A stretch of DNA of 64,000 bases. It comes from a virus (taxonomy: Duplodnaviria > Caudoviricetes). Location: the IMG/VR virus record IMGVR_UViG_3300021400_000244, positions 1 to 64,000 of that record; one strand, written 5' to 3'. Each line of letters begins with the position of its first letter. The first letter of the stretch is position 1. A model generated the notes under the pieces. That model saw only the letters and a program-made list of their open reading frames with translations. It was not told where the DNA came from and did not search any database. Below are positions 1-64,000 of the stretch, piece by piece. The translations under genes were made by a program, and so were the position numbers.

Positions 1-1
1 T

Positions 2-2731
2 AAGATTAATAAAGAAGATTATTATATATCAATAAATTCATATAATAATGATATTTATTATATAAATAACAATAAAGAAATAAAAAATATTGAAGATATA
101 TATCAGTATGATAAAGAAACTCAAAGTTATATTTCTGTAAACAAAGATAAAAAATTAGAAATAATAGAAAATGCTAATAATTATTACGTTAGTATTGAAA
201 AATCTGAAAATGAAAAAATAGCTGAGCAATATAGGTATATATCTGAAAATGATTTTTTAAATAATATTTATTATATAAATGAAAATGATGAAAATAATTA
301 TATAAATATTGATAATTTTAATAATATTTATTATAAAAAATTAGATATAGATGGAAATATTATTTATATAAATAAAGATTATATAGATTTAAATCAAGAA
401 CCTTTTATAATATTGACTCATGAAGAAAATAAATATGAACAAAAAATTCAGCATTATTTTAGAAATATGTTTGATGATACAACTTTATATTTTAAGATTA
501 ATTATAATCAAAGAACTTATTATGTTACGCAATTTAATCTCATAACAAAAGAAAGACAAAATAGAGAAGAAGAATGAGAAATACAAAATATAAAATCTTT
601 TTATGCAATTCAGCCAGATCATAATTATTGATATAATGAATATTATAACAAAGATTGAGAAAATGACATTACAGCTTATTTTATAGAATTTTCTTTTATT
701 GAAGAAGGGCAGTGATTACCTACTACAATAGAATTTGAAATCTCTGCTGTAAATAATGTTGATTTTAATAAAGATGCAAACTTTGATAGTATTAGTATTT
801 TGAATATTTATAAAAAATATAATGGAGATATTAAAGAAGGAATGTATCCTTATATTTTAAAAGAAGAAATTGATATGGCTAATCTTTATTATTATTATAG
901 TGATGATGATACTAGAATTTATTCTAATTTAAATAATGAAAATAATAAAACGTACTATAAATTAAAAGATTTAGATAGCTATATTGAAATATTAGAGGGA
1001 AATAAATTATTTTATTTTAATGAAGAATTTTTAACTTATATTCCTTTAGATCAAACAGAAATAGAAGGAGATTTTAGAAAAATAACTGTTCCAAAAACTT
1101 TTTCTGATTATAAATGAATAAATTTAAGTGTTTGAGGTATTAATATTCCAAACGGAGAAGGATGCTTGGGAAAAAAAGTAAATTCAAATAATTATGAATT
1201 TATTTCTAAAAAAAATATTACTGATAAATCTGAATATATAAAAGAAAATAATAAATATCTTTCTGTTAATGATTTTAAGTATATTTTTATAAGAGGTAGG
1301 GATATATTAGGAACTACATCCTTTTTTGTTTCAGTAAATACAATTATAACTGCTAAAAATGATGAAAATAACTATTGATTATTAGAAGATAATAAATTTT
1401 ATAATATTAACGATAAAGTAGTACGAACAACAGAAGAGTCATCTAACGCTTATTTAAATAAAACTTATTCATTATATGCAGGTAAATATATTAGCGAAAT
1501 TGAAAAAAGTAATGCTTTCACAGGAATAGGTATAGATGATATAATACAAATAAACAATACCAGAGCATTTGATTTTCTTTCTAATAAAAGTTTTAATGTT
1601 ACGGTTACTAATGCAAAAAATGAAGAAATAAAAACAGGAACAAGAGCAAGTAAAACAGGAGAAATTTTCTTATATAATAATAAATCTAATAGTGGATATC
1701 GAAATACTAATCAAGGGGATAGTTCTTATAGTGGAATTTTAGGTAAATTTACACATTATAATACAAGTAAAGAAATGGGTTTAATATTAAATACTGATTC
1801 AGTTCGTTTAATTGGTGACGATTCTACAAAAATTGAAAGTACAAAAAAAATTGAAATAGCTGCTTTAGAATTAGGTCCTGCTAAAAATAGTTATAGTATT
1901 TCAAATCCTCAAATTAGATTAATCGCAGGACAAAATAAAAGTAATGATAATAATGTATGTGCAGAATTAATATTAAATTCTTCATCTAATAGTTGAGGAT
2001 TAAGTGCAACCAATCCAGGATCAAGATCTGCAAATCCTATTTTTAGAGTAAAAGGAAGATATGGTAGTGGTATTGGAATTATTCCAGAAATACTTAATAA
2101 AACATATAAAGAATATTTTGAAGTAAATATGGATCAAGCAATTTCTAATGGATTAAGCATTCAAGGATTATACGCTGACAATGTAACAAAAGAAGAAGAT
2201 GAAAAGAATAAATCAGGTATTGGATTATATGTTACAAAAAATATTAAAGCTAGAAAATTTATAGGCAAAGATTGAAATAGTATTTTTACTTTTACTCCTC
2301 CTAATAATAAGAACCAAAAAGTATTTGGAAGTAGTACAACTATTTCTGGAGTAGGTGGTTCTGGATCTTTTAATGTTCCAATTATTACAATAAAAACAGA
2401 AGGACAACCTGGCATTACGACTGGAACTGTAAGTATTAGTATACCAAAAGCTCAAGATATTTTTGATGCTATAGAAGATTTATTAGATAAAAAATATTTA
2501 ACTAAGACAGATGCAGCTAGCACTTATTTAACTAAGACAAGTGCAGCTAGCACTTATTTAACTAAGACAAGTGCAGCTAGCACTTATGCAGTTAAAGGCC
2601 ATACTCATAGTGGATATGCTTCTAGCGATCACAGACATACTATAAGTGCTAATGCGCTTAGAGGTACAGCTACAGTGGGAGATAAAAAAGGTTCTGCATC
2701 GGTTCCAAGCAGTAAAGTTACTATATCGTAA
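2..2731 (+). CDS. Large virion structural/tail protein, 5'-truncated by the window edge (TGA=Trp)
   Basis: ORF fragments at 800, 1166 and 1775 share one frame and are separated by TGA. The frame closes at TAA 2729-2731. Product inferred from tail-module context. Confidence 0.7.
2495..2587 (+). repeat. Coding 30-bp tandem repeat x3 (YLTKT[DS]AAST)
   Basis: tatttaactaagaca(ga/ag)tgcagctagcact occurs three times in frame. Confidence 0.9.
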
Positions 2732-2747
2732 AAGGAGTTAAAAGGAT

Positions 2748-2981
2748 ATGAATAATTTACAATTACGTTTAGAATTACAAGTATCACTTCAGAGATGAAT
2801 TGATAATACAATGTCTAATTATAACATTTCAGCAGCAGAAATGGAAGATGCTTTATCACGAATATTGATAAAAATAAAAGATAAAGTCTATGAAGATTAC
2901 TTGAATGAACAACAACGGGCTTATCAAGAAATGATCAATGCATCTTCTAACCAAGAGAATGGAGAAATAGAAGATGTCTAA
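2748..2981 (+). CDS. Hypothetical protein, 77 aa (1 TGA=Trp)
   Basis: AAGGA upstream of ATG 2748; MNNLQLRLELQVSLQRWIDN...; TAA overlaps the next gene start. Confidence 0.7.
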
Positions 2982-3234
2982 TATTATTTCAAAAATTAAA
3001 GCAACAAAAGTAACAGAGCAAGATACATATAAACCAGAAATTATAGATATTGGTGTAAATAGTGATAATGTCGCGATTTTAGATTCAAATAATAAATTTT
3101 CATTAACTCAATTATATAATTATCTTAAAAGTTTTTTTAATAGTCAAATTTTTTCTTGATATGGAGAAAATATTCCTGATAGTATTAGAAATAACCTTAT
3201 TGATTTTTATCAAATAGAAGAACGAAATAATTAA
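2974..3234 (+). CDS. Hypothetical protein, 86 aa (1 TGA=Trp)
   Basis: Track ORF 2974-3159 continues through TGA to TAA 3232-3234, just before the next RBS. Confidence 0.7.
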
Positions 3235-3250
3235 AAGAAAGGAGGATAAA

Positions 3251-6200
3251 ATGGCAACTGTATTATCAACACTTTATCCTCCTTTAATTGGAACATTTCA
3301 ACCAGCTTTTGAATATAATGATGGACCAGAAATTACTTTTACAATTTCTAATTATAATTCATATTCAAAAATAAACCACATTCATATTTCTTTAGTTAAT
3401 CAAAAAACAAATCAAAATGCTTTTGCTACTAATGAAAATAATGCAGTACAAGTTCCTATTGGAACTTATTTAATTGATGGTATTTGAATTGTTCCATTTC
3501 AGGATGATTATTCCGGCAATATTTTTACTTATTTTGATATTGAAAATAATTTATATAAAATTAGAATTCCTAATACTATTTTAAAAAATAAATCAACAGA
3601 ATTTGTAATTGACTATTATTATAAAGTTCAATTAAGATTTGATTGTGTTACAGATGAAATGATCTTATCTAATGGTGATTCTCTTAATAGTTTTAATTCA
3701 AGTTATTTAAATAAATATAGAAGTTGTTTCTCTGAATGATCTAGTATTTCTCTATTAAAAGCTGTTCCTCGTACTGAAATTCAAGTTACAGGTTTTTCTA
3801 TCATAAATTCTAATGGACTTACAAATGCAAATTTAAAAAATAAGACGCCGCAATTTTCACCTGGTGTTATCCCTATTACTGGAAAATTAATGTTTTTTAA
3901 AGACGGTAATGTTATTAATGCAACAGATGCAGGAAAAGAATGAATAAAAGATTATCAAATTAAGGTCTATAAAGAAGAAGATGATAAAACTAAAACTTTA
4001 ATTTTAGATAGCGATACTATATATCCAGATGCATATAGATTTAAAGAAAATAATTTAAATTTATCTTCTAAATCTCAATCCGATTATTGAACAAATAATT
4101 TCTCTTATTTAATTGATTTGACAGATGAAGATGCAGATCATGAATATGTATTAGATATTACTGTTCATACAAAGAATAATTTTACAGCAAGAGAAACATT
4201 TAATTTTAAATTAATTAATGCTCTTTTTACTCCAAATTGAGTTTGATCTTTTAATGAAAAAGAATTATCTTATTATGGAACAACAGTTAATAAAATTGTT
4301 ACAGAAGAAGATGGTGAAATTAATGGAACAGTAACAATTCAACTTGGACTTGATCAGCAATCATTAATATATCGAAATGAACCTGGATATATGTTTATTC
4401 GCAGATCTGATAGTCTGAGTAATTTTAAAAATTGAACAATTATTAAGTGTGTCGCTTGTCCTAACCCTTTGACTCCAGTTGATTTTGTAGATAAAACTGT
4501 TGGTAGTTTAATTCAATATAAATATTCTGCTCAATATTTATGTTATAGAGGCGGTGTTCAAACTCCAGTTGATAAAAGTCCTACAATTATTTATCCTGAT
4601 TTTCATGATATATTAATTAGCTCTGGAGATAAACAATTAGCAATAAGATATAATGGGCAAATTGGTTCAATGACTCCTACAGTTAATAGAGTAAAAATTG
4701 ATACTCTTGGTGGCCGTTATCCTAAATTTGCGGAAAATGCAAAATTAAATTATAAACAATTTAATTTATCTGGTTTACTTGTTGCAGAAAGTGATTATAA
4801 TAGAAAGTTTTTGAATGATTTAGATTATTTAGATGATATGCATGTTTATGATAATACTCAAAATGGAAGTTATATAATCCGCAACGATACTGTATTAGAA
4901 AATTTTGATATTAATCATCCTAATGGAACTTATACCAGCGATATTTCAAATAAAACAACTTGAATTGATCAAGAAAAAGAATCTACTCAAAAGAATACTA
5001 GTCATGATATTTATCCTATAAATAATTGATGATGGGAGCGAAAGTTTAGAGAAGAAGCTATAAAATGATTAAATAATGGAGAGCCTAAACTTTTTAGATC
5101 AATGACTGAAGGAAATATGATAGTTATGATTGATGGAATTTCTTTAACTCCTAACGCTCAATTAGGTAGAAGAATTTGAAATTTTTCATGTACTGTCTAT
5201 GAAATTGGAGATGGGTATGATCTTAAATTACTAGATGAACTTGGTATTTTTAATATACAAAATGAATATAATCAAAAAAATATAGATTTTAATGGAAAAT
5301 ATGATGATAATGAAAACGATGATTTAAATTTAATTGGACAGACTATTACTGTTTTAAATCAACAATATCAACTTAAAGCATTAGAAAATAATGCAGATAT
5401 AGTTGAAAATATTATTATTGAAAATATTAATTTTTTATATCAAGGTTTAGGAAAAAATTATCAATATAAAGAAGATTCTATTTCATTACATGATTTAAAG
5501 ATTGATTTTATATCACCTCCGCAATATTATTTTTTAGATGGAAATAATATTTTAAATAAATCTGATTTTTCAGAAAATGATAATGATTTTTATGAAAAAG
5601 CTGAATTAGGATATAAATTAACTCTTTATTATAAAAATAATAAAAATCAATCTACTCCAATTGATATTTTTATTGAATCTAAAGATGGTAGTACAGGTTA
5701 TTATCAGATACCTTCTAATTTACAAATTTCTAAAATAATTTTATATGATGGAACTGTTGTAATGTTGAATTGTTATTTAACTTATGAATTAGATTATCAT
5801 AATACAGAAATTCCTGATTTTTATTCTCAAGAAGAAACAATAGTTGGTCAAATTAATGATTATTGATCTTTTGGAACAAATATAGGTAATTTTATAAATA
5901 AAAAATATGAAGTATATAATTATAATGAAGATGATGATTATAAATATACTGAAGGATTAATTTATTGAAGAAACCTTAAAATTGAAAGTGATCCTTATTC
6001 TATTTATGAAATTAGTTATAAAGATGGTATTACTAATGTTATTCAAGCAGGTGAAAAAAATACTTATATAGTTCCAAGAACAGGAAATTTAATTTTACCT
6101 CAAGATTCTAAGGTTGCAAATTGTTGAGCAGCTGGTAAACAAATGTTTATTGTAAAGGATAACGATAGAACTCCTTTCTTAGATGAATGAGAATGTATTT

Positions 6201-6757
6201 TAGATAAAAGTGTTACAAATCCATATGAAATAAATGATGATAATGATGAAAATGAATATTGATATTTAATAAAAAATTCAGGAGAAATTGAATTAGATAA
6301 AGATATAAACAATGACTATATATTAGTAAAATTCTATAAAACAGAAAATAATTTTTATTTAGTTAATAATGATGAATCCGCTCCATATTTAACTTGAGAT
6401 CAACTTAATGATGGTATTTTAGATATATATGATGAATGAGTTAATTTAGATGAAATAAAAGATAGTATTATTGAAAACATTCAAAAACCAGAATATAATA
6501 AAATATATAGAATTTTTGATCATAATCTTATTCCTTCTTATATGATTTATTATTTAAATCAAGGATGATATCAAATAAATTTTCTTGACGGCTTTACTGA
6601 TAATGAATTTGATCCAAGAGAGGCTACAGTTATTCAAGCACAAGTTCCAATTTCTGGTATGATTGAATATAAAGCAGATGTATATAAGCAAGGGTGAGAA
6701 ATTAAAAATGGAGAAGAAAATTCTACCTTAAATAATTCTAATGATAATAATTCTTAA
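3251..6757 (+). CDS. Putative baseplate/tail structural protein, ~1168 aa (TGA=Trp)
   Basis: AAGGAGG RBS; fragments 3251 and 4469 in one frame; includes TGA-TGA-TGG (WWW) at ~5027 and KWLNNGEPKLFRSMTEGNMIV; ends TAA. Confidence 0.7.
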
Positions 6758-6771
6758 AAGGAGGTAAATAA

Positions 6772-9480
6772 ATGCGCAAAATTTATCCTTATCTTGAAGA
6801 ATCTTATTATCCTAATTTAAATGAAGAATATGAAAAACAACAATTCTTATATTCTTTAAATAAAATTACAAATCAAAAACAATATGTAAAAATAACTTTA
6901 TTAGATTGAGAAGAAGATCCCATCAAAGAAATTGATGGGATCATTTCTTCTGGTAGTATTAATAAAGACGGTAATAGTACTGTTCGTCGTTCTTGTAGTT
7001 TAGCTTGTTCTGTTGATGGCGGAGTCTATAATATAGATAATATTGAAATGGATTTTTCTCTCAATAAAAAAGTATTTATTGAAATTGGTATAAAAAATGT
7101 AACAGATAAATATCCTGAATATCCTATTTTATGATTTCCGCAAGGAGTTTTTTATATAGATGCATTTAGTGTAAATTCTTCTACTTCTTCCGCAGTTAAT
7201 CTCAATTTATCTTTAAAAGATAAAATGTGTTTATTAAATGGAGATATTGCGGGACAGCTTCCTTCAACTGTTCAATTTGATACTATGACTACACAATTGG
7301 CAGATGGATCTGTTGTAGAACAAAAAGTATTGTATTACAATATAATAACTGAACTATTAAATCATTGAGGTGGAGAAGATCTTAGTAACATAATTATTCA
7401 AGATGTTCCATTAAGAATTCGTAAAATCGTACAGTGATGAGGTGAAAATCCTATATATTTAAAACAAGGTGGTTTTGATGTTTTAGATACGGATGATGTT
7501 GATACAAATTCTTATAATATGTCAATAGAAGAGCCGCAAGATAAAGAAAATTGATTTGAATATTCTAAAGGTGATGATATAGGATACGTTTATAGTGATT
7601 TTGTTCCAACAGAAGAATTAGTAGGAGCTGCGGGAAGTACTATTTGTTCTGTTTTAGATACAATAAAGAATCAATTAGGTAATTATGAATATTTTTATGA
7701 CATATTTGGTATTTTTCATTTTAGAGAAATAAAAAATTACTTAAATGAAACACAAGCTAGTACCATTTTACAGGAATCTAGTAATACGGGTAGACACGTA
7801 AATCTAAATGAGGGTCAATTTTTATTAGATACGGGATCTGAAACACAGTATTTAATAGAGACTATTGTTCCTAAAACTATTTATAATTTTGATTCAAATG
7901 AAAATTTAACATCTATTAGTGTAACACCTAATTATGCTAATATTAAAAACGATTTTATTATAGATGGTATTAAACAAAATTTTCAATCTGGATCAGAATA
8001 TTCTTTAAGATATAGATGTGTCATAGATGAAAAACCAGAAATTTTAGGTGAAAATAATGGTAAACCTTATTATGGCGCTTTTGATAATTTAATTTACTAT
8101 ACTTATCCAGAAGAATATGATGGAACAGTAATTGCAGAAACAAATAAATTAGGATGTTTTCATGAATTTTGAGCAGGAACAAAAGAAGAACCTTATTTAG
8201 TTTTACCAAATGTTGGAGTAATGGATCAAATCTATAGACTTGAAGAAAATGGTATATCTACCTTTTGAAGATGAGATGGCTCATCTTTTCAATCAGTTTA
8301 TTTAAATTTAGATGAAGATGAATTAGAAGAATATAATATACAATTTTATGCAATTTCTTCTGTTAAAAAGTTATTATCTTTATATAAAAATTTTAAATTT
8401 GAACAAGAAGAATTACAAGAAAAATATAAAGATAATCAGCGAGAATATCTTAGAAATTTAGGTATTTTAGAAAATGATTTTTTAGAAAAAATACAACATG
8501 AAATTGGTAATTTGTCTGAACGAGTAAGTGATTGAATTGAAAATAAAAATATTGATTGATATAATAATAGTGTAGATAATATAATTACAAAATTAAGAAA
8601 TATTTTAATTGAAAATAAAATTGATCCAGAAGGATTAGACGATGAAGAAGATTTTTCTCTTATTACAACAAGAGAACCTATTCTATATAGCTCTTCATTA
8701 AAGGATCCACAAACTAAAGAATTACTTGGATTTTATTATGCGTACGATTGACGTACAGCTTTATTAATTTATGGATTACAAGCTAACATACATGGAACTG
8801 ATCCAGGACCTTATTTTAGTGATTTAGAGTATTTTTGACCAGAAGAATATGATCTCCGCAGAGAAAATCAGTGTTTTTATGGAGAAAAGGAAAATAATTC
8901 TGTTTATTATAAATCATTAACGTCTGGAAAATTTTATTTTGATATGATAGACGCTAATACTTCTTCTCTTGGACAATTTAGTGTTCAAAACATAGGTCGT
9001 AGAATTAATGTAACAACTGACGATGAAGTTAATTGTTTATTTACGCCAGAAATTCCAAATCTTGTTTTTTTAAATATGGATAATCCAAAAATGAATTGAT
9101 CTGATAATACTACAATTACAGAATTAAGAACTGTAACTGATATAACAGAAATGCTTAATCAACAACGACAAGAATGTATAGATAATGGTCAACCATATAT
9201 TCAAGTTTCAGATGAAATATATGACAATTTATCTATAGGAGGGTATTTAAATGATGCATATTCTGCATTAAGATATGAATTATTTTTACATACTTCTTAT
9301 CAAAAAGTTGCTTCTATAACTGCATTACCTGTTTTTTATTTAGAGCCAAATAGTCGAGTTGCATTAAGTGATCCAACAACTAATACATATGGTGATTTTA
9401 TGATACAAAATATTAGTTTAACTCTTGGACCAGGTGCTAATCTATCAGCTACATTAAATGAAGCTTTAGAAAGGTTGTAA
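6772..9480 (+). CDS. Putative baseplate hub-like protein (DUF5048-like), ~902 aa (TGA=Trp)
   Basis: AAGGAGG RBS; ATG 6772 in frame with track ORF 9151-9480; N-terminal VKITLLDWEEDPIKEIDGIISSGSINKDGNSTVRRSCSL and C-terminal ITALPVFYLEPNSRV...GDFMIQNISL resemble hub-type tail proteins. Confidence 0.65.
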
Positions 9481-9492
9481 GGAGGTGCATAA

Positions 9493-10452
9493 ATGGCAAC
9501 TACTTATGGTATGGGGCAATATCGTATAAAACAAGGTGAAAATTATATAACTTTACTCGGAGAATCTATTTCATCAGAACATAAAGTAATAACAAAAAAT
9601 GGGTATAATTATCAAGATATATATTTTAATTTAAATAATATTGATGAGGGTAATGGAATACGATATGGTGAAACTTATTTTTTAGAATTAACTTTACCTC
9701 GTCATGTTCAGTATGATACAAATATTAATATAAAAATTTGTGGATCAAATGGAACAGGTGAAATAGATACAGAAAATCAATTTCAAAATATAAAACAAAT
9801 TATTGTTCCAAATTCTTCAGCTAATTCTGGTATTAATTATTATCAAGATGTTCTTTTGTATGAACGTGAAATTAATAATAATAAAGAAATTAATGTTGGA
9901 ATTATTACTACACAAAATAGTGATAATACAATAGGACATATATATTATAATGGAGGAAAATATTTTTTAATTGATAACGAAGGAAGAATAGAATTGTCTT
10001 CTTATCAACCTTCAAAAATTTTAAAGTCTTGAAATATACAAAATGAGACAGAAACTACAATAACTTATAAAATAGTGTTTTCTCCTAAATTTGACAATGT
10101 TACTTATAAATACTTATATTTAGAAATAGATAGAAGTAAAAATGTTGATATAGAATATATAGGTAATGATAATAATACTTATAAAGGAATTTATATTGAA
10201 AATGCTAATTTAAATATTTATAAAGTCACTAATATTTTATCAAGTGGATACATTGGTCATAATTCTTTAAATCATATAGGAGTTTGAGGTCATCCAGAAA
10301 TGTATTTAGCTATTAATGGAGAACAAATTCAAATTGGTAAAACTGGTTTTTATGAATTAGATAATTTTAATATTACAAGTTTAGGAGTTATTGTTAAAGA
10401 TTCAAATATAGATAGATTTAGTATTGATTATGAATTTGAATCTCAAAGTTAA
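9493..10452 (+). CDS. Hypothetical structural protein, 319 aa (TGA=Trp)
   Basis: AAGGAGG RBS; fragments 9493 and 10075 in frame; TAA at 10450-10452. Confidence 0.7.
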
Positions 10453-10470
10453 AGAAAGGGGAAAAATATT

Positions 10471-12216
10471 ATGGCTTTAGAAAGTTTTTATGGTGGAAAG
10501 CCTGGCTATTCCCCTATTATTAAAGGTTCTTTTAAAAATATTGAGGCTATGAATACTGCTTTTGCAAATCCAGAATATACAGATATTTGATATGGAGAAC
10601 TTTGCATTATTGCTTCTAATAGTATGTATGATGCAAATAATGGTAAAATTTTTAGACGTACTTTAAAAAAGCAAAATAGTTCTTCTTCTCAAAATTATTC
10701 TCTATATGCAGAATATTTAGGTCAAATAGTTGGTATGCCAGGTGGATTACCAAAAGTTGAATTTAATACAATTGATAATATTGATGCATTGGCTCAAACA
10801 GCTTTAACAGACGGAAAGGATATTTGATATCCTACGGGAATAGAAAAAGGATATGTACATACGGTAAAAACCAATGCTAATGATAGTGAAAATCCGTATT
10901 CTAAACCTAATCCTTTAAATGGTACACAGGCTATTGAATTAGTTCCAGGTGTAGTTAAGAATAATTTAGGTGAAATTATTGATTACAATGATAATTTTGA
11001 ATATACCTGATTACAAATGGCTGATCCGCAATCTAATACAGCTGAATCAGATGGTACTAGAGGAACTCTTGAAATAGGATTAAAAATTCCTTATTTATAT
11101 TTTGATGAACCTGAAATTGTTAATACTCCTTATTATGAAAATTCTACTATAGAAGAATCATTAACAGCTCCTGATAATCAAGTACATCCTTTTTATAAAA
11201 AATATAATTTTAAAATTGCAAATGGTGTTAATGGTATTGGAATAAAAAATTTAAGAATAATAGAAACTAATAAAATAAAAGAAAATGCTAATGACGATGA
11301 TTCAACAAAAATTGCTATTGTAGATTCTAATAACAATGAATTTTATTATGACAATAGTACTGGTGGAATTAAAATAAAAGGATTAGAAAGTGAAAATGTA
11401 GTATATAGATATAAAAATTCTTTTACTTGTGATAAAATTTGAGTTTATGACTTAATTTTACCAAGTAAAAATGATAAACAAAATAATCAATGAAAAGAAC
11501 CTGAATCTTATATTTGTTATGCAGGAGATTATATTGAATATACAGATGTTTCTTTAAATAATAATGGTACTTTAACTTTTAATAAAAACAATGGATCTAA
11601 TATAACTACTACAAATAATATGAAGTGAATTACTTCTACAAATGTAGAATTAAATCCTACAAATAATGATTACGGAAAATTTACTATTAATTATAATACA
11701 GAGCATCCAGATATAATTAATCTACCTTTAGTAAAACAAATAATTGCTTCTAATAATCCAACAAATAATAAAAATGGAGAAGTAATAAATGTTGAATTAA
11801 CTAATGGAGATGAAAGTTCAAGATCATTAACCTTACAAAAATCTATATTAAATGAACAAAATCAAATAACTTATGAAGATTATGTTTTAAAATATCCTAA
11901 AACTCTTGCAATTAGATCATGAAATGGAAATTCTGAAAGAGAAAATGAAAATTTTCTTTATCTAGATGCAACTTATAATGATAATACTACAGAAACAATA
12001 GGTTCAGTAGGAGTGTCTACTGTTACAAAACTTGGATCATACGTTGGTATTGGTAAAGAAGTAACAGAAAATGATGAAACTATAATAGAAAAAGATGATA
12101 ATTATTTACCTGAATTTCTCCAAGATGGTAACAGTAACATTTTTTTAATTCACGAAGAATTAAGTATTAATGAAAATAATTTTAACAATGTTTTTCCTTC
12201 TTTTGGAACTTCTTAA
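10471..12216 (+). CDS. Hypothetical structural protein, 581 aa (TGA=Trp)
   Basis: ATG 10471 (MALESFYGGKPG); fragments 10624, 11017 and 12013 share the frame. Confidence 0.7.
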
Positions 12217-12234
12217 TAAAAAGGAGTTTTAATT

Positions 12235-12558
12235 ATGTGAATTAAACAATATAAATATCCTTTTACTGATATCATTCAAAATGGAAAAATTATTTTATCA
12301 TATCAAAATATTAAATTTGTTCAAATAGGAATAGAACATCCACATTCTATTCCTATTTTTCCATACGAAGAATTAGATACAAAAATAAAAATTAGTGATG
12401 ATCTTAATCACAATGTTACACAACAACATACTTATAAAATAAATTCCTCAGATATTCTGGAATTTGGTGATTTAGATAAAAAGAATTTAACTATAGAATT
12501 AGAAAATCCAGAAGATCCATATACTATTATTACAATAGCTTATGAAAAGGAGGATTAA
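12235..12558 (+). CDS. Hypothetical protein, 107 aa, second codon TGA (MWIKQYKYPF...)
   Basis: AAGGAG RBS then ATG-TGA; frame open to TAA 12556-12558 and fills the intergenic gap. Confidence 0.7.
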
Positions 12559-12561
12559 AAT

Positions 12562-13101
12562 ATGGTAAAAAAATTAACACGTAATTTTAGAAATCCAAAT
12601 TATGTACAAGATAGTAATGTTGATATTGAACGAAATGAATTTATTCCTCTTTGAACTTTTGATGGCTCAATAATTAATTTAGACAATAATGTTAAAATAA
12701 AAAAAGAGAATTTAGAAGGAATAACTGATTTATCTGATATAGTTAATAGTAATAGTCAAACTTGATGAGATCAAGTATCAAGTCAAAAAAACGGATATGT
12801 ACCAGCTTTTGGTATAAATACAATAAATCGTCTTTTATCAGTAAACGGGGATGGACAAGTAAGTTGAATTAATCCTACATATTCAACTCACACTCATACT
12901 ATAAGTGTACAGCAAAAAACGCCAAATGTAATAAAAGATAATGATATAAATTTATCAGATGATCAAAAAAAGTTTAAATATATTTTATATCCAAGAGCAA
13001 ATACTACTAATGATTATGTTTTAAATTTAGATAGATTTCTTTGTGAAGTATCTATTTCATTAAATATTAACAAGAATTCAACTCCTTTACTTGGTTCATA
13101 A
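12562..13101 (+). CDS. Hypothetical protein, 179 aa (4 TGA=Trp)
   Basis: AAGGAGG RBS; translated by hand through TGA codons, including TGA-TGA, to TAA. Confidence 0.7.
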
Positions 13102-13183
13102 TTTTATAAAACAAGAATAAGGGTAAGATTAAATAATATGTATATTATAAATTATAATTAATAATGATTGAAAGGAGACGCTA

Positions 13184-13675
13184 TTGAGTGAACTTAATAA
13201 TTTATTATCAAGCTATCCTTTACAAGAATTAATTGTAATTATTTGCCTTATTATAGGCGTAGTTATTTCTAATTGAAAAATGTATGATTTTCTTCATGGA
13301 AAATACGAAGATGCTTTACAAAAAAGAGAAAAAGAAAATAATTGAAAAGATAATATATCTCAAACTTTAAATGATCTTAATTCTAAAATAGATAATCTTG
13401 GTACACAAAATCAAAAAATTTACAATAGACAAGAACAGGTAGATATGACATTGGCACTTGTTCAAGAAAGAATGCAAGAAAATTCAAGGTCTTTTTTAAT
13501 TGATGCTCATCATAAATTTTGTTATCAATATAAAAAAATTGATGATTTGAATTTACAATCAATTGAACGTAGATATCTATATTATAAAACTGCGGGTGGA
13601 GATACATTTATAGATCATTTGATAGAAGAAATTCGTTCTCTTCCAAGAGTAACTGTTTTTACAGATGATATATAG
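13184..13675 (+). CDS. Membrane-anchored coiled-coil phage protein, 163 aa (2 TGA=Trp)
   Basis: AAAGGAG RBS and TTG start; hydrophobic LIVIICLIIGVVIS segment; in frame with track ORF 13445-13675. Confidence 0.65.
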
Positions 13676-13818
13676 TTGTACAGAAGGATGAAATGACAAC
13701 TGAACTAGTACTGCAGTAGATGCCGCAGTTGCAACCGCACAAGTCGCAGTTCAAATACATGTTGATAATGCATTAATTTAAGAAACTATTAGTTCTTAAT
13801 ATCTTATATTAAATTTAT

Positions 13819-13852
13819 GGGGAAAAAATTGTAATATTTTTTCCCCTTTTTA
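13819..13852 (+). terminator. Hairpin followed by T-tract (putative intrinsic terminator)
   Basis: ggggaaaaaat-tgtaat-attttttcccc-ttttt. Confidence 0.5.
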
Positions 13853-13873
13853 TTTTATAGAAAAGGAGGCCGT

Positions 13874-14377
13874 ATGCCTAAAGTTAGATTTTATAGAGGA
13901 AGCGATGGTGTCTCCTTACCTTCAATTCAAAATGGTTCAATTATTGTTGTTCAAAGAGAAGAAGTTGATAGTCAAGGTTTTCGTTGTGGAGATATTTATG
14001 TAGATATTGATGATGCTACAAGATTAAGAATTTTACCAAATAATGAATATAAAACATTTGCAACAAATACTCCAGAATTAAATTCAATAATTCCCGCGCA
14101 AGGTTATCTCTGTATGATTACTGATTCTGAAGGTCAACAAATTGGGGTTGTAATTGGAAATGGTATCACAGATTTAAAAACTTTAATTAATACTTCTTTA
14201 ATTCCAAATATTGTCTATACTAATCATTTACCTACTAGTTTTTGAAATGATAAAATTAATGCATATATAGGAACAGATATACCTAAATATAATAATAATA
14301 GTTCACAGACTATTGGTCAAATTTTAAATATAGATAATAATAGAAGTGAAACCTTAGTTTTAACTACTTTATATTAA
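13874..14377 (+). CDS. Hypothetical tail-associated protein, 167 aa (1 TGA=Trp)
   Basis: AAGGAGG RBS; track ORF continues F-W-NDKINAY to TAA 14375-14377. Confidence 0.7.
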
Positions 14378-14389
14378 GAAGATGATAGT

Positions 14390-16654
14390 ATGGTTGATAA
14401 TACTACCGTAAATAATTTTATTTCTCAAATTATTCTTCCTCCAATAGAAGAAGGAGGAAATGAAAGACTTTATTTAATTAAAGACAAAGATGCTCGTAAT
14501 AATATAGAAAATATTCAATCTAATTTAAATTCTTTAACTTTAAATATAAATAATTTAGATAATATTGTAAATAATATTCCAGAAAATTTAGTAACTACAA
14601 ATGATTTAAATAATACAGTTTCTAATTTACTTACAAAATCAGAAGCTAATAATTCATATGTTAAATTAAGTACTCTTCTTTCTAATTATACTAATAATAC
14701 TACATTATTTAATACATATGCTCATATTTCAAATGGTACAGTTGATAATGCCAATATTGATTATACAAGTGTAAATGGATTAAATAATAATTATGCTCAT
14801 ATTTCAAATGGCGTAATTGATAATGCTGATATTAATTATACAGATGTAAATGGTTTAAATGATAATTATGTTCATAAAAACATAGAAGGCATAGTTGATA
14901 ATGCAAATGTTAATTATACGGATATTATAGGATTATCTGATAATTATGCTCATATAAATGGAAATAATAAAATTGATAATGCGTATATTGATTCTAATTA
15001 TGTTGCAGGTTTAAGTACTAACTATGCACATGTAAAAAACGGAATTATTGATAACGCTAATATTAATTATGCAAACGTAAATGATTTAGCTAATCATTAT
15101 GCACATATATCAAATGGAACAATAGATAATGCAAATATTAATTACACAAGAGTAAATAATCTAGAAAATAATTATGCTCATATTTTTAATGGTGTAATTG
15201 ATAATGCAACTATTAATTATACAAATGTAAATAATTTAGAAAATAATTATGCACATATAAAAAATGGAACTATTGATAATGCTAATATTAATTATGCAAA
15301 CGTAAATGATTTAACCAGTCATTATGCGCATATATCAAATGGAGTAATAGATAATGCTATAATAGATCAAGCAGATGTTACTAATTTAAATAGTCATTAT
15401 GCACATATATCAAATGGTGTAATAGATAATGCATATCTTGATCAAGCAAAAATACTCAATTTAAATGCTAATTATGCACATGTTTCAAATGGTGTAATAG
15501 ACAATGCTTTTATAGATCAAGCAAATGTAAATAATTTAGACGTACACTATGCGGAAATTGATATGGCAAATGTCAATAACGCATGAATTGAAAATGGTAT
15601 AGTAAAAGACGCGGCAATCACAGATGCAAAAATTTTAGGAGTTAGTGCTAATAAATTAACTGCGGGAACCATTGACGCTTCAAATATTAATGTTATAAAT
15701 TTACGTGCAGATAATTTAACAGTTACTAAAATTAATGGACAACCTGTAATTGGAGGATATTCTTTAGTTAATCCTTCTATTGAAAATTATTTAAATAAGA
15801 ATCCGCAAGAAGAAGGATGATATGAGTTTTATAATAACTCTTACACTCTTACAAATGATACAATTGTAGATTCTAATAAAAATTATTATACCACTTCTGA
15901 TTCTGTTGAATTATATGATCAAAGTACCATTGATCAAATGTTTGATGATATTGATGCTAGAATAGATTCTCAAATAGAAACTTGAACAGTTGATGAAGTT
16001 CCTACTTTATTAAATTATCCCGCAGAAGATTGAACAACTAATAGTGAAAAAGATCAACATATAGGTGATATATGTTATGTTGTTAATGCGGGAAGCAATT
16101 ATGATGGATATACATATCGTTTTGCATATGACAATACAAGCAATCAATATAATTGAGTTTTAATAAAAGATAATCAAGTAACAGCAGCTCTTGGTCGAAT
16201 AACAGATCTTGAAACTTTTGAAACAAATACTGCTAATTGAATTACTCAAACAGATTCAGGAATGGAAACTATTCGTCAAGAGACAACTCGTATATCAGGT
16301 GTTGCTACAACAGCTGCACAGGATGCATCTACTGCATTGCAAACAGCAAATGATATTCCAATTATATCTTTAAGTTCTACTAATGGAACCGTTTTTAAAC
16401 AAAATGTTGGAGTTTCAACTGTTATTATAGCAACAATTTTTACTCCAGGAGGAAAAATAGATAATTCTACAACTCTTCAAAATAGATTTGGATCTACAGC
16501 GTATTTACAATGGGGTTGGAGGGATGTTGTTACCGATGCTACTCACATTATACCTAGTAACGATACACGAATTTTAAATAACGGTTTTGCATTTTTAATT
16601 AATCCTGAGGATGTTAATAAACAAGCCGTTATAACCTGTTCACTTATTGTTTAA
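14390..16654 (+). CDS. Tail fibre-like repeat protein, 754 aa (TGA=Trp)
   Basis: Fragments 14390 and 16262 in frame; 25-aa repeats; SANKLTAGTIDASNINV motif typical of phage tail/fibre proteins. Confidence 0.75.
14717..15580 (+). repeat. About 11 degenerate 75-78 bp coding repeats (YAHISNGVIDNAxIxYxxVNxLxxx)
   Basis: Visible directly in the translation of the 14390 ORF. Confidence 0.9.
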
Positions 16655-16670
16655 TAAGATTGGAGAAAAA

Positions 16671-18044
16671 ATGGCTGTTATATACTCTTCAGAAGTTACT
16701 CTTACTGACTTATCTGATGCTGCGAATGTGTCATTAAGTGGTTATGCATATACATTTCCAGCAACTTATCATGCAACAAATCCTGCCGCAAAAGGAGGAA
16801 CCTGTTCCTTTTCAGTAGATACTAGAATTGGAGCAACTCAAGTAGATTGTTCTGTAAATCCAGAAAATATTATTCTTCCTAGTGCGGGAGTTAGTGTTTC
16901 TGTTGCAAAAGCAACAGGTTCTTTTACCCCCGTTGTTACTGTTACAGTTACAAATAGTTTAACACAATCTGTTTTAAATACTCGTTCAACTATAACCGTA
17001 CCAGTTCAATTTACTTATCAAGGAGAAACTGTAACTATTTCTAAAGACTTTTCTTTAGCATTATCTCCAGATGGTCAAAATGGTGCGGCTGGTTATAATT
17101 ATTTTACAAATGCTGATGTTGAAGCTATTGTACGCTCAGAAGAGGGAGAGCTTAGTTCTACTGCAATTACTGTTTCAACTACTCGTGGTCAAACAGGAAA
17201 TCCATCAGCTTATCCAGCTTATTATTGGTCACACTATACTACAGACGGTTCAACTTGAACTCAAATAAGTAAGTCAACTTCGGCAACTGCATCTGTTACT
17301 GTTACTATTCCAAGTAGTGTATATAGTACTGTTAAAGCAATTAGAGTTACTGCTCATACAGGTTCACCAACAGATGCTAATAAAGTTGATACAATAACTA
17401 TCCCTATAATAGATAGTGGAGCTACAGGTCCGCAAGGAGAACCCGCATATACTGTTATTCTTACAAATGAATCACATACTTTTGCGGCAACTAAAGATCC
17501 GCACGCTTTAGCTAGTAGTATAGAGACTAGTGTTATTGCATATAAAGGTGGAACTAGAGTTAATGCTACTATTGGAACTGTTACTGGTACTGTTACTGGA
17601 TTAACAGCTACAATAAAATCAAATACAAATGATACAAATAATCCAACTTTAACAATTGCAGCTACCACAAGTTTAGTTACTCAACAAGGAGTTCTTACTA
17701 TTCCTGTAACAGTTGACGGTAAAACTTTTACAAAACAATTCTCATGAAGTTTATCACCTACTGGATCAGATGGAGCACAAGGACCAAAAGGTGACGATGG
17801 ATTATCAATGTCTATCACAAGTAATAATGGTACTACTTTTAGAAATAATTCTGGAAGTACAACTCTTACCGCACATATTTGGCAATCAGGAGCAGAAATT
17901 ACTGGCACAGCTCTTTCTACTTTAGGAACTATCAAATGATATAAAGATGGTGGTAGTACAGCTGTTGGTACTGGTTCTACTATTACAATTAGCGCCTCTG
18001 ATGTAGCTTCTAAGGCGGTGTACGCAGCAAAATTGGAGGGATAA
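16671..18044 (+). CDS. Tail-associated protein with Ig-like beta-rich domains and short collagen-like linkers, 457 aa (TGA=Trp)
   Basis: GGAG RBS and ATG 16671; GATGPQGE and GSDGAQGPKGDDG; YTVILTNESHTF; TAA 18042-18044. Confidence 0.7.
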
Positions 18045-18046
18045 TA

Positions 18047-21000
18047 ATGGCAATAAAATGTTCAGCGGAAACTACTGTTACAAATCAAATAGATGCAACA
18101 GATTTAATAATGTGGTATTATGCCACAACTTTAACAACAAAACCATTATCTCCATCTACTACTAGTGCTAGTGCCACTCCTACAGGATGATCTTTAATTG
18201 AACCTACTATAGCATCCGCGTCAGATTTATCAAAATATATATATGAATGTTTACAAATAGTTTGAGGAGACGGTACATGTTCTTGAGGAGATGTTCAATT
18301 ATCTGCGTCTTTTGAAGCTGCAAAACAAGCTTATAATCTTGCACATAGTACCGCTTCTATTTTTACCACTTTTGAACAAACTCATAATAAAACTTTAGTA
18401 GATACTGTAAATGAAAGTTCTTCTGCTATAACAACTTTAACAGAAAGCCATCAATATGGTGGAATTAATTTATTATCTAATACAAAATCAATAGATTCTT
18501 CATCTGCTCCTTATACTAATTCTAATATTAGTCTTTATTCAAATCAGGCTCCAATAGATGGTGAATCTTTTTATTATTGTTCAGGCCCAAAATATTTTCA
18601 AATTGATTTTCCTACATTAATTAATAACCAAAAATACACTTTATCATTTGATATAAGTAGATCTTCTGATTCACGACCTGTTTTTGTAAAAATAGATGAA
18701 ACTGAAACTAATGTAGGGACTGCCGCGGCAACAACTTGAACAAGACTTTCTTATACTTTTACTGCAAGTGCATCTACTACAAATGCTCAAATTAGAGTAG
18801 CTTTTGATTCAACAAGTTCGACAGCTACTTACATTGCGGCAATTAGACATATTAAATTGGAACAAGGTTCTTTAGCTACGCCTTGAGAATATTCTAGTAA
18901 TGATATATCTACATTATCAAATACTGTTAATACTGTTTCTCAGACTGCAGATTCTAATAGTTCTACAATTTCTAATTTAACTCAGACTCTTGGAACAAAT
19001 GCTAATGGAACTACTAAAACAGATGATATTGTACATCAAGTATCTGATATTAGTCAAGATTTAAATGGTATTACTACAAGGGTTGGTAAAACTGAAATTG
19101 CATTAAAAGGTAACTATGCTGTAAGTTCTACTGCTAAAGGAACAGCAAATAAACAGGCTACAATTTCTCCAGCTCTTACTAATTATGAATTGGTTCAAGG
19201 AGCCGCAATTACTGTTAAATTTACAACAGAAAATACTGCGGCAAACCCAACTTTAAATATTAACTCTACTGGAGCTAAACCTATTAAAACCTATTCTGGT
19301 GCAGCTCTTAGTGAGAATGAATATAAATGAGATGCTGGTTCAACTATGACTTTTGTTTACGATGGTACTAATTGATGTATTCAAGATAGCACAGAGTTAA
19401 CAAGAATTAAAAATAATGAAACACTTATTAATCAAACAGCAAATAATGTATTAATAAAAGCTACAGAGTCAGATACTACAGCAGCACAAGGTGGTCAGCA
19501 TCTTATTCAATCTCTTATTAATGTTGCTCCAAATGGAATAAAAATTAGTGCAGATAAAGTAGATATTGAAGGTGCCGCGATTTTTTCTGAAAATGGTTAT
19601 TTATCTCAAGATAATATTAATGCAATAAATAATGAATCTCAAACAATATATATTCAAGCAGTAAGTGGAACTTCTTCGGTTTCAGGAACTACTACTTGAG
19701 TAACAAATACAGGAGAGTCTGTTACTCAAGATGCGGCAAATCTTACTCCTGTATGAACAATAAAGCGTCCTATTTATAGAACAAATTATCCAGTATTATT
19801 TGTTGCAACTCAATATAAGACAGTAGATGGTACAGTTACTTGTACAACTCCATTAAAAGATGATACTATTACAGTTATTGATGCGGGACATATCACAACT
19901 GGAACTATTGATGCTTCAAATATTACTGTAACAAATTTAAATGCGGACAATATTACAACTGGTACAATTAATGGACAACGAATTGGCGTTGGATCATTGA
20001 GTCTTGATAAACTCGCAGAAGATGTTTATACTGAGACAGAAGTAAATAATATAGTTGATAACTTACAAACCCAAATTGATGGAGCTATTGAAACTTGAAC
20101 TGGAACCAATATACCAACTCTAAATAATACTCCCGCAAGTGCTTGAACTACAGATTCTATAAAAGATACTCATGTTGGAGACGTATATTTTGTAGTAAAT
20201 GATCAATCACAACAAAATGGTTATAATTATCGTTTTACTAAAACTACTTCAAATGGAACTTCCACATATAGTTGACAATTAATTAAAGATAATGATGTAA
20301 CTAATGCTCTTCAAAGATTAACTACTGCTGAAGGTAAAATTGGTACTATTGAAACATTTGATTCTACCGTATCAAGTTATATGACTAATACCGACAACGA
20401 ACTTTCTTCCATTAAGACCGCCGCAACCACACTTGAAGGTCGTGTTGATACAGCAGAGGGAACTCTCGCAACAAAGGTTGACACTACGACATTTAATACA
20501 CTTAGCCAGACTGTTGAGGGAAATAGTAGTTCGATTCAACAATTGACTACTGAGACTACCACGTTAACTGAGAAAGTTACGCTTGATGCTCCATATACTC
20601 AAGTGGAGTGGGTGGAGTTTACTGGCAAGAACATTTGTCGCTTGGATTATCGACCGGGTGTTAATGGTGCATTTGGGTTTGAGATTGACTTTATAACTTA
20701 CAATTCTTTTACCAGCACTTCATATCCGTCCATTTCCGACGCTAGAGCTACGAACGAAGGTAAAGCAGGAGTTATATTTGGCGTTCGAGGAGATGGGTCT
20801 AGCGTTGCGGCCAACTACGGACCTAAGTACAAGTACTATGCATTACAGACATATGCTTCGTCTGGATTTCTTTATGACGGTGGTCACCGCACTGTGGCAA
20901 AGATGTATACAGATAAGCGTCGTCAGCAATGCTCACTTAGAAATGGTATTTATACTGCTCCTGATGGTTCTACAGTTGATGTTGGCATACCGGCATATCA

Positions 21001-24000
21001 GCCACCTGATGATTTTATGTATGTGTCTGGATTGCATACGGCCGGTGGAACAAAGAATTCTAAGTTCGAAGCACCATCTGTAACACGTATATATTCATTA
21101 AAATTCTATAATGATGATGTTTTAGCTGTAAATCTTATTCCAGCTATTCGCAAGTCTGATAGTACGACCGGTTTGTACGATTCTGTTAGCGGAATATTCT
21201 ATCCTTCGCACGGAATGCTTTTCGGTGATGAGGTAGGTGACCTTGGAGATTCTCCAGATTTATTGAATCAGTTGGCTATAGCCAATCCAGCATTGAGCGA
21301 TCTTCGAACAGAAAACACCAGACTCATAACCGTTGAGAGTAATGATATTAAGAAACTTCAGGATGGTCAGCGTGTTAGCGTTTTGTTGAAGTATGCTACT
21401 GCTAGCGAAACTGCTGAAGCAGCTAATATTACAAACCCTGCGCTAAATCCAGCTGCCGGTAATGCAGTATTTCTTGCACTACGTGATCTTGATGGTAATC
21501 TTGTTGGTGGATATGAAAATCCAGTTTATTATAATTCAACAACTTTGCTAACAACTCATTACGCCGTTGGTATGATACTTCAATTGCAGTTCAGAATGAA
21601 TGTTGTAATCGGAACAACATTAATAGCTCGAGGTTGGTTCTGCGATTCGGATTACAATACCAATACTAATGATACAGCTAGATACGTCCAATGGTACAAC
21701 AACATCTTTGCTAAGAAAGCTCTTCGTAACTCAAGCATTATCGTTGGTGACGAGGATGGTTACGAGGAAATTGGAATAGATGTAACTTTTGATCTTGCAT
21801 ATCCAATATTATGGAGAACTGCGGCTCTTGCTATAAATAAGACCGATTATGCATATTCATGGACTATGTATGTCGACAGAACGTTAGCTACTTGCTATCC
21901 TGATGTTTCTGGCGTTAAGAATCAAATGTTATATTTAGTTGGCGAGCCAAATGCCGGAAAATTCACCATAAAGTCGCCGATGTTAACATTTGACACTCCG
22001 ACTGAGCCGGATGGGTTGTATTATATTCCAATCGGCAAACTTGGAAATCAGTCTAATGGACAAAACTACTTATTCTTCTCGACAGCTCCTAATCCAACAA
22101 TGTTTGCATTTATTGGAGATGCATTCCAGCAAGTGCAAGGAATTGTTGTAAAAACCACTGCAAAACTTAATGAGACCATTGATACCGTAGATGAGCATAC
22201 TCGTAGAATTGGCTCTCTCGAAACTACAGTCGAAACTAAAGCAGATGGCTCTGATGTTACAACCATTAGTAACAGGCTCAACACTGTTTCTGATACAGTT
22301 GATAGCCATACTCAGTCTATCACTTCGTTGAATAACACGGTAGCTACAAAGGCTGACGGTTCTGAAGTTACGACTTTGAGTAACAACTTGTCGAGTCTTC
22401 AGCAGGATGTTAATACATACAAGACTACTGTTGCTAGTACGTATGCTACAAAAACGGCCTTATCTGATGCTCAAACTAGTCTGCAAGAGGCTATTGATGA
22501 CAAAGCAGCATCTTCCGATCTTACAGCATTATCTTCTCGCGTTTCTACAGCCGAATCCACCATCGAACAGCATAGTAATAGTATAGCTCTAAAGGCTAAT
22601 TCATCTGATGTCTATACCAAGACACAGACGGACGGCCTAATCTCCACAGAGGTCACCAACCGCAACGCGGCAATCACCGCGAAAGCCAACGAGATTACTT
22701 CCACCGTATCACAGACCTACACCACCAAGGAGGAGTTCAACAATCTTGAGATAGGCGGAAGGAATCTGCTGCTTAGGACAAGTTCCGAAGCATCGATTGA
22801 CAAGTCGTACGACCAGATTTACGAGTTCTCATCGGTTGTGCATGATATGGAGTCTGGGACGCCAGTAGTCATGTCTTTTGACGCTAAGTCAACGCAAGCT
22901 CAGTGGATTGACCTATACCCTCGAAGTGCAAAGAGCGGAGGCACAGTTTATGCGAGGGCTAGCGAGGGATTGTATCCGTCTTTACACATCGTAGAACCTG
23001 ATACTTGGTATCATTGCGAGTACAAAGGAACTATAGGACCCAATGCCGCAAACTATGCGTGGCTAACTTTACGTTCAAATTCGACAGAGCATGGTTCTGC
23101 TGCAGCACTGGGTATCGTTTCGATTCGCAACATGAAGCTGGAACGAGGCAATCGCGCAACCGACTGGACTCCAGCACCCGAGGACATCGAGACGCGCGTA
23201 ACTACGGCAGAGACCAAGATTGAACAGACGGCGAACAATGTCCTCATCAAGGCCACGCAGAGCGACACCACCGCAGCACAAAGCGGCCAGCACCTCATTG
23301 AGTCCCTCATAAACGTGGCCCCAAGTGGAGTAAAGATTGCCGCTTCCAAGGTCGAGATAGACGGTACGGCGGTATTCAACGCCATCAGCGATGATGTGGA
23401 TGACGCCATCACCGGCAAGGGATACCAGACGGCGTCGCAGGTCAACAGCGCAATCACGTCCAAGGGCTACGCCACCACGACGCAGGCTCAGGGATATGCA
23501 AATACTGCTGAGCAGAATGCTAAAACTTATGCAGAAGGTCAGGCAGACGCTGTAAACAGCGCTCTTGAAACTTACAAGACTACTACCAATTCTACGCTGA
23601 CTAGTCTTCAGAATCAGGTTGATGGTCAGATAGAAGCGTGGTATAAGACCGTTGACCCAACGTTGTCTAACGAACCTGCTTCTACATGGAACACAGATGC
23701 TCTTAAAGCTCGACATGAGGGTGATATTTACTACAACGTCGAGAGTGGTCATTCGTGGCGTTGGATGAAGTCTGGATCTACATATTCTTGGCAGCAGATT
23801 CCGGATAGTGATGCAGCAGCAGCCCTTGCAGTGGCTCAAAATGCACAGTCTTTAGCGAACTCTAAGCGACGGATATTTACTTCAACACCTACTGTTCCGT
23901 ATGATGTTGGTGATTTGTGGGTCGATGGAACTAGCATCAAGTATGCCAATGCGTCTAAGACAGATAGTCAGACATATTCTGAAAGTGATTGGGCTGTTAC

Positions 24001-26668
24001 GGCTACTGATGATACTCTCGCTCAAACTGCTTTAGATGCCGCTGGAGTAGTGCAAGATAATTTAAATGCTGCACGAATCTGGTATGCGGAATCAACGACT
24101 CCCGCAGGAACTGTAGCAAAAGTTGCCACAATAACGCCAGAAACAACAGCATTTGAGCTAACTGTCGGAACGATTGTGAATGTAAAGTTTTCTGCGACCA
24201 ATAGCGGTGCAGTTGGCAGCATAACGTTAAACGTTAATGAAACTGGTGCGAAGCATATCAAGTCCATAAACAAGGGTGTCGTAGGCAATCTTCCAGGAGC
24301 AGGATATATCACAGCGAATACTGTATATCAGTTTATATATGACGGATCATATTGGGTAGCGCAAAGCATCCATCCTGATGCAAACACCACATACAATCTT
24401 GGCAGTAACAATTATTATAAAGCCATTATAGCAAAAGCTGCAATAACGGCAGAGCATATAATTGTTGGCGATTCTTCGGGATATTCGATGGTTGCTGCCG
24501 GAACAACATTCGATTTGTCGTACCCGATACTTTGGTGTACAGCGGCTGTTAAACTCAACGCTTCAAACTATGCAAATCTTTATCTAACGGTTCAGGAACG
24601 AACGATACTTAATTCCGCTCCAAACTTGACTAAGGTTTTGGGTTCTACAGTGTGGCTTACTGGCACCATTTCTGGGGATATATTCACTGTGTCTTCTGAC
24701 ATTGCTACATGTGAAGCTCCTACCACTGAAGATGGACTTATATACATACCAATAGGTTGTATATCGAGCACCGGGCTTAGCACAAAAGACTTCATGTTTG
24801 TATCTTCAAAGGAACTGTGGGCATATGTAGATGGCGCTTTCCGACAAGTTGACACCTCCACGGTTCTCGCTACTCATCGTATTTATTATCGTACGGCCAC
24901 AGCAAATTCGTCTCTTGCGGCTCCTACAACGTGGGTTGAAGAAGCTACTGGGAATGTCTACAATCAGTGGACAACTAAGGTACCTCCTCTGGCAGTGTCA
25001 ACCGCTTCTGGACAAACCAAGTATTTATATTTGTATACTTGCGAGCAGCGGAAGCGACTTGACGGCACGACTGTTTGCACAAAGGTGTTGCTGGATGAGA
25101 ATACGACTGTTATTGATGGTGGGAACATCATCACAGGAAGCGTTACTGCGAACAAACTTAACGCAGCCGACATCAATGCCAGTAAGAGTCTGACTGTTGG
25201 GGCAATGACCGACGATGCCGCGTCGACCATCTTAAACAGCAATTTGAGCAATGATATTTCTAACGCTACCAAAACAGCCACGAACTATATCACCGCCGAC
25301 TCCACCGGCATCAGGATAGCCAATACCAACCCGACCACCGCCACCACCTACCAGCACCAGACCGCCACCGAGACCGAGTTCGTGGTGGAGGGGAAGTCCA
25401 TGGGCTCATTCTCAGGAACCTCAGTGCGAATCGGGTCTGAGAGCGATACCCATGTCGAAATCGAGGCAACGGAATCTAATGGAGGACACATAGTCCTGTC
25501 AAACCCGGATGATGCCAGTAATGGAATCAGTCTCAAGATGACCCCCACGACTGCCAATGGCGGGATGTTTAAGAGTCACGTATATTCTCTCGAATTCGGC
25601 TCAGACATCCCCTCCAGAGGGAAAATTTATTCAAGCTATTACACGTCAAACTCTGCCGGGTCGGAGTTGGTCGACAAGAACTGTTATATCGGAATGGCGG
25701 TCGGATCAGACGACTACGACGGCTACTCAGGGTTCGGACTTGATGTACGCAGGCAGGGGGAGGACGGCGAAACGAACAGTCTAAGTATGGTCGCCCATAC
25801 CTATGCCACCGAATACCAAAACTATACAGAGGAAGTGTCCAAGCTAAACCTCACTGCTTCGGCGGGCACGGAGTATTGCGACATTATGCTCAATTGCCTT
25901 ACCCGCGAAAACGGCTTTAAGCATGTAGGTCAAATTGCTGCGTCAGCAAACGAGTACCTGATACAAGACGGCCCCGTCTTTATAGAGGATGACAGCCTAT
26001 ATATCTTTGACGATGACGTTCCCTATGTCGATGCGAGATATACGAAGTCATCCAATACGTACGGTCGCGGCATATTTATGGGAAACTACGTACGGCCTGA
26101 AAGAGGGGATGTCGAACAGTCGAATATATCACGTACTGATATGATCGCTGGGGTGTTTCCATATGCCATGTCCAACGCTGACGTTGGAGTCACCCTGGAA
26201 GGGGCTCGAGTTGTTAACGGCACGCGGTACACCAACGCTCTACGCCTCGGAGTCAATGAATCTGGTGGCTATGTTGTGCGACTGCAACGGGCACCATGGC
26301 TTTCCGCACTAGGCCTTGGAGAGACGTCTCCGACAAACCTTTCTCTTAATAGCGCTACCAAAGCATACTCTTCTAGCTGGACTCCAAAGTATAGAAAATG
26401 GGGAAACGTCGTAGAGGTATACGGCGCGGTTTCGCCGAAAGCAGTTGTAGCCGCGGAAGGCACTCTTACTATTGCAACGCTTCCAACCGGATACAGACCT
26501 AGCAGTAACGTTTGTATCTTGTGTCAAGGTAGCGGAGTAAGTCAGTGGTTCCTTACAATTAATCCAAATGGCGTGATGGAAGCTGCAAGATATCGTTCCG
26601 GATCAACCTATGCTGCTATGCAAACTAATTCTTTTCTCGTATTTAACGCGACTTTCATTGTCGATTAG
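18047..26668 (+). CDS. Giant tail fibre/host-specificity protein, 2873 aa, chimeric (5' part TGA=Trp, 3' part TGG only)
   Basis: GGAGG RBS and ATG 18047 in frame with track ORF 20381-26668; coiled-coil segments; EIGGRNLL...KLERGNRATDWTPAPED module; C-terminal receptor-binding-like domain (YRKWGNVVEV...LPTGYRP). Confidence 0.8.
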
Positions 26669-26676
26669 GAGTTATT

Positions 26677-27276
26677 ATGTCTTTAAAACGTTCTGTTCTT
26701 ATGCCTGATGGCACGATTCGTAATGTCCATACTATTACTCAGATTACCCATATCATTGGTGCTGAGACTCGTTTTGATATTCTTTCTACTCAAGAGGGGC
26801 TGATGGAATACTTTCAGACTTTCTCAGTCCCATACGATAGCAACATTGATGAGGATGCTGCTTATGATATTTTAGCTAACTCAGATGAGTTTGCTGAGTA
26901 TATCGATCCAGAAGCTGAAGCGCTAAACACCATTCTTCCCATTCTTACAGATGAGCAAGCAGGTCTCATTCCTTCGGTTTGGCCTATTTGAGCTGCTGAT
27001 ATTCAATATACCGCTGGAACTAGAGTCACTCACAATGGTGTTGTGTACAAATGCCTTCAGGACCATACTTCTCAGACTGATTGGGCGCCAAATCTTGCGC
27101 CCTCTCTCTGAGCAAAATGTCTTGTAGACAGTGACACTATTAGCGAATGGGAGCAGCCGGACAGCACGAATCCTTATATGAAGGGTGACAAGGTCACTCA
27201 TAATGGTTCGACTTGGATCTCAGATGTTGACAACAACGTCTGGGAGCCTGGGGTTTACGGTTGAAGTAATGTGTAA
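26677..27276 (+). CDS. Tail fibre accessory protein with carbohydrate-binding (CBM5/12-like) repeats, 199 aa (3 TGA=Trp)
   Basis: YTAGTRVTHNGVVYKCLQDHTSQTDWAPNLAPSLW and WEQPDSTNPYMKGDKVTHNGSTWISDVDNNVWEPGVYGW. Confidence 0.75.
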
Positions 27277-27471
27277 TGAATACGCAATCCCGACAAATGC
27301 GTAGCTTACATTTAATGTTTAATAAATGTTGGTCAAAATAAATAATTTCAATTATAAAAAAATTATTTTAAATAGAAAAGAATAAAACACTATCTATTCT
27401 TTTTCTTTTATTATAGCATTAAGGATAAAGATTTTATTTTTAATGATTAAAGGATATAAAAGGAGGTTTAA

Positions 27472-27915
27472 ATGCCAGGTTACGGAAATATGCTTAACGG
27501 AGGTCAGCCTGCAACAAATAATTTATGAGTAGGAAATAATTATTCAAATGGATATTCTCAAATGTCTAGAAATAATTATCCAAATGGTATGACTTCAAAT
27601 AATTTTACAATGCAACCGCAATCTATTGATAATATTTGACGAGTAATGGGTCCTGAAAGTGCACAAGCTTATCAAATTGGTCCTAATTCTCAAGTAATTT
27701 TAATGGATTTTAATCGTCCGGTATTTTATATAAAAAAGAGTGATAGTTTAGGCTATTCTGATACAAGGGCATTTAAATTTACAGAAATACCTTTATTCGA
27801 GACAGAACCAGATCAAACCCAAACTCAAACTCAAGAAAATGTAAATTATGTTACACAAGAAGATTTTGAAGAATTCAAAAAAATGATAGAAGATTTGGTG
27901 ATGCATAATGAGTAA
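27472..27915 (+). CDS. Conserved hypothetical phage protein, cassette gene 1, 147 aa (2 TGA=Trp)
   Basis: AAGGAGG RBS; N/Q/M-rich N-terminus; in frame with track ORF 27646. Confidence 0.75.
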
Positions 27916-28162
27916 TCCTATTTTTGATAGTTCTTTTGGAAATTTTAATCAGCAAAATGCAAATTCTTTATCTGAGATGTGGGGTCAAATAAAACAAGCT
28001 CCAAATCCTGAACAAGCTTTATTCAATATGTTTTCTCAAACTCAATTACAAAAAGTTATGAACTATATCAAGCAAAATGGTGGAGATGCTAGATCTGCAT
28101 ATTATAATATGGCTGCACAAAAAGGAGTTGATCCCAATTCTATATTAAAATTCCTTAGATAA
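27908..28162 (+). CDS. Conserved hypothetical phage protein, cassette gene 2, 84 aa
   Basis: Track ORF; start overlaps the upstream gene. Confidence 0.75.
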   Translation: MSNPIFDSSFGNFNQQNANSLSEMWGQIKQAPNPEQALFNMFSQTQLQKVMNYIKQNGGDARSAYYNMAAQKGVDPNSILKFLR

Positions 28163-28176
28163 AAGGAGGATTGCGC

Positions 28177-28836
28177 ATGGCAGAAGGTATGATGAGTCCT
28201 AGTGATGTAGCAGTTATGATGAAAGGGAATGACGATTGAGGTAACGGCATGGGATTTATGTGAATCTTTGCTTTACTAATTTTAGCCAACGGTGGTTGAG
28301 GTGGCTTTGGTGGTAATAACGCAGCTGCCGCACTTGGTTATGAGAATTTAGCAACTTCTAGTGAAGTTCAACGTGGTTTTGATGCACAAAATTCTATGGC
28401 AAATGAACGTGAAATTCTTGCCGCGATAAATACTAATTCATTACAAGGTATGCAAAATGCTAATCAAAATACCCAATACACAGTAGGTATGCTTACCGAT
28501 AAGTATCAAGAATTACAGCGTGATATTGGTGGATTAGCTATGGGTCAGCAACAAGTTCTTGCTAATCAAAGTGAATGTTGTTGCAATACTTTAAGAGCTA
28601 TTGATGGAGTTAACTATAATGCAGCTATAAATACAGCAAATATTAATGCTAATACAACTGCACAAACTCAACGTATATTAGATTATTTAACCGCATCCGA
28701 TAATCAAAAACTTCGTGATGAAAATATGATGCTTCGTATGCAAGGTATGACACAAGATTTAGTACGTTATCCCACTAGCACAACTTATAACGCTGGTTAT
28801 AATCCATATTGTAACTGCACTAATACCTGTATGTAA
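28177..28836 (+). CDS. Gly/Trp-rich membrane segment plus coiled coil with CCC motif, cassette gene 3, 219 aa (3 TGA=Trp)
   Basis: AAGGAGG RBS; DWGNGMGFMWIFALLILANGGWGGFGG; QSECCCNTLRAID; in frame with track ORF 28396. Confidence 0.8.
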
Positions 28837-28864
28837 AAATTCTAATATTTAAAGGATAATTATT

Positions 28865-29275
28865 ATGATTGAACTCTCAAATACAAATGCTCAAGTTTTA
28901 GCTGCGGGACAATCAGCAACTTTTGATACGGTTATCCTTGATATTGGATGCGCAGAATGCCATAGAAAAAATTCAGGGGCTATTAACTTAACACAGAGAA
29001 AAGCAGTTTATGAAGTTTCCTATAATTGTAATATAGGAGGAACTGCTGAAGGAGAAGCAGAAATTGGAATAACTCTCGATGGTTCTCCACTCCAAGAGAC
29101 TATTGCAAAAGTAGTTACAGCTGCCGCGGGAGATTTAACAAATGTTTCTGCATCTACTTTTATACAAACATGCTGTTGTGAAGTAGCTAGTACAATTTTA
29201 CTTACTAACACAGGAACTACTGAAATTAATTTAGATGAACAACCAAGAATATCAGTAAAACGAATAATAATTTAA
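28865..29275 (+). CDS. Beta-sandwich protein (BclA-C/C1q-like), cassette gene 4, 136 aa
   Basis: Track ORF; alternating beta-strand pattern; AVYEVSYNCNI; QTCCC. Fold is an inference. Confidence 0.6.
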   Translation: MIELSNTNAQVLAAGQSATFDTVILDIGCAECHRKNSGAINLTQRKAVYEVSYNCNIGGTAEGEAEIGITLDGSPLQETIAKVVTAAAGDLTNVSASTFIQTCCCEVASTILLTNTGTTEINLDEQPRISVKRIII

Positions 29276-29282
29276 ATATATA

Positions 29283-29329
29283 AAAAAGAGCTCTTATCTT
29301 TAATACTAAGATAAGGGCTCTTTTATTTT
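29283..29329 (+). terminator. Intrinsic terminator
   Basis: aaaaagagctcttatctt-taatact-aagataagggctctttt inverted repeat with T-tract. Confidence 0.75.
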
Positions 29330-29368
29330 ATATAAAAGAGATAAAAGGAAAGGAGGTTCTATTAAAAT

Positions 29369-30187
29369 ATGGCAGAGACTAACAAAACAATTTCTCAAAT
29401 AAGAATTGGTGATGAAAATTATAATATACAAGATGCAGTTTTAAGAGAATCAGTAAATAATTTACAAGACAATACAGTTACTTTTCATAACTTTTATTTT
29501 TCTGATTGATCTCCTAAATGAAAACTTAGAACAAATTCAGAAATTAATAATGAAATTCCATATAATGTTAGCAATAGAGGTTGTATAAAAATATATATTA
29601 TGCAAAATAAATTGTATAATATGTCTGCTGTAGGAAATTCAGATAGCCTAAGTTGAGTAAATACGGGTCCTATAAGCAATACCCCTTCTACTGTTGAACA
29701 ATGTGCAATATTTTTACAATATAGATTTAGAGTAAGTATGCCAAAATCAGGCTATTTTTCTTCTCAAATTTTAAGAAAAGGAATAACCAATAGTAATTAT
29801 AATGTAGGTCTTAGTTCACTAAATGGATTTGAAGTACAAAATACTACTAAAAATACATATTCAATGCCTTTAACTCCTGCGAGTGGTAAAATATTTACTT
29901 TACAATGTAGTAATTATTATTTTGATAGAGCAGTAAAATCTAATAGTGGAGCTAATGGGTGAATGTATAAAATAGGTATAAATGATTTAAATATGCCAGG
30001 TTATTCTAGTACTGTATATCCATTTTTTACAGGAATTTGTTGTAGAGAAGTCTTAATAGTACAAGGTAATAGTACTAAACCATTAACTATTTCTGAGTTA
30101 CCAGTTGATGATAATTATACAGACCCCGGGGATAATCAAAATTATAATACTGGTGATGTTACAGAAGATGATGATAATCCTCAATAA
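29369..30187 (+). CDS. Hypothetical protein, 272 aa (TGA=Trp)
   Basis: AAGGAGG RBS; fragments 29738 and 29963 in frame; N-terminal ISQIRIGDENYNIQDA. Confidence 0.65.
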
Positions 30188-30205
30188 TTAAAGAAAGGAA
30201 CAAAT

Positions 30206-30514
30206 ATGTTTGATTTTGATCAAATTGCAACTTTAATTTCACCTATTATTGTTATAGCTTGTCTTACTCTTGGGTATATAATTAAACATACCTTTAAAAA
30301 TGAAAAAATTAATGCTTTTATTCCTTTTATTTGTGCTCTCACTGGAATTTTAGCAAATCTTTGAACTACTGGAATTGTAGATTTAGTATCTATTACAACT
30401 GGTGCAGTTAGTGGTTTAGCTGCAACTGGTTTGTATGAAGGTTTCACTAATATTTTAAATCTTCCTAAATTAGAAGATGAAATTATTACAATTCCTTATG
30501 GCGAATCTAAATAA
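30206..30514 (+). CDS. Holin, 102 aa (1 TGA=Trp)
   Basis: Three hydrophobic segments; IACLTLGYIIK...NAFIPFI...GAVSGLAATGLYE; lies upstream of the endolysin. Confidence 0.8.
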
Positions 30515-30823
30515 TTAAAAACAATAAGAGCAAAAGACTTTGTAAATTCAAATAATTTCTGTATTAATTTTTATGATTTTGGAATATTACATTTACATTC
30601 TTGTTCTTTTAATTGCGGAAATCACTATGCTGTTAATATGAATGGGCCTATATATTTAAAAGGTACATATCAAAACAAGGGTAAAGTTGCTGCTTTCCGC
30701 ATGGAAAGTCCTGCTCCAGTATATGGTGGAGATAGTATGAAATTAAAATCTTCAGATTTTAAATGAATATATCCAACTTCCCAAATTTGATTACCAACTG
30801 CATCTATTAAGAAGGGATAAAAT

Positions 30824-32365
30824 ATGAAAGAACCTGTTATTGACGTTTCACATTGGGATGGTACAGTAGACTACAATGCTTGAATTGAAAAATATAATCT
30901 ATGAGGAGTTATTGTTAAATGCGGCGGCAATGAAACTAAATTAGGTCGTTATACTGATCCTCAATATGAAAATAATTATAAACGTGCAAAGGCCGCAGGT
31001 CTTCATGTTGGTGCATATTATTATAGTGTTGCCACCGAAGTAGAAGAAGCTAAAAAAGATGCGGAACATATTATTGGGCTACTCAAAGGACATTCTTTTG
31101 ATTTACCAATTTATTTAGATGTAGAAGATCCTAGACAATTCCGTCTTTCAAAACGAGTTTTAACTGATATAATAAAAACTTTCTGTGAAGCTTTAATTAA
31201 AGCAGGTTATTATGCCGGTGTATACATTCAAGGTTCAGCTTGGCTTGGTAATGTGTATAAAGATGAACTAAGTGATTATGCAAATTGAATTGCATGATGG
31301 CGCTCATCTTGACCAACCGAAGCTGGTGACATTGGTATGTGACAACAAGGTATGAGACGCTTTAATACTGGAAAGTTTTATTATGACGAGACACCTGGAG
31401 CTACCGATTTTGACTGATGTGTAATTGATTATCCTTCCCGCATTAAAGCTAATCAAAAGAAACAACCTTCAGAGACTCCAAAAGAAGAAACTAAGGAGGA
31501 AACGGTGGCAGATAACAAACTTACAAAATTCTGTGATTTAATGTACACCGCATGTGCTGAGTGATCTCTTGGATATGATCAGTATCAACGTCAAAATATT
31601 TATGATGGCGGAGAATGTGATTGTAGTTCATTAGTAATTTGAGCTTTAAAGCAAGCTGGTTTTGATACTGGTTCTGCTTCTTACACTGGTAATATGTCCA
31701 GTAATCTTACAGCTCGCGGATGGAAGCGTATTACTGCAGATCTATCTCAAGCTAAGCCAGGAGATATTTTACTTAATGATACTTATCATACAGCTGCAGT
31801 AATTTCTGGTTCTGGTTGAAATGCTAAAATTGCACAAGCGTCTATTGACGAACGTGGTTGCGCTACAGGTGGAACTGCCGGAGATCAAACTGGTAATGAA
31901 ACCAATGTCCGCAATATTTATACCTATAGTCACGGTTGGAGCTGCATTCTTCGTTGGGGTGGAGGAAGTACCTCTGGAACCTCTGGATCCTCTAGTAATA
32001 CGTCTACTAAACTAACTGTGGATGGTGTGGGCGGTCCTGCTACAATTAGAGCATGACAGAAATCTTTAAAGACTGTCCAAGATGGAGTTATTTCTGGACA
32101 GCTTCGTGGTAATTGAAAATATTTCCCAGCTATTACTTCTGTAACTTGGGAACGTACTGGTTCTCAATTAGTTATAGCAATTCAGAAAAAGGTTGGCGCT
32201 GATCCTGATGGATATTGGGGTCCAGATACATCCCGCAAGATTCAACAATTCTTAATTAAGAATGGGTTTAGCGTAGGTCCTGAAGGAGCAGATAGTTACT
32301 TCGGTACTAATTCTGTGAAAGGACTACAGAAGTCTCTTAATAGCTCTAAGAATCCTTGGAAATAA
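30824..32365 (+). CDS. Endolysin: GH25 muramidase, NlpC/P60-like peptidase and peptidoglycan-binding repeats, 513 aa (~12 TGA=Trp)
   Basis: IDVSHWDG...GLHVGAYYYS...PIYLDVED (GH25); YDQ...DCSSLV...HTA (NlpC/P60); VDGVGGPATIRAWQ and DGYWGPDTSRKIQ. Confidence 0.88.
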
Positions 32366-32410
32366 AAAAATAAAGGGGTATACTCTTAACGAGTATACCC
32401 CTCTTTTTTA
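32366..32410. terminator. Bidirectional terminator between convergent modules
   Basis: A-tract, aggggtatactc-ttaac-gagtatacccct, T-tract. Confidence 0.85.
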
Positions 32411-32905
32411 TTAGAAAGCTGATCTATTTTTTTCATCTTCTAAAATACCAGCATAACCTAAACAAATTGCATCAGCTTCATCCTCAGAAACAATTGAATT
32501 AAAATTATCTTCTACAAATTGCATTGCCCATGCTTTTTGCTCTACTCTGGTTCTACCAAATCTAATACCATGTTTATCCTTAATAATACTGCGCCAATGC
32601 GAAGGAGTTAATTCTAAAATTTCAATTTGTCTTTGACGAGATCAATAAATAATCATTGCTTGTATCATAGCCAATTTTTTATATGTTTCTACATTGCCTT
32701 GATACTGAATTCCCTCAAAATAAATTTTTTCAGGATGATATGTTTCAATTAAAACATCAAATTCTCTAATAAAAGAACTTAATCTTTCCCCCATTGTTTT
32801 ATTGGCGGAGATTGAAAAATGACCAAAGCCAATTAATTTTTTATTATCAAAAATTGCTCAACCAGTAGTGCGGCTAGCTTGGTCAAGTGCTAATGTCCGC
32901 CGCAT
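32411..32905 (-). CDS. RuvC-like Holliday junction resolvase, 164 aa (TGA=Trp)
   Basis: TLALDQASRTTGWAIF...IYFEGIQ...PSHWRS...EDEADAICLG. Confidence 0.8.
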
Positions 32906-32907
32906 AA

Positions 32908-33378
32908 TTATACTCCTGTACTACCTAAACCGCCACGAGCTTCATTTCCAAGAGAAGAAACAGGAATGAATTTAATCTGCGGCTGCTCTTCTTGAATTCG
33001 GAATTGACAAAGTCGTGTGCCTTTAGGAATTGTAATATCTCGAGTAGCAAGTACTGGCATCATCCATTGATCATCATCACCATTAAAAGTAGAATCAATA
33101 ACTCCAATACTATTGGTTTGAAGAATTCCCCAACGTTTAAACGTAGAGCTGCGAGGAGCTAAAATAGCTTCATAGCCAGGAGGTAATTCCATAGCAAAAC
33201 CTAGAGGAATGTAAGTTCGAGCACCTGCCCGCAAACAAATTTCTTCTGCTGTATAACAATCAATCCAACTACCCCAACCTTCTTGAGAAAGTTCAGGAGT
33301 AGTACCATAATATTTAACCTTAATAGGAATCCTAAGATCAGATCCTTTAAAAGCTAAATCTTCTACTGCGGCCATCAT
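32908..33378 (-). CDS. dut: Trimeric dUTPase
   Basis: PRSS, GVIDSTFNG, RLCQFRI and RGGLGSTG motifs. Confidence 0.92.
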   Translation of the reverse strand: MMAAVEDLAFKGSDLRIPIKVKYYGTTPELSQEGWGSWIDCYTAEEICLRAGARTYIPLGFAMELPPGYEAILAPRSSTFKRWGILQTNSIGVIDSTFNGDDDQWMMPVLATRDITIPKGTRLCQFRIQEEQPQIKFIPVSSLGNEARGGLGSTGV

Positions 33379-33677
33379 TAAGCTTCATCCCAAGGAGAAA
33401 TCATATCAATAGGAATAGTTTTCTGCATATTAAAGTCGATATTATCAAGTGGAATATCTGGAGCCTTTGCATCATTAAACACTAGGACTACTTTACAGAT
33501 AAACCAAGATTCAACAATTTCTCCTTGGCTTTTCTTTGTTCTTAGAGTTTGAGTCCAAGAATTTAAAATATAATCATTATCATGAGCAAATTTTTCATAA
33601 AAACGATGTAATTCGTTAGCATCATTTTCATCTTCTACTCTAATTTCATTCGTTGATTTAATAAGATATTTAATCAT
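33378..33677 (-). CDS. Hypothetical protein, 99 aa
   Basis: Track ORF coupled to its neighbours. Confidence 0.7.
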   Translation of the reverse strand: MIKYLIKSTNEIRVEDENDANELHRFYEKFAHDNDYILNSWTQTLRTKKSQGEIVESWFICKVVLVFNDAKAPDIPLDNIDFNMQKTIPIDMISPWDEA

Positions 33678-34398
33678 TAATAATCCCTTCTATAAGATTT
33701 TGTATATAAGAAGCATTTATTTTTTCTTTTTCAGTATAAGGTATTCTTATTAAAAGAATATTATTGTTTTGACAATAATTATTTTTAATCTTATCTCAAT
33801 ATTGATTATTCTTTAAAGACTGTGAATCATTTTGTCAGCCAAAGAAGTGCTGCTCTCCATCATATTCAATAATTAAATTATATTGAGGTAAATAAAAATC
33901 AAATCTTAAAGGAACGTTATTATCAGAGACTAATTCTGGAAAAGTTTTTTCTTTAATAAAAGGAATTTTTAATTCTTCTAAAGATTGTTTTATTTTAAAT
34001 TCACCTAATGATTGTAAACATCCACAAGATTTTTTATTACCAAACAATAATTGATGAGCGGAAGCTTGTATAATAGATCCACAATCACATTCACATTCTC
34101 ATATTCCACCTGTGCCTTGTCCTCCAGATGAAATAAATTTTTTCACAGTCAGTTTTCCAAAACGTTGTCCTGATAAATCATGACGATGTTCACCTAATCT
34201 ATTTTTATGAAAAATACAATTATTTTTTCCACAGGTAGTTACTTTTCCAGAAGTTAAGTCACCACCTCTTTTTAACACTTTATTTCCACAGTCACATTGT
34301 AATTCTCATACAATTTTATTATTTCATCGTTCATCTGTTTTTCTTAAACAAAGTAAATGACCAAATCTTTGTCCAGTCAAATCTTTAAATCGGCCCAT
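33670..34398 (-). CDS. Free-standing homing endonuclease (Cys-rich DNA-binding repeats plus Vsr/EDxHD-like nuclease), 242 aa (TGA=Trp)
   Basis: DLTGQRFGHL...WELQCDCG twice; SCGC; LRFDFYLPQYNLIIEYDGEQH; LIRIPY. Confidence 0.8.
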
Positions 34399-34400
34399 CT

Positions 34401-34652
34401 TTACTCGCTATTTATTTTTGCCTTTACAAACTCAAGTTGATTAGCTTGAGTTACAAAATATCGAATGTAATCTGCAGGACCACGATAATCAACTTCTACT
34501 TCTTCTTGTACACTATTGGAATAATTTTTAATAAATTCTACAGATTCTTGCGGGACTTTAAGTTGAGAAATTTTATGTGTATCTCCATTATCAAGTACCT
34601 CAAAAACTTGAGTAAAATCTACTGGATTAGCAATAACAATTAGTTTATGCAT
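34401..34652 (-). CDS. Hypothetical protein, 83 aa
   Basis: Track ORF with GAGG RBS. Confidence 0.65.
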   Translation of the reverse strand: MHKLIVIANPVDFTQVFEVLDNGDTHKISQLKVPQESVEFIKNYSNSVQEEVEVDYRGPADYIRYFVTQANQLEFVKAKINSE

Positions 34653-34653
34653 T

Positions 34654-35025
34654 TTAAACCTCTACAATCATTCATTCAGCTTCAAAAAGCATGAACATAT
34701 AAACATCTTTGGTTTTATATTCTCGAATCCAAATTTCAAAAGCGTCGTCTCCATGTTGATATTGAATTGCAAGAATTTCCCCTCGTTCTTTTAGAACATC
34801 TTGTAATTCAATCACACCTTTAGTGAAACGATTATCAGTAATATGAAGAAAAGTAAAATCAGAACGTTCTTTACACATTAACATAAATCAACGTTTTTGA
34901 TTTTTACCAAACCAATCACCTATAGCAGTAAAAAAATGATTTAATGTAACTTCATCTTGTGGAGGAAGTTGTGCCATAACTTGTTTATTTAAATCATATA
35001 AAGTACCAATTTCTACTTCTGCCAT
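34654..35025 (-). CDS. Hypothetical protein, 123 aa (2 TGA=Trp)
   Basis: AAGGAG RBS; MAEVEIGTLYDLNKQ; in frame with track ORF 34672-34884. Confidence 0.7.
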
Positions 35026-35037
35026 AATTTTATCTCC

Positions 35038-35307
35038 TTATTTAATATATTTTTTAGGAAATTTTACTTGTCCATTAAGAAAAATAATATCTTCTTTTGG
35101 TATATCGTACGTTTTAAGAGTACATCCATTTACATTAACCCTTTGTTCAGAAAAGTATTGAAAAAGTGATTTTAAAGAATCACAACCATATACGTAATCA
35201 TCTGTATCTAAATATAATGTTCAATCTGGCAATGGCTGACGAACTGAGCCATCTTTATAAAACCATGGTCCACCACCATCAGCATTTTCATATCTATAAA
35301 CAAGCAT
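35038..35307 (-). CDS. Hypothetical protein, 89 aa (1 TGA=Trp)
   Basis: AAGGAGG RBS; MLVYRYENADGGGPW...PDWTLYL...YGCDS. Confidence 0.7.
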
Positions 35308-35329
35308 ATTTTCCTCCTTACGTATATTT

Positions 35330-35358
35330 ATTATATCAAAAAAATTTTTTTCTGTCAA
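35330..35358 (-). promoter_or_regulatory. Sigma70/SigA-type promoter
   Basis: TTGACA-17-TATAAT. Confidence 0.8.
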
Positions 35359-35362
35359 TACA

Positions 35363-35404
35363 AAAATAAGGGGTAGACTATCAAAGTCTACCCCATTTTT
35401 TTTA
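35363..35404. terminator. Intrinsic terminator after nrdG
   Basis: ggggtagact-atcaa-agtctacccc flanked by A/T tracts. Confidence 0.75.
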
Positions 35405-35881
35405 TTAGCAAATTTTCTTTGCATATTGATTAGAGCTGGCTAAAAATATTCCTAATATTTCGTCATAATAACTTGGAGAATTTGGAATAAATCTGCCAAA
35501 TTTAATAATAATATTTTTATAAACTCTCTTTAAAAATTCTATATCAAGAAATAATTCTTCTTCAGTATAACCAGTATAAATTACAATATCATCATCCGCG
35601 TATTTTCTAAAGAATTTAATTAATTGATATAAATCTTCTTTAGAATCAAAAGGCTCTAATCCTTGACAAACTAAAGCTTTTGTAATTGAATTATTTAAAT
35701 AAGATAAAACAATTTTATCAACTGGCACGTCATGAGTAGGACTCTTTACTAAACTAGAATTTTGACAAACTTCTTGTCCACACTCTTTATCACATTTGAA
35801 GTCACAGCAAGGAAATTCAACTACCATTGATGGCTTCTTATAGTTAACAAAATCTTCATGAATTATACCTTTAATTTTCAT
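35405..35881 (-). CDS. nrdG: Anaerobic ribonucleotide reductase activase
   Basis: CDFKC...C cluster; GLEPF; IVIYTGYT; KFGRF; ASSNQ; adjacent to nrdD. Confidence 0.88.
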   Translation of the reverse strand: MKIKGIIHEDFVNYKKPSMVVEFPCCDFKCDKECGQEVCQNSSLVKSPTHDVPVDKIVLSYLNNSITKALVCQGLEPFDSKEDLYQLIKFFRKYADDDIVIYTGYTEEELFLDIEFLKRVYKNIIIKFGRFIPNSPSYYDEILGIFLASSNQYAKKIC

Positions 35882-38669
35882 TTAGATTATCCCATTGACG
35901 TAGATTAAATTCTGCTTTACGTTGTTTAGAATAACTGCGTGTTGGTGTGTAAACAATTTCTACCGTCCCTTTCGAGATATTTTATCATATACATAAACCT
36001 GAATGTTTTGTTTTTGTTCTTCTGTTAACATATTCAAATATTGTTCCGCTAAAGGATTTTTAGCTAATGTTTCAAGTTTAAAATAATCCTCAGCACATTT
36101 TCTACAATAGACTGCTTCTTCACAAGTTTTCCAAGATTTAAAATAATATCTTTGAGTATGATAGTAAAAATCACACTTATACATTTTATCTCTTTGGCTA
36201 TAGCTAACTCCACGAATTCCTATTTGATTGTCGATTCTAACTTTAGTATTATCAATATTAGATTGACGAGATACAATTCGTAAATTACTTTTACGATTAT
36301 TACAAGAATTACCATCAATATGGTCAACTTCCTGTTGAGGAATTGGAGTGTAATTCATTAAATAATTGTGCAAATACATTAAAGTGTGATTTCTAGCTTG
36401 TCCTGTTACAATATAAATTTTATTTTTTTTATGACTTGTCCGCCAATTATATTGACAAACTTTTTCATAATCTTCTTTATCTATATAAACAGGAACATAT
36501 TCATTTTTATATTGTACTTGAATAATATAACAATCTGATTGTTCTTGATAAATATTTTTCATATTAGGTCTAGGCATATTCGGTTTAGACTATACAATTA
36601 TCCGGTCTGGATAGATGTTGGTAGTCGTTAAGACCTCCTCTCAAAGTACGAGTTGTGTCAATGGATAACCCAATCTTTTAACTTATTACTATCCCTAAGT
36701 GATTAGCTTAGCCCCAGTGTAGGTTTCCCATTCTGGTTAGTATTAAAAGCTCTAAGGGTTTCCCCATTTATTCCATCTTTCTTATTTAACGTCGCGTTAT
36801 TATATTCCTATAATATTGGGCTTCCACTTTATTTGCTTACCCTACGACTCTGGTATATTCAGTTTCAACAGGTTCGCCGCACACTGGACAAACTTTACCG
36901 TAAAAACTATGATAATTCTTACACTGAGCTACTTTACCATTAAATGCAAAGTAAGTAACACCTTGTTGTGCAACCCAATTAAGCATATACCAAGCTTGAT
37001 CAAAGTTAGTAAATGGAGCGTCTACATTAATATGTTCAATAGATCCCCCATTACAATAACTATCAAATGCAGCACAAATCTTTGTTCTCTCTTGGATTGT
37101 AGCTTTAATTCCGAGAGGAATCCATTGATTACCATATAGAGGAAGATCTTTAACTACTTGTTCAGGATATAGATATTCATCTGCCTTTTGGAGTTTAACT
37201 GCAGCCTGCTCTGCGGGAACCTGCTCAATATTAATTTTATAATCTTTATCTAATGCAAAGTTATCAATACAATTTTGAATTACCTTAAAGATACGCTGAC
37301 CAAGATCATATGCTTTATCGGTATAACTGTAGTTTCCAAAATCGTCTACTTCTACATATCCAAAAGTTTTCATAGTTTCAAAGATACCATTAACACCAAC
37401 AGTAGAATACATAGCATCAAGGTTCATTAATCCGCAAGATATATTAGGTAGTAAACCTTTCTCAACATTGCGGGCAATGATATGACGTTGAACATCAAGA
37501 ATCTTTAGATTAAGTTTAGTTAAATCACGGAGCTTAACTAAGAAATCTTGTTCGCTCTCACTCTGATAAGCAAGACGAGCAATATTAAGAGTAGATACTT
37601 TTGCAGAACCTACTTCAAGTGCAGTACCACCAATTGAATTGAAATAAAGATCAGTAATATCACTCTTTAGACGGCAACAATTAGAAAGACTATTAACAGT
37701 AGAATCTGTAAAGAAATTAAAGAGATTCCATTTGCGGGAAGCTTCACAAGCCCATTTTGCAAATTCTTCATCTACAAATTTTCCATCTTGATAAAGCAGA
37801 GAAGCCGTAAGAACAGGGAAGGTAAAAATATTCTCTTCACGAATTTCATTGACTACATCAATAAAATCTTTTTGGAATTCAATAATCTCTTCTTCTTCAT
37901 CAATCATAAAACTACCATCAGGGAATTCTCCACCACCAAAGATAGCTTCAAAGTAAGGATGATCAAATACACTTACATTAGTAAATGCAGCCTGATCAGA
38001 ACGTACCCAGGGCTGATTTAGACGATGAATTAATGCCTGAATTTGTTGCTTCTTGTAAGTCTCAGGGTCTTTAGTGTAATAACCTTGAGCTACATCACGA
38101 CTCCAATAGTAGTAAAGATATGGAATTAGATTAGGTAATCCGCAAGCACCAGATTGTCTGCGGCTAAGGAAAGCAATTGCTTCCATTAAAATCTGAATAA
38201 AACTATCAAGATGTTTTGCAGGCTTAGCATTATATCCCTGAATAAAGAATAGTCCTTTTTCTGCTATTGGTTTAATATCATAAGCAAAACAATAAGGAAC
38301 TAGAGTCGCAGTATTAAAATCATGCATATAAAGACTATATGACCACATGGCTTCCATAGCCTCATTTGCTATTTTATAACCATATTTTTTATTAATTTCA
38401 TAATAAAGTTTATTAAATACTAGTAATTTCTGATCTGGTTTTGACATTTCAGAAAGTAAAGTTACAATATCTTTCTGTGCGATATTAGCATTGGCATCAA
38501 TAGAAGTATTCGCAACATTATCTGAGTCAATAAAACCTTCAATAAAATCAGTAAAGCTAAGAGTAGCTTCATCAAATCCCTGGAGTTTTAAAAATTCTTC
38601 TCCATATTTCTCAACCATTTTATTAAATTGAGTCTGAAAATTTTTATTTAATTTAACATTTAATTTCAT
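35871..38669 (-). CDS. nrdD: Anaerobic ribonucleoside-triphosphate reductase, two exons (38669-36839 and 35953-35871), 637 aa spliced
   Basis: SNCCRL active-site loop; C-terminal Zn motif; splicing restores YTRVVG|FYTPTRSYSKQRKAEF around the glycyl-radical Gly. Confidence 0.92.
35954..36838 (-). mobile_element. Group I intron in nrdD, 885 nt, carrying an HNH ORF
   Basis: Exon 1 ends in U (GGG-U) and the intron ends in G; P1 pairing gggu/gccc; P7-forming elements ttaacGACTAcca and tgtaTAGTCt; removal restores the frame. Confidence 0.9.
35960..36577 (-). CDS. Intron-encoded HNH homing endonuclease with AP2-like C-terminus
   Basis: VDHIDGNSCNNRKSNLR; GIRGVS...EEAVYCR. Confidence 0.88.
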   Translation of the reverse strand: MPRPNMKNIYQEQSDCYIIQVQYKNEYVPVYIDKEDYEKVCQYNWRTSHKKNKIYIVTGQARNHTLMYLHNYLMNYTPIPQQEVDHIDGNSCNNRKSNLRIVSRQSNIDNTKVRIDNQIGIRGVSYSQRDKMYKCDFYYHTQRYYFKSWKTCEEAVYCRKCAEDYFKLETLAKNPLAEQYLNMLTEEQKQNIQVYVYDKISRKGR

Positions 38670-38679
38670 GCGCTACTCC

Positions 38680-38928
38680 TTAAAGTTTACAACTATCACA
38701 ATCAAAATCCGTTATAGTTTGATCATTTACCCATTTTACTGCACTAGTAAAATCTAAGTAAACATCATTAACTTTAAGGACAGGTACAGACATAAAACCT
38801 TCATTTATAATTTCATCCATATTGGAATCTTTAGAATATTCTATTTGTTTATTATTTAATTTTTGCTCCAGCACTCGACACTTAGGGCATCCAGTAGAAA
38901 ATAATGTTACCATAAATCTCCTATCCAT
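38680..38928 (-). CDS. Glutaredoxin/NrdH-like redoxin
   Basis: STGCPKC and SVPVL motifs; upstream of nrdD. Confidence 0.8.
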   Translation of the reverse strand: MDRRFMVTLFSTGCPKCRVLEQKLNNKQIEYSKDSNMDEIINEGFMSVPVLKVNDVYLDFTSAVKWVNDQTITDFDCDSCKL

Positions 38929-38982
38929 TTTATATCGAATGATTTTTTCTTGTCTATTATAATGTATTTTAGATCAAGTATA

Positions 38983-39567
38983 TTATTTAATTCTGCCCAC
39001 TATATCTTGTACTACCTGATCAATATCATAATCTTTAGTATAAGCTAACAACTGACTTTTACCAATGATTTCATAAGGATGTCTAAAATCTTTTCAATCA
39101 GTAAACATGCGGCGAATCATTTCAAAAGTAATTTTTCCCTCACGTTTAATGGATCGCCGCAAACGTTCTCTTCAATTAACAATAAGATAAATTATTATTA
39201 AATTAAATTCATCACTCTCTTGGAGGCTTTTAATTCCATCTAAATTAAAAACTCCAAAATTAATTGCATCTGGTTTGTAGCAAATTGATAAAGCATCTGT
39301 ACCATATTTCCAACCACGAAATTCAGTTCACTCTATTAAGGCTTTTCTTTTAATTAAATCATCGAATAATTCATCTGATACAAAATGATAATCTTGATGA
39401 TTTACTTCGTGTTCTCTTGGTGGTCGAGTAGTTGTACTAATTATATAATAAACATGCGGAAAACATTCCATTAGATCGGCCATTGAAAATCTAATAAATA
39501 GTTGCCGCATTAATGTATCTTTGCCTGCGCAACTAGGCCCAATAATCGCTATTATAGTCGGCTTCAT
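38983..39567 (-). CDS. gmk: Guanylate kinase-like NMP kinase, 194 aa (3 TGA=Trp)
   Basis: GPSCAGKDT; STTTRPPREHEVNHQDYHFVS; IEW(TGA)TEFRGWKYGT. Confidence 0.85.
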
Positions 39568-39889
39568 ATTGCTCCTTCTTTTTTTTATCCTTTTGGGTCT
39601 TACGCAAAGATTCTACAAACTTTTTATGATTCATTTTCGCAAAATCTTCACGGAGTGCGCTATCCCAATCTGCGTAGCCAATTGTTACCGAACCAGTTTC
39701 TTCGTTTAACTCTAAAAAATCACCGTCATAAAGATAATGTTCTTTACTATCGGTATAAGTATGTTTAAAAACTAAGAAAAAAGTAATTGCGGCCGATCCT
39801 CGAACTTGCGTGATAAGACCGCAATCAATTAATTTTTCAACTCACCAAGGAATAATATTATCACCAACATAATATCTAGTTTTCATCAT
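39533..39889 (-). CDS. Hypothetical protein, 118 aa (1 TGA=Trp)
   Basis: MMKTRYYVGDNIIPWWVEK...; fills the gap between dnaE and gmk; ends TAG. Confidence 0.6.
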
Positions 39890-42800
39890 CACCACTTTCT
39901 CCCCATCTCCATGCTGTCATATCTATTGTACCATTATTTTTTACTTCTGTCAAGATACGATAACATTGATGTGATTTCGTATGACGATATGACTTAGTGA
40001 AGAACATTCCTGATCTCTTAAATCCATTAAACATTAACAAAGTTCCACGAGTGAACCAGCCTTTTTCCATTACTTTCTTTGATCCATCTGGCTGGACTTG
40101 ACTCATTTGTCGATTCAATCTTGCATAATAATCTCTACTCATTTTAACTGTAACTACACCACTTTCAGGTGTAAGAATACTTACACAAGATTTATTATCT
40201 TCTTTTGCTACTACTGCACCAACAATTCGACAAGTTTTAAATAATGGAATATCAATCCCATTACGTTTAAAAGTTCTATCAACTGGCGGATTATCTGGCA
40301 AACTATTATAAGCCTTTATATTATATGCCAACTTATCAAGTTTCTTCATTGGATGATCATGATAATAAAAACCAAGACTATCCATTTCCCAAGTTGACAA
40401 TGTACCTGCCGCATATTTATTCCAAACTTCATCAAACAAAGTTTGATTTAATTTTTGTAACATTTCATCTTGATGTTCCCGCAAATAATCTCGAGCTTTA
40501 TCCATACCTTTTGTATAAAGTTTTTGCCAAACTTTTTGATCAATTGCAATATTACCATCATAAATAGTAGTTAAATCTACATCAAAAAATTCTTCATAAA
40601 ACTCATAAAAATTATCTGGAAGTAAATAAACATCATCAAGTTTACAGAATTTCCGCAAAGCCTTGTTAAATACAAATAATCTTCTTTCAAAACTAAGACT
40701 ATCTGGGATTAAATTTCTTTCCATCAAACCATTAAAATTTTGAAGAGTTAATCTCTTTTTTGGCTCACAAATTGACCAGATATATTCCCGCATAATATCT
40801 TCTCTATTACCAAACTTATCAAAAGCTCCGCTCTTAATAAGTGAAATCAAAACTGGCTTCTTAACTTTTACTCTCTCTTGGAAATCATTAAAACTTTCAT
40901 ATGGACGATTTTCAATAATATCTTGAATAATCTCTCCACCTACTCCGTTCAAACCTTTCATTCCAAAAAGAATACTACCAGTCTCAACATCTGGTTCAAA
41001 CATATATCCTGACTTATTGATATCAATTAATGACATTGGAATACCACAATGAATAATATTTCCTACTGCTTTCGCAATCTTACCATAATTACTACTCGCA
41101 TCTTCATCAAGTCCTGCATCAACTCTAAGACACGCCGTATTCCAATAGACAGGATCAAAATAAGTTGCAAGATAAATCGTTTGCAATCCTACAAAACTAT
41201 ATGCCAAACTATGAATAAGTGAGAAAGAATATCCCATTTGCGGTTTAATTGCAGTTTCCCAAACATATTCACCAAGTCTTTGATTAACTGCTTTACTCAA
41301 AACCAATTCATGCAATTCTTCAATTCGATTCATTTGTTTCTTTGCACAAATCTTGCGGGCATCATTTGCTTCTTTAAGACTAAATCCACAAATATCTGGA
41401 TCCATTAAAATCATCATCATATCTTCTTGCTGCGCGGGAGTTGCATAAGTTTCAAGATAATATCTCTCTAATATCTTTTGATCTACTTCCCGCAAATGCC
41501 ATCTTGACATTTCATCATACCAACGAGACATATTATCTTTCATTCTTTTATATCTCTCAGTTGGTGTCTCTCCACCCTTTTCTGCGGCCATTAATCTCAT
41601 TACAGAATTACAGTTTGCCATTTCGCGTGGTGACTTTGGCCGCAACAATTTTACAGTTTGACTTCCAACTTGACTATCAAACTGGAAAAGTTTTAATACT
41701 TTACCCTCAGCAAGAACATTCCACATCTTATCATCATCTATTGGAAGAACGTCTGGATGAAGATATTTATCATACAATTGTCGCAAACTTAAATTTTGAT
41801 CAACCTCATTATATTCACTCAACATATTAAGACATTGAACAATTACATCCTGAATTTCTGTTACAAGAAAATCAAATTTAACGTCTCCGCAATATTCTGC
41901 ATCGTGAAGTGAGAACTGAGTTACAATTGCTCCACTTGTTGCTTTCATAAAACATGCACTATCAAATGGATCATTCATATAAAAGTTTACACCACTCGCG
42001 TGAATACCACGATGATTAATCAATCCTTCAATTTTCTCAATAATTTCAAGAAGTCCCGGATATTTTCTAACTTCCGCTAGGAAATTCTTTACTGGCTTAC
42101 GATCTTTTTCTTCATTACCATAAACCAAATCATGAACCGGCCAAACAAATCCACGTTCACTTGGTGCAAGACTTGTCATATATTGAGCTACATCATTATC
42201 AATTCCATCTGGAAAATCTTTTGAACGATAACCACGACAAGCTGTTGAGATTGCTGAACGTGTTGTCTCTGTACCATATGTACAAACTTGAACGCATCCA
42301 AGTTGACCAACTTCTTCACGAATTGATTTAAAAATTTCTTCTCTCTTGGATGGGCAAATATCAATATCAATATCTCCCAACTCAATACGCTCTTTATTAC
42401 TATATCTCCAATAGGGAAGATTATACTTAATTGGATCAAGCTGAGTAATTCCTAGAAGATAATGATTCAATCCAGAACATGCGGAACCTCGTCCCGCGCC
42501 TACAGTTGAACCAATTTCCCAAAATGAATCAATGTAATGCTGAAGAAAAATTGGATATGCAAACATACAAGTTCCAAGTTTTTCTCCAATTACTTTCTGA
42601 ATATCTGCTTCTTCTTCAAGTCGCGCAAGATAAATATCATTGAACAAATTAAGTTCTTTAAGTTTATCACAACAATAATTAACCCAATATCTTTCTTGCG
42701 GATTATCACTTGAATACAAATAATCCAAAGTATTATAACCCATCTTTGACATTACTTTAGGATAATCTTTTACTGGAACTTGCGGGACTTGCTGTTTATG

Positions 42801-43701
42801 TGCAAAACCAAAATCTTGAATCTTACTTTTTACTTCCAAAGTATTTGCTTCAAGTTCCGCATAATCAAGACCAGTTCCTTCAAGATTTTGAATTATTTCT
42901 TCTGTCGTTTGAAGATACGCATACGCATAAAATTCATCTACTTCTCGATCACCTTGTTTTGAGTTAAGAAATGCCTTATGAACTTCTCGATCACTCTTCT
43001 TCAAATAATGAGCATCAGTTGTTACTACAATCTTAACTCCAAAATAATCACTCAAAGCTTTCATTCGACTATTAACAATCATCTGCTCTCTACTTTGAGC
43101 TGGCTGAATCTCAAAATAATAATCGTCTCCAAATACAGACTTACACCAATTTACAAAATCTACAATCCTATAATAATATTCAGCCTTACCTTCAATATTA
43201 CCAACTCTCTCAGCTTTATCCATTTCAAGAATACAATAATCAAGTTCTGAACCAAGACATGCGGATGATGCAATAAGATGACCCTTACCAAATTCTTCTA
43301 CACATGCCATTACTTCTGCTTTGAGAGTTGGCACTCTCTCCATACCTCTATCAAAATAACTATTCATCCAAGAATTTGATGACAGTTTCCGCAGCATCTT
43401 TGCACCAATTGCATCTTTTGCAATTAAAATAAAGTGCCAATATCGCTGTCCACTTCCACGTTCATCAATAAGATAAATCTCATTACCATATCCAATTTTA
43501 AAACTTGGATTCTTCTTTTGGACTTTCTGTCTAATCTGATCAAGCTTAACCCAATTACCTAATGCTTCATGGTCAGTTAAACAAATACCTTCAAGACCAA
43601 TTTCTACGGCATAATTAACAAGAGAATCAACTGTATTTATGCAGTCAAAGTAAGCGAATATTGCTCATATCAGAATGGGAATGCATCTCAAACCTAGACA
43701 A
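39876..43701 (-). CDS. dnaE: DNA polymerase III alpha subunit (family C), 1274 aa, requiring a +1 frameshift after codon 18
   Basis: AAGGAGG RBS and TTG 43701 give MSRFEMHSHSDMSNIRLL. The +1 frame continues DCINTVDSLV...LTDHE (PHP domain) into track ORF 39876-43397 with GAGRGS, DIDID, GIHASG and YSFSLIHS. Confidence 0.9.
43644..43650 (-). promoter_or_regulatory. Candidate programmed +1 frameshift site CTT-TGA-C (prfB-type heptamer)
   Basis: Minus strand CGC TTA CTT TGA CTG; the PHP motif HxH...LLD is restored only by a +1 shift here. Confidence 0.6.
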
Positions 43702-44554
43702 TATTCTCCCTCCTTTCACTCATAATATTTTCAATAAAATAATCAGACGTTGTATGTGTTTTTTCTTTAAATTCTACTCATTCTTTTTGTGTCATATCTC
43801 TTTTAGCTAAATTTTCAAATACAGTTAAAACTTGTAAATTTGTAAAATTATTTCCTCCACCTTTGGACTTAGGTATAATATGATCTAAACTAGGTTTTGC
43901 TCAGTCATAATAAGTATCTTCTTTTTCATGTGCTTTTCAAAAATTATATACCATTAAAAACTGTTTGTCAACTTCTAATTGTTGAATAGCTTCTTCATAT
44001 TCTTCAATTGGACAATTAATATAATAACGATCAGTCGCAGAATCAACTAATAACCTATGTAAAAATAAAAACCATTCAAAGTTATCTTTATATTTATCAA
44101 CAAATTCTTCTCTCATTCCTGGACGAGCAGAAGCTAAAAAAGCTCTTTGTTTTCGTCCACACCCGCAAGTTTCTTGATGATAATTACCGTTTGTAGTTAA
44201 ATAAGAAAATCTAACTTGTATATGTTTTTTACCACAATTTAAACAATCACAATACATTAATGTTCCATTGTATTGTTGATTATATTCTTCTTTTGGAACT
44301 ATACCTGTTATTTTTAATTTACCTACAGTTTTTCCTATATAATCTTTTGGTTTTTCTTTTATAGATCGAGCTTTGATTTGATATTCATTTGAATGAATAT
44401 ACTCTTTAAAAGAATTAAAATCGTAATTTCAAATGTTTTTTTCTTTAATTCCTTTAACATAACCTTTTGTAACTCACCTAGAAATTGTAGCTCTAGGTAA
44501 GTTACGTTGAAATTGAGTATAAAAATATTCATTTAATTCTTGATAAGAGGCCAT
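43694..44554 (-). CDS. Free-standing HNH endonuclease, 286 aa (5 TGA=Trp)
   Basis: AAGGAG RBS; CDCLNCG and TCGCG; KPSLDHIIPKSKGGGNNFTNLQVLTVFENLAK; its TAG overlaps the dnaE start. Confidence 0.82.
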
Positions 44555-44652
44555 GTCTCATCACTCCTTTAATAATTCTTTTTTATTGATTCTATTAATA
44601 TATCAAGATTGGAATAATAAGATTATTTTTATTGACCCCATCTTTTAATTAA

Positions 44653-44681
44653 ATTATATCATATTTTTTAGATTCTGTCAA
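44653..44681 (-). promoter_or_regulatory. Sigma70/SigA-type promoter upstream of HNH-dnaE
   Basis: TTGACA-17-TATAAT. Confidence 0.8.
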
Positions 44682-44683
44682 CT

Positions 44684-44863
44684 TTATTTATGGTTTAACA
44701 TTAAAGCAAACACATGAGGTATTTTATCCGCATACTCTTTAAGATCTTCATATGTCCCGGGTTCAAAATATCCACCCTGTTTCTGTTCTAAGAAAAAACG
44801 ATAACCTTCTTTAACAAGCCAAGATAATTCATTAAAAAATTCTTCTGATAATTCTAAAGCCAT
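44684..44863 (-). CDS. Hypothetical protein, 59 aa
   Basis: ATG immediately after the recJ stop; part of track ORF 44684-44902. Confidence 0.55.
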   Translation of the reverse strand: MALELSEEFFNELSWLVKEGYRFFLEQKQGGYFEPGTYEDLKEYADKIPHVFALMLNHK

Positions 44864-44864
44864 A

Positions 44865-46655
44865 TTAAAATACCCATTCTTCATTAATATAAAAATCCTC
44901 AATAATAAGTTGTGCAGTTACATTTCCATTTCATTCATTTCTTGAACAACGGCACACCGCAGTAAGATACATATTAGGTCTAGTAAATTGTTCAAATTCT
45001 TCTTGTGAAGATTTAAATTTCATAATATCTACACCATTTGATAAATGTATTTTTAGCGTAGGATGTTTATCCGGCGAAAGAAGTTGAACAGAAGTTAGAG
45101 GAATGTCTTTAATTGCAATATATGGTTCAGGTAATCCCTGTCCCCAAGTAGATTTATTCTGTGCAATCATTAGAATCTTCTGAGGATCAATATCTTTATT
45201 AAACCATTCAAAATCAACCCAATATACAGGTTCTTGCGCAGCTTCACTATAAATTGCATTAGTCTTTTGAATAAAATCTTGCAATTTAGATTCAGGAATA
45301 GAGATTCCGAAAGCTGAGCTATGGCCCTGTGCATATTCTACATCCCCTGTATCTTCACAGAGCTGCCGCATATCTTCTATTTCTGACATAGAATAATTTC
45401 TAGCGGATCCTCTATAATAATATTCCTTATCATCTTTCCCTTTTGACTTTGTGAGGACAAGACATGGGTGCTGATATTTCGCTTGAATCTTATTGGCGAC
45501 AAGTCCAGCGAGATTTTTTTCCACTTCTCCGGGTTCGCAGCAACAGACAATAATACCATTTTCTGTCAATCGTTCAGTTTGAATTCGTTGTTCGAGCAAA
45601 TCCATTGCAGCATCTTGGAGCTTTGTTTGTCTAGCTTTGACGTTAGCTGCGATTCTAACTGCTTCTTCAACTCTTGGTACCAGTTCTCCTTTGTGGCCAC
45701 GTTTACCACTCTCAATCTTATCGAAGGCATAAAACTTTAGCATAGATTTAAAAATTAAATCTTTTTCTTCCATAGTACCAGAACGCACAATAGCATTGAT
45801 AAATGGAGTTACATAAAATGCTATTGACATATAATTAATTCCACCCATTTTATCAATACTAAATTTATTTTTTTCACACATATAATAGAAGAATGGATTA
45901 TGAATATTACCTAACCCCATATCAATAATGGCTTTGTTTTCTAGTGATCTGTAATCACACATATCACTCAGGACACCCAATGCTGCAAGATCAACATACT
46001 GATTCGCACCAAGCCAACTTTCAAGGTTAGTTAATCCCATAACCATATCGTATGCTCGACAAATACGCCAAGTTACACCAGCTCCAGATAAATCTTTATT
46101 AGGATAATCACAAATTTGATTATTGATAATGATACAATTATCATTATGAATTCAATTATCAGATTCATGGTGGTCCATACAAAGAACATACTTACCAGCA
46201 TCTACTAATTGTTGCATCTGTTCAATATTATTTGTACCTGCATCTGGAATTACAATAAGACTTGAATCATCCTCTAAAAGTTGATCTATAACATCCTCTA
46301 ACCCATGCTGTTTCCCGCTATGCAAAACATAACGTAGTTTAGGAAGAATTTTTGCTTTACTCTGATCATAAGAATATAAATCATACATATAATTCAAAAA
46401 AATTGCGGCACTCGTAAAACCATCTGCATCTGCATCTACTACTACAGTCAAAGGTACTTCTGCTTCAACAGCTGTCCGCATTAATTCAACAGCTCTCATA
46501 ACAATACCTTCACCAAAAGCAAAAGGAGAATTTACATCTTCTCAGAAAGAAGCGTTAATCCATTTATCTTGATCTTCTTTTGTCTTTATTCCACGATTAT
46601 ATAATATTTGTCGCATCGTTCCTTGTGTAGGCTCATTAAATAATTTATAAATCAA
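44865..46655 (-). CDS. recJ: RecJ-like ssDNA exonuclease (DHH family), 596 aa (3 TGA=Trp)
   Basis: VDADADG, PDAG, MDHH, LSGAGV, ALGVLSD, RGSAR and QGHSSAFG; fragments 46152-46499 and 44931-46046 in frame. Confidence 0.88.
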
Positions 46656-46854
46656 TATTACCCTCCCTTGCTTTAAACCATTTACAAAAACATCCTTGCC
46701 ATCTTCATAGAAAAAGATGATCTATCAAAGGTATATCTTTTACTAAACATTTTCAAAAACCACAACAACTTGGTTCAATTCATTTATGAAATTTACAATA
46801 TCTACAACGAGGATGTTTCTTTCTATAAGCTAAGATATGATTCTGTGTCTCCAT
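46645..46854 (-). CDS. Small Cys-rich protein, 69 aa (3 TGA=Trp)
   Basis: YRKKHPRCRYCKFHKW...CCGFWKC...CFCKWF; fills the gap between primase and recJ. Confidence 0.55.
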
Positions 46855-47897
46855 AGATAGAGGAAAGCCTCCTTCCCACAATCCATTGGACTGTTTTTAT
46901 ATCCAAGTAAATTATATTGATCAAATAACACACTTACAGAAACCTCTGCACTTAATTTCATATATAATCTATCAATCTTTTTAACATTTTCATCATATTC
47001 TTTACCATACATTTCTTGGAAATCTTTGTCAAATCCTAATACAATTTCTTTAACACCGGCATCCAAAAGAAGTTGAAATTGATAACGAGAAATACTACTG
47101 CCGCAAACTGCTACGCATATATTATTTTTCGTACCAAAGTAAGATTGATATTGCATTACAGATTTTTCTGATTCAACTACAATTGCAAGTTGCATAGATT
47201 TTATATTCTCTTTAGCTCTATCAAATCCATATAAATTAAAAGCCAAAGGATGATTACATAATTGACCTTGAAATCTTGCGGGTCTATACTTACCATAGAT
47301 TTCATTCTCTTGGACTAAAGTTCTTTGTCTAATACCAACTAATCTATGATCTACATCATAATGCGGAATCAATACTGCTCCATTTACAGGATCATATTTT
47401 ATTCCCATATATTTTATTATCTCAGGAGAAATTCCTTCTGCTTCCCAATTTAATATCCTTGGTTGCGGATAATGCTCAATATAATTAGGACACTCAGGTA
47501 AAATAACTTTTTCCTGAGATCGAGGTTCAATCTCTAATAATCTTTTATTTGCAGTTAATATTCTAAAATCTTCAATGTCAAAATCTAAGTCATCAGATAT
47601 TTGACTCTGTAAATTAAAAAAGTTAACTACAAAATAAATTGCTTGATTTAAGTCATCTATTTGTTGAACTTTTTGAACTAATTCAAATACATCAAAAGTT
47701 CCGCAACTACCTGTAAAACATTTAAATAATTGAGTATTCTCATAGTAATATAACTTATGACTATCGCCGCCATGACAAATAGTTCTTGCAATAATATAAT
47801 CATTAAACATTTGAGGTTCGGCATCAAAATAATCCAATAAATTATATATATCTTCTAATTCTATTTTTTCTTTTACATCGTCTTTATTATAACTCAT
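46830..47897 (-). CDS. dnaG: DNA primase (Zn-binding domain plus TOPRIM)
   Basis: TICH...CFTGSCG; VVESEKS; LGFDKD; adjacent to the helicase. Confidence 0.82.
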   Translation of the reverse strand: MSYNKDDVKEKIELEDIYNLLDYFDAEPQMFNDYIIARTICHGGDSHKLYYYENTQLFKCFTGSCGTFDVFELVQKVQQIDDLNQAIYFVVNFFNLQSQISDDLDFDIEDFRILTANKRLLEIEPRSQEKVILPECPNYIEHYPQPRILNWEAEGISPEIIKYMGIKYDPVNGAVLIPHYDVDHRLVGIRQRTLVQENEIYGKYRPARFQGQLCNHPLAFNLYGFDRAKENIKSMQLAIVVESEKSVMQYQSYFGTKNNICVAVCGSSISRYQFQLLLDAGVKEIVLGFDKDFQEMYGKEYDENVKKIDRLYMKLSAEVSVSVLFDQYNLLGYKNSPMDCGKEAFLYLWRHRIIS

Positions 47898-47909
47898 GCC
47901 GCACCTCCT

Positions 47910-49421
47910 TTATGTTCTCATTGCAATATGTGTTTCACCTATTGGAATTAATTTATAATTATATGTTGTACAAAACATTCCATCAAAACGGCAAGTTCCT
48001 TTATTTGCGTACATCCAAATATAACATCTATTATACATTCCTCTACGATTTTTGTAAATAGAAAGTTTCACATTCGGCATCCGCATACCATCATTAATTA
48101 CATTGGCTAATTTATCTCTATCTTCTTCTGTTGTATCAAGAAGAATCATACCCATATCAATTTTATCTGCGATTGATTTTGCTCCTCGCAACAAATTTTG
48201 ATCAGGTACATCTGATGTTTTCCAGTCTTGATTTAACTGAGTTGAAGATAAAATAAAAACATTATATTGAGTTGCAATCTCTTTTAGTTTAACACTTAAA
48301 AGAAACAATACATTATCTTCACGTAATTTTACTCCACCAGAACGACGAGTAATTTCTTCAAGAATTTTCATTGAAGTGTGGATATAATCTAAGAATACGT
48401 ATTGAACTTCATACATGCGGATACTACGCTTAATTGAATTTTCAATATCCTTCAGATTAAAATCTGGAATAACTTCAACATATAATGGACTCTGCTTAAT
48501 AATTTCAATTGCTTCTCGAGCTCGTTGTTGTTCCTCAAAACTCATTATATTATTAAGAATATATTCTTCATCAATATCAGCTAAGAATGAAACCATCATT
48601 GTTTGAATTTCTTCAAGTTCCAATTCTGTACTGATAAAAAATGCAGGAAATGCTAATCCATTATCTCGCCATTCACCATCTTTCCAAATTTTATTACAAC
48701 CACAATTACAAAAATCTGCAATCATTGAACGAGTTTTACCCACACCAGTCGCCGCGGATCTAAGATAAAATTTTCCTAAACGCATACCTCTTGTTACCGT
48801 ATTAACCAGATCTCCATACATTGGTTGACCTACATCTGGATTTTGTCCTAATGAATCAAATAATTCATCAATTCCTGTAGATGCCAATATACTATCATCA
48901 CTTGAATTATCTACATACTCTGCCCGCACATGAGCAATTTTATTATCTATTTGATCTGCAATTTCATCAAGACTAAGACTATTAAGATATGCTATCTTTG
49001 TTTCTCTCTTGGATTGATCTAATTCATCTGGATCATAAATCCAAGAGACATCAATACCTATTTTATTATATTCTCTCAACAAAGTAAATTTCTTTGTCTG
49101 AGCATAATAATAATCAAAGTTACTTCTATCTGCTTGCTCTGCGGCCGTTAATAGAAATCTTGCTCCATCATTTGCTTTATAAGTTGCATAAGAGTGCGGC
49201 CGAGATTGCAAATAATTTTCAATAGATTGAATTGTTACTTGCCGCACACCCATTGTGTGCATATTAGACAAAGAAGCAAAAACAATTTGATGAAATTCTT
49301 TTACAAAATCTGCGGTTGTTAAAAAGTATTTACCTTCATCATCTAAGATTGTAATATCATTAATAAGACAACCTAGAAGTTGAACTAGAGAAGGCGTATC
49401 TGCATAACGTGAACTATCCAA
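47910..49421 (-). CDS. dnaB: Replicative DnaB-like (SF4) helicase
   Basis: SAATGVGKT, ISTEL, FLDYI, STQLN, GAKSIADKID and KNRRG. Confidence 0.85.
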   Translation of the reverse strand: MDSSRYADTPSLVQLLGCLINDITILDDEGKYFLTTADFVKEFHQIVFASLSNMHTMGVRQVTIQSIENYLQSRPHSYATYKANDGARFLLTAAEQADRSNFDYYYAQTKKFTLLREYNKIGIDVSWIYDPDELDQSKRETKIAYLNSLSLDEIADQIDNKIAHVRAEYVDNSSDDSILASTGIDELFDSLGQNPDVGQPMYGDLVNTVTRGMRLGKFYLRSAATGVGKTRSMIADFCNCGCNKIWKDGEWRDNGLAFPAFFISTELELEEIQTMMVSFLADIDEEYILNNIMSFEEQQRAREAIEIIKQSPLYVEVIPDFNLKDIENSIKRSIRMYEVQYVFLDYIHTSMKILEEITRRSGGVKLREDNVLFLLSVKLKEIATQYNVFILSSTQLNQDWKTSDVPDQNLLRGAKSIADKIDMGMILLDTTEEDRDKLANVINDGMRMPNVKLSIYKNRRGMYNRCYIWMYANKGTCRFDGMFCTTYNYKLIPIGETHIAMRT

Positions 49422-49431
49422 ATGATACCTC

Positions 49432-49905
49432 CTAATCTAATTCATAAAATTTAACATGACGTGGTTTTGTAATTGGAGTTGCTTTACCAATTACATTTTT
49501 AGTTTCTTTAATAAAGTCTTTAATATTTTTTCCTTTATTTAATTCAGCATTTTTCTTTTGCTGCTGCATATATTTTAAATAATCAGAATAAATATAAGGT
49601 ACAATTCCAATACCACCATTTGCCTGAGAAGTATCAGAATGTTTTATTTCGTACCAATAAATTAATGTTCTATAAATTGAATCAATTGTCATTCCTTCTT
49701 TAGAAACAAAATGCTTAATTTGAGATTCAACTTTTGTTTTTGAATATCCTTCTCCTAATATATGCTGCATTAATTGATGAATTTGTTCTACTGAATCTGC
49801 ACAATTTTTATGTGCATATCTGCGGCCGATCTGAACAAATTCTGTATTTTCTCTTTGAAAGGACTGGCCGCAATATGGACATTTAACAGGTGCAAGTTTT
49901 GCCAT
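49432..49905 (-). CDS. Hypothetical protein with N-terminal Zn-finger-like motif, 157 aa
   Basis: CPYC...HKNC; AAGGAG RBS. Confidence 0.65.
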   Translation of the reverse strand: MAKLAPVKCPYCGQSFQRENTEFVQIGRRYAHKNCADSVEQIHQLMQHILGEGYSKTKVESQIKHFVSKEGMTIDSIYRTLIYWYEIKHSDTSQANGGIGIVPYIYSDYLKYMQQQKKNAELNKGKNIKDFIKETKNVIGKATPITKPRHVKFYELD

Positions 49906-49937
49906 TAAACTCCTTTCATCGATATTTTTATCAATTA

Positions 49938-49966
49938 ATTATAACATATATTTTTGTTTTTGTCAA
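49938..49966 (-). promoter_or_regulatory. Sigma70/SigA-type promoter of the helicase-primase operon
   Basis: TTGACA-17-TATAAT. Confidence 0.8.
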
Positions 49967-50008
49967 ATAAAAAAGCCACCCTCAGATAGAGGATGGCTTG
50001 GAATTATC

Positions 50009-50099
50009 TGGCGGAGTAACTCAGAATTGAACTGAGACAGCCCTTATTTTAGGCTGGAAGGATTAGCAATCCTCTGCGATACCATTACGCCATTACTCC
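50009..50099 (-). tRNA. tRNA-Ser(GCT)
   Basis: GGAGTAA/TTACTCC acceptor with G73 and CCA; anticodon loop TT-GCT-AA; long variable arm; TTCAATT T-loop. Confidence 0.9.
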
Positions 50100-50101
50100 G
50101 G

Positions 50102-50191
50102 AAGAGAGTAAGGGATTCGAACCCTTGAGACGTTTATAAACGCCTTCCTGTTTTCTAGACAGATGCCTTCAACCAACTCGGCCAACTCTCC
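50102..50191 (-). tRNA. tRNA-Ser(AGA), A34 anticodon
   Basis: GGAGAGT/ACTCTCT acceptor; TCTGT-CTAGAAA-ACAGG anticodon arm; long variable arm; GTTCGAATC T-loop; no encoded CCA. Confidence 0.82.
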
Positions 50192-50192
50192 A

Positions 50193-50408
50193 TTAAAAAT
50201 TAAAAGTTATTTCAATGAAAGTTCCATTTGTATCTTGATAATAAGCAACAACATATAAACTTGTTTTAGACTCTTTTGAAGTAGATCCATTAGTATACCA
50301 ATGATCAAATATTAAATTGTGGTCTTTAAGAAATTGTTCAATTTCTTCTAAAGTTTTACAATTTTTAATTTGTGCTAATTCATTGCCAACATTCATTCTA
50401 TAGTCCAT
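50193..50408 (-). CDS. Hypothetical protein, 71 aa
   Basis: Track ORF between the ATPase and the tRNAs. Confidence 0.5.
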   Translation of the reverse strand: MDYRMNVGNELAQIKNCKTLEEIEQFLKDHNLIFDHWYTNGSTSKESKTSLYVVAYYQDTNGTFIEITFNF

Positions 50409-51399
50409 TGCCTACAGCTTCCGTGAGTTCATCTACAATAAGAACAAGTTGTTCTGCTTGATCACGAGACATTTCAGAAACTTTCTTACCCTTACCAAGA
50501 TACTTATCAGTAATAGCTACGATGCGAGGTGCCCAAGTAGTACCAAATGCACCACCAGTTGCATTTTGAATCTTAGAAACTAGCTCATTAAATTGATTCA
50601 TAAGTGCGTCAAAATCAAGTTCTGGCTCTGCAACATGTGCCTGAGTAGGAGCATCAGTTACATATTTTCCATTAAAATCTTGTGCTTGACGATCTATTGC
50701 GTCACCAATTGCGTTAACGAGATTATCATAACTAAACTCGATACTGTCAGGGGTATATTTAAATCTGGAACCAGCCACAAAGCGAGGGGTGCCGCGCATG
50801 AATAGAGTCGTATGTACAGTTCCATCTTCCTCTTGGAAGGGATGGGCATAACCAATGATGTCACTCATACGGTCGACCACAAGACGAGGTTGGTTAGCGA
50901 GAGTAGGGACAATTTGCTGGTACTCCTCTCCTTCACTATCTTTAAATGTTTTATCTTGTGAATGACTAATCATAATTAATCCATAATTTCGTTGAGGAAT
51001 TGATCTAAGAGCTTCATCAAATTCTTTCTTAGCTAAAGCATACCCTTTTCCAAAAGGTAAATCTCCTATTGTAGAAACTCCATTTGCACTACAGATATAT
51101 TTTTCACAAAGATCATAAGCAATATCTACTGTATCAATAATAATATTGTCAAATTTTGCTTGAACTTTTTCATCATTTAGCTGTCTTAGAATTTGTTTAA
51201 ATTCAGACCACTTATTAACAGGCTGAGCCATTACACCAGGGATAGCCAAATATCCTGTCTCAAAAGCTAATAGTAAAGCATTAGGAAATTTAGATGCAGT
51301 AGTTGTCTTACCGGTTTTGGGTTCACCATATAGTAACACAGTATAACCTTTAAGATCTCTTGATACTTCATGCGGGGTAATATCTAAAAGATTAATCAT
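50398..51399 (-). CDS. AAA_24/Sak4-like P-loop ATPase
   Basis: GEPKTGKTT, IIIDT and MISH; near SSB. Confidence 0.8.
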   Translation of the reverse strand: MINLLDITPHEVSRDLKGYTVLLYGEPKTGKTTTASKFPNALLLAFETGYLAIPGVMAQPVNKWSEFKQILRQLNDEKVQAKFDNIIIDTVDIAYDLCEKYICSANGVSTIGDLPFGKGYALAKKEFDEALRSIPQRNYGLIMISHSQDKTFKDSEGEEYQQIVPTLANQPRLVVDRMSDIIGYAHPFQEEDGTVHTTLFMRGTPRFVAGSRFKYTPDSIEFSYDNLVNAIGDAIDRQAQDFNGKYVTDAPTQAHVAEPELDFDALMNQFNELVSKIQNATGGAFGTTWAPRIVAITDKYLGKGKKVSEMSRDQAEQLVLIVDELTEAVGNGL

Positions 51400-52138
51400 T
51401 AAGTACCTCCCATAAATAATCGGTATTAATTTTATTATAATCAGTATAAGGTATTCTAATAAGTTTTATATTATTGTCTTTACAATATTGATTTTTAATA
51501 TTATCTCTATATTGGGTATTCTTTAAAGATTCTCAATGATTATTGTCTATATAATGCTGTATACCATCATACTCAATACAACAATTATAATTAGGTAAAT
51601 AAAAATCAAAATATAAAATATGACCAGTTTTAGGATTTTTACAATCATTGAAACTTTTTTGTGTTTCAAACAATATTTTCATAGTTTTTAAACAAGTAGA
51701 TATTAAGCGTTCTCCCTTAGATTTTAAGCATCCGCAAGAAGTTTTTTTCCCAGATATTAAATCTCCGGCAGTTGCAGTAGTAATGTTTCCGCATTCGCAT
51801 TTGCATTTTCAAATTCATTTTCTTTGAGAAGTTTTACCAATTGGATATAAGGCAATTAATTTTCCAAATTTTTGATTAGTTAAATCTTTTTTCATTTGAC
51901 CGCCATATTTTTTTCCAAGCTCTTCTCCTCTTTTTTTCATCACTCTTTTATTTCAACAGCCACAACTTTGAGTTAATCCAGATTGAACACTATTAATTCT
52001 TGTTTCAAATTTTTCTTGGCAATAAGGACATTGAAATAGACCTAATCATTTATTTTGATTATCTTTTATTGTACGTTTAATCATAAGAATATGATGGGGA
52101 CCAATATAATCCCCATCATGATATTTAAATTTAGTCAT
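51392..52138 (-). CDS. Free-standing homing endonuclease (Vsr/EDxHD-like), 248 aa (TGA=Trp)
   Basis: CPYC and SCGC; DLTNQKFGKL...WKCKCECG; FDFYLPNYNCCIEYDGIQH; LIRIPY; TAATG overlap with the SSB stop. Confidence 0.8.
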
Positions 52139-53115
52139 TAAAACTTAAAGTTAGATGCGGCAGTGGGTGAGGGAACTGTTGTAGTTCCACCTGCAAAAGG
52201 TGGATCATTATCTACACTCATGTTTGCAGAAGCGGGGAAACCACTCTGACCCGCAGAAGAATTATTACGAGCTTCTGCACGAGCCTTAGCCTCAGCCTTC
52301 TGCTGCTCACGATTCTGTAGACCCTGCTTAAATTCTGCTACAGTAATTGTAGACTCATCATCCCAAGGATAGGGTTCAGGAGAACAACCTTCCATCTGCC
52401 ACATACGAAGAGTACGAGTTGAATACTCAACTTGCGGAGCTCCCCAAGCAGTCTCTACTTGACGCTCAATCTTCTGAGTTGAAGATACAATCTTACCCCA
52501 GACATAAACTAAATAGGGAGTATTAATTGAAATATCAAGACTCTCAAAATATTTAATGCCGCCCGCATCAGTTAGAGAATAAGTTACTGGAATAAGATCA
52601 CCACGGAAATTAAATACATAACCCATAATGTTCATATAATCATTTCCATTTTCAACCTCAACTAGATTTGCTCCAGTAATGAGCATATCAGTCTCAAAGT
52701 TATTACGCTTATCACGGAAACCATCATTCGCATAATGAGTAAATCCGCCACGAACTTGCTTAGACTCAACCATATTACCATCGCGGCCCATGAAATCATT
52801 TACCTCAACATCACCTTGGATACGAAGCTTGGTTGCCTTATCCTTACCATCCTTCTCCCAAGTGGCACCACCATCAATAAGAGCCTTTAGAATTGTATAA
52901 GTCTCATTCTCCTTACCACTCTTCCAGAAAGGCACAACATAGGTATAACGAACACTTACAATATTAATTCCATCCTCGTCAGTTGCAATGTTTACAGTAC
53001 CATTAATATACTCCTGACCAGGATTCTTACTATTTGGACCTGCTACATTTGCAAAGAGACTAAAATTATAGACATAACCTTCTACATACACAACATTTTT
53101 CCAATTATCACGCAT
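52138..53115 (-). CDS. Putative single-stranded DNA-binding protein, 325 aa
   Basis: Two beta-rich OB-like regions and a low-complexity tail ending in aromatic residues; replication-cluster context. Confidence 0.6.
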   Translation of the reverse strand: MRDNWKNVVYVEGYVYNFSLFANVAGPNSKNPGQEYINGTVNIATDEDGINIVSVRYTYVVPFWKSGKENETYTILKALIDGGATWEKDGKDKATKLRIQGDVEVNDFMGRDGNMVESKQVRGGFTHYANDGFRDKRNNFETDMLITGANLVEVENGNDYMNIMGYVFNFRGDLIPVTYSLTDAGGIKYFESLDISINTPYLVYVWGKIVSSTQKIERQVETAWGAPQVEYSTRTLRMWQMEGCSPEPYPWDDESTITVAEFKQGLQNREQQKAEAKARAEARNNSSAGQSGFPASANMSVDNDPPFAGGTTTVPSPTAASNFKF

Positions 53116-53155
53116 ATAAATTCCTCTTTCGATCGTCTCTTTTTCTTACATATAT

Positions 53156-53184
53156 ATTATATAATATATTTTATTGTCCGTCAA
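53156..53184 (-). promoter_or_regulatory. Sigma70-type promoter
   Basis: TTGACG-17-TATAAT. Confidence 0.7.
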
Positions 53185-53845
53185 CTGCATTTTCTTGGGT
53201 TAGATCAGGAAATTCTCCAGTAATCCATTCCTGCATTGGAAGCGTATGAACCCAATTAACAAAGTCTTCACGCCAGCCTGAGAGACGATGATTCTTACGC
53301 TGATTATACATAGTACGAAGAACTTGATAATTAAGACTTACCATGCGAGTCTGGAGAAAACCTTCAGGAAGCATAGCTTTAATCTTCTCGAAATATTGTT
53401 CTTTAATATCACCAGGTTCTAACTGTTTATAAAGATCAATAAGATCATTAATTGCTTGAATATAAGTAAGCATAGTATTATTAGCAATTTCATCTTCACC
53501 AAAAGTAAAATAAATATCTTCTGGCTTAACCCCATCGCGCATTAGAGTATGCATTGTAGACTGAGAATTTTCAGTTGTACCAATTTTATAAGTTGCTTCT
53601 TCTGCCCACCAAAAACGTGGAGCTGTAATATTTACCCATACACCAATTTGACGAAGGAACTTGGCATGTTCAGGACTTCCAGCTTGAATTAATTTTTTAG
53701 CTAGATTATAATCTGCATCACCAATTAGAAGCCCACCTTTCTCATCAATTTTTGTATCAGCTTTATTGTATGATTTTAAAGGATGACGCATACCTGCAAT
53801 TGCAGAAATAAAACCAGCAATTTCTACTGTTTGAAAATTAACCAT
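53171..53845 (-). CDS. ThyX-like (flavin-dependent thymidylate synthase fold) protein
   Basis: EHAKFLRQI...ITAPRFWW...NSQSTMH...LPEGFLQTR...NYQVLR...RKNHRL; the canonical RHR motif is divergent. Confidence 0.6.
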   Translation of the reverse strand: MVNFQTVEIAGFISAIAGMRHPLKSYNKADTKIDEKGGLLIGDADYNLAKKLIQAGSPEHAKFLRQIGVWVNITAPRFWWAEEATYKIGTTENSQSTMHTLMRDGVKPEDIYFTFGEDEIANNTMLTYIQAINDLIDLYKQLEPGDIKEQYFEKIKAMLPEGFLQTRMVSLNYQVLRTMYNQRKNHRLSGWREDFVNWVHTLPMQEWITGEFPDLTQENAVDGQ

Positions 53846-54846
53846 TAACCTACTCCCTTATTTCCATTATATCCAATAGCATCTGAATTATATAACTCAA
53901 TAAAATATTTTTCTTTTTCGTTTAATTGGCTAGACTCACACTCCAAAAGAAGTTCAAAAGAAAAAGAATCTAATCCATACTCTTGTATTGCGGCATATAA
54001 TTGATTACCTTGCGGCGTATCAATTCCAATTCCAGCTTTGCAATGATCCATTCATCTGCGGCGAATGTCAGTAGCTTGACCGATATAACATTCACCAGTT
54101 TCTTGATTCGTAATTTTATATATGCCGCATACATCAGTCTTACCTAGAATTTTAGGGAATTTTTTCTTAGCAATAGGAGAATAATAAGCCTGTCAAATTG
54201 CCATTAAAATTGACCTAGGTTTTGAAATTCGCTTAGCAACTCCCCGCAAGATATTTACATCACCTAATTCTTCTTGCGGAAGAATTAAACAATAGTAATC
54301 TTTATTCTCTTGGATATGTTTCTCTTGTTGAGCTGCGGTAATAGCGGCCGCATGTGTTGCTTTTAAAGATTCTAATTGTTCTTTTTCAGTTTTAATATAT
54401 TCTGTTAAAGTCTTTAATGTTGATTCATAATATTCTTTTGAATCTTTAAAATCTCTTTCTAATTCTAGAAGTTTCTTTTGATATACAGCATCAGCTTTTT
54501 CATTAGCCAATTTTTCTGATTGGTCAATAAAATCTTGAATTTCTTTTTTCTGTTCTTTTTTTGATTTTAATTCACTATCTAATAAAATTTTTTCTTGCTT
54601 TTTAACATAATAATTATGAGTTAATAGACTAAAATCATTATCTAAAATATCATTTCGTTCTTCTAATTCTGATTTTTTATTTGTAAGATAATCAATGTCA
54701 TCTTCAAGTTCTCTTCTTCTTTCTAAAATTTTATTATTAATATCCTCTATTGGTTCAACAGATTTACAACCTAATCAATAACAAAATCAAGCAAGAATTA
54801 TATCAGTAATAAAAATAACAACAGGAATTATTATATTTCAATTCAT
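53845..54846 (-). CDS. Membrane-anchored coiled-coil protein with C-terminal GIY-YIG nuclease domain, 333 aa (TGA=Trp)
   Basis: MNWNIIIPVVIFITDIILAWFCYWLG; coiled coil; CGIYKITNQETGECYIGQATDIRRRW...LNEKEKYFIE...GYN. Confidence 0.75.
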
Positions 54847-54919
54847 AATAAAATAGCGGAGATAAGATTAACTCCTACCTCCGCTCTCCTTTTATCTCTA
54901 TTAAATTTAAAATTCTAAC

Positions 54920-55168
54920 TTACTCTTTTTCAGCATTGGGATCAGCAGTAACACCATCAGCAGTAAGAACGATGCGCTTATCCTTCTCGCCCTCAACGAC
55001 AACACGCTCAACTAGACCCTTGCGGACAAGACCGTTAAGGACACCAGTGATAGAACGACCCTCAATGTCAAGAGCAGCTGCAATATCCTTAGAAGTTAGA
55101 TTTTCACCCTCATGAGCCTGAAGGAAAGTTAGTACTGCTTGAGCTTTATCAGAAAATAGTTTAGCCAT
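54920..55168 (-). CDS. Winged-helix DNA-binding protein, 82 aa
   Basis: LTSKDIAAALDIEGRSITGVLNGLVRKGLVER. Confidence 0.75.
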   Translation of the reverse strand: MAKLFSDKAQAVLTFLQAHEGENLTSKDIAAALDIEGRSITGVLNGLVRKGLVERVVVEGEKDKRIVLTADGVTADPNAEKE

Positions 55169-55223
55169 AATAGGACTCCTTTTCTCTCTTGGAACCTTGT
55201 TCCTTTTATTTTATTTCTAATAT

Positions 55224-55309
55224 ATTATACTACTTATTTGATAAAAAGTCAAGAACTTTTTTCTTAACTTCTTTAATTAAATTATATCATTTAATTTATA
55301 GTTTGTCAA
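55224..55309 (-). promoter_or_regulatory. Tandem sigma70-type promoters for the wHTH gene
   Basis: TTGACA-17-TATAAT at 55309-55281 and TTGACT-17-TATAAT at 55252-55224. Confidence 0.75.
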
Positions 55310-56431
55310 CTAAAAAATTTCTTCATACTTACAATCTTCTGGATTTTTATCATCACGCATTCTAATAAATACTGGATGCCGCAATGCACCATCCTTAGTG
55401 GTAGACATTGCTTCGCATTCTACAACATGACCAATATAATTATCAGGATTTTGCGCCATATCTTCTCGTGTAGCATCAGTAAAACCAGAAGCTACACGGC
55501 CTACTTCTACAAGCTCACCAGCTTTATAAAGACCTAGTGTCATAGCATTTTTCCATCCAAAGAACCAAGGCTTAGTTACTGGCTCCCAAAGATGCGGATT
55601 CTGTTGATAATCTTTATAATGATAACCATAAAAATCATGCCATTGATATGCACCATTTTGATCTTGTTCACCACGTTCAATTCAGTATTGCCAAGTTTCA
55701 ATCTCTTTTCCCGTATAGACTCTAACTGGATCTTCTAGTCCAATGCAGACAAGATCAATGCTATCCATGTGCTGTTTCATTTTGAAATATGTTTTAGTAG
55801 GACGTTTACCTGGCTCATAAATAGCATCGGCCTTTTTAAAGACCATGCCCTCTCCACCATTGCTCAAAATATCATGAAGAGTTTGTTCAAAATTATCTGT
55901 ATAAACATGAGCCATTTCTACATAAACATTAATATCTTGTTTGTAGAACCAATCTTGAAATTTTTTAAAACGAGCTACGAACCCAGTGTTGCAAAAGTTA
56001 ATACCGTTAAAACGGATACAATCAAATATATAATAATGAATAAAGCCACCATAACCCGTGCCTTTTTGTCTCGCAATCGCATTTGTTGGTGTACACCCCA
56101 TAATCTTTGTCACGTCATTGCTTTTACCACCAGGAACATAAATCTCGCCAAGTACGACTGTATCATCAGGAAGTGACTTTGCCCACTCTACAATATGCGG
56201 AACATTAGCACTCTTCTCTACAAGCTCACCGGTTTTACGAGACTTTGTTCTTGCAAAAAGATAAATATGATTATCGTCAATTTTCTCTAACATATAAAGA
56301 GCACCATCATATTTTTGCTGAGCCACCCATTGACCGTTACCTTTAAAAGCTTCATCAATAAGTGTTTGACTTGGTGACCCATTATACTTCATTGGTTCCA
56401 ATTGATAACTACCAAGATAAAGTTCACTCAT
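55310..56431 (-). CDS. ATP-dependent DNA ligase, 373 aa (1 TGA=Trp)
   Basis: QKYDG, LGEIY, IFDCI, GEGMVFK and YEPGKR; C-terminal VASGF...LRHPVFIRMRDDK; the two track fragments are joined by one TGA. Confidence 0.88.
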
Positions 56432-56453
56432 AATTCTCCTTTCTTTTAAATAT

Positions 56454-56495
56454 ATTATATAATAAAAAAAGGGACTTGTAAAGTCCCTTTTCTTT
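56454..56495 (-). promoter_or_regulatory. Promoter overlapping a terminator hairpin
   Basis: TTTACA-17-TATAAT with the -35 box in the loop of the aaaagggact...agtccctttt inverted repeat. Confidence 0.6.
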
Positions 56496-58590
56496 AGGAG
56501 AGTCGATTTCCTTTTCCGGCTCTGTGCTGTACTGGTAAGGCTTTTGACATAGCTCCCACACTAACTCGAACAATGGTAGCTCCTTCATTAAGAGCAATAC
56601 CCTTAACACCCTTCGCAGTTTTTCCAACAGGATTAATCTCGTCGAGTTTAAATTGAATACCCATTTGGTCTGAGGTAACCAGCGTCATGTAATCTCCATT
56701 TGTTTCTCCAAACCAGATGAATGAATCATCTTCATTAAGCCCTGCACACTTCATACCACGCTTATTCTGAGTACTACCAATGAAAATAGTTTTATCAGAT
56801 TTCTTTACTAGACCTTTTTCAGTTACACCTGTAATATAAGGATGCTTTTGATCAATATTCATATTAGTCATATAAAGAATCTTTTCATTGGGCTCAAGAG
56901 AAAGAATTGCCCCAAGAGCAGTACCCTTATCAGCGGCTGCACACTGTTTAATCTCTCCGACTTTTAGACGATACATCTTCCCAAGAGAAGAGAATAATAG
57001 AATAATATCATCTGTGCGGGCCTTTACTTTTTCAATATTGATTCTAGCTTCACGGTAAACCTTAACAGGAATACTCTTTAGATACCCTTGCATTGTGCGA
57101 GTTACAATAACATCTTCGATAATAAGTTCCTTAGCTTTTTTCGCTGTAGACGTTTTAGGAATATCTTTTTGAATTACATCTGTGCGGCGTTTATCACCAA
57201 ACTTTTTAACCAGATCCCGCAAACGCTCTGCAAGAATTTCAGTTTGCTTTTTATAAGATTCAATTACTTCTTGATAAGTTAGAGCTAATTGCTTCTTCTC
57301 TTGGAGTTCATTTGCAATTGCGATTTGATCCATATTAGTAAGACGACTTAGTGTCATCTTTAGAATAGCATCAGCTTGTTCAAAACTTAGTTGATATTTC
57401 TCGCAAAGATTAGTCGCCGCAATTGATTTATTTTTACTACTTTTAATAAGTTCAATTACATTATCAATATCTTCTAGTGCAATTGAAAGACCTTCAAGAA
57501 TGTGAATACGTTTTTGTGCGGCGTCAAGATCATATTCGTACTCACGCTTAATGCAGCCAGTATTATGCTCAATATAAGTATCCACATACTTCTTTAATGT
57601 AATCATAACTGGAGTTTTGCTAATGATTCCATTTTGATTAGCATTAAATTGCTTACGGAGATTAGTAGCCGCAAACAATTGTGCTACAACTTTTAGCGGT
57701 TCAACTCCTGGCGTACAAGTAACAACAAGTGAAATGCGCTTCTTATCAGACTTATTATACACATCTGCGATACCAGTAATTTTTTCTTCATCAATTGCTT
57801 TTTTAATTTCATCAATTACTGGTTCAATAAAAACTTGGTAAGGCAATTCATAAAAATCAATTTCATTTCCGCTAATTTTAAACTTACTTTCAACTATAAC
57901 TCTACCTCGACCTGTTTTATTAATTGTGGCAAGTTCATCCTTATTAATAATTGTTCCACCAGTGGGGAAGTCAGGATAAAAATTATCTTCATCTAGTTCT
58001 CCGGTTTCAATATAATGAAGGAGAAGTCCTGCGGACTCACTGAAGGAATGTGGTAGCCATACGTTCGATAAAGAAACTCCGATTCCTTGGGCTCCATTCA
58101 CGAGAAGTCTTGGGAAGATAGCAGGTAATACCGTGGGCCATTCATCATCCTCGCTAAAATTGGACTGCATTGGCACAACAGATTTCTGAATGTTTCCAAG
58201 CATTCCTTGCTCGACGATAGGAGCAAGTCGAGCTTCTGTGTATCGATCTGCGGCGATTGCATCTCCTCCGAGAATGACGTTACCATTTGATCCATGAAAA
58301 TCTACCTCCGGTATATTATTTGTAAAAGGCTGAGACATACGAGCAAAAGTCTCATAAATTGCAGTAGTACCGTGCGGCCACCACAATGCAGCAACTCCAC
58401 CAGAAATCTTTGCAGACTTTACATGGGGCTTTTTACTAGTATATTTCTTAGTGTACATTTCCCAAAGACAAGCTCGCTGTCCATCTTTAAGACCGTCGCG
58501 AATATCTGGAAAAGCTCTTCGACAATTAGTTTCATAAGAACTGTCTAAAAAATTATAACTAAGTTCTTCGCAAATATCAATTTTATTCAT
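56494..58590 (-). CDS. gyrA: Type IIA topoisomerase subunit A (GyrA/ParC-like)
   Basis: RAFPDIRDGLK, WPHG, AADRYTEARL (catalytic Tyr), LLVNGAQGI and PDFPTGG. Confidence 0.9.
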   Translation of the reverse strand: MNKIDICEELSYNFLDSSYETNCRRAFPDIRDGLKDGQRACLWEMYTKKYTSKKPHVKSAKISGGVAALWWPHGTTAIYETFARMSQPFTNNIPEVDFHGSNGNVILGGDAIAADRYTEARLAPIVEQGMLGNIQKSVVPMQSNFSEDDEWPTVLPAIFPRLLVNGAQGIGVSLSNVWLPHSFSESAGLLLHYIETGELDEDNFYPDFPTGGTIINKDELATINKTGRGRVIVESKFKISGNEIDFYELPYQVFIEPVIDEIKKAIDEEKITGIADVYNKSDKKRISLVVTCTPGVEPLKVVAQLFAATNLRKQFNANQNGIISKTPVMITLKKYVDTYIEHNTGCIKREYEYDLDAAQKRIHILEGLSIALEDIDNVIELIKSSKNKSIAATNLCEKYQLSFEQADAILKMTLSRLTNMDQIAIANELQEKKQLALTYQEVIESYKKQTEILAERLRDLVKKFGDKRRTDVIQKDIPKTSTAKKAKELIIEDVIVTRTMQGYLKSIPVKVYREARINIEKVKARTDDIILLFSSLGKMYRLKVGEIKQCAAADKGTALGAILSLEPNEKILYMTNMNIDQKHPYITGVTEKGLVKKSDKTIFIGSTQNKRGMKCAGLNEDDSFIWFGETNGDYMTLVTSDQMGIQFKLDEINPVGKTAKGVKGIALNEGATIVRVSVGAMSKALPVQHRAGKGNRLS

Positions 58591-59347
58591 ATGACAAAAT
58601 TCCTTCCTTTATGAAAATTTCTTTTAGTCTTTGTTCTGTAATATCTAAAGGTCCTTTTCCATAAGGGATTCTAATTAAATGAATATTATTTGAATTACAA
58701 TATTCATTTTTTATTTTATCATTATTTTGTAATTGTGTAAAAGCTTTTTCTCCACCAAAATGAGAAACAATTTCTCGATGCTGCCTACCATCAATTTCAA
58801 TACAGCAATCATAATCTGGTAAATAAAAATCAAATCTTAATAAGAATCCTTTATTGCTTAAACAGTCTTTGAACGAATACTCTCTAAGATAGCTAATAGA
58901 ATGCTTTTGTAAAAAATTTAAAACTTTTTGTTCTCCTTGTGTAAATCCTTTTTGACAACCACAGCTATTAGTTTTATAAAATTCACTTGTCGTTAATTTA
59001 GTATAATTGCCGCAATCACATTGACATAGCCATAAATAGCTATTATCTTTAGCATGTTCGTTAGTTCTTTCGATAGCTACTAAATGTCCATGTCGTTCAT
59101 TTTTTATATCTTTTGCATGTGTCTGTAATTTACTAATACTTCGATAGCATCCACAAGAGCGAGTTTTTCCTCTTTTTACTTCGCCAATACGGGCATTAAA
59201 TTCATTGTTTTTACAATAAGGACATAAAAATTGAGCTCGTCTATTTTTTCTGCCACATGGTTGAGTATCTTGTTCAGTCTCATAAAGAAAAATTGCATTA
59301 TAAGGACCAATTAAGTCTCCTTTATGATACTCTATCCTCATCAACAA
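58583..59347 (-). CDS. Free-standing homing endonuclease (Vsr/EDxHD-like) between gyrB and gyrA
   Basis: CPYC, SCGC, WLCQCDCG; RFDFYLPDYDCCIEIDGRQH; LIRIPY. Confidence 0.8.
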   Translation of the reverse strand: MLMRIEYHKGDLIGPYNAIFLYETEQDTQPCGRKNRRAQFLCPYCKNNEFNARIGEVKRGKTRSCGCYRSISKLQTHAKDIKNERHGHLVAIERTNEHAKDNSYLWLCQCDCGNYTKLTTSEFYKTNSCGCQKGFTQGEQKVLNFLQKHSISYLREYSFKDCLSNKGFLLRFDFYLPDYDCCIEIDGRQHREIVSHFGGEKAFTQLQNNDKIKNEYCNSNNIHLIRIPYGKGPLDITEQRLKEIFIKEGILSYE

Positions 59348-61235
59348 TCAACTCCTCTCCATGCTCCTGAATATATCGAACTCTTGCTTCTACTCTTTTT
59401 CCATATAAATCTTCAAACATTTTATCCGTTTTAGCATAATCATCTACATATAATTGATAAATATTACGTGTAGCTGGATCGAGTAGACTAACACTTAGTT
59501 CTTCGCTATCCTGTTCTCCAAGTCCTTTGTTTCTTCCAATTGTATATCCTGTTTCTTTGGTTGTCTTTTTAAATTCCGCAAGATCTTCATCGTTATTGAG
59601 ATAAATATATTCATTCTTTTTTGTTGTAATTCGATAAAGAGGCGGAACAGCAGAATATACATGACCTTCTGTGATTAGTTCCGGGCACATATACCATAAA
59701 ATATTGAATAGAAGATTTTCAATGTGGTGCCCGTCAGGATCCGCGTCAGCTGCGGCGATAATCTTACCATAACGAAGTTTCTTTTCGTTGTATGTAAGTT
59801 TACAAGTTCTTTCATCTACATCAAGCCCAAGAGCTTGAACTAGATTGTTGATCTCTTGGTTTTTATAGATATTTGCAGTTGCAGTTTTGAGAACAGAAAG
59901 CATTTTACCACGTACACCATAAATAGCTTGAGTCTCACTGTCTCGTCCTGCGACCAAACCCGCTGCAGCGGATTTCCCTTCTGCTATAAACAGTTCACAC
60001 TTACTGCGATCTTTACTCCAACAATCTGTAAGAGTGGTAGGAAGCTGAATTGCCTTAGCCTTTACAGGGGCCGCAGCTTTAGCCTTTACACGTTCTCGAG
60101 CTTTCTTTGCAGCTTCTGCAGCTTTGCGGGCAACCAAAGCTTTTTCGATAATGTTTTTACCATCTTCAATATTATTATCTAGCCAAATCTCTAGTTGCTC
60201 ACCAAGAGTAGAAGTAATAAATCCAGTATCAATCTTAGTGATTGTGGACTTTACTTGCGCATCATATGCTACACCTTCTGCGGTAATATTAGCTACAAGT
60301 ACCATACCTTCTTGAAGAGAAGCACCATCAAGATTCTTATCTTTTGCTTTAAGAATACCTTGTTCTTTTGCCCACTTGTTAAGTGTGCGAGTAATGGTAG
60401 ACTTAATTGAAGTAATGTGCGGCCCCGCAGATGTAACTCCGCAATTAACATATGGTATAATACTAGAGCTGCCACGAGTGGTATAGCTCATTGCCAAAGA
60501 AATTGATTGTTTATCTTTCTTCTCTTGGATGATTAGAGGATTATTGATAATCTCAATTTCTTTTCCAAGATGCTTTTTAAGCAAATCTTGAATACCATTT
60601 TCATGTACAATCTCTTCATCATTAAAGATAATTGTAAGACCAGGACATAGACAAGTAATATCCTCGCAGAAATCCTTGAGCTTAGCTTTATTAACCATAA
60701 TCTTAGTAAAGAACTTTTGGCTAGGAATAAAAGCTACACAAGTACCTTGATGCCCTAGAAGATGCTTACCAACTTTACGCTCAAAGAAAATGCCATTCTT
60801 AAAGAAAATCTGCTCTGCATCATGATCAGCATTTTCAGTTGTAACTAGAAGCTGATCACTGAGGAAGTTGGTAGCTTTTGATCCAATACCATTTAGACCA
60901 ATTGCAGTACCTTCATATACTCCATCATCCTTATACTTACCAGATGTATTAATAACATCAAAGGATGCTTGGAGAACGGTTTCACCATCTTCACGCAGAA
61001 TATTAATTGGAAATCCTTGACCCCAATCTTCAATACACACTTGTGTATTATCACTAATTATAACTTGAATCTTATTGCCATGACCAATATTATATTCGTC
61101 AATAGCGTTGCCAAGAATCTCAATTGCAAGATGCGTAGGATCAGAGGTATCTCCAATATACATACCTGGCCGCAACTGCACATGTTCTCGAGCAGACAAA
61201 GACTCAATACTATCATCTTTATAAAGGTTATCCAT
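59322..61235 (-). CDS. gyrB: Type IIA topoisomerase subunit B (GyrB/ParE-like)
   Basis: EHVQLRPGMYIG, EILGNAIDE, GLNGIG, AEGKSA, VRGK, DADPDG and KGLGE; start at MDNLYK after the AAGGAGG RBS. Confidence 0.9.
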   Translation of the reverse strand: MDNLYKDDSIESLSAREHVQLRPGMYIGDTSDPTHLAIEILGNAIDEYNIGHGNKIQVIISDNTQVCIEDWGQGFPINILREDGETVLQASFDVINTSGKYKDDGVYEGTAIGLNGIGSKATNFLSDQLLVTTENADHDAEQIFFKNGIFFERKVGKHLLGHQGTCVAFIPSQKFFTKIMVNKAKLKDFCEDITCLCPGLTIIFNDEEIVHENGIQDLLKKHLGKEIEIINNPLIIQEKKDKQSISLAMSYTTRGSSSIIPYVNCGVTSAGPHITSIKSTITRTLNKWAKEQGILKAKDKNLDGASLQEGMVLVANITAEGVAYDAQVKSTITKIDTGFITSTLGEQLEIWLDNNIEDGKNIIEKALVARKAAEAAKKARERVKAKAAAPVKAKAIQLPTTLTDCWSKDRSKCELFIAEGKSAAAGLVAGRDSETQAIYGVRGKMLSVLKTATANIYKNQEINNLVQALGLDVDERTCKLTYNEKKLRYGKIIAAADADPDGHHIENLLFNILWYMCPELITEGHVYSAVPPLYRITTKKNEYIYLNNDEDLAEFKKTTKETGYTIGRNKGLGEQDSEELSVSLLDPATRNIYQLYVDDYAKTDKMFEDLYGKRVEARVRYIQEHGEELIVDEDRVS

Positions 61236-61260
61236 TAACCCTCCTTTCATTATCAATATA

Positions 61261-61289
61261 ATTATACCATAATAAAAAAATCCCGTCAA
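61261..61289 (-). promoter_or_regulatory. Sigma70-type promoter for gyrB-gyrA
   Basis: TTGACG-17-TATAAT with extended -10 TG. Confidence 0.7.
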
Positions 61290-61323
61290 GACTTTTAATT
61301 CGTCTTAACGGGAAGAAAAATTT

Positions 61324-61545
61324 TTAATCTACTGTAAATTCGAGACTGATATGCTTGCGATGACGATCATGTACTAGCCGCATCTTACCTGTGCGGCGAC
61401 TGGAAAGTAGAATTTTTACTTTGCCACTCTGATTATCTACCCATGCTCCATGATAAAGCCAGAGAGCATCTTCATAACGAACAACTGATTTATCTTCTAC
61501 GAGTTTACGATGGTCTTTGTCGTAAGCTTGAACTGGTTTCCGCAT
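61324..61545 (-). CDS. Hypothetical protein, 73 aa
   Basis: Track ORF with AAGGAG RBS. Confidence 0.65.
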   Translation of the reverse strand: MRKPVQAYDKDHRKLVEDKSVVRYEDALWLYHGAWVDNQSGKVKILLSSRRTGKMRLVHDRHRKHISLEFTVD

Positions 61546-61547
61546 AT

Positions 61548-61802
61548 TTACTCCTTAATATAATCACGAAAAGTTTCATAATCACTGTCAACCATACGAA
61601 TATTGACAGAGATCATATCTTCATTTACTTCATTAATCATCCAATCGAGAACTTCACGATCGCAAATATGAACATATTGATCTGCATTTACCTTACGAAG
61701 GGTAATCCAATCATCCATTACAGGATTCCAAATACAGAACTCAAAATGATCGAGCTTATTACGAGTATATCCGATGGTTTTTACAAGGTCATTAACAATC
61801 AT
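61548..61802 (-). CDS. Hypothetical protein, 84 aa
   Basis: Track ORF with AAAGGA RBS. Confidence 0.65.
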   Translation of the reverse strand: MIVNDLVKTIGYTRNKLDHFEFCIWNPVMDDWITLRKVNADQYVHICDREVLDWMINEVNEDMISVNIRMVDSDYETFRDYIKE

Positions 61803-61814
61803 CTTTTTTCCTTT

Positions 61815-62081
61815 CTATTTGCAAACTTCTAAAAATCCATTTCCATATCAAAATTCTTTAGGATAAGGTTTACGTTCAGCCCAACAGCAATAACAATTTG
61901 GCGTTGTTGTTCTTTTATGAAGTTCACATACTATATCTTCTGTATCAATGCGAGGAACATGCAAATATTTACAATCATATCCTCTAATAATATCTTCTGC
62001 TCTTTTGTGTATACAAGTGCCTGGTATATCTTCTCGAATTTGATTGATATACTCTGCATAAACTTTTCTTTTTTGTGCCAC
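61815..62081 (-). CDS. Hypothetical Cys-rich protein (ends at TGA 61848 in code 11, or at TAG 61815 if TGA=Trp)
   Basis: GTG start downstream of a TTGACA-17-TATACT promoter at 62143-62115. Confidence 0.55.
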
Positions 62082-62146
62082 TGTTTTCCCTTCTTTTTCT
62101 TTATCTTTTATATAAGTATATACTATAAAAAATTTTTTGTCAATAA

Positions 62147-62677
62147 CTAGATTCTATCCAAGGCAGTTAAAATATCTGTAATGAACGGTTGCGATTTACT
62201 CATACCAGTATTAATTTCTCGTGTAATATATACTATATCATCAAAAGGTTCTGATACAGAAGGTGATTCTCTATACTTATATAAATATTCAAAAGTTTCA
62301 TCTGGCACCTGTCTATAAGGTAAACGCAGTTGCCGCAAGATTTTTAGATCTTCATATTTTCGTTCAACTCATACACCTATAATTTCTATCTTCTCTTGGA
62401 TATAATGATTAAGATATAAAAAGAAATTATCTCTATCTGCTTTTAAAACAAAAGGTGCAATAAGCATTACTACATTAGATTCTTCAAGAGCTTTTTTAGT
62501 AGTATTATATAAATCTTCTTCAACAATATCTGCATTATATCTTTCATTTGGATATTTTAGCCAACTGTCATATCTATCTATAATAATAGATTTAGGATAT
62601 TTTGTGACTTGTAAATACCTAGCTAACTCTATATTGTTCATGCCAGGAGTACCTAAAAACATAATCAATTTTTTCAA
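62147..62677 (-). CDS. P-loop kinase-like (AAA_33-like) protein with degenerate Walker A, 176 aa (1 TGA=Trp)
   Basis: KLIMFLGTPGMNNI...IIIDRYD...RQVPDE...ESPSVSEPFD; two track fragments joined by TGA. Confidence 0.6.
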
Positions 62678-62728
62678 TTATGACTCCTTTGATTAGATAT
62701 TGTATATGGACATTTTACCTTCTATATA

Positions 62729-62818
62729 ATTATATATAGTAAAATTTTTCTTGTCAAGGAAAAAATTTAGCTATGTTAAAAAATTGTTCTTTACAAGGGC
62801 AATCTTTTATAATATAAT
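62729..62818. promoter_or_regulatory. Divergent sigma70-type promoters
   Basis: Minus strand TTGACA-17-TATAAT at 62757-62729; plus strand TTTACA-17-TATAAT at 62790-62818. Confidence 0.7.
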
Positions 62819-62851
62819 TATATTGAAAATAAATACGTAGAAAGGAATTTT

Positions 62852-63757
62852 ATGGCTTGGGTTAACTATGTTAATGGCAACTATAATGTTCTATTGAATA
62901 CTACTAATGGTACTAAAATTAGATATAATGAATTGGATAACTTTTCACCTTCTCGTCCAGAAAGTATGGATGTAAAAATTTCTAATGATTGTGAGCATAG
63001 TTGTCCTTATTGTCACGAAGCTAGTTATTTTGGTGGACAACTTGCGAATCTTGAAAATGTTAAACAATTTGCTAGCACTCTTCCTCCTTTTGTTGAGATT
63101 GCTTTAGGTGGTGGTAATCTTTTAAAGAATATTGAACATACACAAGCTTGTCTTGAAATTTTTAAAAGATATAATGCTATCGTATCTATTACTATTAATC
63201 AAAAAGATTTTGTAAATGGTATTCAAATTATTGATAATTGGTATAATAATAATTTAATTCATGGAATTGGTGTTTCTCTTACTGATATTTCTGATTCAGA
63301 ATTTTGGAATCAATATTATCATCATAAAACGTGTGTTATTCATACTATTGCAGGACTTTTAACTAGCGGGGAAATAGCAGGTTTAATTGAGCATCATGCA
63401 AGAGTTCTTATTTTAGGGTATAAGACTGTCCGCAAAGGGCAACAATTTTTTTCTCATTTTGGGTCTTATATTAAAAACAATATGACAAAATTGAATGATG
63501 CATTACCTTATCTATTGGATAAATGTGAAACATGTAGTTTTGATAATCTTGCTCTTGATCAATTGAATGTACAAGAGCAAATTCCGCGAGATACTTGGGA
63601 TACTTATTATATGGGAGATGATGGTTCTACAACATTTTATGTTGATCTTGTAACAATGGAATATGCAAAATCAAGCTCTTCACTAGAACGTTATTCAATT
63701 GATAATATTGATTGTTCTGTAATGTTTGATTTTATTAGAAATAAAGGAATGAATTAA
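62852..63757 (+). CDS. Radical SAM protein
   Basis: CEHSCPYC (CxxxCxxC) and EIALGGG. Confidence 0.85.
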   Translation: MAWVNYVNGNYNVLLNTTNGTKIRYNELDNFSPSRPESMDVKISNDCEHSCPYCHEASYFGGQLANLENVKQFASTLPPFVEIALGGGNLLKNIEHTQACLEIFKRYNAIVSITINQKDFVNGIQIIDNWYNNNLIHGIGVSLTDISDSEFWNQYYHHKTCVIHTIAGLLTSGEIAGLIEHHARVLILGYKTVRKGQQFFSHFGSYIKNNMTKLNDALPYLLDKCETCSFDNLALDQLNVQEQIPRDTWDTYYMGDDGSTTFYVDLVTMEYAKSSSSLERYSIDNIDCSVMFDFIRNKGMN

Positions 63758-63918
63758 TGGAATACTATTATGAAGAAGACTATCCAGATTGTTTTGGAGA
63801 AAGTCAATATTATTCACAACAACCTGCTTGTTTAACTTGTGTATGAAAAACAAGTTGTAACGAACAGATTCAAACAGAAGAGAGTGTGACAATTTGGGAG
63901 AGTGAATATGACTATTAA
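63757..63918 (+). CDS. Small Cys-containing protein, 53 aa (1 TGA=Trp)
   Basis: TAATG coupling to the radical SAM gene; CFG...CLTCVWKTSC. Confidence 0.55.
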
Positions 63919-64000
63919 AATTCGTTCTAATGTTTTTGAAACTAACAGTTCTTCGGTTCATACTATTATTTTTCACCCAACAGCAATGGACAATGTAGTA
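63908..64000 (+). CDS. Protein with N-terminal IRxxVFETNSSSxH motif, 3'-truncated
   Basis: MTIKIRSNVFETNSSSVHTII. Confidence 0.65.
   Translation, partial: MTIKIRSNVFETNSSSVHTIIFHPTAMDNVV

What the first reader, a model, noticed from the sequence alone, without database searches (positions are those of the whole stretch)
2..32365. UGA reassigned to Trp, with internal paralogue evidence
Seen: structural and lysis genes become contiguous only if TGA is a sense codon, and joined genes end in TAA or TAG. Tandem TGA-TGA occurs at about 5027, 7435 and 12763, which argues against leaky readthrough. A repeated tail module (QIExW...PTL...PAxxW...HxGD...W) occurs at about 15960-16200, 20070-20300 and 23615-23810. 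Its conserved Trp positions are TGA in the first two copies and TGG in the third. Established: stop-codon-recoded phages of standard-code hosts are known from gut metagenomes. Inference: the peptidoglycan-degrading lysin implies a walled host, not a code-4 mycoplasma.
Basis: partly seen in the sequence, partly recalled or inferred. Interest (0 to 1): 0.75.

Follow-up and report, generated by a model that had tools for sequence, protein, structure and literature searches.

The report
Phage reads stop codon UGA as tryptophan

Summary
The observation and its interpretation both hold. Window 1-32365 is 38.5% coding under the standard code and 93% with TGA as sense. A reversed-sequence null goes from 9% to 18%. 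All joined genes end in TAA or TAG, and the three tandem TGA-TGA sites and the three-copy tail module are exactly where stated.

TGA means Trp. In the endolysin, read with X at TGA, all 12 TGA columns have W as the commonest residue among 120 homologues; many close ones are themselves code-4 calls, but two standard-code homologues show W at 10 of the 12. Against a standard-code sister phage, 98 aligned TGA codons meet W 32 times, F/Y 20, G 2 and S 2. In genes 2-14377 there are 60 TGA and 1 TGG.

The record is a 125-kb IMG/VR phage, about 83% complete. It holds a tRNA(UCA) at 76722-76818, outside the window, and no release-factor or TrpRS gene. TGA makes up 70% of Trp codons in late genes and 28% in the replication block, where ligase and RecJ still need it.

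This is a new member of a known kind (Borges et al.). The tRNA carries an extra hairpin that copies the Trp CCA anticodon loop. This scan has already found that design in many other genomes; I found no paper on it.

The parts
2..2731 (+). 5'-open structural ORF (909 aa read with TGA=W); 9 TGA, 0 TGG; ends TAA
3251..6757 (+). 1168-aa structural ORF (phrog_30026); 21 TGA, 1 TGG; tandem TGA-TGA at 5027-5032
6772..9480 (+). 902-aa structural ORF (phrog_32343); 14 TGA, 0 TGG; tandem TGA-TGA at 7435-7440, where the first TGA aligns with W in standard-code relative G006
9493..12216 (+). two ORFs (9493-10452 and 10471-12216); 2 and 7 TGA, 0 TGG
12562..13101 (+). 179-aa ORF; 4 TGA; tandem TGA-TGA at 12763-12768
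14390..16654 (+). 754-aa tail fibre / tail tip-like protein; 6 TGA; holds copy 1 of the repeated module (TGA at 15983, 16031, 16154)
16647..18044 (+). 465-aa tail protein (phrog_38044, tail fibre families); 3 TGA, 2 TGG
18047..26668 (+). 2873-aa tail fibre. All 12 TGA lie before 20276 (module copy 2: 20096, 20144, 20273). From about 20600 the GC content rises to 40-53%, and that part has 0 TGA and nearly all of the gene's 28 TGG (module copy 3: TGG at 23639, 23687, 23789). The distal part is distantly like tail proteins of Bacillus and Mammaliicoccus phages.
26677..27276 (+). 199-aa protein with a CBM_5_12 carbohydrate-binding module; 3 TGA, 5 TGG
30206..30514 (+). holin (Phage_holin_5_2); 1 TGA
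30824..32365 (+). endolysin, GH25 lysozyme + ELLD/Amidase_5 + PG_binding_1; 12 TGA, 9 TGG; W is the commonest residue at all 12 TGA columns in homologues
44865..46655 (-). RecJ-like exonuclease with 3 in-frame TGA. A single alignment to the standard-code orthologue runs through all three, and the RecJ_OB domain is reached only by reading TGA.
55310..56431 (-). ATP-dependent DNA ligase with one TGA (codon 250, bases 55682-55684). The C-terminal OB domains lie beyond it, so TGA is sense in a replication gene as well.
43694..44641 (-). AT-rich (26% GC) HNH endonuclease gene inside the replication block; 8 TGA, 1 TGG
53845..54846 (-). AT-rich (28% GC) GIY-YIG endonuclease gene; 5 TGA, 0 TGG. Two of its TGA codons align with W in G006.
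35405..43397 (-). TGA-poor replication genes (NrdD 36837-38669, DNA pol III alpha 39876-43397), readable with the standard code and using TGG. One exception, the guanylate kinase at 38983-39567, has 3 TGA.

Best explanation
The window is the first 64 kb of a phage genome of about 150 kb. The phage is a large siphovirus-like virus whose portal relatives infect Bacillota, and it decodes UGA as tryptophan.

Shown here: TGA is a sense codon across the genome and stands at Trp positions. It has almost replaced TGG in the AT-rich late genes, where it makes up 70% of Trp codons in the tail, lysis and packaging module. It is rarer in GC-richer replication genes (28%), many of which have none. The genome encodes one tRNA with anticodon UCA. 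That tRNA has Trp-type features (A1-U72, G73) and lies in a stretch of TGA-free genes.

Inferred mechanism: early genes and the tRNA cluster are expressed with the host's standard code. Host TrpRS charges the tRNA(UCA) with Trp, and the charged tRNA competes with release factor 2. Only then can TGA-containing genes be made in full. These include the first gene of the late module (PHROG label 'sigma factor', 9 TGA), the holin, the lysin and the virion proteins. AT mutation pressure then drives TGG to TGA, as in mycoplasmas. GC-rich, TGA-free segments such as the distal tail fibre look like recent imports from standard-code sources.
For: Coding density.

TGA versus TGG counts and total Trp-like frequency: 1.43% of codons in late genes and 1.48% in the replication block.

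W at TGA columns.

TGA<->TGG exchange with a relative.

TGA read through in ligase and RecJ.

tRNA(UCA): at G000 76722-76818, 56.7 bits to Rfam tRNA, not an 8/5 Sec fold. The recoded relative G010 has a comparable 96-nt tRNA(UCA), while the standard-code relative G006 has none.

Gene GC against TGA share: Spearman -0.44, p = 1e-4.

GC step at about 20.6 kb coincides with the last TGA of the tail fibre gene.

Published precedent: Borges et al. preprint 10.1101/2021.08.26.457843. A phage TrpRS:tRNA(UCA) pair was shown to insert Trp at UGA in preprint 10.1101/2025.10.30.685624.
Against: No protein-level data exist for this phage.

The host is not identified. The closest cellular lysin homologues are in high-GC Atopobiaceae/Olsenella MAGs, whereas portal relatives infect Bacillota.

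Timing by suppressor supply is inferred, and some replication genes also need TGA, so the split is not a clean early/late one.

In replication genes only 3 of 16 aligned TGA codons meet W. Two guanylate-kinase TGA codons meet D and E in both relatives.

Charging of the tRNA with Trp is inferred from the proteins, not measured.

A few short ORFs have a single TGA 6-14 codons before their end, so occasional use of TGA as a stop cannot be excluded.
Confidence: 0.88

Rival explanations
1. TGA encodes glycine (code 25), as in phages of Absconditabacteria and Gracilibacteria.
For: ORF structure alone cannot separate code 25 from code 4. Borges et al. report some code-25 phages.
Against: Gly is not among the commonest residues in any of the 12 lysin TGA columns. 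It meets 2 of 98 TGA codons genome-wide, against 32 for W. Without TGA=W, genes 2-14377 would hold a single Trp. The tRNA(UCA) has Trp-type A1-U72 and G73.
Confidence: 0.01
2. The host itself uses code 4 (a mycoplasma-like or other UGA=Trp bacterium), and the phage simply follows its host.
For: The genome is AT-rich, and TGA occurs in some replication genes too. The host was not identified.
Against: The lysin is GH25 + amidase + PG_binding_1 and sits next to a holin, which implies a peptidoglycan wall. Portal relatives infect Enterococcus, Bacillus, Lactococcus and Clostridioides. Sister phage G006 uses the standard code, and cousin phAss-1 recodes TAG instead. Many replication genes avoid TGA altogether, and the phage carries its own tRNA(UCA).
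Confidence: 0.07
3. The in-frame TGAs are real stops: a decayed or mis-assembled phage, or leaky readthrough or selenocysteine at a few sites.
For: ARAGORN labels the tRNA 'SeC'. The genes appear fragmented under code 11.
Against: There are 150 in-frame TGA codons in late genes and 3 tandem pairs. TAA and TAG are never in frame. Homology continues across TGA, and W sits at those columns. Relatives G007, G010 and the contig behind L010 show the same pattern. The tRNA has a 7/5 acceptor/T structure and matches the general tRNA model.
Confidence: 0.01
4. The long-armed tRNA(UCA) is charged by SerRS, because it has a class II shape, G73 and a Ser-like D arm, so that TGA is Ser or a Ser/Trp mixture.
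For: The variable-arm stem is 7 bp long, the D stem has 3 bp, and G73 is present. SerRS ignores the anticodon (established knowledge).
Against: Ser meets 2 of 98 TGA codons. In lysin TGA columns it is at most a minor residue (7 of 92 at column 158, 10 at column 431). The TGA share rises where TGG disappears.
Confidence: 0.03

Closest known systems
TGA-to-Trp (code 4) recoded gut phages of standard-code hosts, e.g. the Agate and Jade clades of Borges et al. (bioRxiv 10.1101/2021.08.26.457843; later Nat Microbiol 2022, cited from my memory)
   Same: The genome is large, and its relatives come from animal-gut metagenomes. TGA accumulates in structural and lysis genes and is sparse in the replication machinery. 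A suppressor tRNA(UCA) is present. A close relative uses the standard code. TGA is rare or absent as a stop.
   Different: Clade membership was not tested, because no Agate or Jade sequences were at hand. No TrpRS/RF1 'code change operon' like that of the two Jade genomes was found. Several replication genes here also need TGA.
Phage phAss-1 / proposed Phassvirus (OQ749652.1; PMC10607447)
   Same: It is the second-best GenBank phage portal match (38% identity over 98% of the query), behind an unannotated 12-kb fragment, MT836163.1 (54%). Its genome is about 136 kb, it comes from the gut, it carries suppressor tRNAs, and its predicted host is in Bacillota.
   Different: phAss-1 recodes TAG, not TGA.
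Enterococcus phages EF1, EF5, VRE9 and large Bacillus siphoviruses (standard code)
   Same: Portal identity is 26-31% over 85-98% of the query, and genomes are 120-167 kb. These phages anchor the lineage on Gram-positive, standard-code hosts.
   Different: They have no stop-codon recoding.
Mycoplasma and Spiroplasma genetic code 4
   Same: UGA=Trp is read by a tRNA(UCA), and AT pressure drives TGG to TGA.
   Different: There the whole cell is recoded and RF2 is lost. Here the change is carried by a virus, is uneven across genes, and is presumably imposed on a cell that still has RF2.
AP1 and HF2 phage TrpRS:tRNA-Trp(UCA) pairs (bioRxiv 10.1101/2025.10.30.685624)
   Same: These are phage tRNA(UCA) genes shown by mass spectrometry to insert Trp at UGA. 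The AP1 tRNA has G73.
   Different: Those phages bring their own TrpRS, and none was found here. That preprint does not mention an extra CCA-loop arm.

Membership tests
Code-4 (TGA=Trp) recoded phage of a standard-code host | Genes are open only if TGA is sense, with a large gain in coding density | tested here: met
   0.385 to 0.932 for window 1-32365; null 0.09 to 0.18. Whole record 0.53 to 0.79.
Code-4 (TGA=Trp) recoded phage of a standard-code host | TGA positions align with Trp in homologues that use TGG | tested here: met
   Standard-code G006: W at 32 of 98 aligned TGA codons against a 1.1% background.
Code-4 (TGA=Trp) recoded phage of a standard-code host | Phage-encoded suppressor tRNA with anticodon UCA | tested here: met
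   G000 76722-76818, outside the window.
Code-4 (TGA=Trp) recoded phage of a standard-code host | Recoded codon enriched in late (structural and lysis) genes | tested here: met
   TGA share of Trp codons is 0.70 in late genes, 0.28 in the replication block and 0.20 in the 62.8-96 kb region. The split is not absolute: ligase and RecJ carry TGA.
Code-4 (TGA=Trp) recoded phage of a standard-code host | Host uses the standard code | tested here: inconclusive
   Indirect only: a wall-degrading lysin, relatives on Enterococcus and Bacillus, and a standard-code sister phage. No host genome was linked.
Code-4 (TGA=Trp) recoded phage of a standard-code host | Accessory code-change genes (RF1, TrpRS); optional, seen in two Jade genomes | tested here: not met
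   No PF00472 or PF00579 match in the 83%-complete record.
Agate clade of Borges et al. | Placement inside the clade on a terminase or whole-genome tree | not tested
   No Agate reference sequences were available. Only size, source and recoding pattern agree.
Code 25 (TGA=Gly) phages | Gly at TGA columns | tested here: not met
   G at 2 of 98 aligned TGA codons; not among the commonest residues in any of the 12 lysin columns.
Selenocysteine decoding | tRNA-Sec with an 8/5 acceptor/T structure, and few UGA sites | tested here: not met
   7/5 cloverleaf that matches RF00005 tRNA. About 250 in-frame TGA codons in the genome. SECIS elements and selA/selB were not searched for.

The most novel reading that the evidence does not exclude
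The phage's UGA decoder is a tRNA-Trp whose variable arm is a conserved copy of the ordinary Trp (CCA) anticodon hairpin. In this reading, that second hairpin is what lets host TrpRS, which reads the anticodon, still charge a tRNA whose working anticodon is UCA.

The same genome holds a tRNA-Ile(UAU) with an extra arm showing GAU. That would make this a general natural design for tRNAs given a new anticodon.

Shown here: the hairpin is conserved and its stem covaries. In 63 long tRNA(UCA) genes from viral contigs, 49 have a UCCA loop.

Not shown: any role in charging. The scan has seen both designs in many other genomes, and later checks of the 'handle' reading for the Ile design put it at only 13-42 in 100.
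Probability: 0.3. Interest if true: 0.8.

Novelty: new member of a known kind. Interest (0 to 1): 0.38.

Why it matters
The recoding itself is already described, so the main value is practical. The record must be annotated with table 4, otherwise its tail, lysis and packaging genes fall apart into fragments.

The genome is also a clear teaching case, for three reasons:
- TGA has almost wholly replaced TGG in the 24%-GC genes but not in GC-richer modules.
- A sister phage still uses the standard code, and a cousin recodes TAG instead.
- Imported, TGA-free segments can be told apart inside a single tail-fibre gene.

The unusual tRNA(UCA), together with the tRNA-Ile(UAU) beside it, is the part that could lead to new biology. 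It may show how a virus gets a host synthetase to charge a tRNA with a changed anticodon.

Tried and rejected
- An Rfam scan of the lysin locus found nothing and was a wasted call, since it covered the wrong locus for the tRNA.
- blastn of the tRNA(UCA) against E. coli genomes gave no match.
- A 17-nt anticodon-arm pattern in viral contigs gave three matches with no tRNA call at them and no wider similarity, so probably chance.
- A D-arm pattern gave no match.
- The search for related loci with the 597-aa protein near the tRNA cluster found no relatives.
- blastn of the tRNA against relatives found only generic T-arm matches. The relative's tRNA(UCA) was found with ARAGORN instead.
- The listing of cluster members gave no useful names.
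- Close lysin homologues turned out to be code-4 gene calls themselves. They are therefore not independent evidence for W, and I relied on standard-code homologues and on codon-level comparison.
- A search for TGA used as a stop found only ambiguous cases or antisense shadow ORFs.
- Reading TAG as sense as well adds a small gain that the standard-code phage also shows, so it is non-specific.
- Pfam and Rfam found nothing in the GC-rich 96-108.6 kb region.
- Literature searches found no description of a CCA-loop extra arm.
Full report
**What the window is.** The window is bases 1-64000 of a 125,498-bp linear IMG/VR virus record that CheckV rates 83% complete. The + strand from 2 to 32365 holds tail, tail-fibre, holin and endolysin genes. 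This module continues from the far end of the record, 109-125.5 kb. That stretch holds a PHROG-labelled sigma factor, the large terminase subunit, the portal and the head genes. The - strand from 32.4 to 62.7 kb holds replication genes: RuvC, dUTPase-like, guanylate kinase, NrdD, DNA pol III alpha, RecJ, DnaB, ligase and gyrase A/B.

**Checking the observation.**
- Under code 11 the + strand module is shattered. With TGA as sense it becomes a tight array of long genes, all ending in TAA or TAG.
- Greedy ORF cover of 1-32365 rises from 0.385 to 0.932. Reading TAG or TAA as sense gives 0.43 and 0.60. The reversed sequence gives 0.09 and 0.18, so base composition does not explain the gain.
- Tandem TGA-TGA lies at 5027, 7435 and 12763, as stated.
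- The three copies of the tail module align. In three columns copies 1 and 2 have TGA and copy 3 has TGG.

**Which residue TGA encodes.**
- In genes 2-14377 there are 60 TGA and one TGG. If TGA were not Trp, about 5,000 residues of virion protein would hold a single Trp.
- With TGA=W, late genes have 1.43% Trp-like codons, the same as the replication block at 1.48%.
- I translated the endolysin with X at TGA, so the query could not bias the alignment, and aligned 120 database homologues. W is the commonest residue at all 12 TGA columns and an outright majority at 11.
- The close homologues proved to be code-4 gene calls from related phages, so they are not independent. Two standard-code homologues are independent. 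The Atopobiaceae MAG protein in NCBI nr has W at all 7 TGA columns of the GH25 domain. P0104, which translates by table 11, has W at 3 of 5.
- At codon level against the relative behind L010, TGA and TGG exchange 9 times and TGA meets TAT once.

**Comparison with related phages.** The portal led to related IMG/VR records. I fetched three of them whole.
- G006 (139 kb) uses the standard code: cover is 0.80 under code 11, and it has no tRNA(UCA).
- G007 and G010 are TGA-recoded.
- Against G006, 98 aligned TGA codons of this phage meet W 32 times, F 11, Y 9, L 6, C 5, G 2 and S 2, with a background W frequency of 1.1%. The phage's TGG codons show the same W > Y/F spectrum.
- In late genes alone, 68 aligned TGA codons meet W 26 times and F/Y 17 times.
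- Code 25 (Gly), Ser and simple termination are therefore excluded.

**How far the recoding reaches.**
- TGA makes up 70% of Trp codons in the late module (150 TGA, 65 TGG). It is 28% in the replication block and 20% in the 62.8-96 kb region.
- Many replication genes have no TGA (NrdD, pol III alpha from its ATG, DnaB, gyrase A/B).
- The split is not clean. The ligase needs one TGA to reach its OB domains, and RecJ needs three. Single alignments to the standard-code orthologues run straight through these codons.
- The TGA share falls as gene GC content rises (Spearman -0.44).
- The AT-rich HNH and GIY-YIG endonuclease genes inside the replication block are TGA-rich.
- Inside the 2873-aa tail-fibre gene, the last TGA is at 20273. 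GC content jumps from about 33% to 40-53% at about 20.6 kb. The distal part, which holds the TGG copy of the module, looks like an import from a standard-code source. Its only GenBank phage matches are distant tail proteins of Bacillus and Mammaliicoccus phages.
- I found no gene whose homology requires TGA as a stop. A few short ORFs remain ambiguous.

**Decoding machinery.**
- The record has 14 ARAGORN tRNAs. One, at 76722-76818 (outside the window), has anticodon UCA.
- ARAGORN calls it SeC, but it has a 7/5 cloverleaf with A1-U72 and G73. It matches the general tRNA model at 56.7 bits.
- It lies among TGA-free genes.
- No release-factor (PF00472) or TrpRS/TyrRS-class (PF00579) gene was found. 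About 17% of the genome is missing, so this absence is not conclusive.

**The extra arm of the tRNA.**
- The tRNA is 97 nt long because it has a 7-bp extra arm in the variable position, with loop CGUCCAAAA.
- The 96-nt tRNA(UCA) of G010 has an extra arm with loop CUCCAAA. This is the anticodon loop of ordinary tRNA-Trp(CCA) genes from the same set of phage contigs.
- A pattern search that put no condition on the extra arm found 88 unique matches to the GGUCUUCAAAACC anticodon-arm pattern in viral contigs. Sixty-eight have a long arm, and 33 of those contain UCCAAA.
- Over both searches, 63 of 80 unique ARAGORN tRNA(UCA) genes are long, and 49 show a hairpin with UCCA in its loop.
- On an alignment of 46 sequences, all 5 pairs of the extra-arm stem change on both sides and 86% of cells pair, on a par with the canonical helices. 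The anticodon loop and G73 are invariant, and UCCA in the extra loop is invariant or nearly so.
- I noticed this before looking at earlier notes. The scan has already reported the same design in at least 35 other genomes.
- The same genome's tRNA-Ile(UAU) at 76023-76113 has an extra arm whose loop, CAGAUAA, shows GAU, though its stem is only 3 bp. That design was also reported before in at least 85 genomes. Later checks priced the 'synthetase handle' reading at 13-42 in 100.
- I found no paper that describes either design.

**Host.**
- The lysin is GH25 + ELLD/Amidase_5 + PG_binding_1 and lies 0.3 kb downstream of a holin gene. This implies a peptidoglycan wall.
- Apart from an unannotated 12-kb fragment (MT836163.1, 54%), GenBank portal matches are phAss-1 (38%, a TAG-recoded gut phage assigned to Clostridia), then Enterococcus, Bacillus, Lactococcus and Clostridioides phages.
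- The nearest cellular lysin homologues are in ruminant-gut Atopobiaceae and Olsenella MAGs. Two 'MAG' contigs at 70-73% identity (55 and 105 kb long) may be mis-binned phage contigs; I did not check this.
- A standard-code Gram-positive host is likely but not shown.

**Verdict.** The phenomenon matches what Borges et al. described for TGA-recoded gut phages: TGA in structural and lysis genes, a suppressor tRNA, and close standard-code relatives. A phage tRNA(UCA) has since been shown to insert Trp at UGA. This is a new member of a known kind, and I score its interest as moderate to low. The open and more novel lead is the two-hairpin tRNA. It lies outside the window, and the scan has already flagged it on other DNA.

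Noticed in passing
G000 76722-76818 (+), outside the window (= L002:1223-1319): The tRNA(UCA) has an extra 7-bp arm with loop CGUCCAAAA, a copy of the Trp CCA anticodon loop. Forty-nine of 63 long tRNA(UCA) genes from viral contigs share a UCCA-loop hairpin with a covarying stem. The scan has already seen this design in at least 35 other genomes.
   Followed up: yes
G000 76023-76113 (+) (= L002:524-614): A 91-nt tRNA-Ile(UAU) has an extra arm whose loop, CAGAUAA, shows GAU, the ordinary Ile anticodon. Its stem is only 3 bp. It lies about 0.6 kb upstream of the tRNA(UCA) in the same tRNA cluster. The scan has reported this design before in many genomes.
   Followed up: partly
window 20600-27200: A GC-rich island (40-53% GC against 24-35% around it) covers the distal two thirds of the 2873-aa tail-fibre gene and the CBM_5_12 gene. 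The tail-fibre part has no TGA. It probably represents a recently imported host-recognition module.
   Followed up: partly
window 43694-44641 (-) and 53845-54846 (-): AT-rich, TGA-rich HNH and GIY-YIG endonuclease genes sit between GC-richer, mostly TGA-free replication genes. They look like homing endonucleases native to the recoded gene pool.
   Followed up: partly
window 50009-50191 (-): Two tandem class II tRNA-Ser genes lie inside the replication block, with anticodons GCU and AGA. The second has A34 (loop CUAGAAA) and U at the discriminator position, both unusual for bacterial tRNA-Ser.
   Followed up: no
G000 109045-110154 (+) (= L003:1045-2154): The first gene of the late module matches PHROG 5767 ('sigma factor', E = 2e-38) but has no Pfam hit. 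It has 9 TGA and 0 TGG. If it is a late sigma factor, its synthesis would itself depend on the suppressor tRNA.
   Followed up: partly
G000 69532-70998 (+), 76840-76956 (+) and 66961-67896 (+): A TROVE (Ro60-like) protein, a weak YrlA/Y-RNA-like match (33.9 bits, below the gathering score) just after the tRNA(UCA), and an RNA ligase together suggest an RNA repair or quality-control module.
   Followed up: no
G000 79234-79313 (+) (= L002:3735-3814): An 80-nt element scores 64 bits against Rfam tmRNA (gathering score 47). It has only the tRNA-like ends (GGGGAUA...UAUCUCCACCA, G3-U70) and no message part. ARAGORN does not call it.
   Followed up: no
G000 96000-108600: A 12-kb stretch of 45-57% GC has only short, poor ORFs and no Pfam or Rfam match. 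It is unexplained. It could be foreign DNA, non-coding DNA or an assembly join.
   Followed up: partly
G007 (IMGVR_UViG_3300031992_000032) 32477-32552: This TGA-recoded relative (cover 0.57 to 0.81) carries a tRNA(CUA) amber suppressor but no detectable tRNA(UCA) in its 86%-complete record.
   Followed up: no
window 38983-39567 (-): The guanylate kinase gene has 3 TGA codons. They align with A/V, D and E in both relatives, not with aromatic residues. In replication genes overall, TGA sits mostly at non-conserved positions (W at 3 of 16).
   Followed up: partly

Follow-up and report, generated by a model that had tools for sequence, protein, structure and literature searches.

The dnaE locus and the reading of its leader

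We analyzed a 64,000-nt stretch of DNA from an uncultured rumen phage (the window) that forms the first half of a 125.5-kb record with a GC content of 34.6% and an estimated completeness of 83%; the sequencing runs that hold this stretch come from goat, sheep, and bovine gut. On its minus strand lie, in the direction of transcription, a RecJ-like exonuclease gene, an HNH endonuclease gene, and a DNA polymerase gene, dnaE, which is divided between two reading frames. The features of this locus are as follows.

44865..46655, minus strand: RecJ-like exonuclease gene (Pfam DHH and RecJ_OB), the conserved upstream flank of the HNH insertion
43694..44554, minus strand: free-standing HNH endonuclease gene, 286 aa, with five in-frame TGA codons
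43706..43713, minus strand: strong Shine-Dalgarno sequence GGAGGGAG of the dnaE leader, within the 3' end of the HNH gene
43648..43701, minus strand: dnaE leader in frame 0, 18 codons from a TTG start to CGC TTA CTT, encoding His-x-His of PHP motif I
43651..43653, minus strand: TTA, the would-be E-site codon during the shift
43644..43650, minus strand: putative shift heptamer CTT TGA C, with CUU as the P-site codon and UGA (43647-43645) as the A-site stop
43644, minus strand: C after UGA, a weak-termination context
43637..43643, minus strand: candidate end of a co-conversion tract, where identity to the unbroken L001-type allele resumes (approximate)
43615..43617, minus strand: TAA that closes frame 0 if UGA is read as Trp, giving a 28-residue dead-end peptide
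39876..43646, minus strand: dnaE body in the +1 frame, 1256 codons plus TAG, encoding a C-family (DnaE, SPbeta YorL-like) polymerase

From the TTG at 43701-43699 the leader encodes MSRFEMHSHSDMSNIRLL, the frame-0 product being M/L-SRFEMHSHSDMSNIRLL, and its last codons are CGC (43656-43654), TTA (43653-43651), and CTT (43650-43648). The +1 frame continues with GAC TGC ATA AAT (DCINT...LTDHE) and has 1256 open codons to the TAG at 39878-39876. The body matches the Pfam models PHP, DNA_pol3_alpha, finger, and HHH_6 in canonical order, is 38.9% identical to YorL of SPbeta over 98% of its length, and represents the sole polymerase family found in the record. The initial annotation had described a ribosome-binding site and a TTG-initiated leader followed by CTT TGA C, with the rest of the PHP domain and the 1256-aa body in the +1 frame, and had taken the heptamer to hold the only in-frame TGA of the gene and to be identical to the CUU-UGA-C site of prfB. 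Our reading agrees in each respect: the leader elements are read directly at 43713-43644, the +1 frame is open up to its TAG, the body contains 20 TGG and no TGA codons for Trp, and the heptamer is an exact match. The three translational outcomes put forward at the time also follow from the sequence, namely that termination by RF2 would release an 18-aa peptide, that decoding of UGA as Trp would remain in frame 0 up to the TAA at 43617-43615 and give 28 residues, and that polymerase would be made only from a stalled UGA.

The Pfam PHP match of the body starts at profile position 11, whereas that of the unbroken homolog L001 starts at position 2. Because positions 2-10 are missing from the body and present in L001, the leader is the part that carries the His-x-His metal ligands. 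Nucleotide entropy at codon positions 1, 2, and 3 is 0.66, 0.70, and 1.28 in 30 unique shifted leaders, and the unbroken genes have the same pattern (0.69, 0.63, and 1.38); moreover, His-x-His is retained in all 33 of 33 shifted leaders, with codons that vary between CAT and CAC. With an intact body and no polymerase found other than dnaE, translation has to cross the break, and the frame-0 evolution of the leader and its supply of His-x-His, combined with that sole polymerase, make a +1 ribosomal shift the best reading. Judged from the behavior of the prfB heptamer, a slip at CUU-UGA-C would be the simplest way across: a ribosome with peptidyl-tRNA-Leu on CUU and the slowly decoded UGA-C in its A site would let the tRNA re-pair on UUU one base forward, and reading would resume at GAC. 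The predicted tryptic junction peptide (...IR|LLDCINT...) starts with LLDCINTVDSLVNYAVEIGLEGICLTDHEALGNWVK, and FEMHSHSDMSNIR is a further peptide named alongside it.

Distribution of the break among relatives and genetic codes

That the extra T might be an assembly error had been raised as a caveat, and this concern does not hold. Contigs from three independent ruminant studies (X1, X2 goat, and X7 sheep) span 43644-43650 with three Ts and no indel, differing from the window at 0 positions in X1, at 9 in 438 nt in X2, and at 30 in 844 nt in X7. By a combination of pattern, dnaE-profile, and HNH-profile scans we collected at least 32 unique CTT-TGA-Y sites located at the same codon of diverged dnaE genes; the pattern scan, which placed CTT-TGA-Y between S-N-[ILV]-R-L-L and D-[SC]-I-N, identified approximately 30 viral contigs and two MAG contigs. 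A heptamer of this kind alone is not unusual, with 11 copies in the 125-kb genome; what lies above chance is its location exactly at the frame junction within a conserved motif together with its recurrence at that codon in relatives. The leaders of the shifted genes differ widely from each other (DFVHLHVHSEY, SSYFNCHNHTWY, RLDYHCHSSL). The break in dnaE is, thus, a heritable single-T insertion and not an assembly error.

Among the best 80 of more than 568 relatives in the dnaE-profile scan, 70 are unbroken, three have this shift, and six have other breaks. A tree built from 133 unique dnaE N-termini requires 18 or more changes of the shifted state. The nearest relatives in IMG/VR (85-98% aa identity) have an uninterrupted R-L-I-D, and L017, a 75% relative, has CGT TTA CTT TGA C at the same dnaE codon. 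The RNA-library contigs examined cover the unshifted allele, not that of the window, and loose ends of bovine RNA-library contigs switch to the unbroken allele (...CGT CTT ATC GAT TGT ATT) at 43637 and 43642, indicating that both alleles circulate. Many of the shifted genes were retrieved by searches that demanded CTTTGA or by the HNH profile, so that frequencies are biased except in the best-80 dnaE sample.

The surroundings of the heptamer also set shifted genes apart. The codon before CTT is TTA or TTG in 32 of 32 shifted genes compared with 38 of 78 unshifted ones, the Arg codon is CGC in 19/32 versus 1/78, and the Asp codon is GAC in 28/32 versus 15/78, with GAT in 63 of the 78 unshifted genes. 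A signature of the GGAGGGA type precedes 21 of 32 shifted leaders and eight of 75 unshifted ones. These preferences may reflect either selection for shifting or common descent of a transferred segment. The internal Shine-Dalgarno of prfB had been noted as missing from the window, and this extends to the relatives: none of the 32 unique sites has an SD-like 4-mer within 21 nt upstream of the heptamer. Conserved RNA structure was not detected around the site, the alifold energy being 0.00 for the shifted and unshifted sets alike. Given that there is neither an internal Shine-Dalgarno nor a conserved structure, the efficiency of the shift may be low.

For the phage of the window, ORF coverage is 0.52-0.62 when code 11 is applied and increases to 0.91-0.96 with code 4, conserved Trp residues of the HNH and RecJ-like proteins are matched by TGA codons, the endolysin gene contains 12 TGA codons, and a tRNA with anticodon UCA is present (76722-76818 of the genome), all of which agrees with the earlier assignment to a UGA-recoding phage. 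The same annotation had interpreted the heptamer as a sensor of the transition between host code and phage code, a proposal that the relatives do not support. The standard-code phage G002, which has a code-11 coverage of 0.93-0.96 over 40 kb, has CTT-TGA-Y at the same codon, and two TAG-recoded phages are also shifted: G004, with a tRNA-CUA and a coverage that rises from 0.60 to 0.77-0.84, and L051, whose HNH gene has seven in-frame TAG codons, three of them at conserved Gln columns. The window and L017 are both TGA-recoded and shifted; the closest TGA-recoded relatives (L003, L005, L010, and L013; 85-92% aa identity) have an uninterrupted R-L-I-D. The expectation that the site would be present in UGA-recoded relatives and absent from standard-code ones, therefore, fails in both directions. 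Because the site occurs under three codes and the closest TGA-recoded relatives are unbroken, recoding is not the reason that the site exists. TAA recoding was considered for L021 and L022 and rejected, as their four in-frame TAA codons all lie upstream of the true HNH start.

The upstream HNH endonuclease gene

The HNH gene lies directly upstream of dnaE, with a stop codon that overlaps dnaE codons 2-3. Its product matches endonuclease VII/HNH families in PHROG (E = 5e-13), and the match to the Pfam HNH model is just below the cut-off in the window and above it in the homolog L023. An alignment with 11 homologs sets the start at Met30 and places three of the TGA codons at columns that are all Trp, one at a column that is mostly Trp, and the fifth at a Tyr column. 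A sequence search for solved structures of this family returned none. Among cultured phages, only weak partial matches to the HNH protein were found, in Pseudoalteromonas and Vibrio phages, and the break was not found in cultured phages; consequently, there is no ready culture system. The initial annotation did not include the HNH gene, which is the feature that co-varies with the break.

Of the 34 unique shifted loci, 23 have a gene of this HNH family immediately upstream, compared with six of 76 informative unbroken loci. Among the best 80 of more than 568 dnaE relatives, a strong HNH match is found upstream in 3/3 shifted genes and in 0/70 unbroken genes. Searching from the other side with the HNH profile, we identified approximately 47 loci with dnaE downstream, of which approximately 28 have CTT-TGA-Y, approximately 14 have other gaps, and five are unbroken. 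These other gaps are initiated by a stop codon, are 4-7 nt long (8 nt in one case), and lie a few codons earlier, after H-x-H-x-x-x-S; most of them have matching or near-matching take-off and landing codons (TCT-TGAGG-TCT, TCT-TAGTGGG-TCT, TAT-TAGT-TAT). Among 14 phylogenetically independent pairs, HNH presence and interruption change together in 9.2 and in opposite directions in 0.9 (median sign-test p 0.02). The nuclease gene and the interruption, thus, co-occur beyond what phylogeny accounts for. The link is imperfect: an upstream HNH gene is missing from 11 of the 34 unique shifted loci and present at six unbroken ones. Upstream of the HNH-less shifted dnaE of L017, a search for an HNH remnant revealed only the last 17-20 nt, the RBS region, as shared, which is suggestive, and L034 has a TAG-containing 267-aa ORF in the HNH position that weakly matches the HNH family.

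The window can be compared with relatives that lack the insertion. L001 and L016 have the RecJ-like gene, a spacer of approximately 330 nt or approximately 27 nt, and an unbroken dnaE without any HNH gene, whereas in the window HNH stands between the RecJ-like gene and the shifted dnaE; taken together with L002 and L014, this is a presence/absence polymorphism with sharp boundaries. Relative to L001, nucleotide identity is approximately 96% in the dnaE body, with 27-30 of 30 identical nucleotides per bin, and 35/54 (65-70%) in the 54-nt leader. The first body bin has three differences, none of them more than 9 nt past the extra T. The same pattern is seen in a second lineage pair, L162 and L139, with a leader identity of 70% and a body identity of 92%. 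Leader identity minus body identity averages -0.02 over 58 control pairs of two unbroken genes. The mosaic is what homing with a short co-conversion tract would leave. The 11 HNH-less shifted loci resemble the MobA-less bypass cassettes of T4 relatives, or they may be alleles for resistance that emerged in targets.

Interpretation and comparison with known systems

We consider it probable that the single-T insertion is tied to an HNH homing cassette, that the essential dnaE gene is rescued by a +1 ribosomal shift, and that TGA recoding is incidental. The frameshift is, hence, probably a mark left by the neighboring nuclease and not a code sensor. The extra T, placed after the Leu codon and before the Asp codon of PHP motif I, creates CUU-UGA-C, and according to this model the insertion would belong to, or have been provoked by, the free-standing HNH cassette that separates the RecJ-like gene from dnaE. 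Most likely, the extra T would protect this allele from the nuclease, much as the insert in gene 60 of T4 confers resistance to MobA. Since dnaE is an essential gene, the only interruptions to survive would be those that ribosomes can pass, which here would be a shifty stop and in sister lineages short stop-initiated gaps. The reading of TGA as Trp would have no part in the origin of the site, and the suppressor tRNA would act as a third competitor at UGA. The GH25/Amidase_5 endolysin and the SPbeta-like polymerase suggest a host among the Bacillota.

A mistake in sequencing or assembly, or a gene that is no longer functional, has a negligible chance of accounting for the break: a single extra base in a short run of Ts is a common type of error, but three independent studies contain the same sequence, the break is common to at least 32 diverged relatives, and the 1256-codon body is intact in what is the sole polymerase gene of the record. 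It is also highly improbable that no frameshift occurs and that the body starts at the +1-frame TTG at 43691, with the leader as a relic. A +1-frame start codon is found upstream of the Asp codon in 23 of 33 shifted genes, in most cases a TTG located 15 codons upstream that shares the RBS region, and it could in principle start a polymerase without His-x-His; yet this TTG is a by-product of the conserved R-F-E/D codons, codon 9 of that frame is TGA in the window, and the product would have 15 junk residues and an incomplete PHP metal site. The frame-0 constraint on the leader, including both His residues in 33/33 cases, equally argues against such a start.

The remaining explanations give the heptamer a regulatory role. 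An attenuator that senses RF2 independently of the nuclease, and so holds polymerase at a low or RF2-dependent level while the HNH gene hitch-hikes, would explain why the shift persists in 11/34 unique loci without HNH and why the UGA-C context and the UUR codon in the E site are retained, and in prfB the heptamer does sense RF2 (PMC12421855). We nevertheless regard it as unlikely, since 70 of the 79 classified loci among the best 80 of more than 568 relatives do without the shift and the changes of state on the tree, 18 or more, are more in keeping with a scar that is mobile or has been selected repeatedly than with a conserved regulator. Furthermore, sister HNH loci are interrupted in quite different ways and at a second place within this motif, which points to the DNA site, and not RF2 sensing, as the common factor. 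A sensor or timer of the genetic code, evolved in UGA-recoding phages, by which polymerase synthesis would require a UGA that RF2 does not terminate and tRNA(UCA) does not decode, and would cease once suppression is efficient, seems very unlikely to us. It draws on a phage that is TGA-recoded and encodes tRNA(UCA), on a dnaE body with 20 TGG and no TGA next to an HNH gene with five TGA codons, and on the 28-residue dead end to which Trp decoding would lead; however, a standard-code phage and TAG-recoded phages also have the site at this codon, the nearest TGA-recoded relatives lack the break, and among the HNH-bearing shifted loci TGA is a sense codon in the window only. In-frame CTT-TGA occurs three times among 253 sense TGA codons, compared with 6.4 expected, a mild and non-significant depletion, and C follows 12% of sense TGA codons versus 19% of TGG codons in this phage, both of which are weak hints. 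A further variant, in which a nuclease-derived CUU-UGA-C was co-opted as a timer, is a quite unlikely possibility: early in infection RF2 would be the sole competitor of the shift and polymerase would be made, and later tRNA(UCA), building up for the TGA-rich late genes, would divert ribosomes into the 28-residue dead end and lower polymerase synthesis.

If an HNH-linked insertion rescued by ribosomal shifting is the correct explanation, the RF2 slip heptamer would have a natural and widespread use outside prfB, in an essential phage gene, and would work there apparently without the Shine-Dalgarno stimulator thought to be important. Together with the 4-7-nt gaps of the sister loci, it would suggest a rule whereby pressure from homing endonucleases selects for interruptions that only ribosomal recoding repairs, and gene 60 of T4 would then be one of a class and not an oddity. 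Gene callers would truncate such polymerases, which affects annotation. The locus would also offer a small natural system in which to study +1 shifting and short hops in Bacillota of the gut and would allow the interplay of stop-codon reassignment with shifty stops to be tested. A full-text literature search did not find any description of a frameshifted phage dnaE.

Among known systems, the site itself is that of prfB. Craigen and Caskey reportedly described, in 1986, a programmed +1 frameshift at CUU UGA C in this bacterial gene for release factor 2. Heptamer, +1 direction, and the C after the stop are identical, both sites are conserved across many lineages, and both are early in the gene, at codon 19 in dnaE of the window and codon 26 in E. 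coli prfB. The E. coli gene has UAU ahead of CUU, where dnaE has UUA/UUG, and the dnaE site is patchily distributed and tied to a mobile nuclease gene. Because the product is a DNA polymerase and not RF2, there is no autoregulatory loop, unlike in prfB, and a release-factor gene was not found in the phage record, which is 83% complete. The prfB heptamer, which can sense RF2, is preceded by an internal Shine-Dalgarno-like AGGGGG 3 nt upstream of CUU (PMC12421855), an element with a counterpart in 0/32 dnaE sites.

Other systems resemble the dnaE locus in part. Stop-recoded gut phages (TAG to Gln, TGA to Trp; PMC9523058) share with the phage of the window late or lysis genes rich in the recoded stop, core replication genes free of it, and an encoded suppressor-type tRNA, but the frameshift site is not a recoding feature, as it occurs under all three codes. 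In compensatory frameshifting at "savior" indels, such as the G-run of herpesvirus thymidine kinase (PMC5009743), an indel that benefits the virus is likewise tolerated because some ribosomes restore the frame; the dnaE indel differs in that it makes a dedicated shifty stop, is evolutionarily widespread, and has nuclease resistance as its proposed benefit. The 50-nt translational bypass cassette of MobA and gene 60 in T4 (Bonocora et al. 2011, as cited in PMC5009743) is similar in that a free-standing HNH-family endonuclease adjoins an essential replication gene and that the out-of-frame insert opens with a stop codon and must be translationally stepped over. Some T4 relatives have lost the nuclease and kept the recoding insert (bioRxiv 10.1101/2022.08.31.505936; PMC5009743), which is paralleled by an apparent loss of the nuclease with retention of the insert in some relatives here, and presence varies among close relatives. 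The insert is 1 nt here (4-7 nt in sister loci) as opposed to 50 nt, the shifty stop is simple and has neither nascent-peptide nor hairpin signals, dnaE is not split, and both cleavage and protection by the insert are putative for dnaE. The closest analogs are, therefore, prfB for the site and mobA/gene 60 of T4 for the logic of the arrangement.

TGA use and tRNA genes

Late genes and core replication genes differ strongly in their use of TGA: the endolysin gene of the window contains 12 in-frame TGA codons, whereas the dnaE body and the primase and helicase genes contain none. The phage encodes a single UGA-reading tRNA, which has the anticodon UCA and a discriminator G; its variable arm is long, giving it a class II shape.

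30824-32365 of the window, + strand: endolysin with GH25 muramidase, Amidase_5 and PG-binding domains
76722-76818 of the genome, outside the window (contig positions L199:1223-1316): tRNA with anticodon UCA

ARAGORN labels this tRNA as tRNA-SeC; however, alignment revealed that TGA in phage proteins falls at conserved Trp positions.

The tRNA cluster outside the window also includes an 80-nt stretch (L199:3735-3814, genome about 79234-79313) that matches the Rfam tmRNA model with 64 bits, above the gathering score. Because this match covers only the ends of the model, the stretch is probably a tRNA-like fragment, and a full tmRNA is unlikely. In the same cluster, a gene called as tRNA-Ile(UAU) (genome 76023-76113) is 91 nt, unusually long for such an identity. 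Two tRNA-Ser genes (GCU, AGA) lie side by side on the minus strand in the replication arm (window 50009-50191).

Probable selfish elements in dnaE and helicase genes

In addition to its shift site, dnaE of L017, a 75% relative, has a further split near residue 805 that is occupied by an endonuclease gene and has no Rfam intron match.

L017:5457-6545, between the two dnaE halves: GIY-YIG endonuclease gene, 281 aa
L041:11306-13552 and L053:2635-4881 (two relatives), upstream of dnaE: SF1 helicase gene with a LAGLIDADG/Hom_end domain

Given that the dnaE frame closes near residues 805-811 in several other relatives as well, this region may be another hot spot, the second in this polymerase, at which selfish elements insert. 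The LAGLIDADG/Hom_end domain within the helicase is probably an intein.

Stop-initiated gaps in dnaE of relatives

Comparison of dnaE 5' ends among relatives revealed interruptions of a second class, which fall in the same PHP motif as the CTT-TGA-C site of the window but a few codons upstream of its position.

dnaE 5' end of L069-L072, L119, L123, L142, L153, L166, L167, L169-L173, L175, L176, L180 and L185: second-class gaps

The HNH family to which the gene upstream of the window's dnaE belongs is also found upstream of 12 of the 17 unique gaps. The gaps are 4-7 nt long (8 nt in one case), begin with TAA, TAG or TGA, and in most cases are flanked by identical or nearly identical codons (e.g., TCT-TGAGG-TCT and TAT-TAGT-TAT). 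In form, these gaps resemble sites of short hops by the ribosome.
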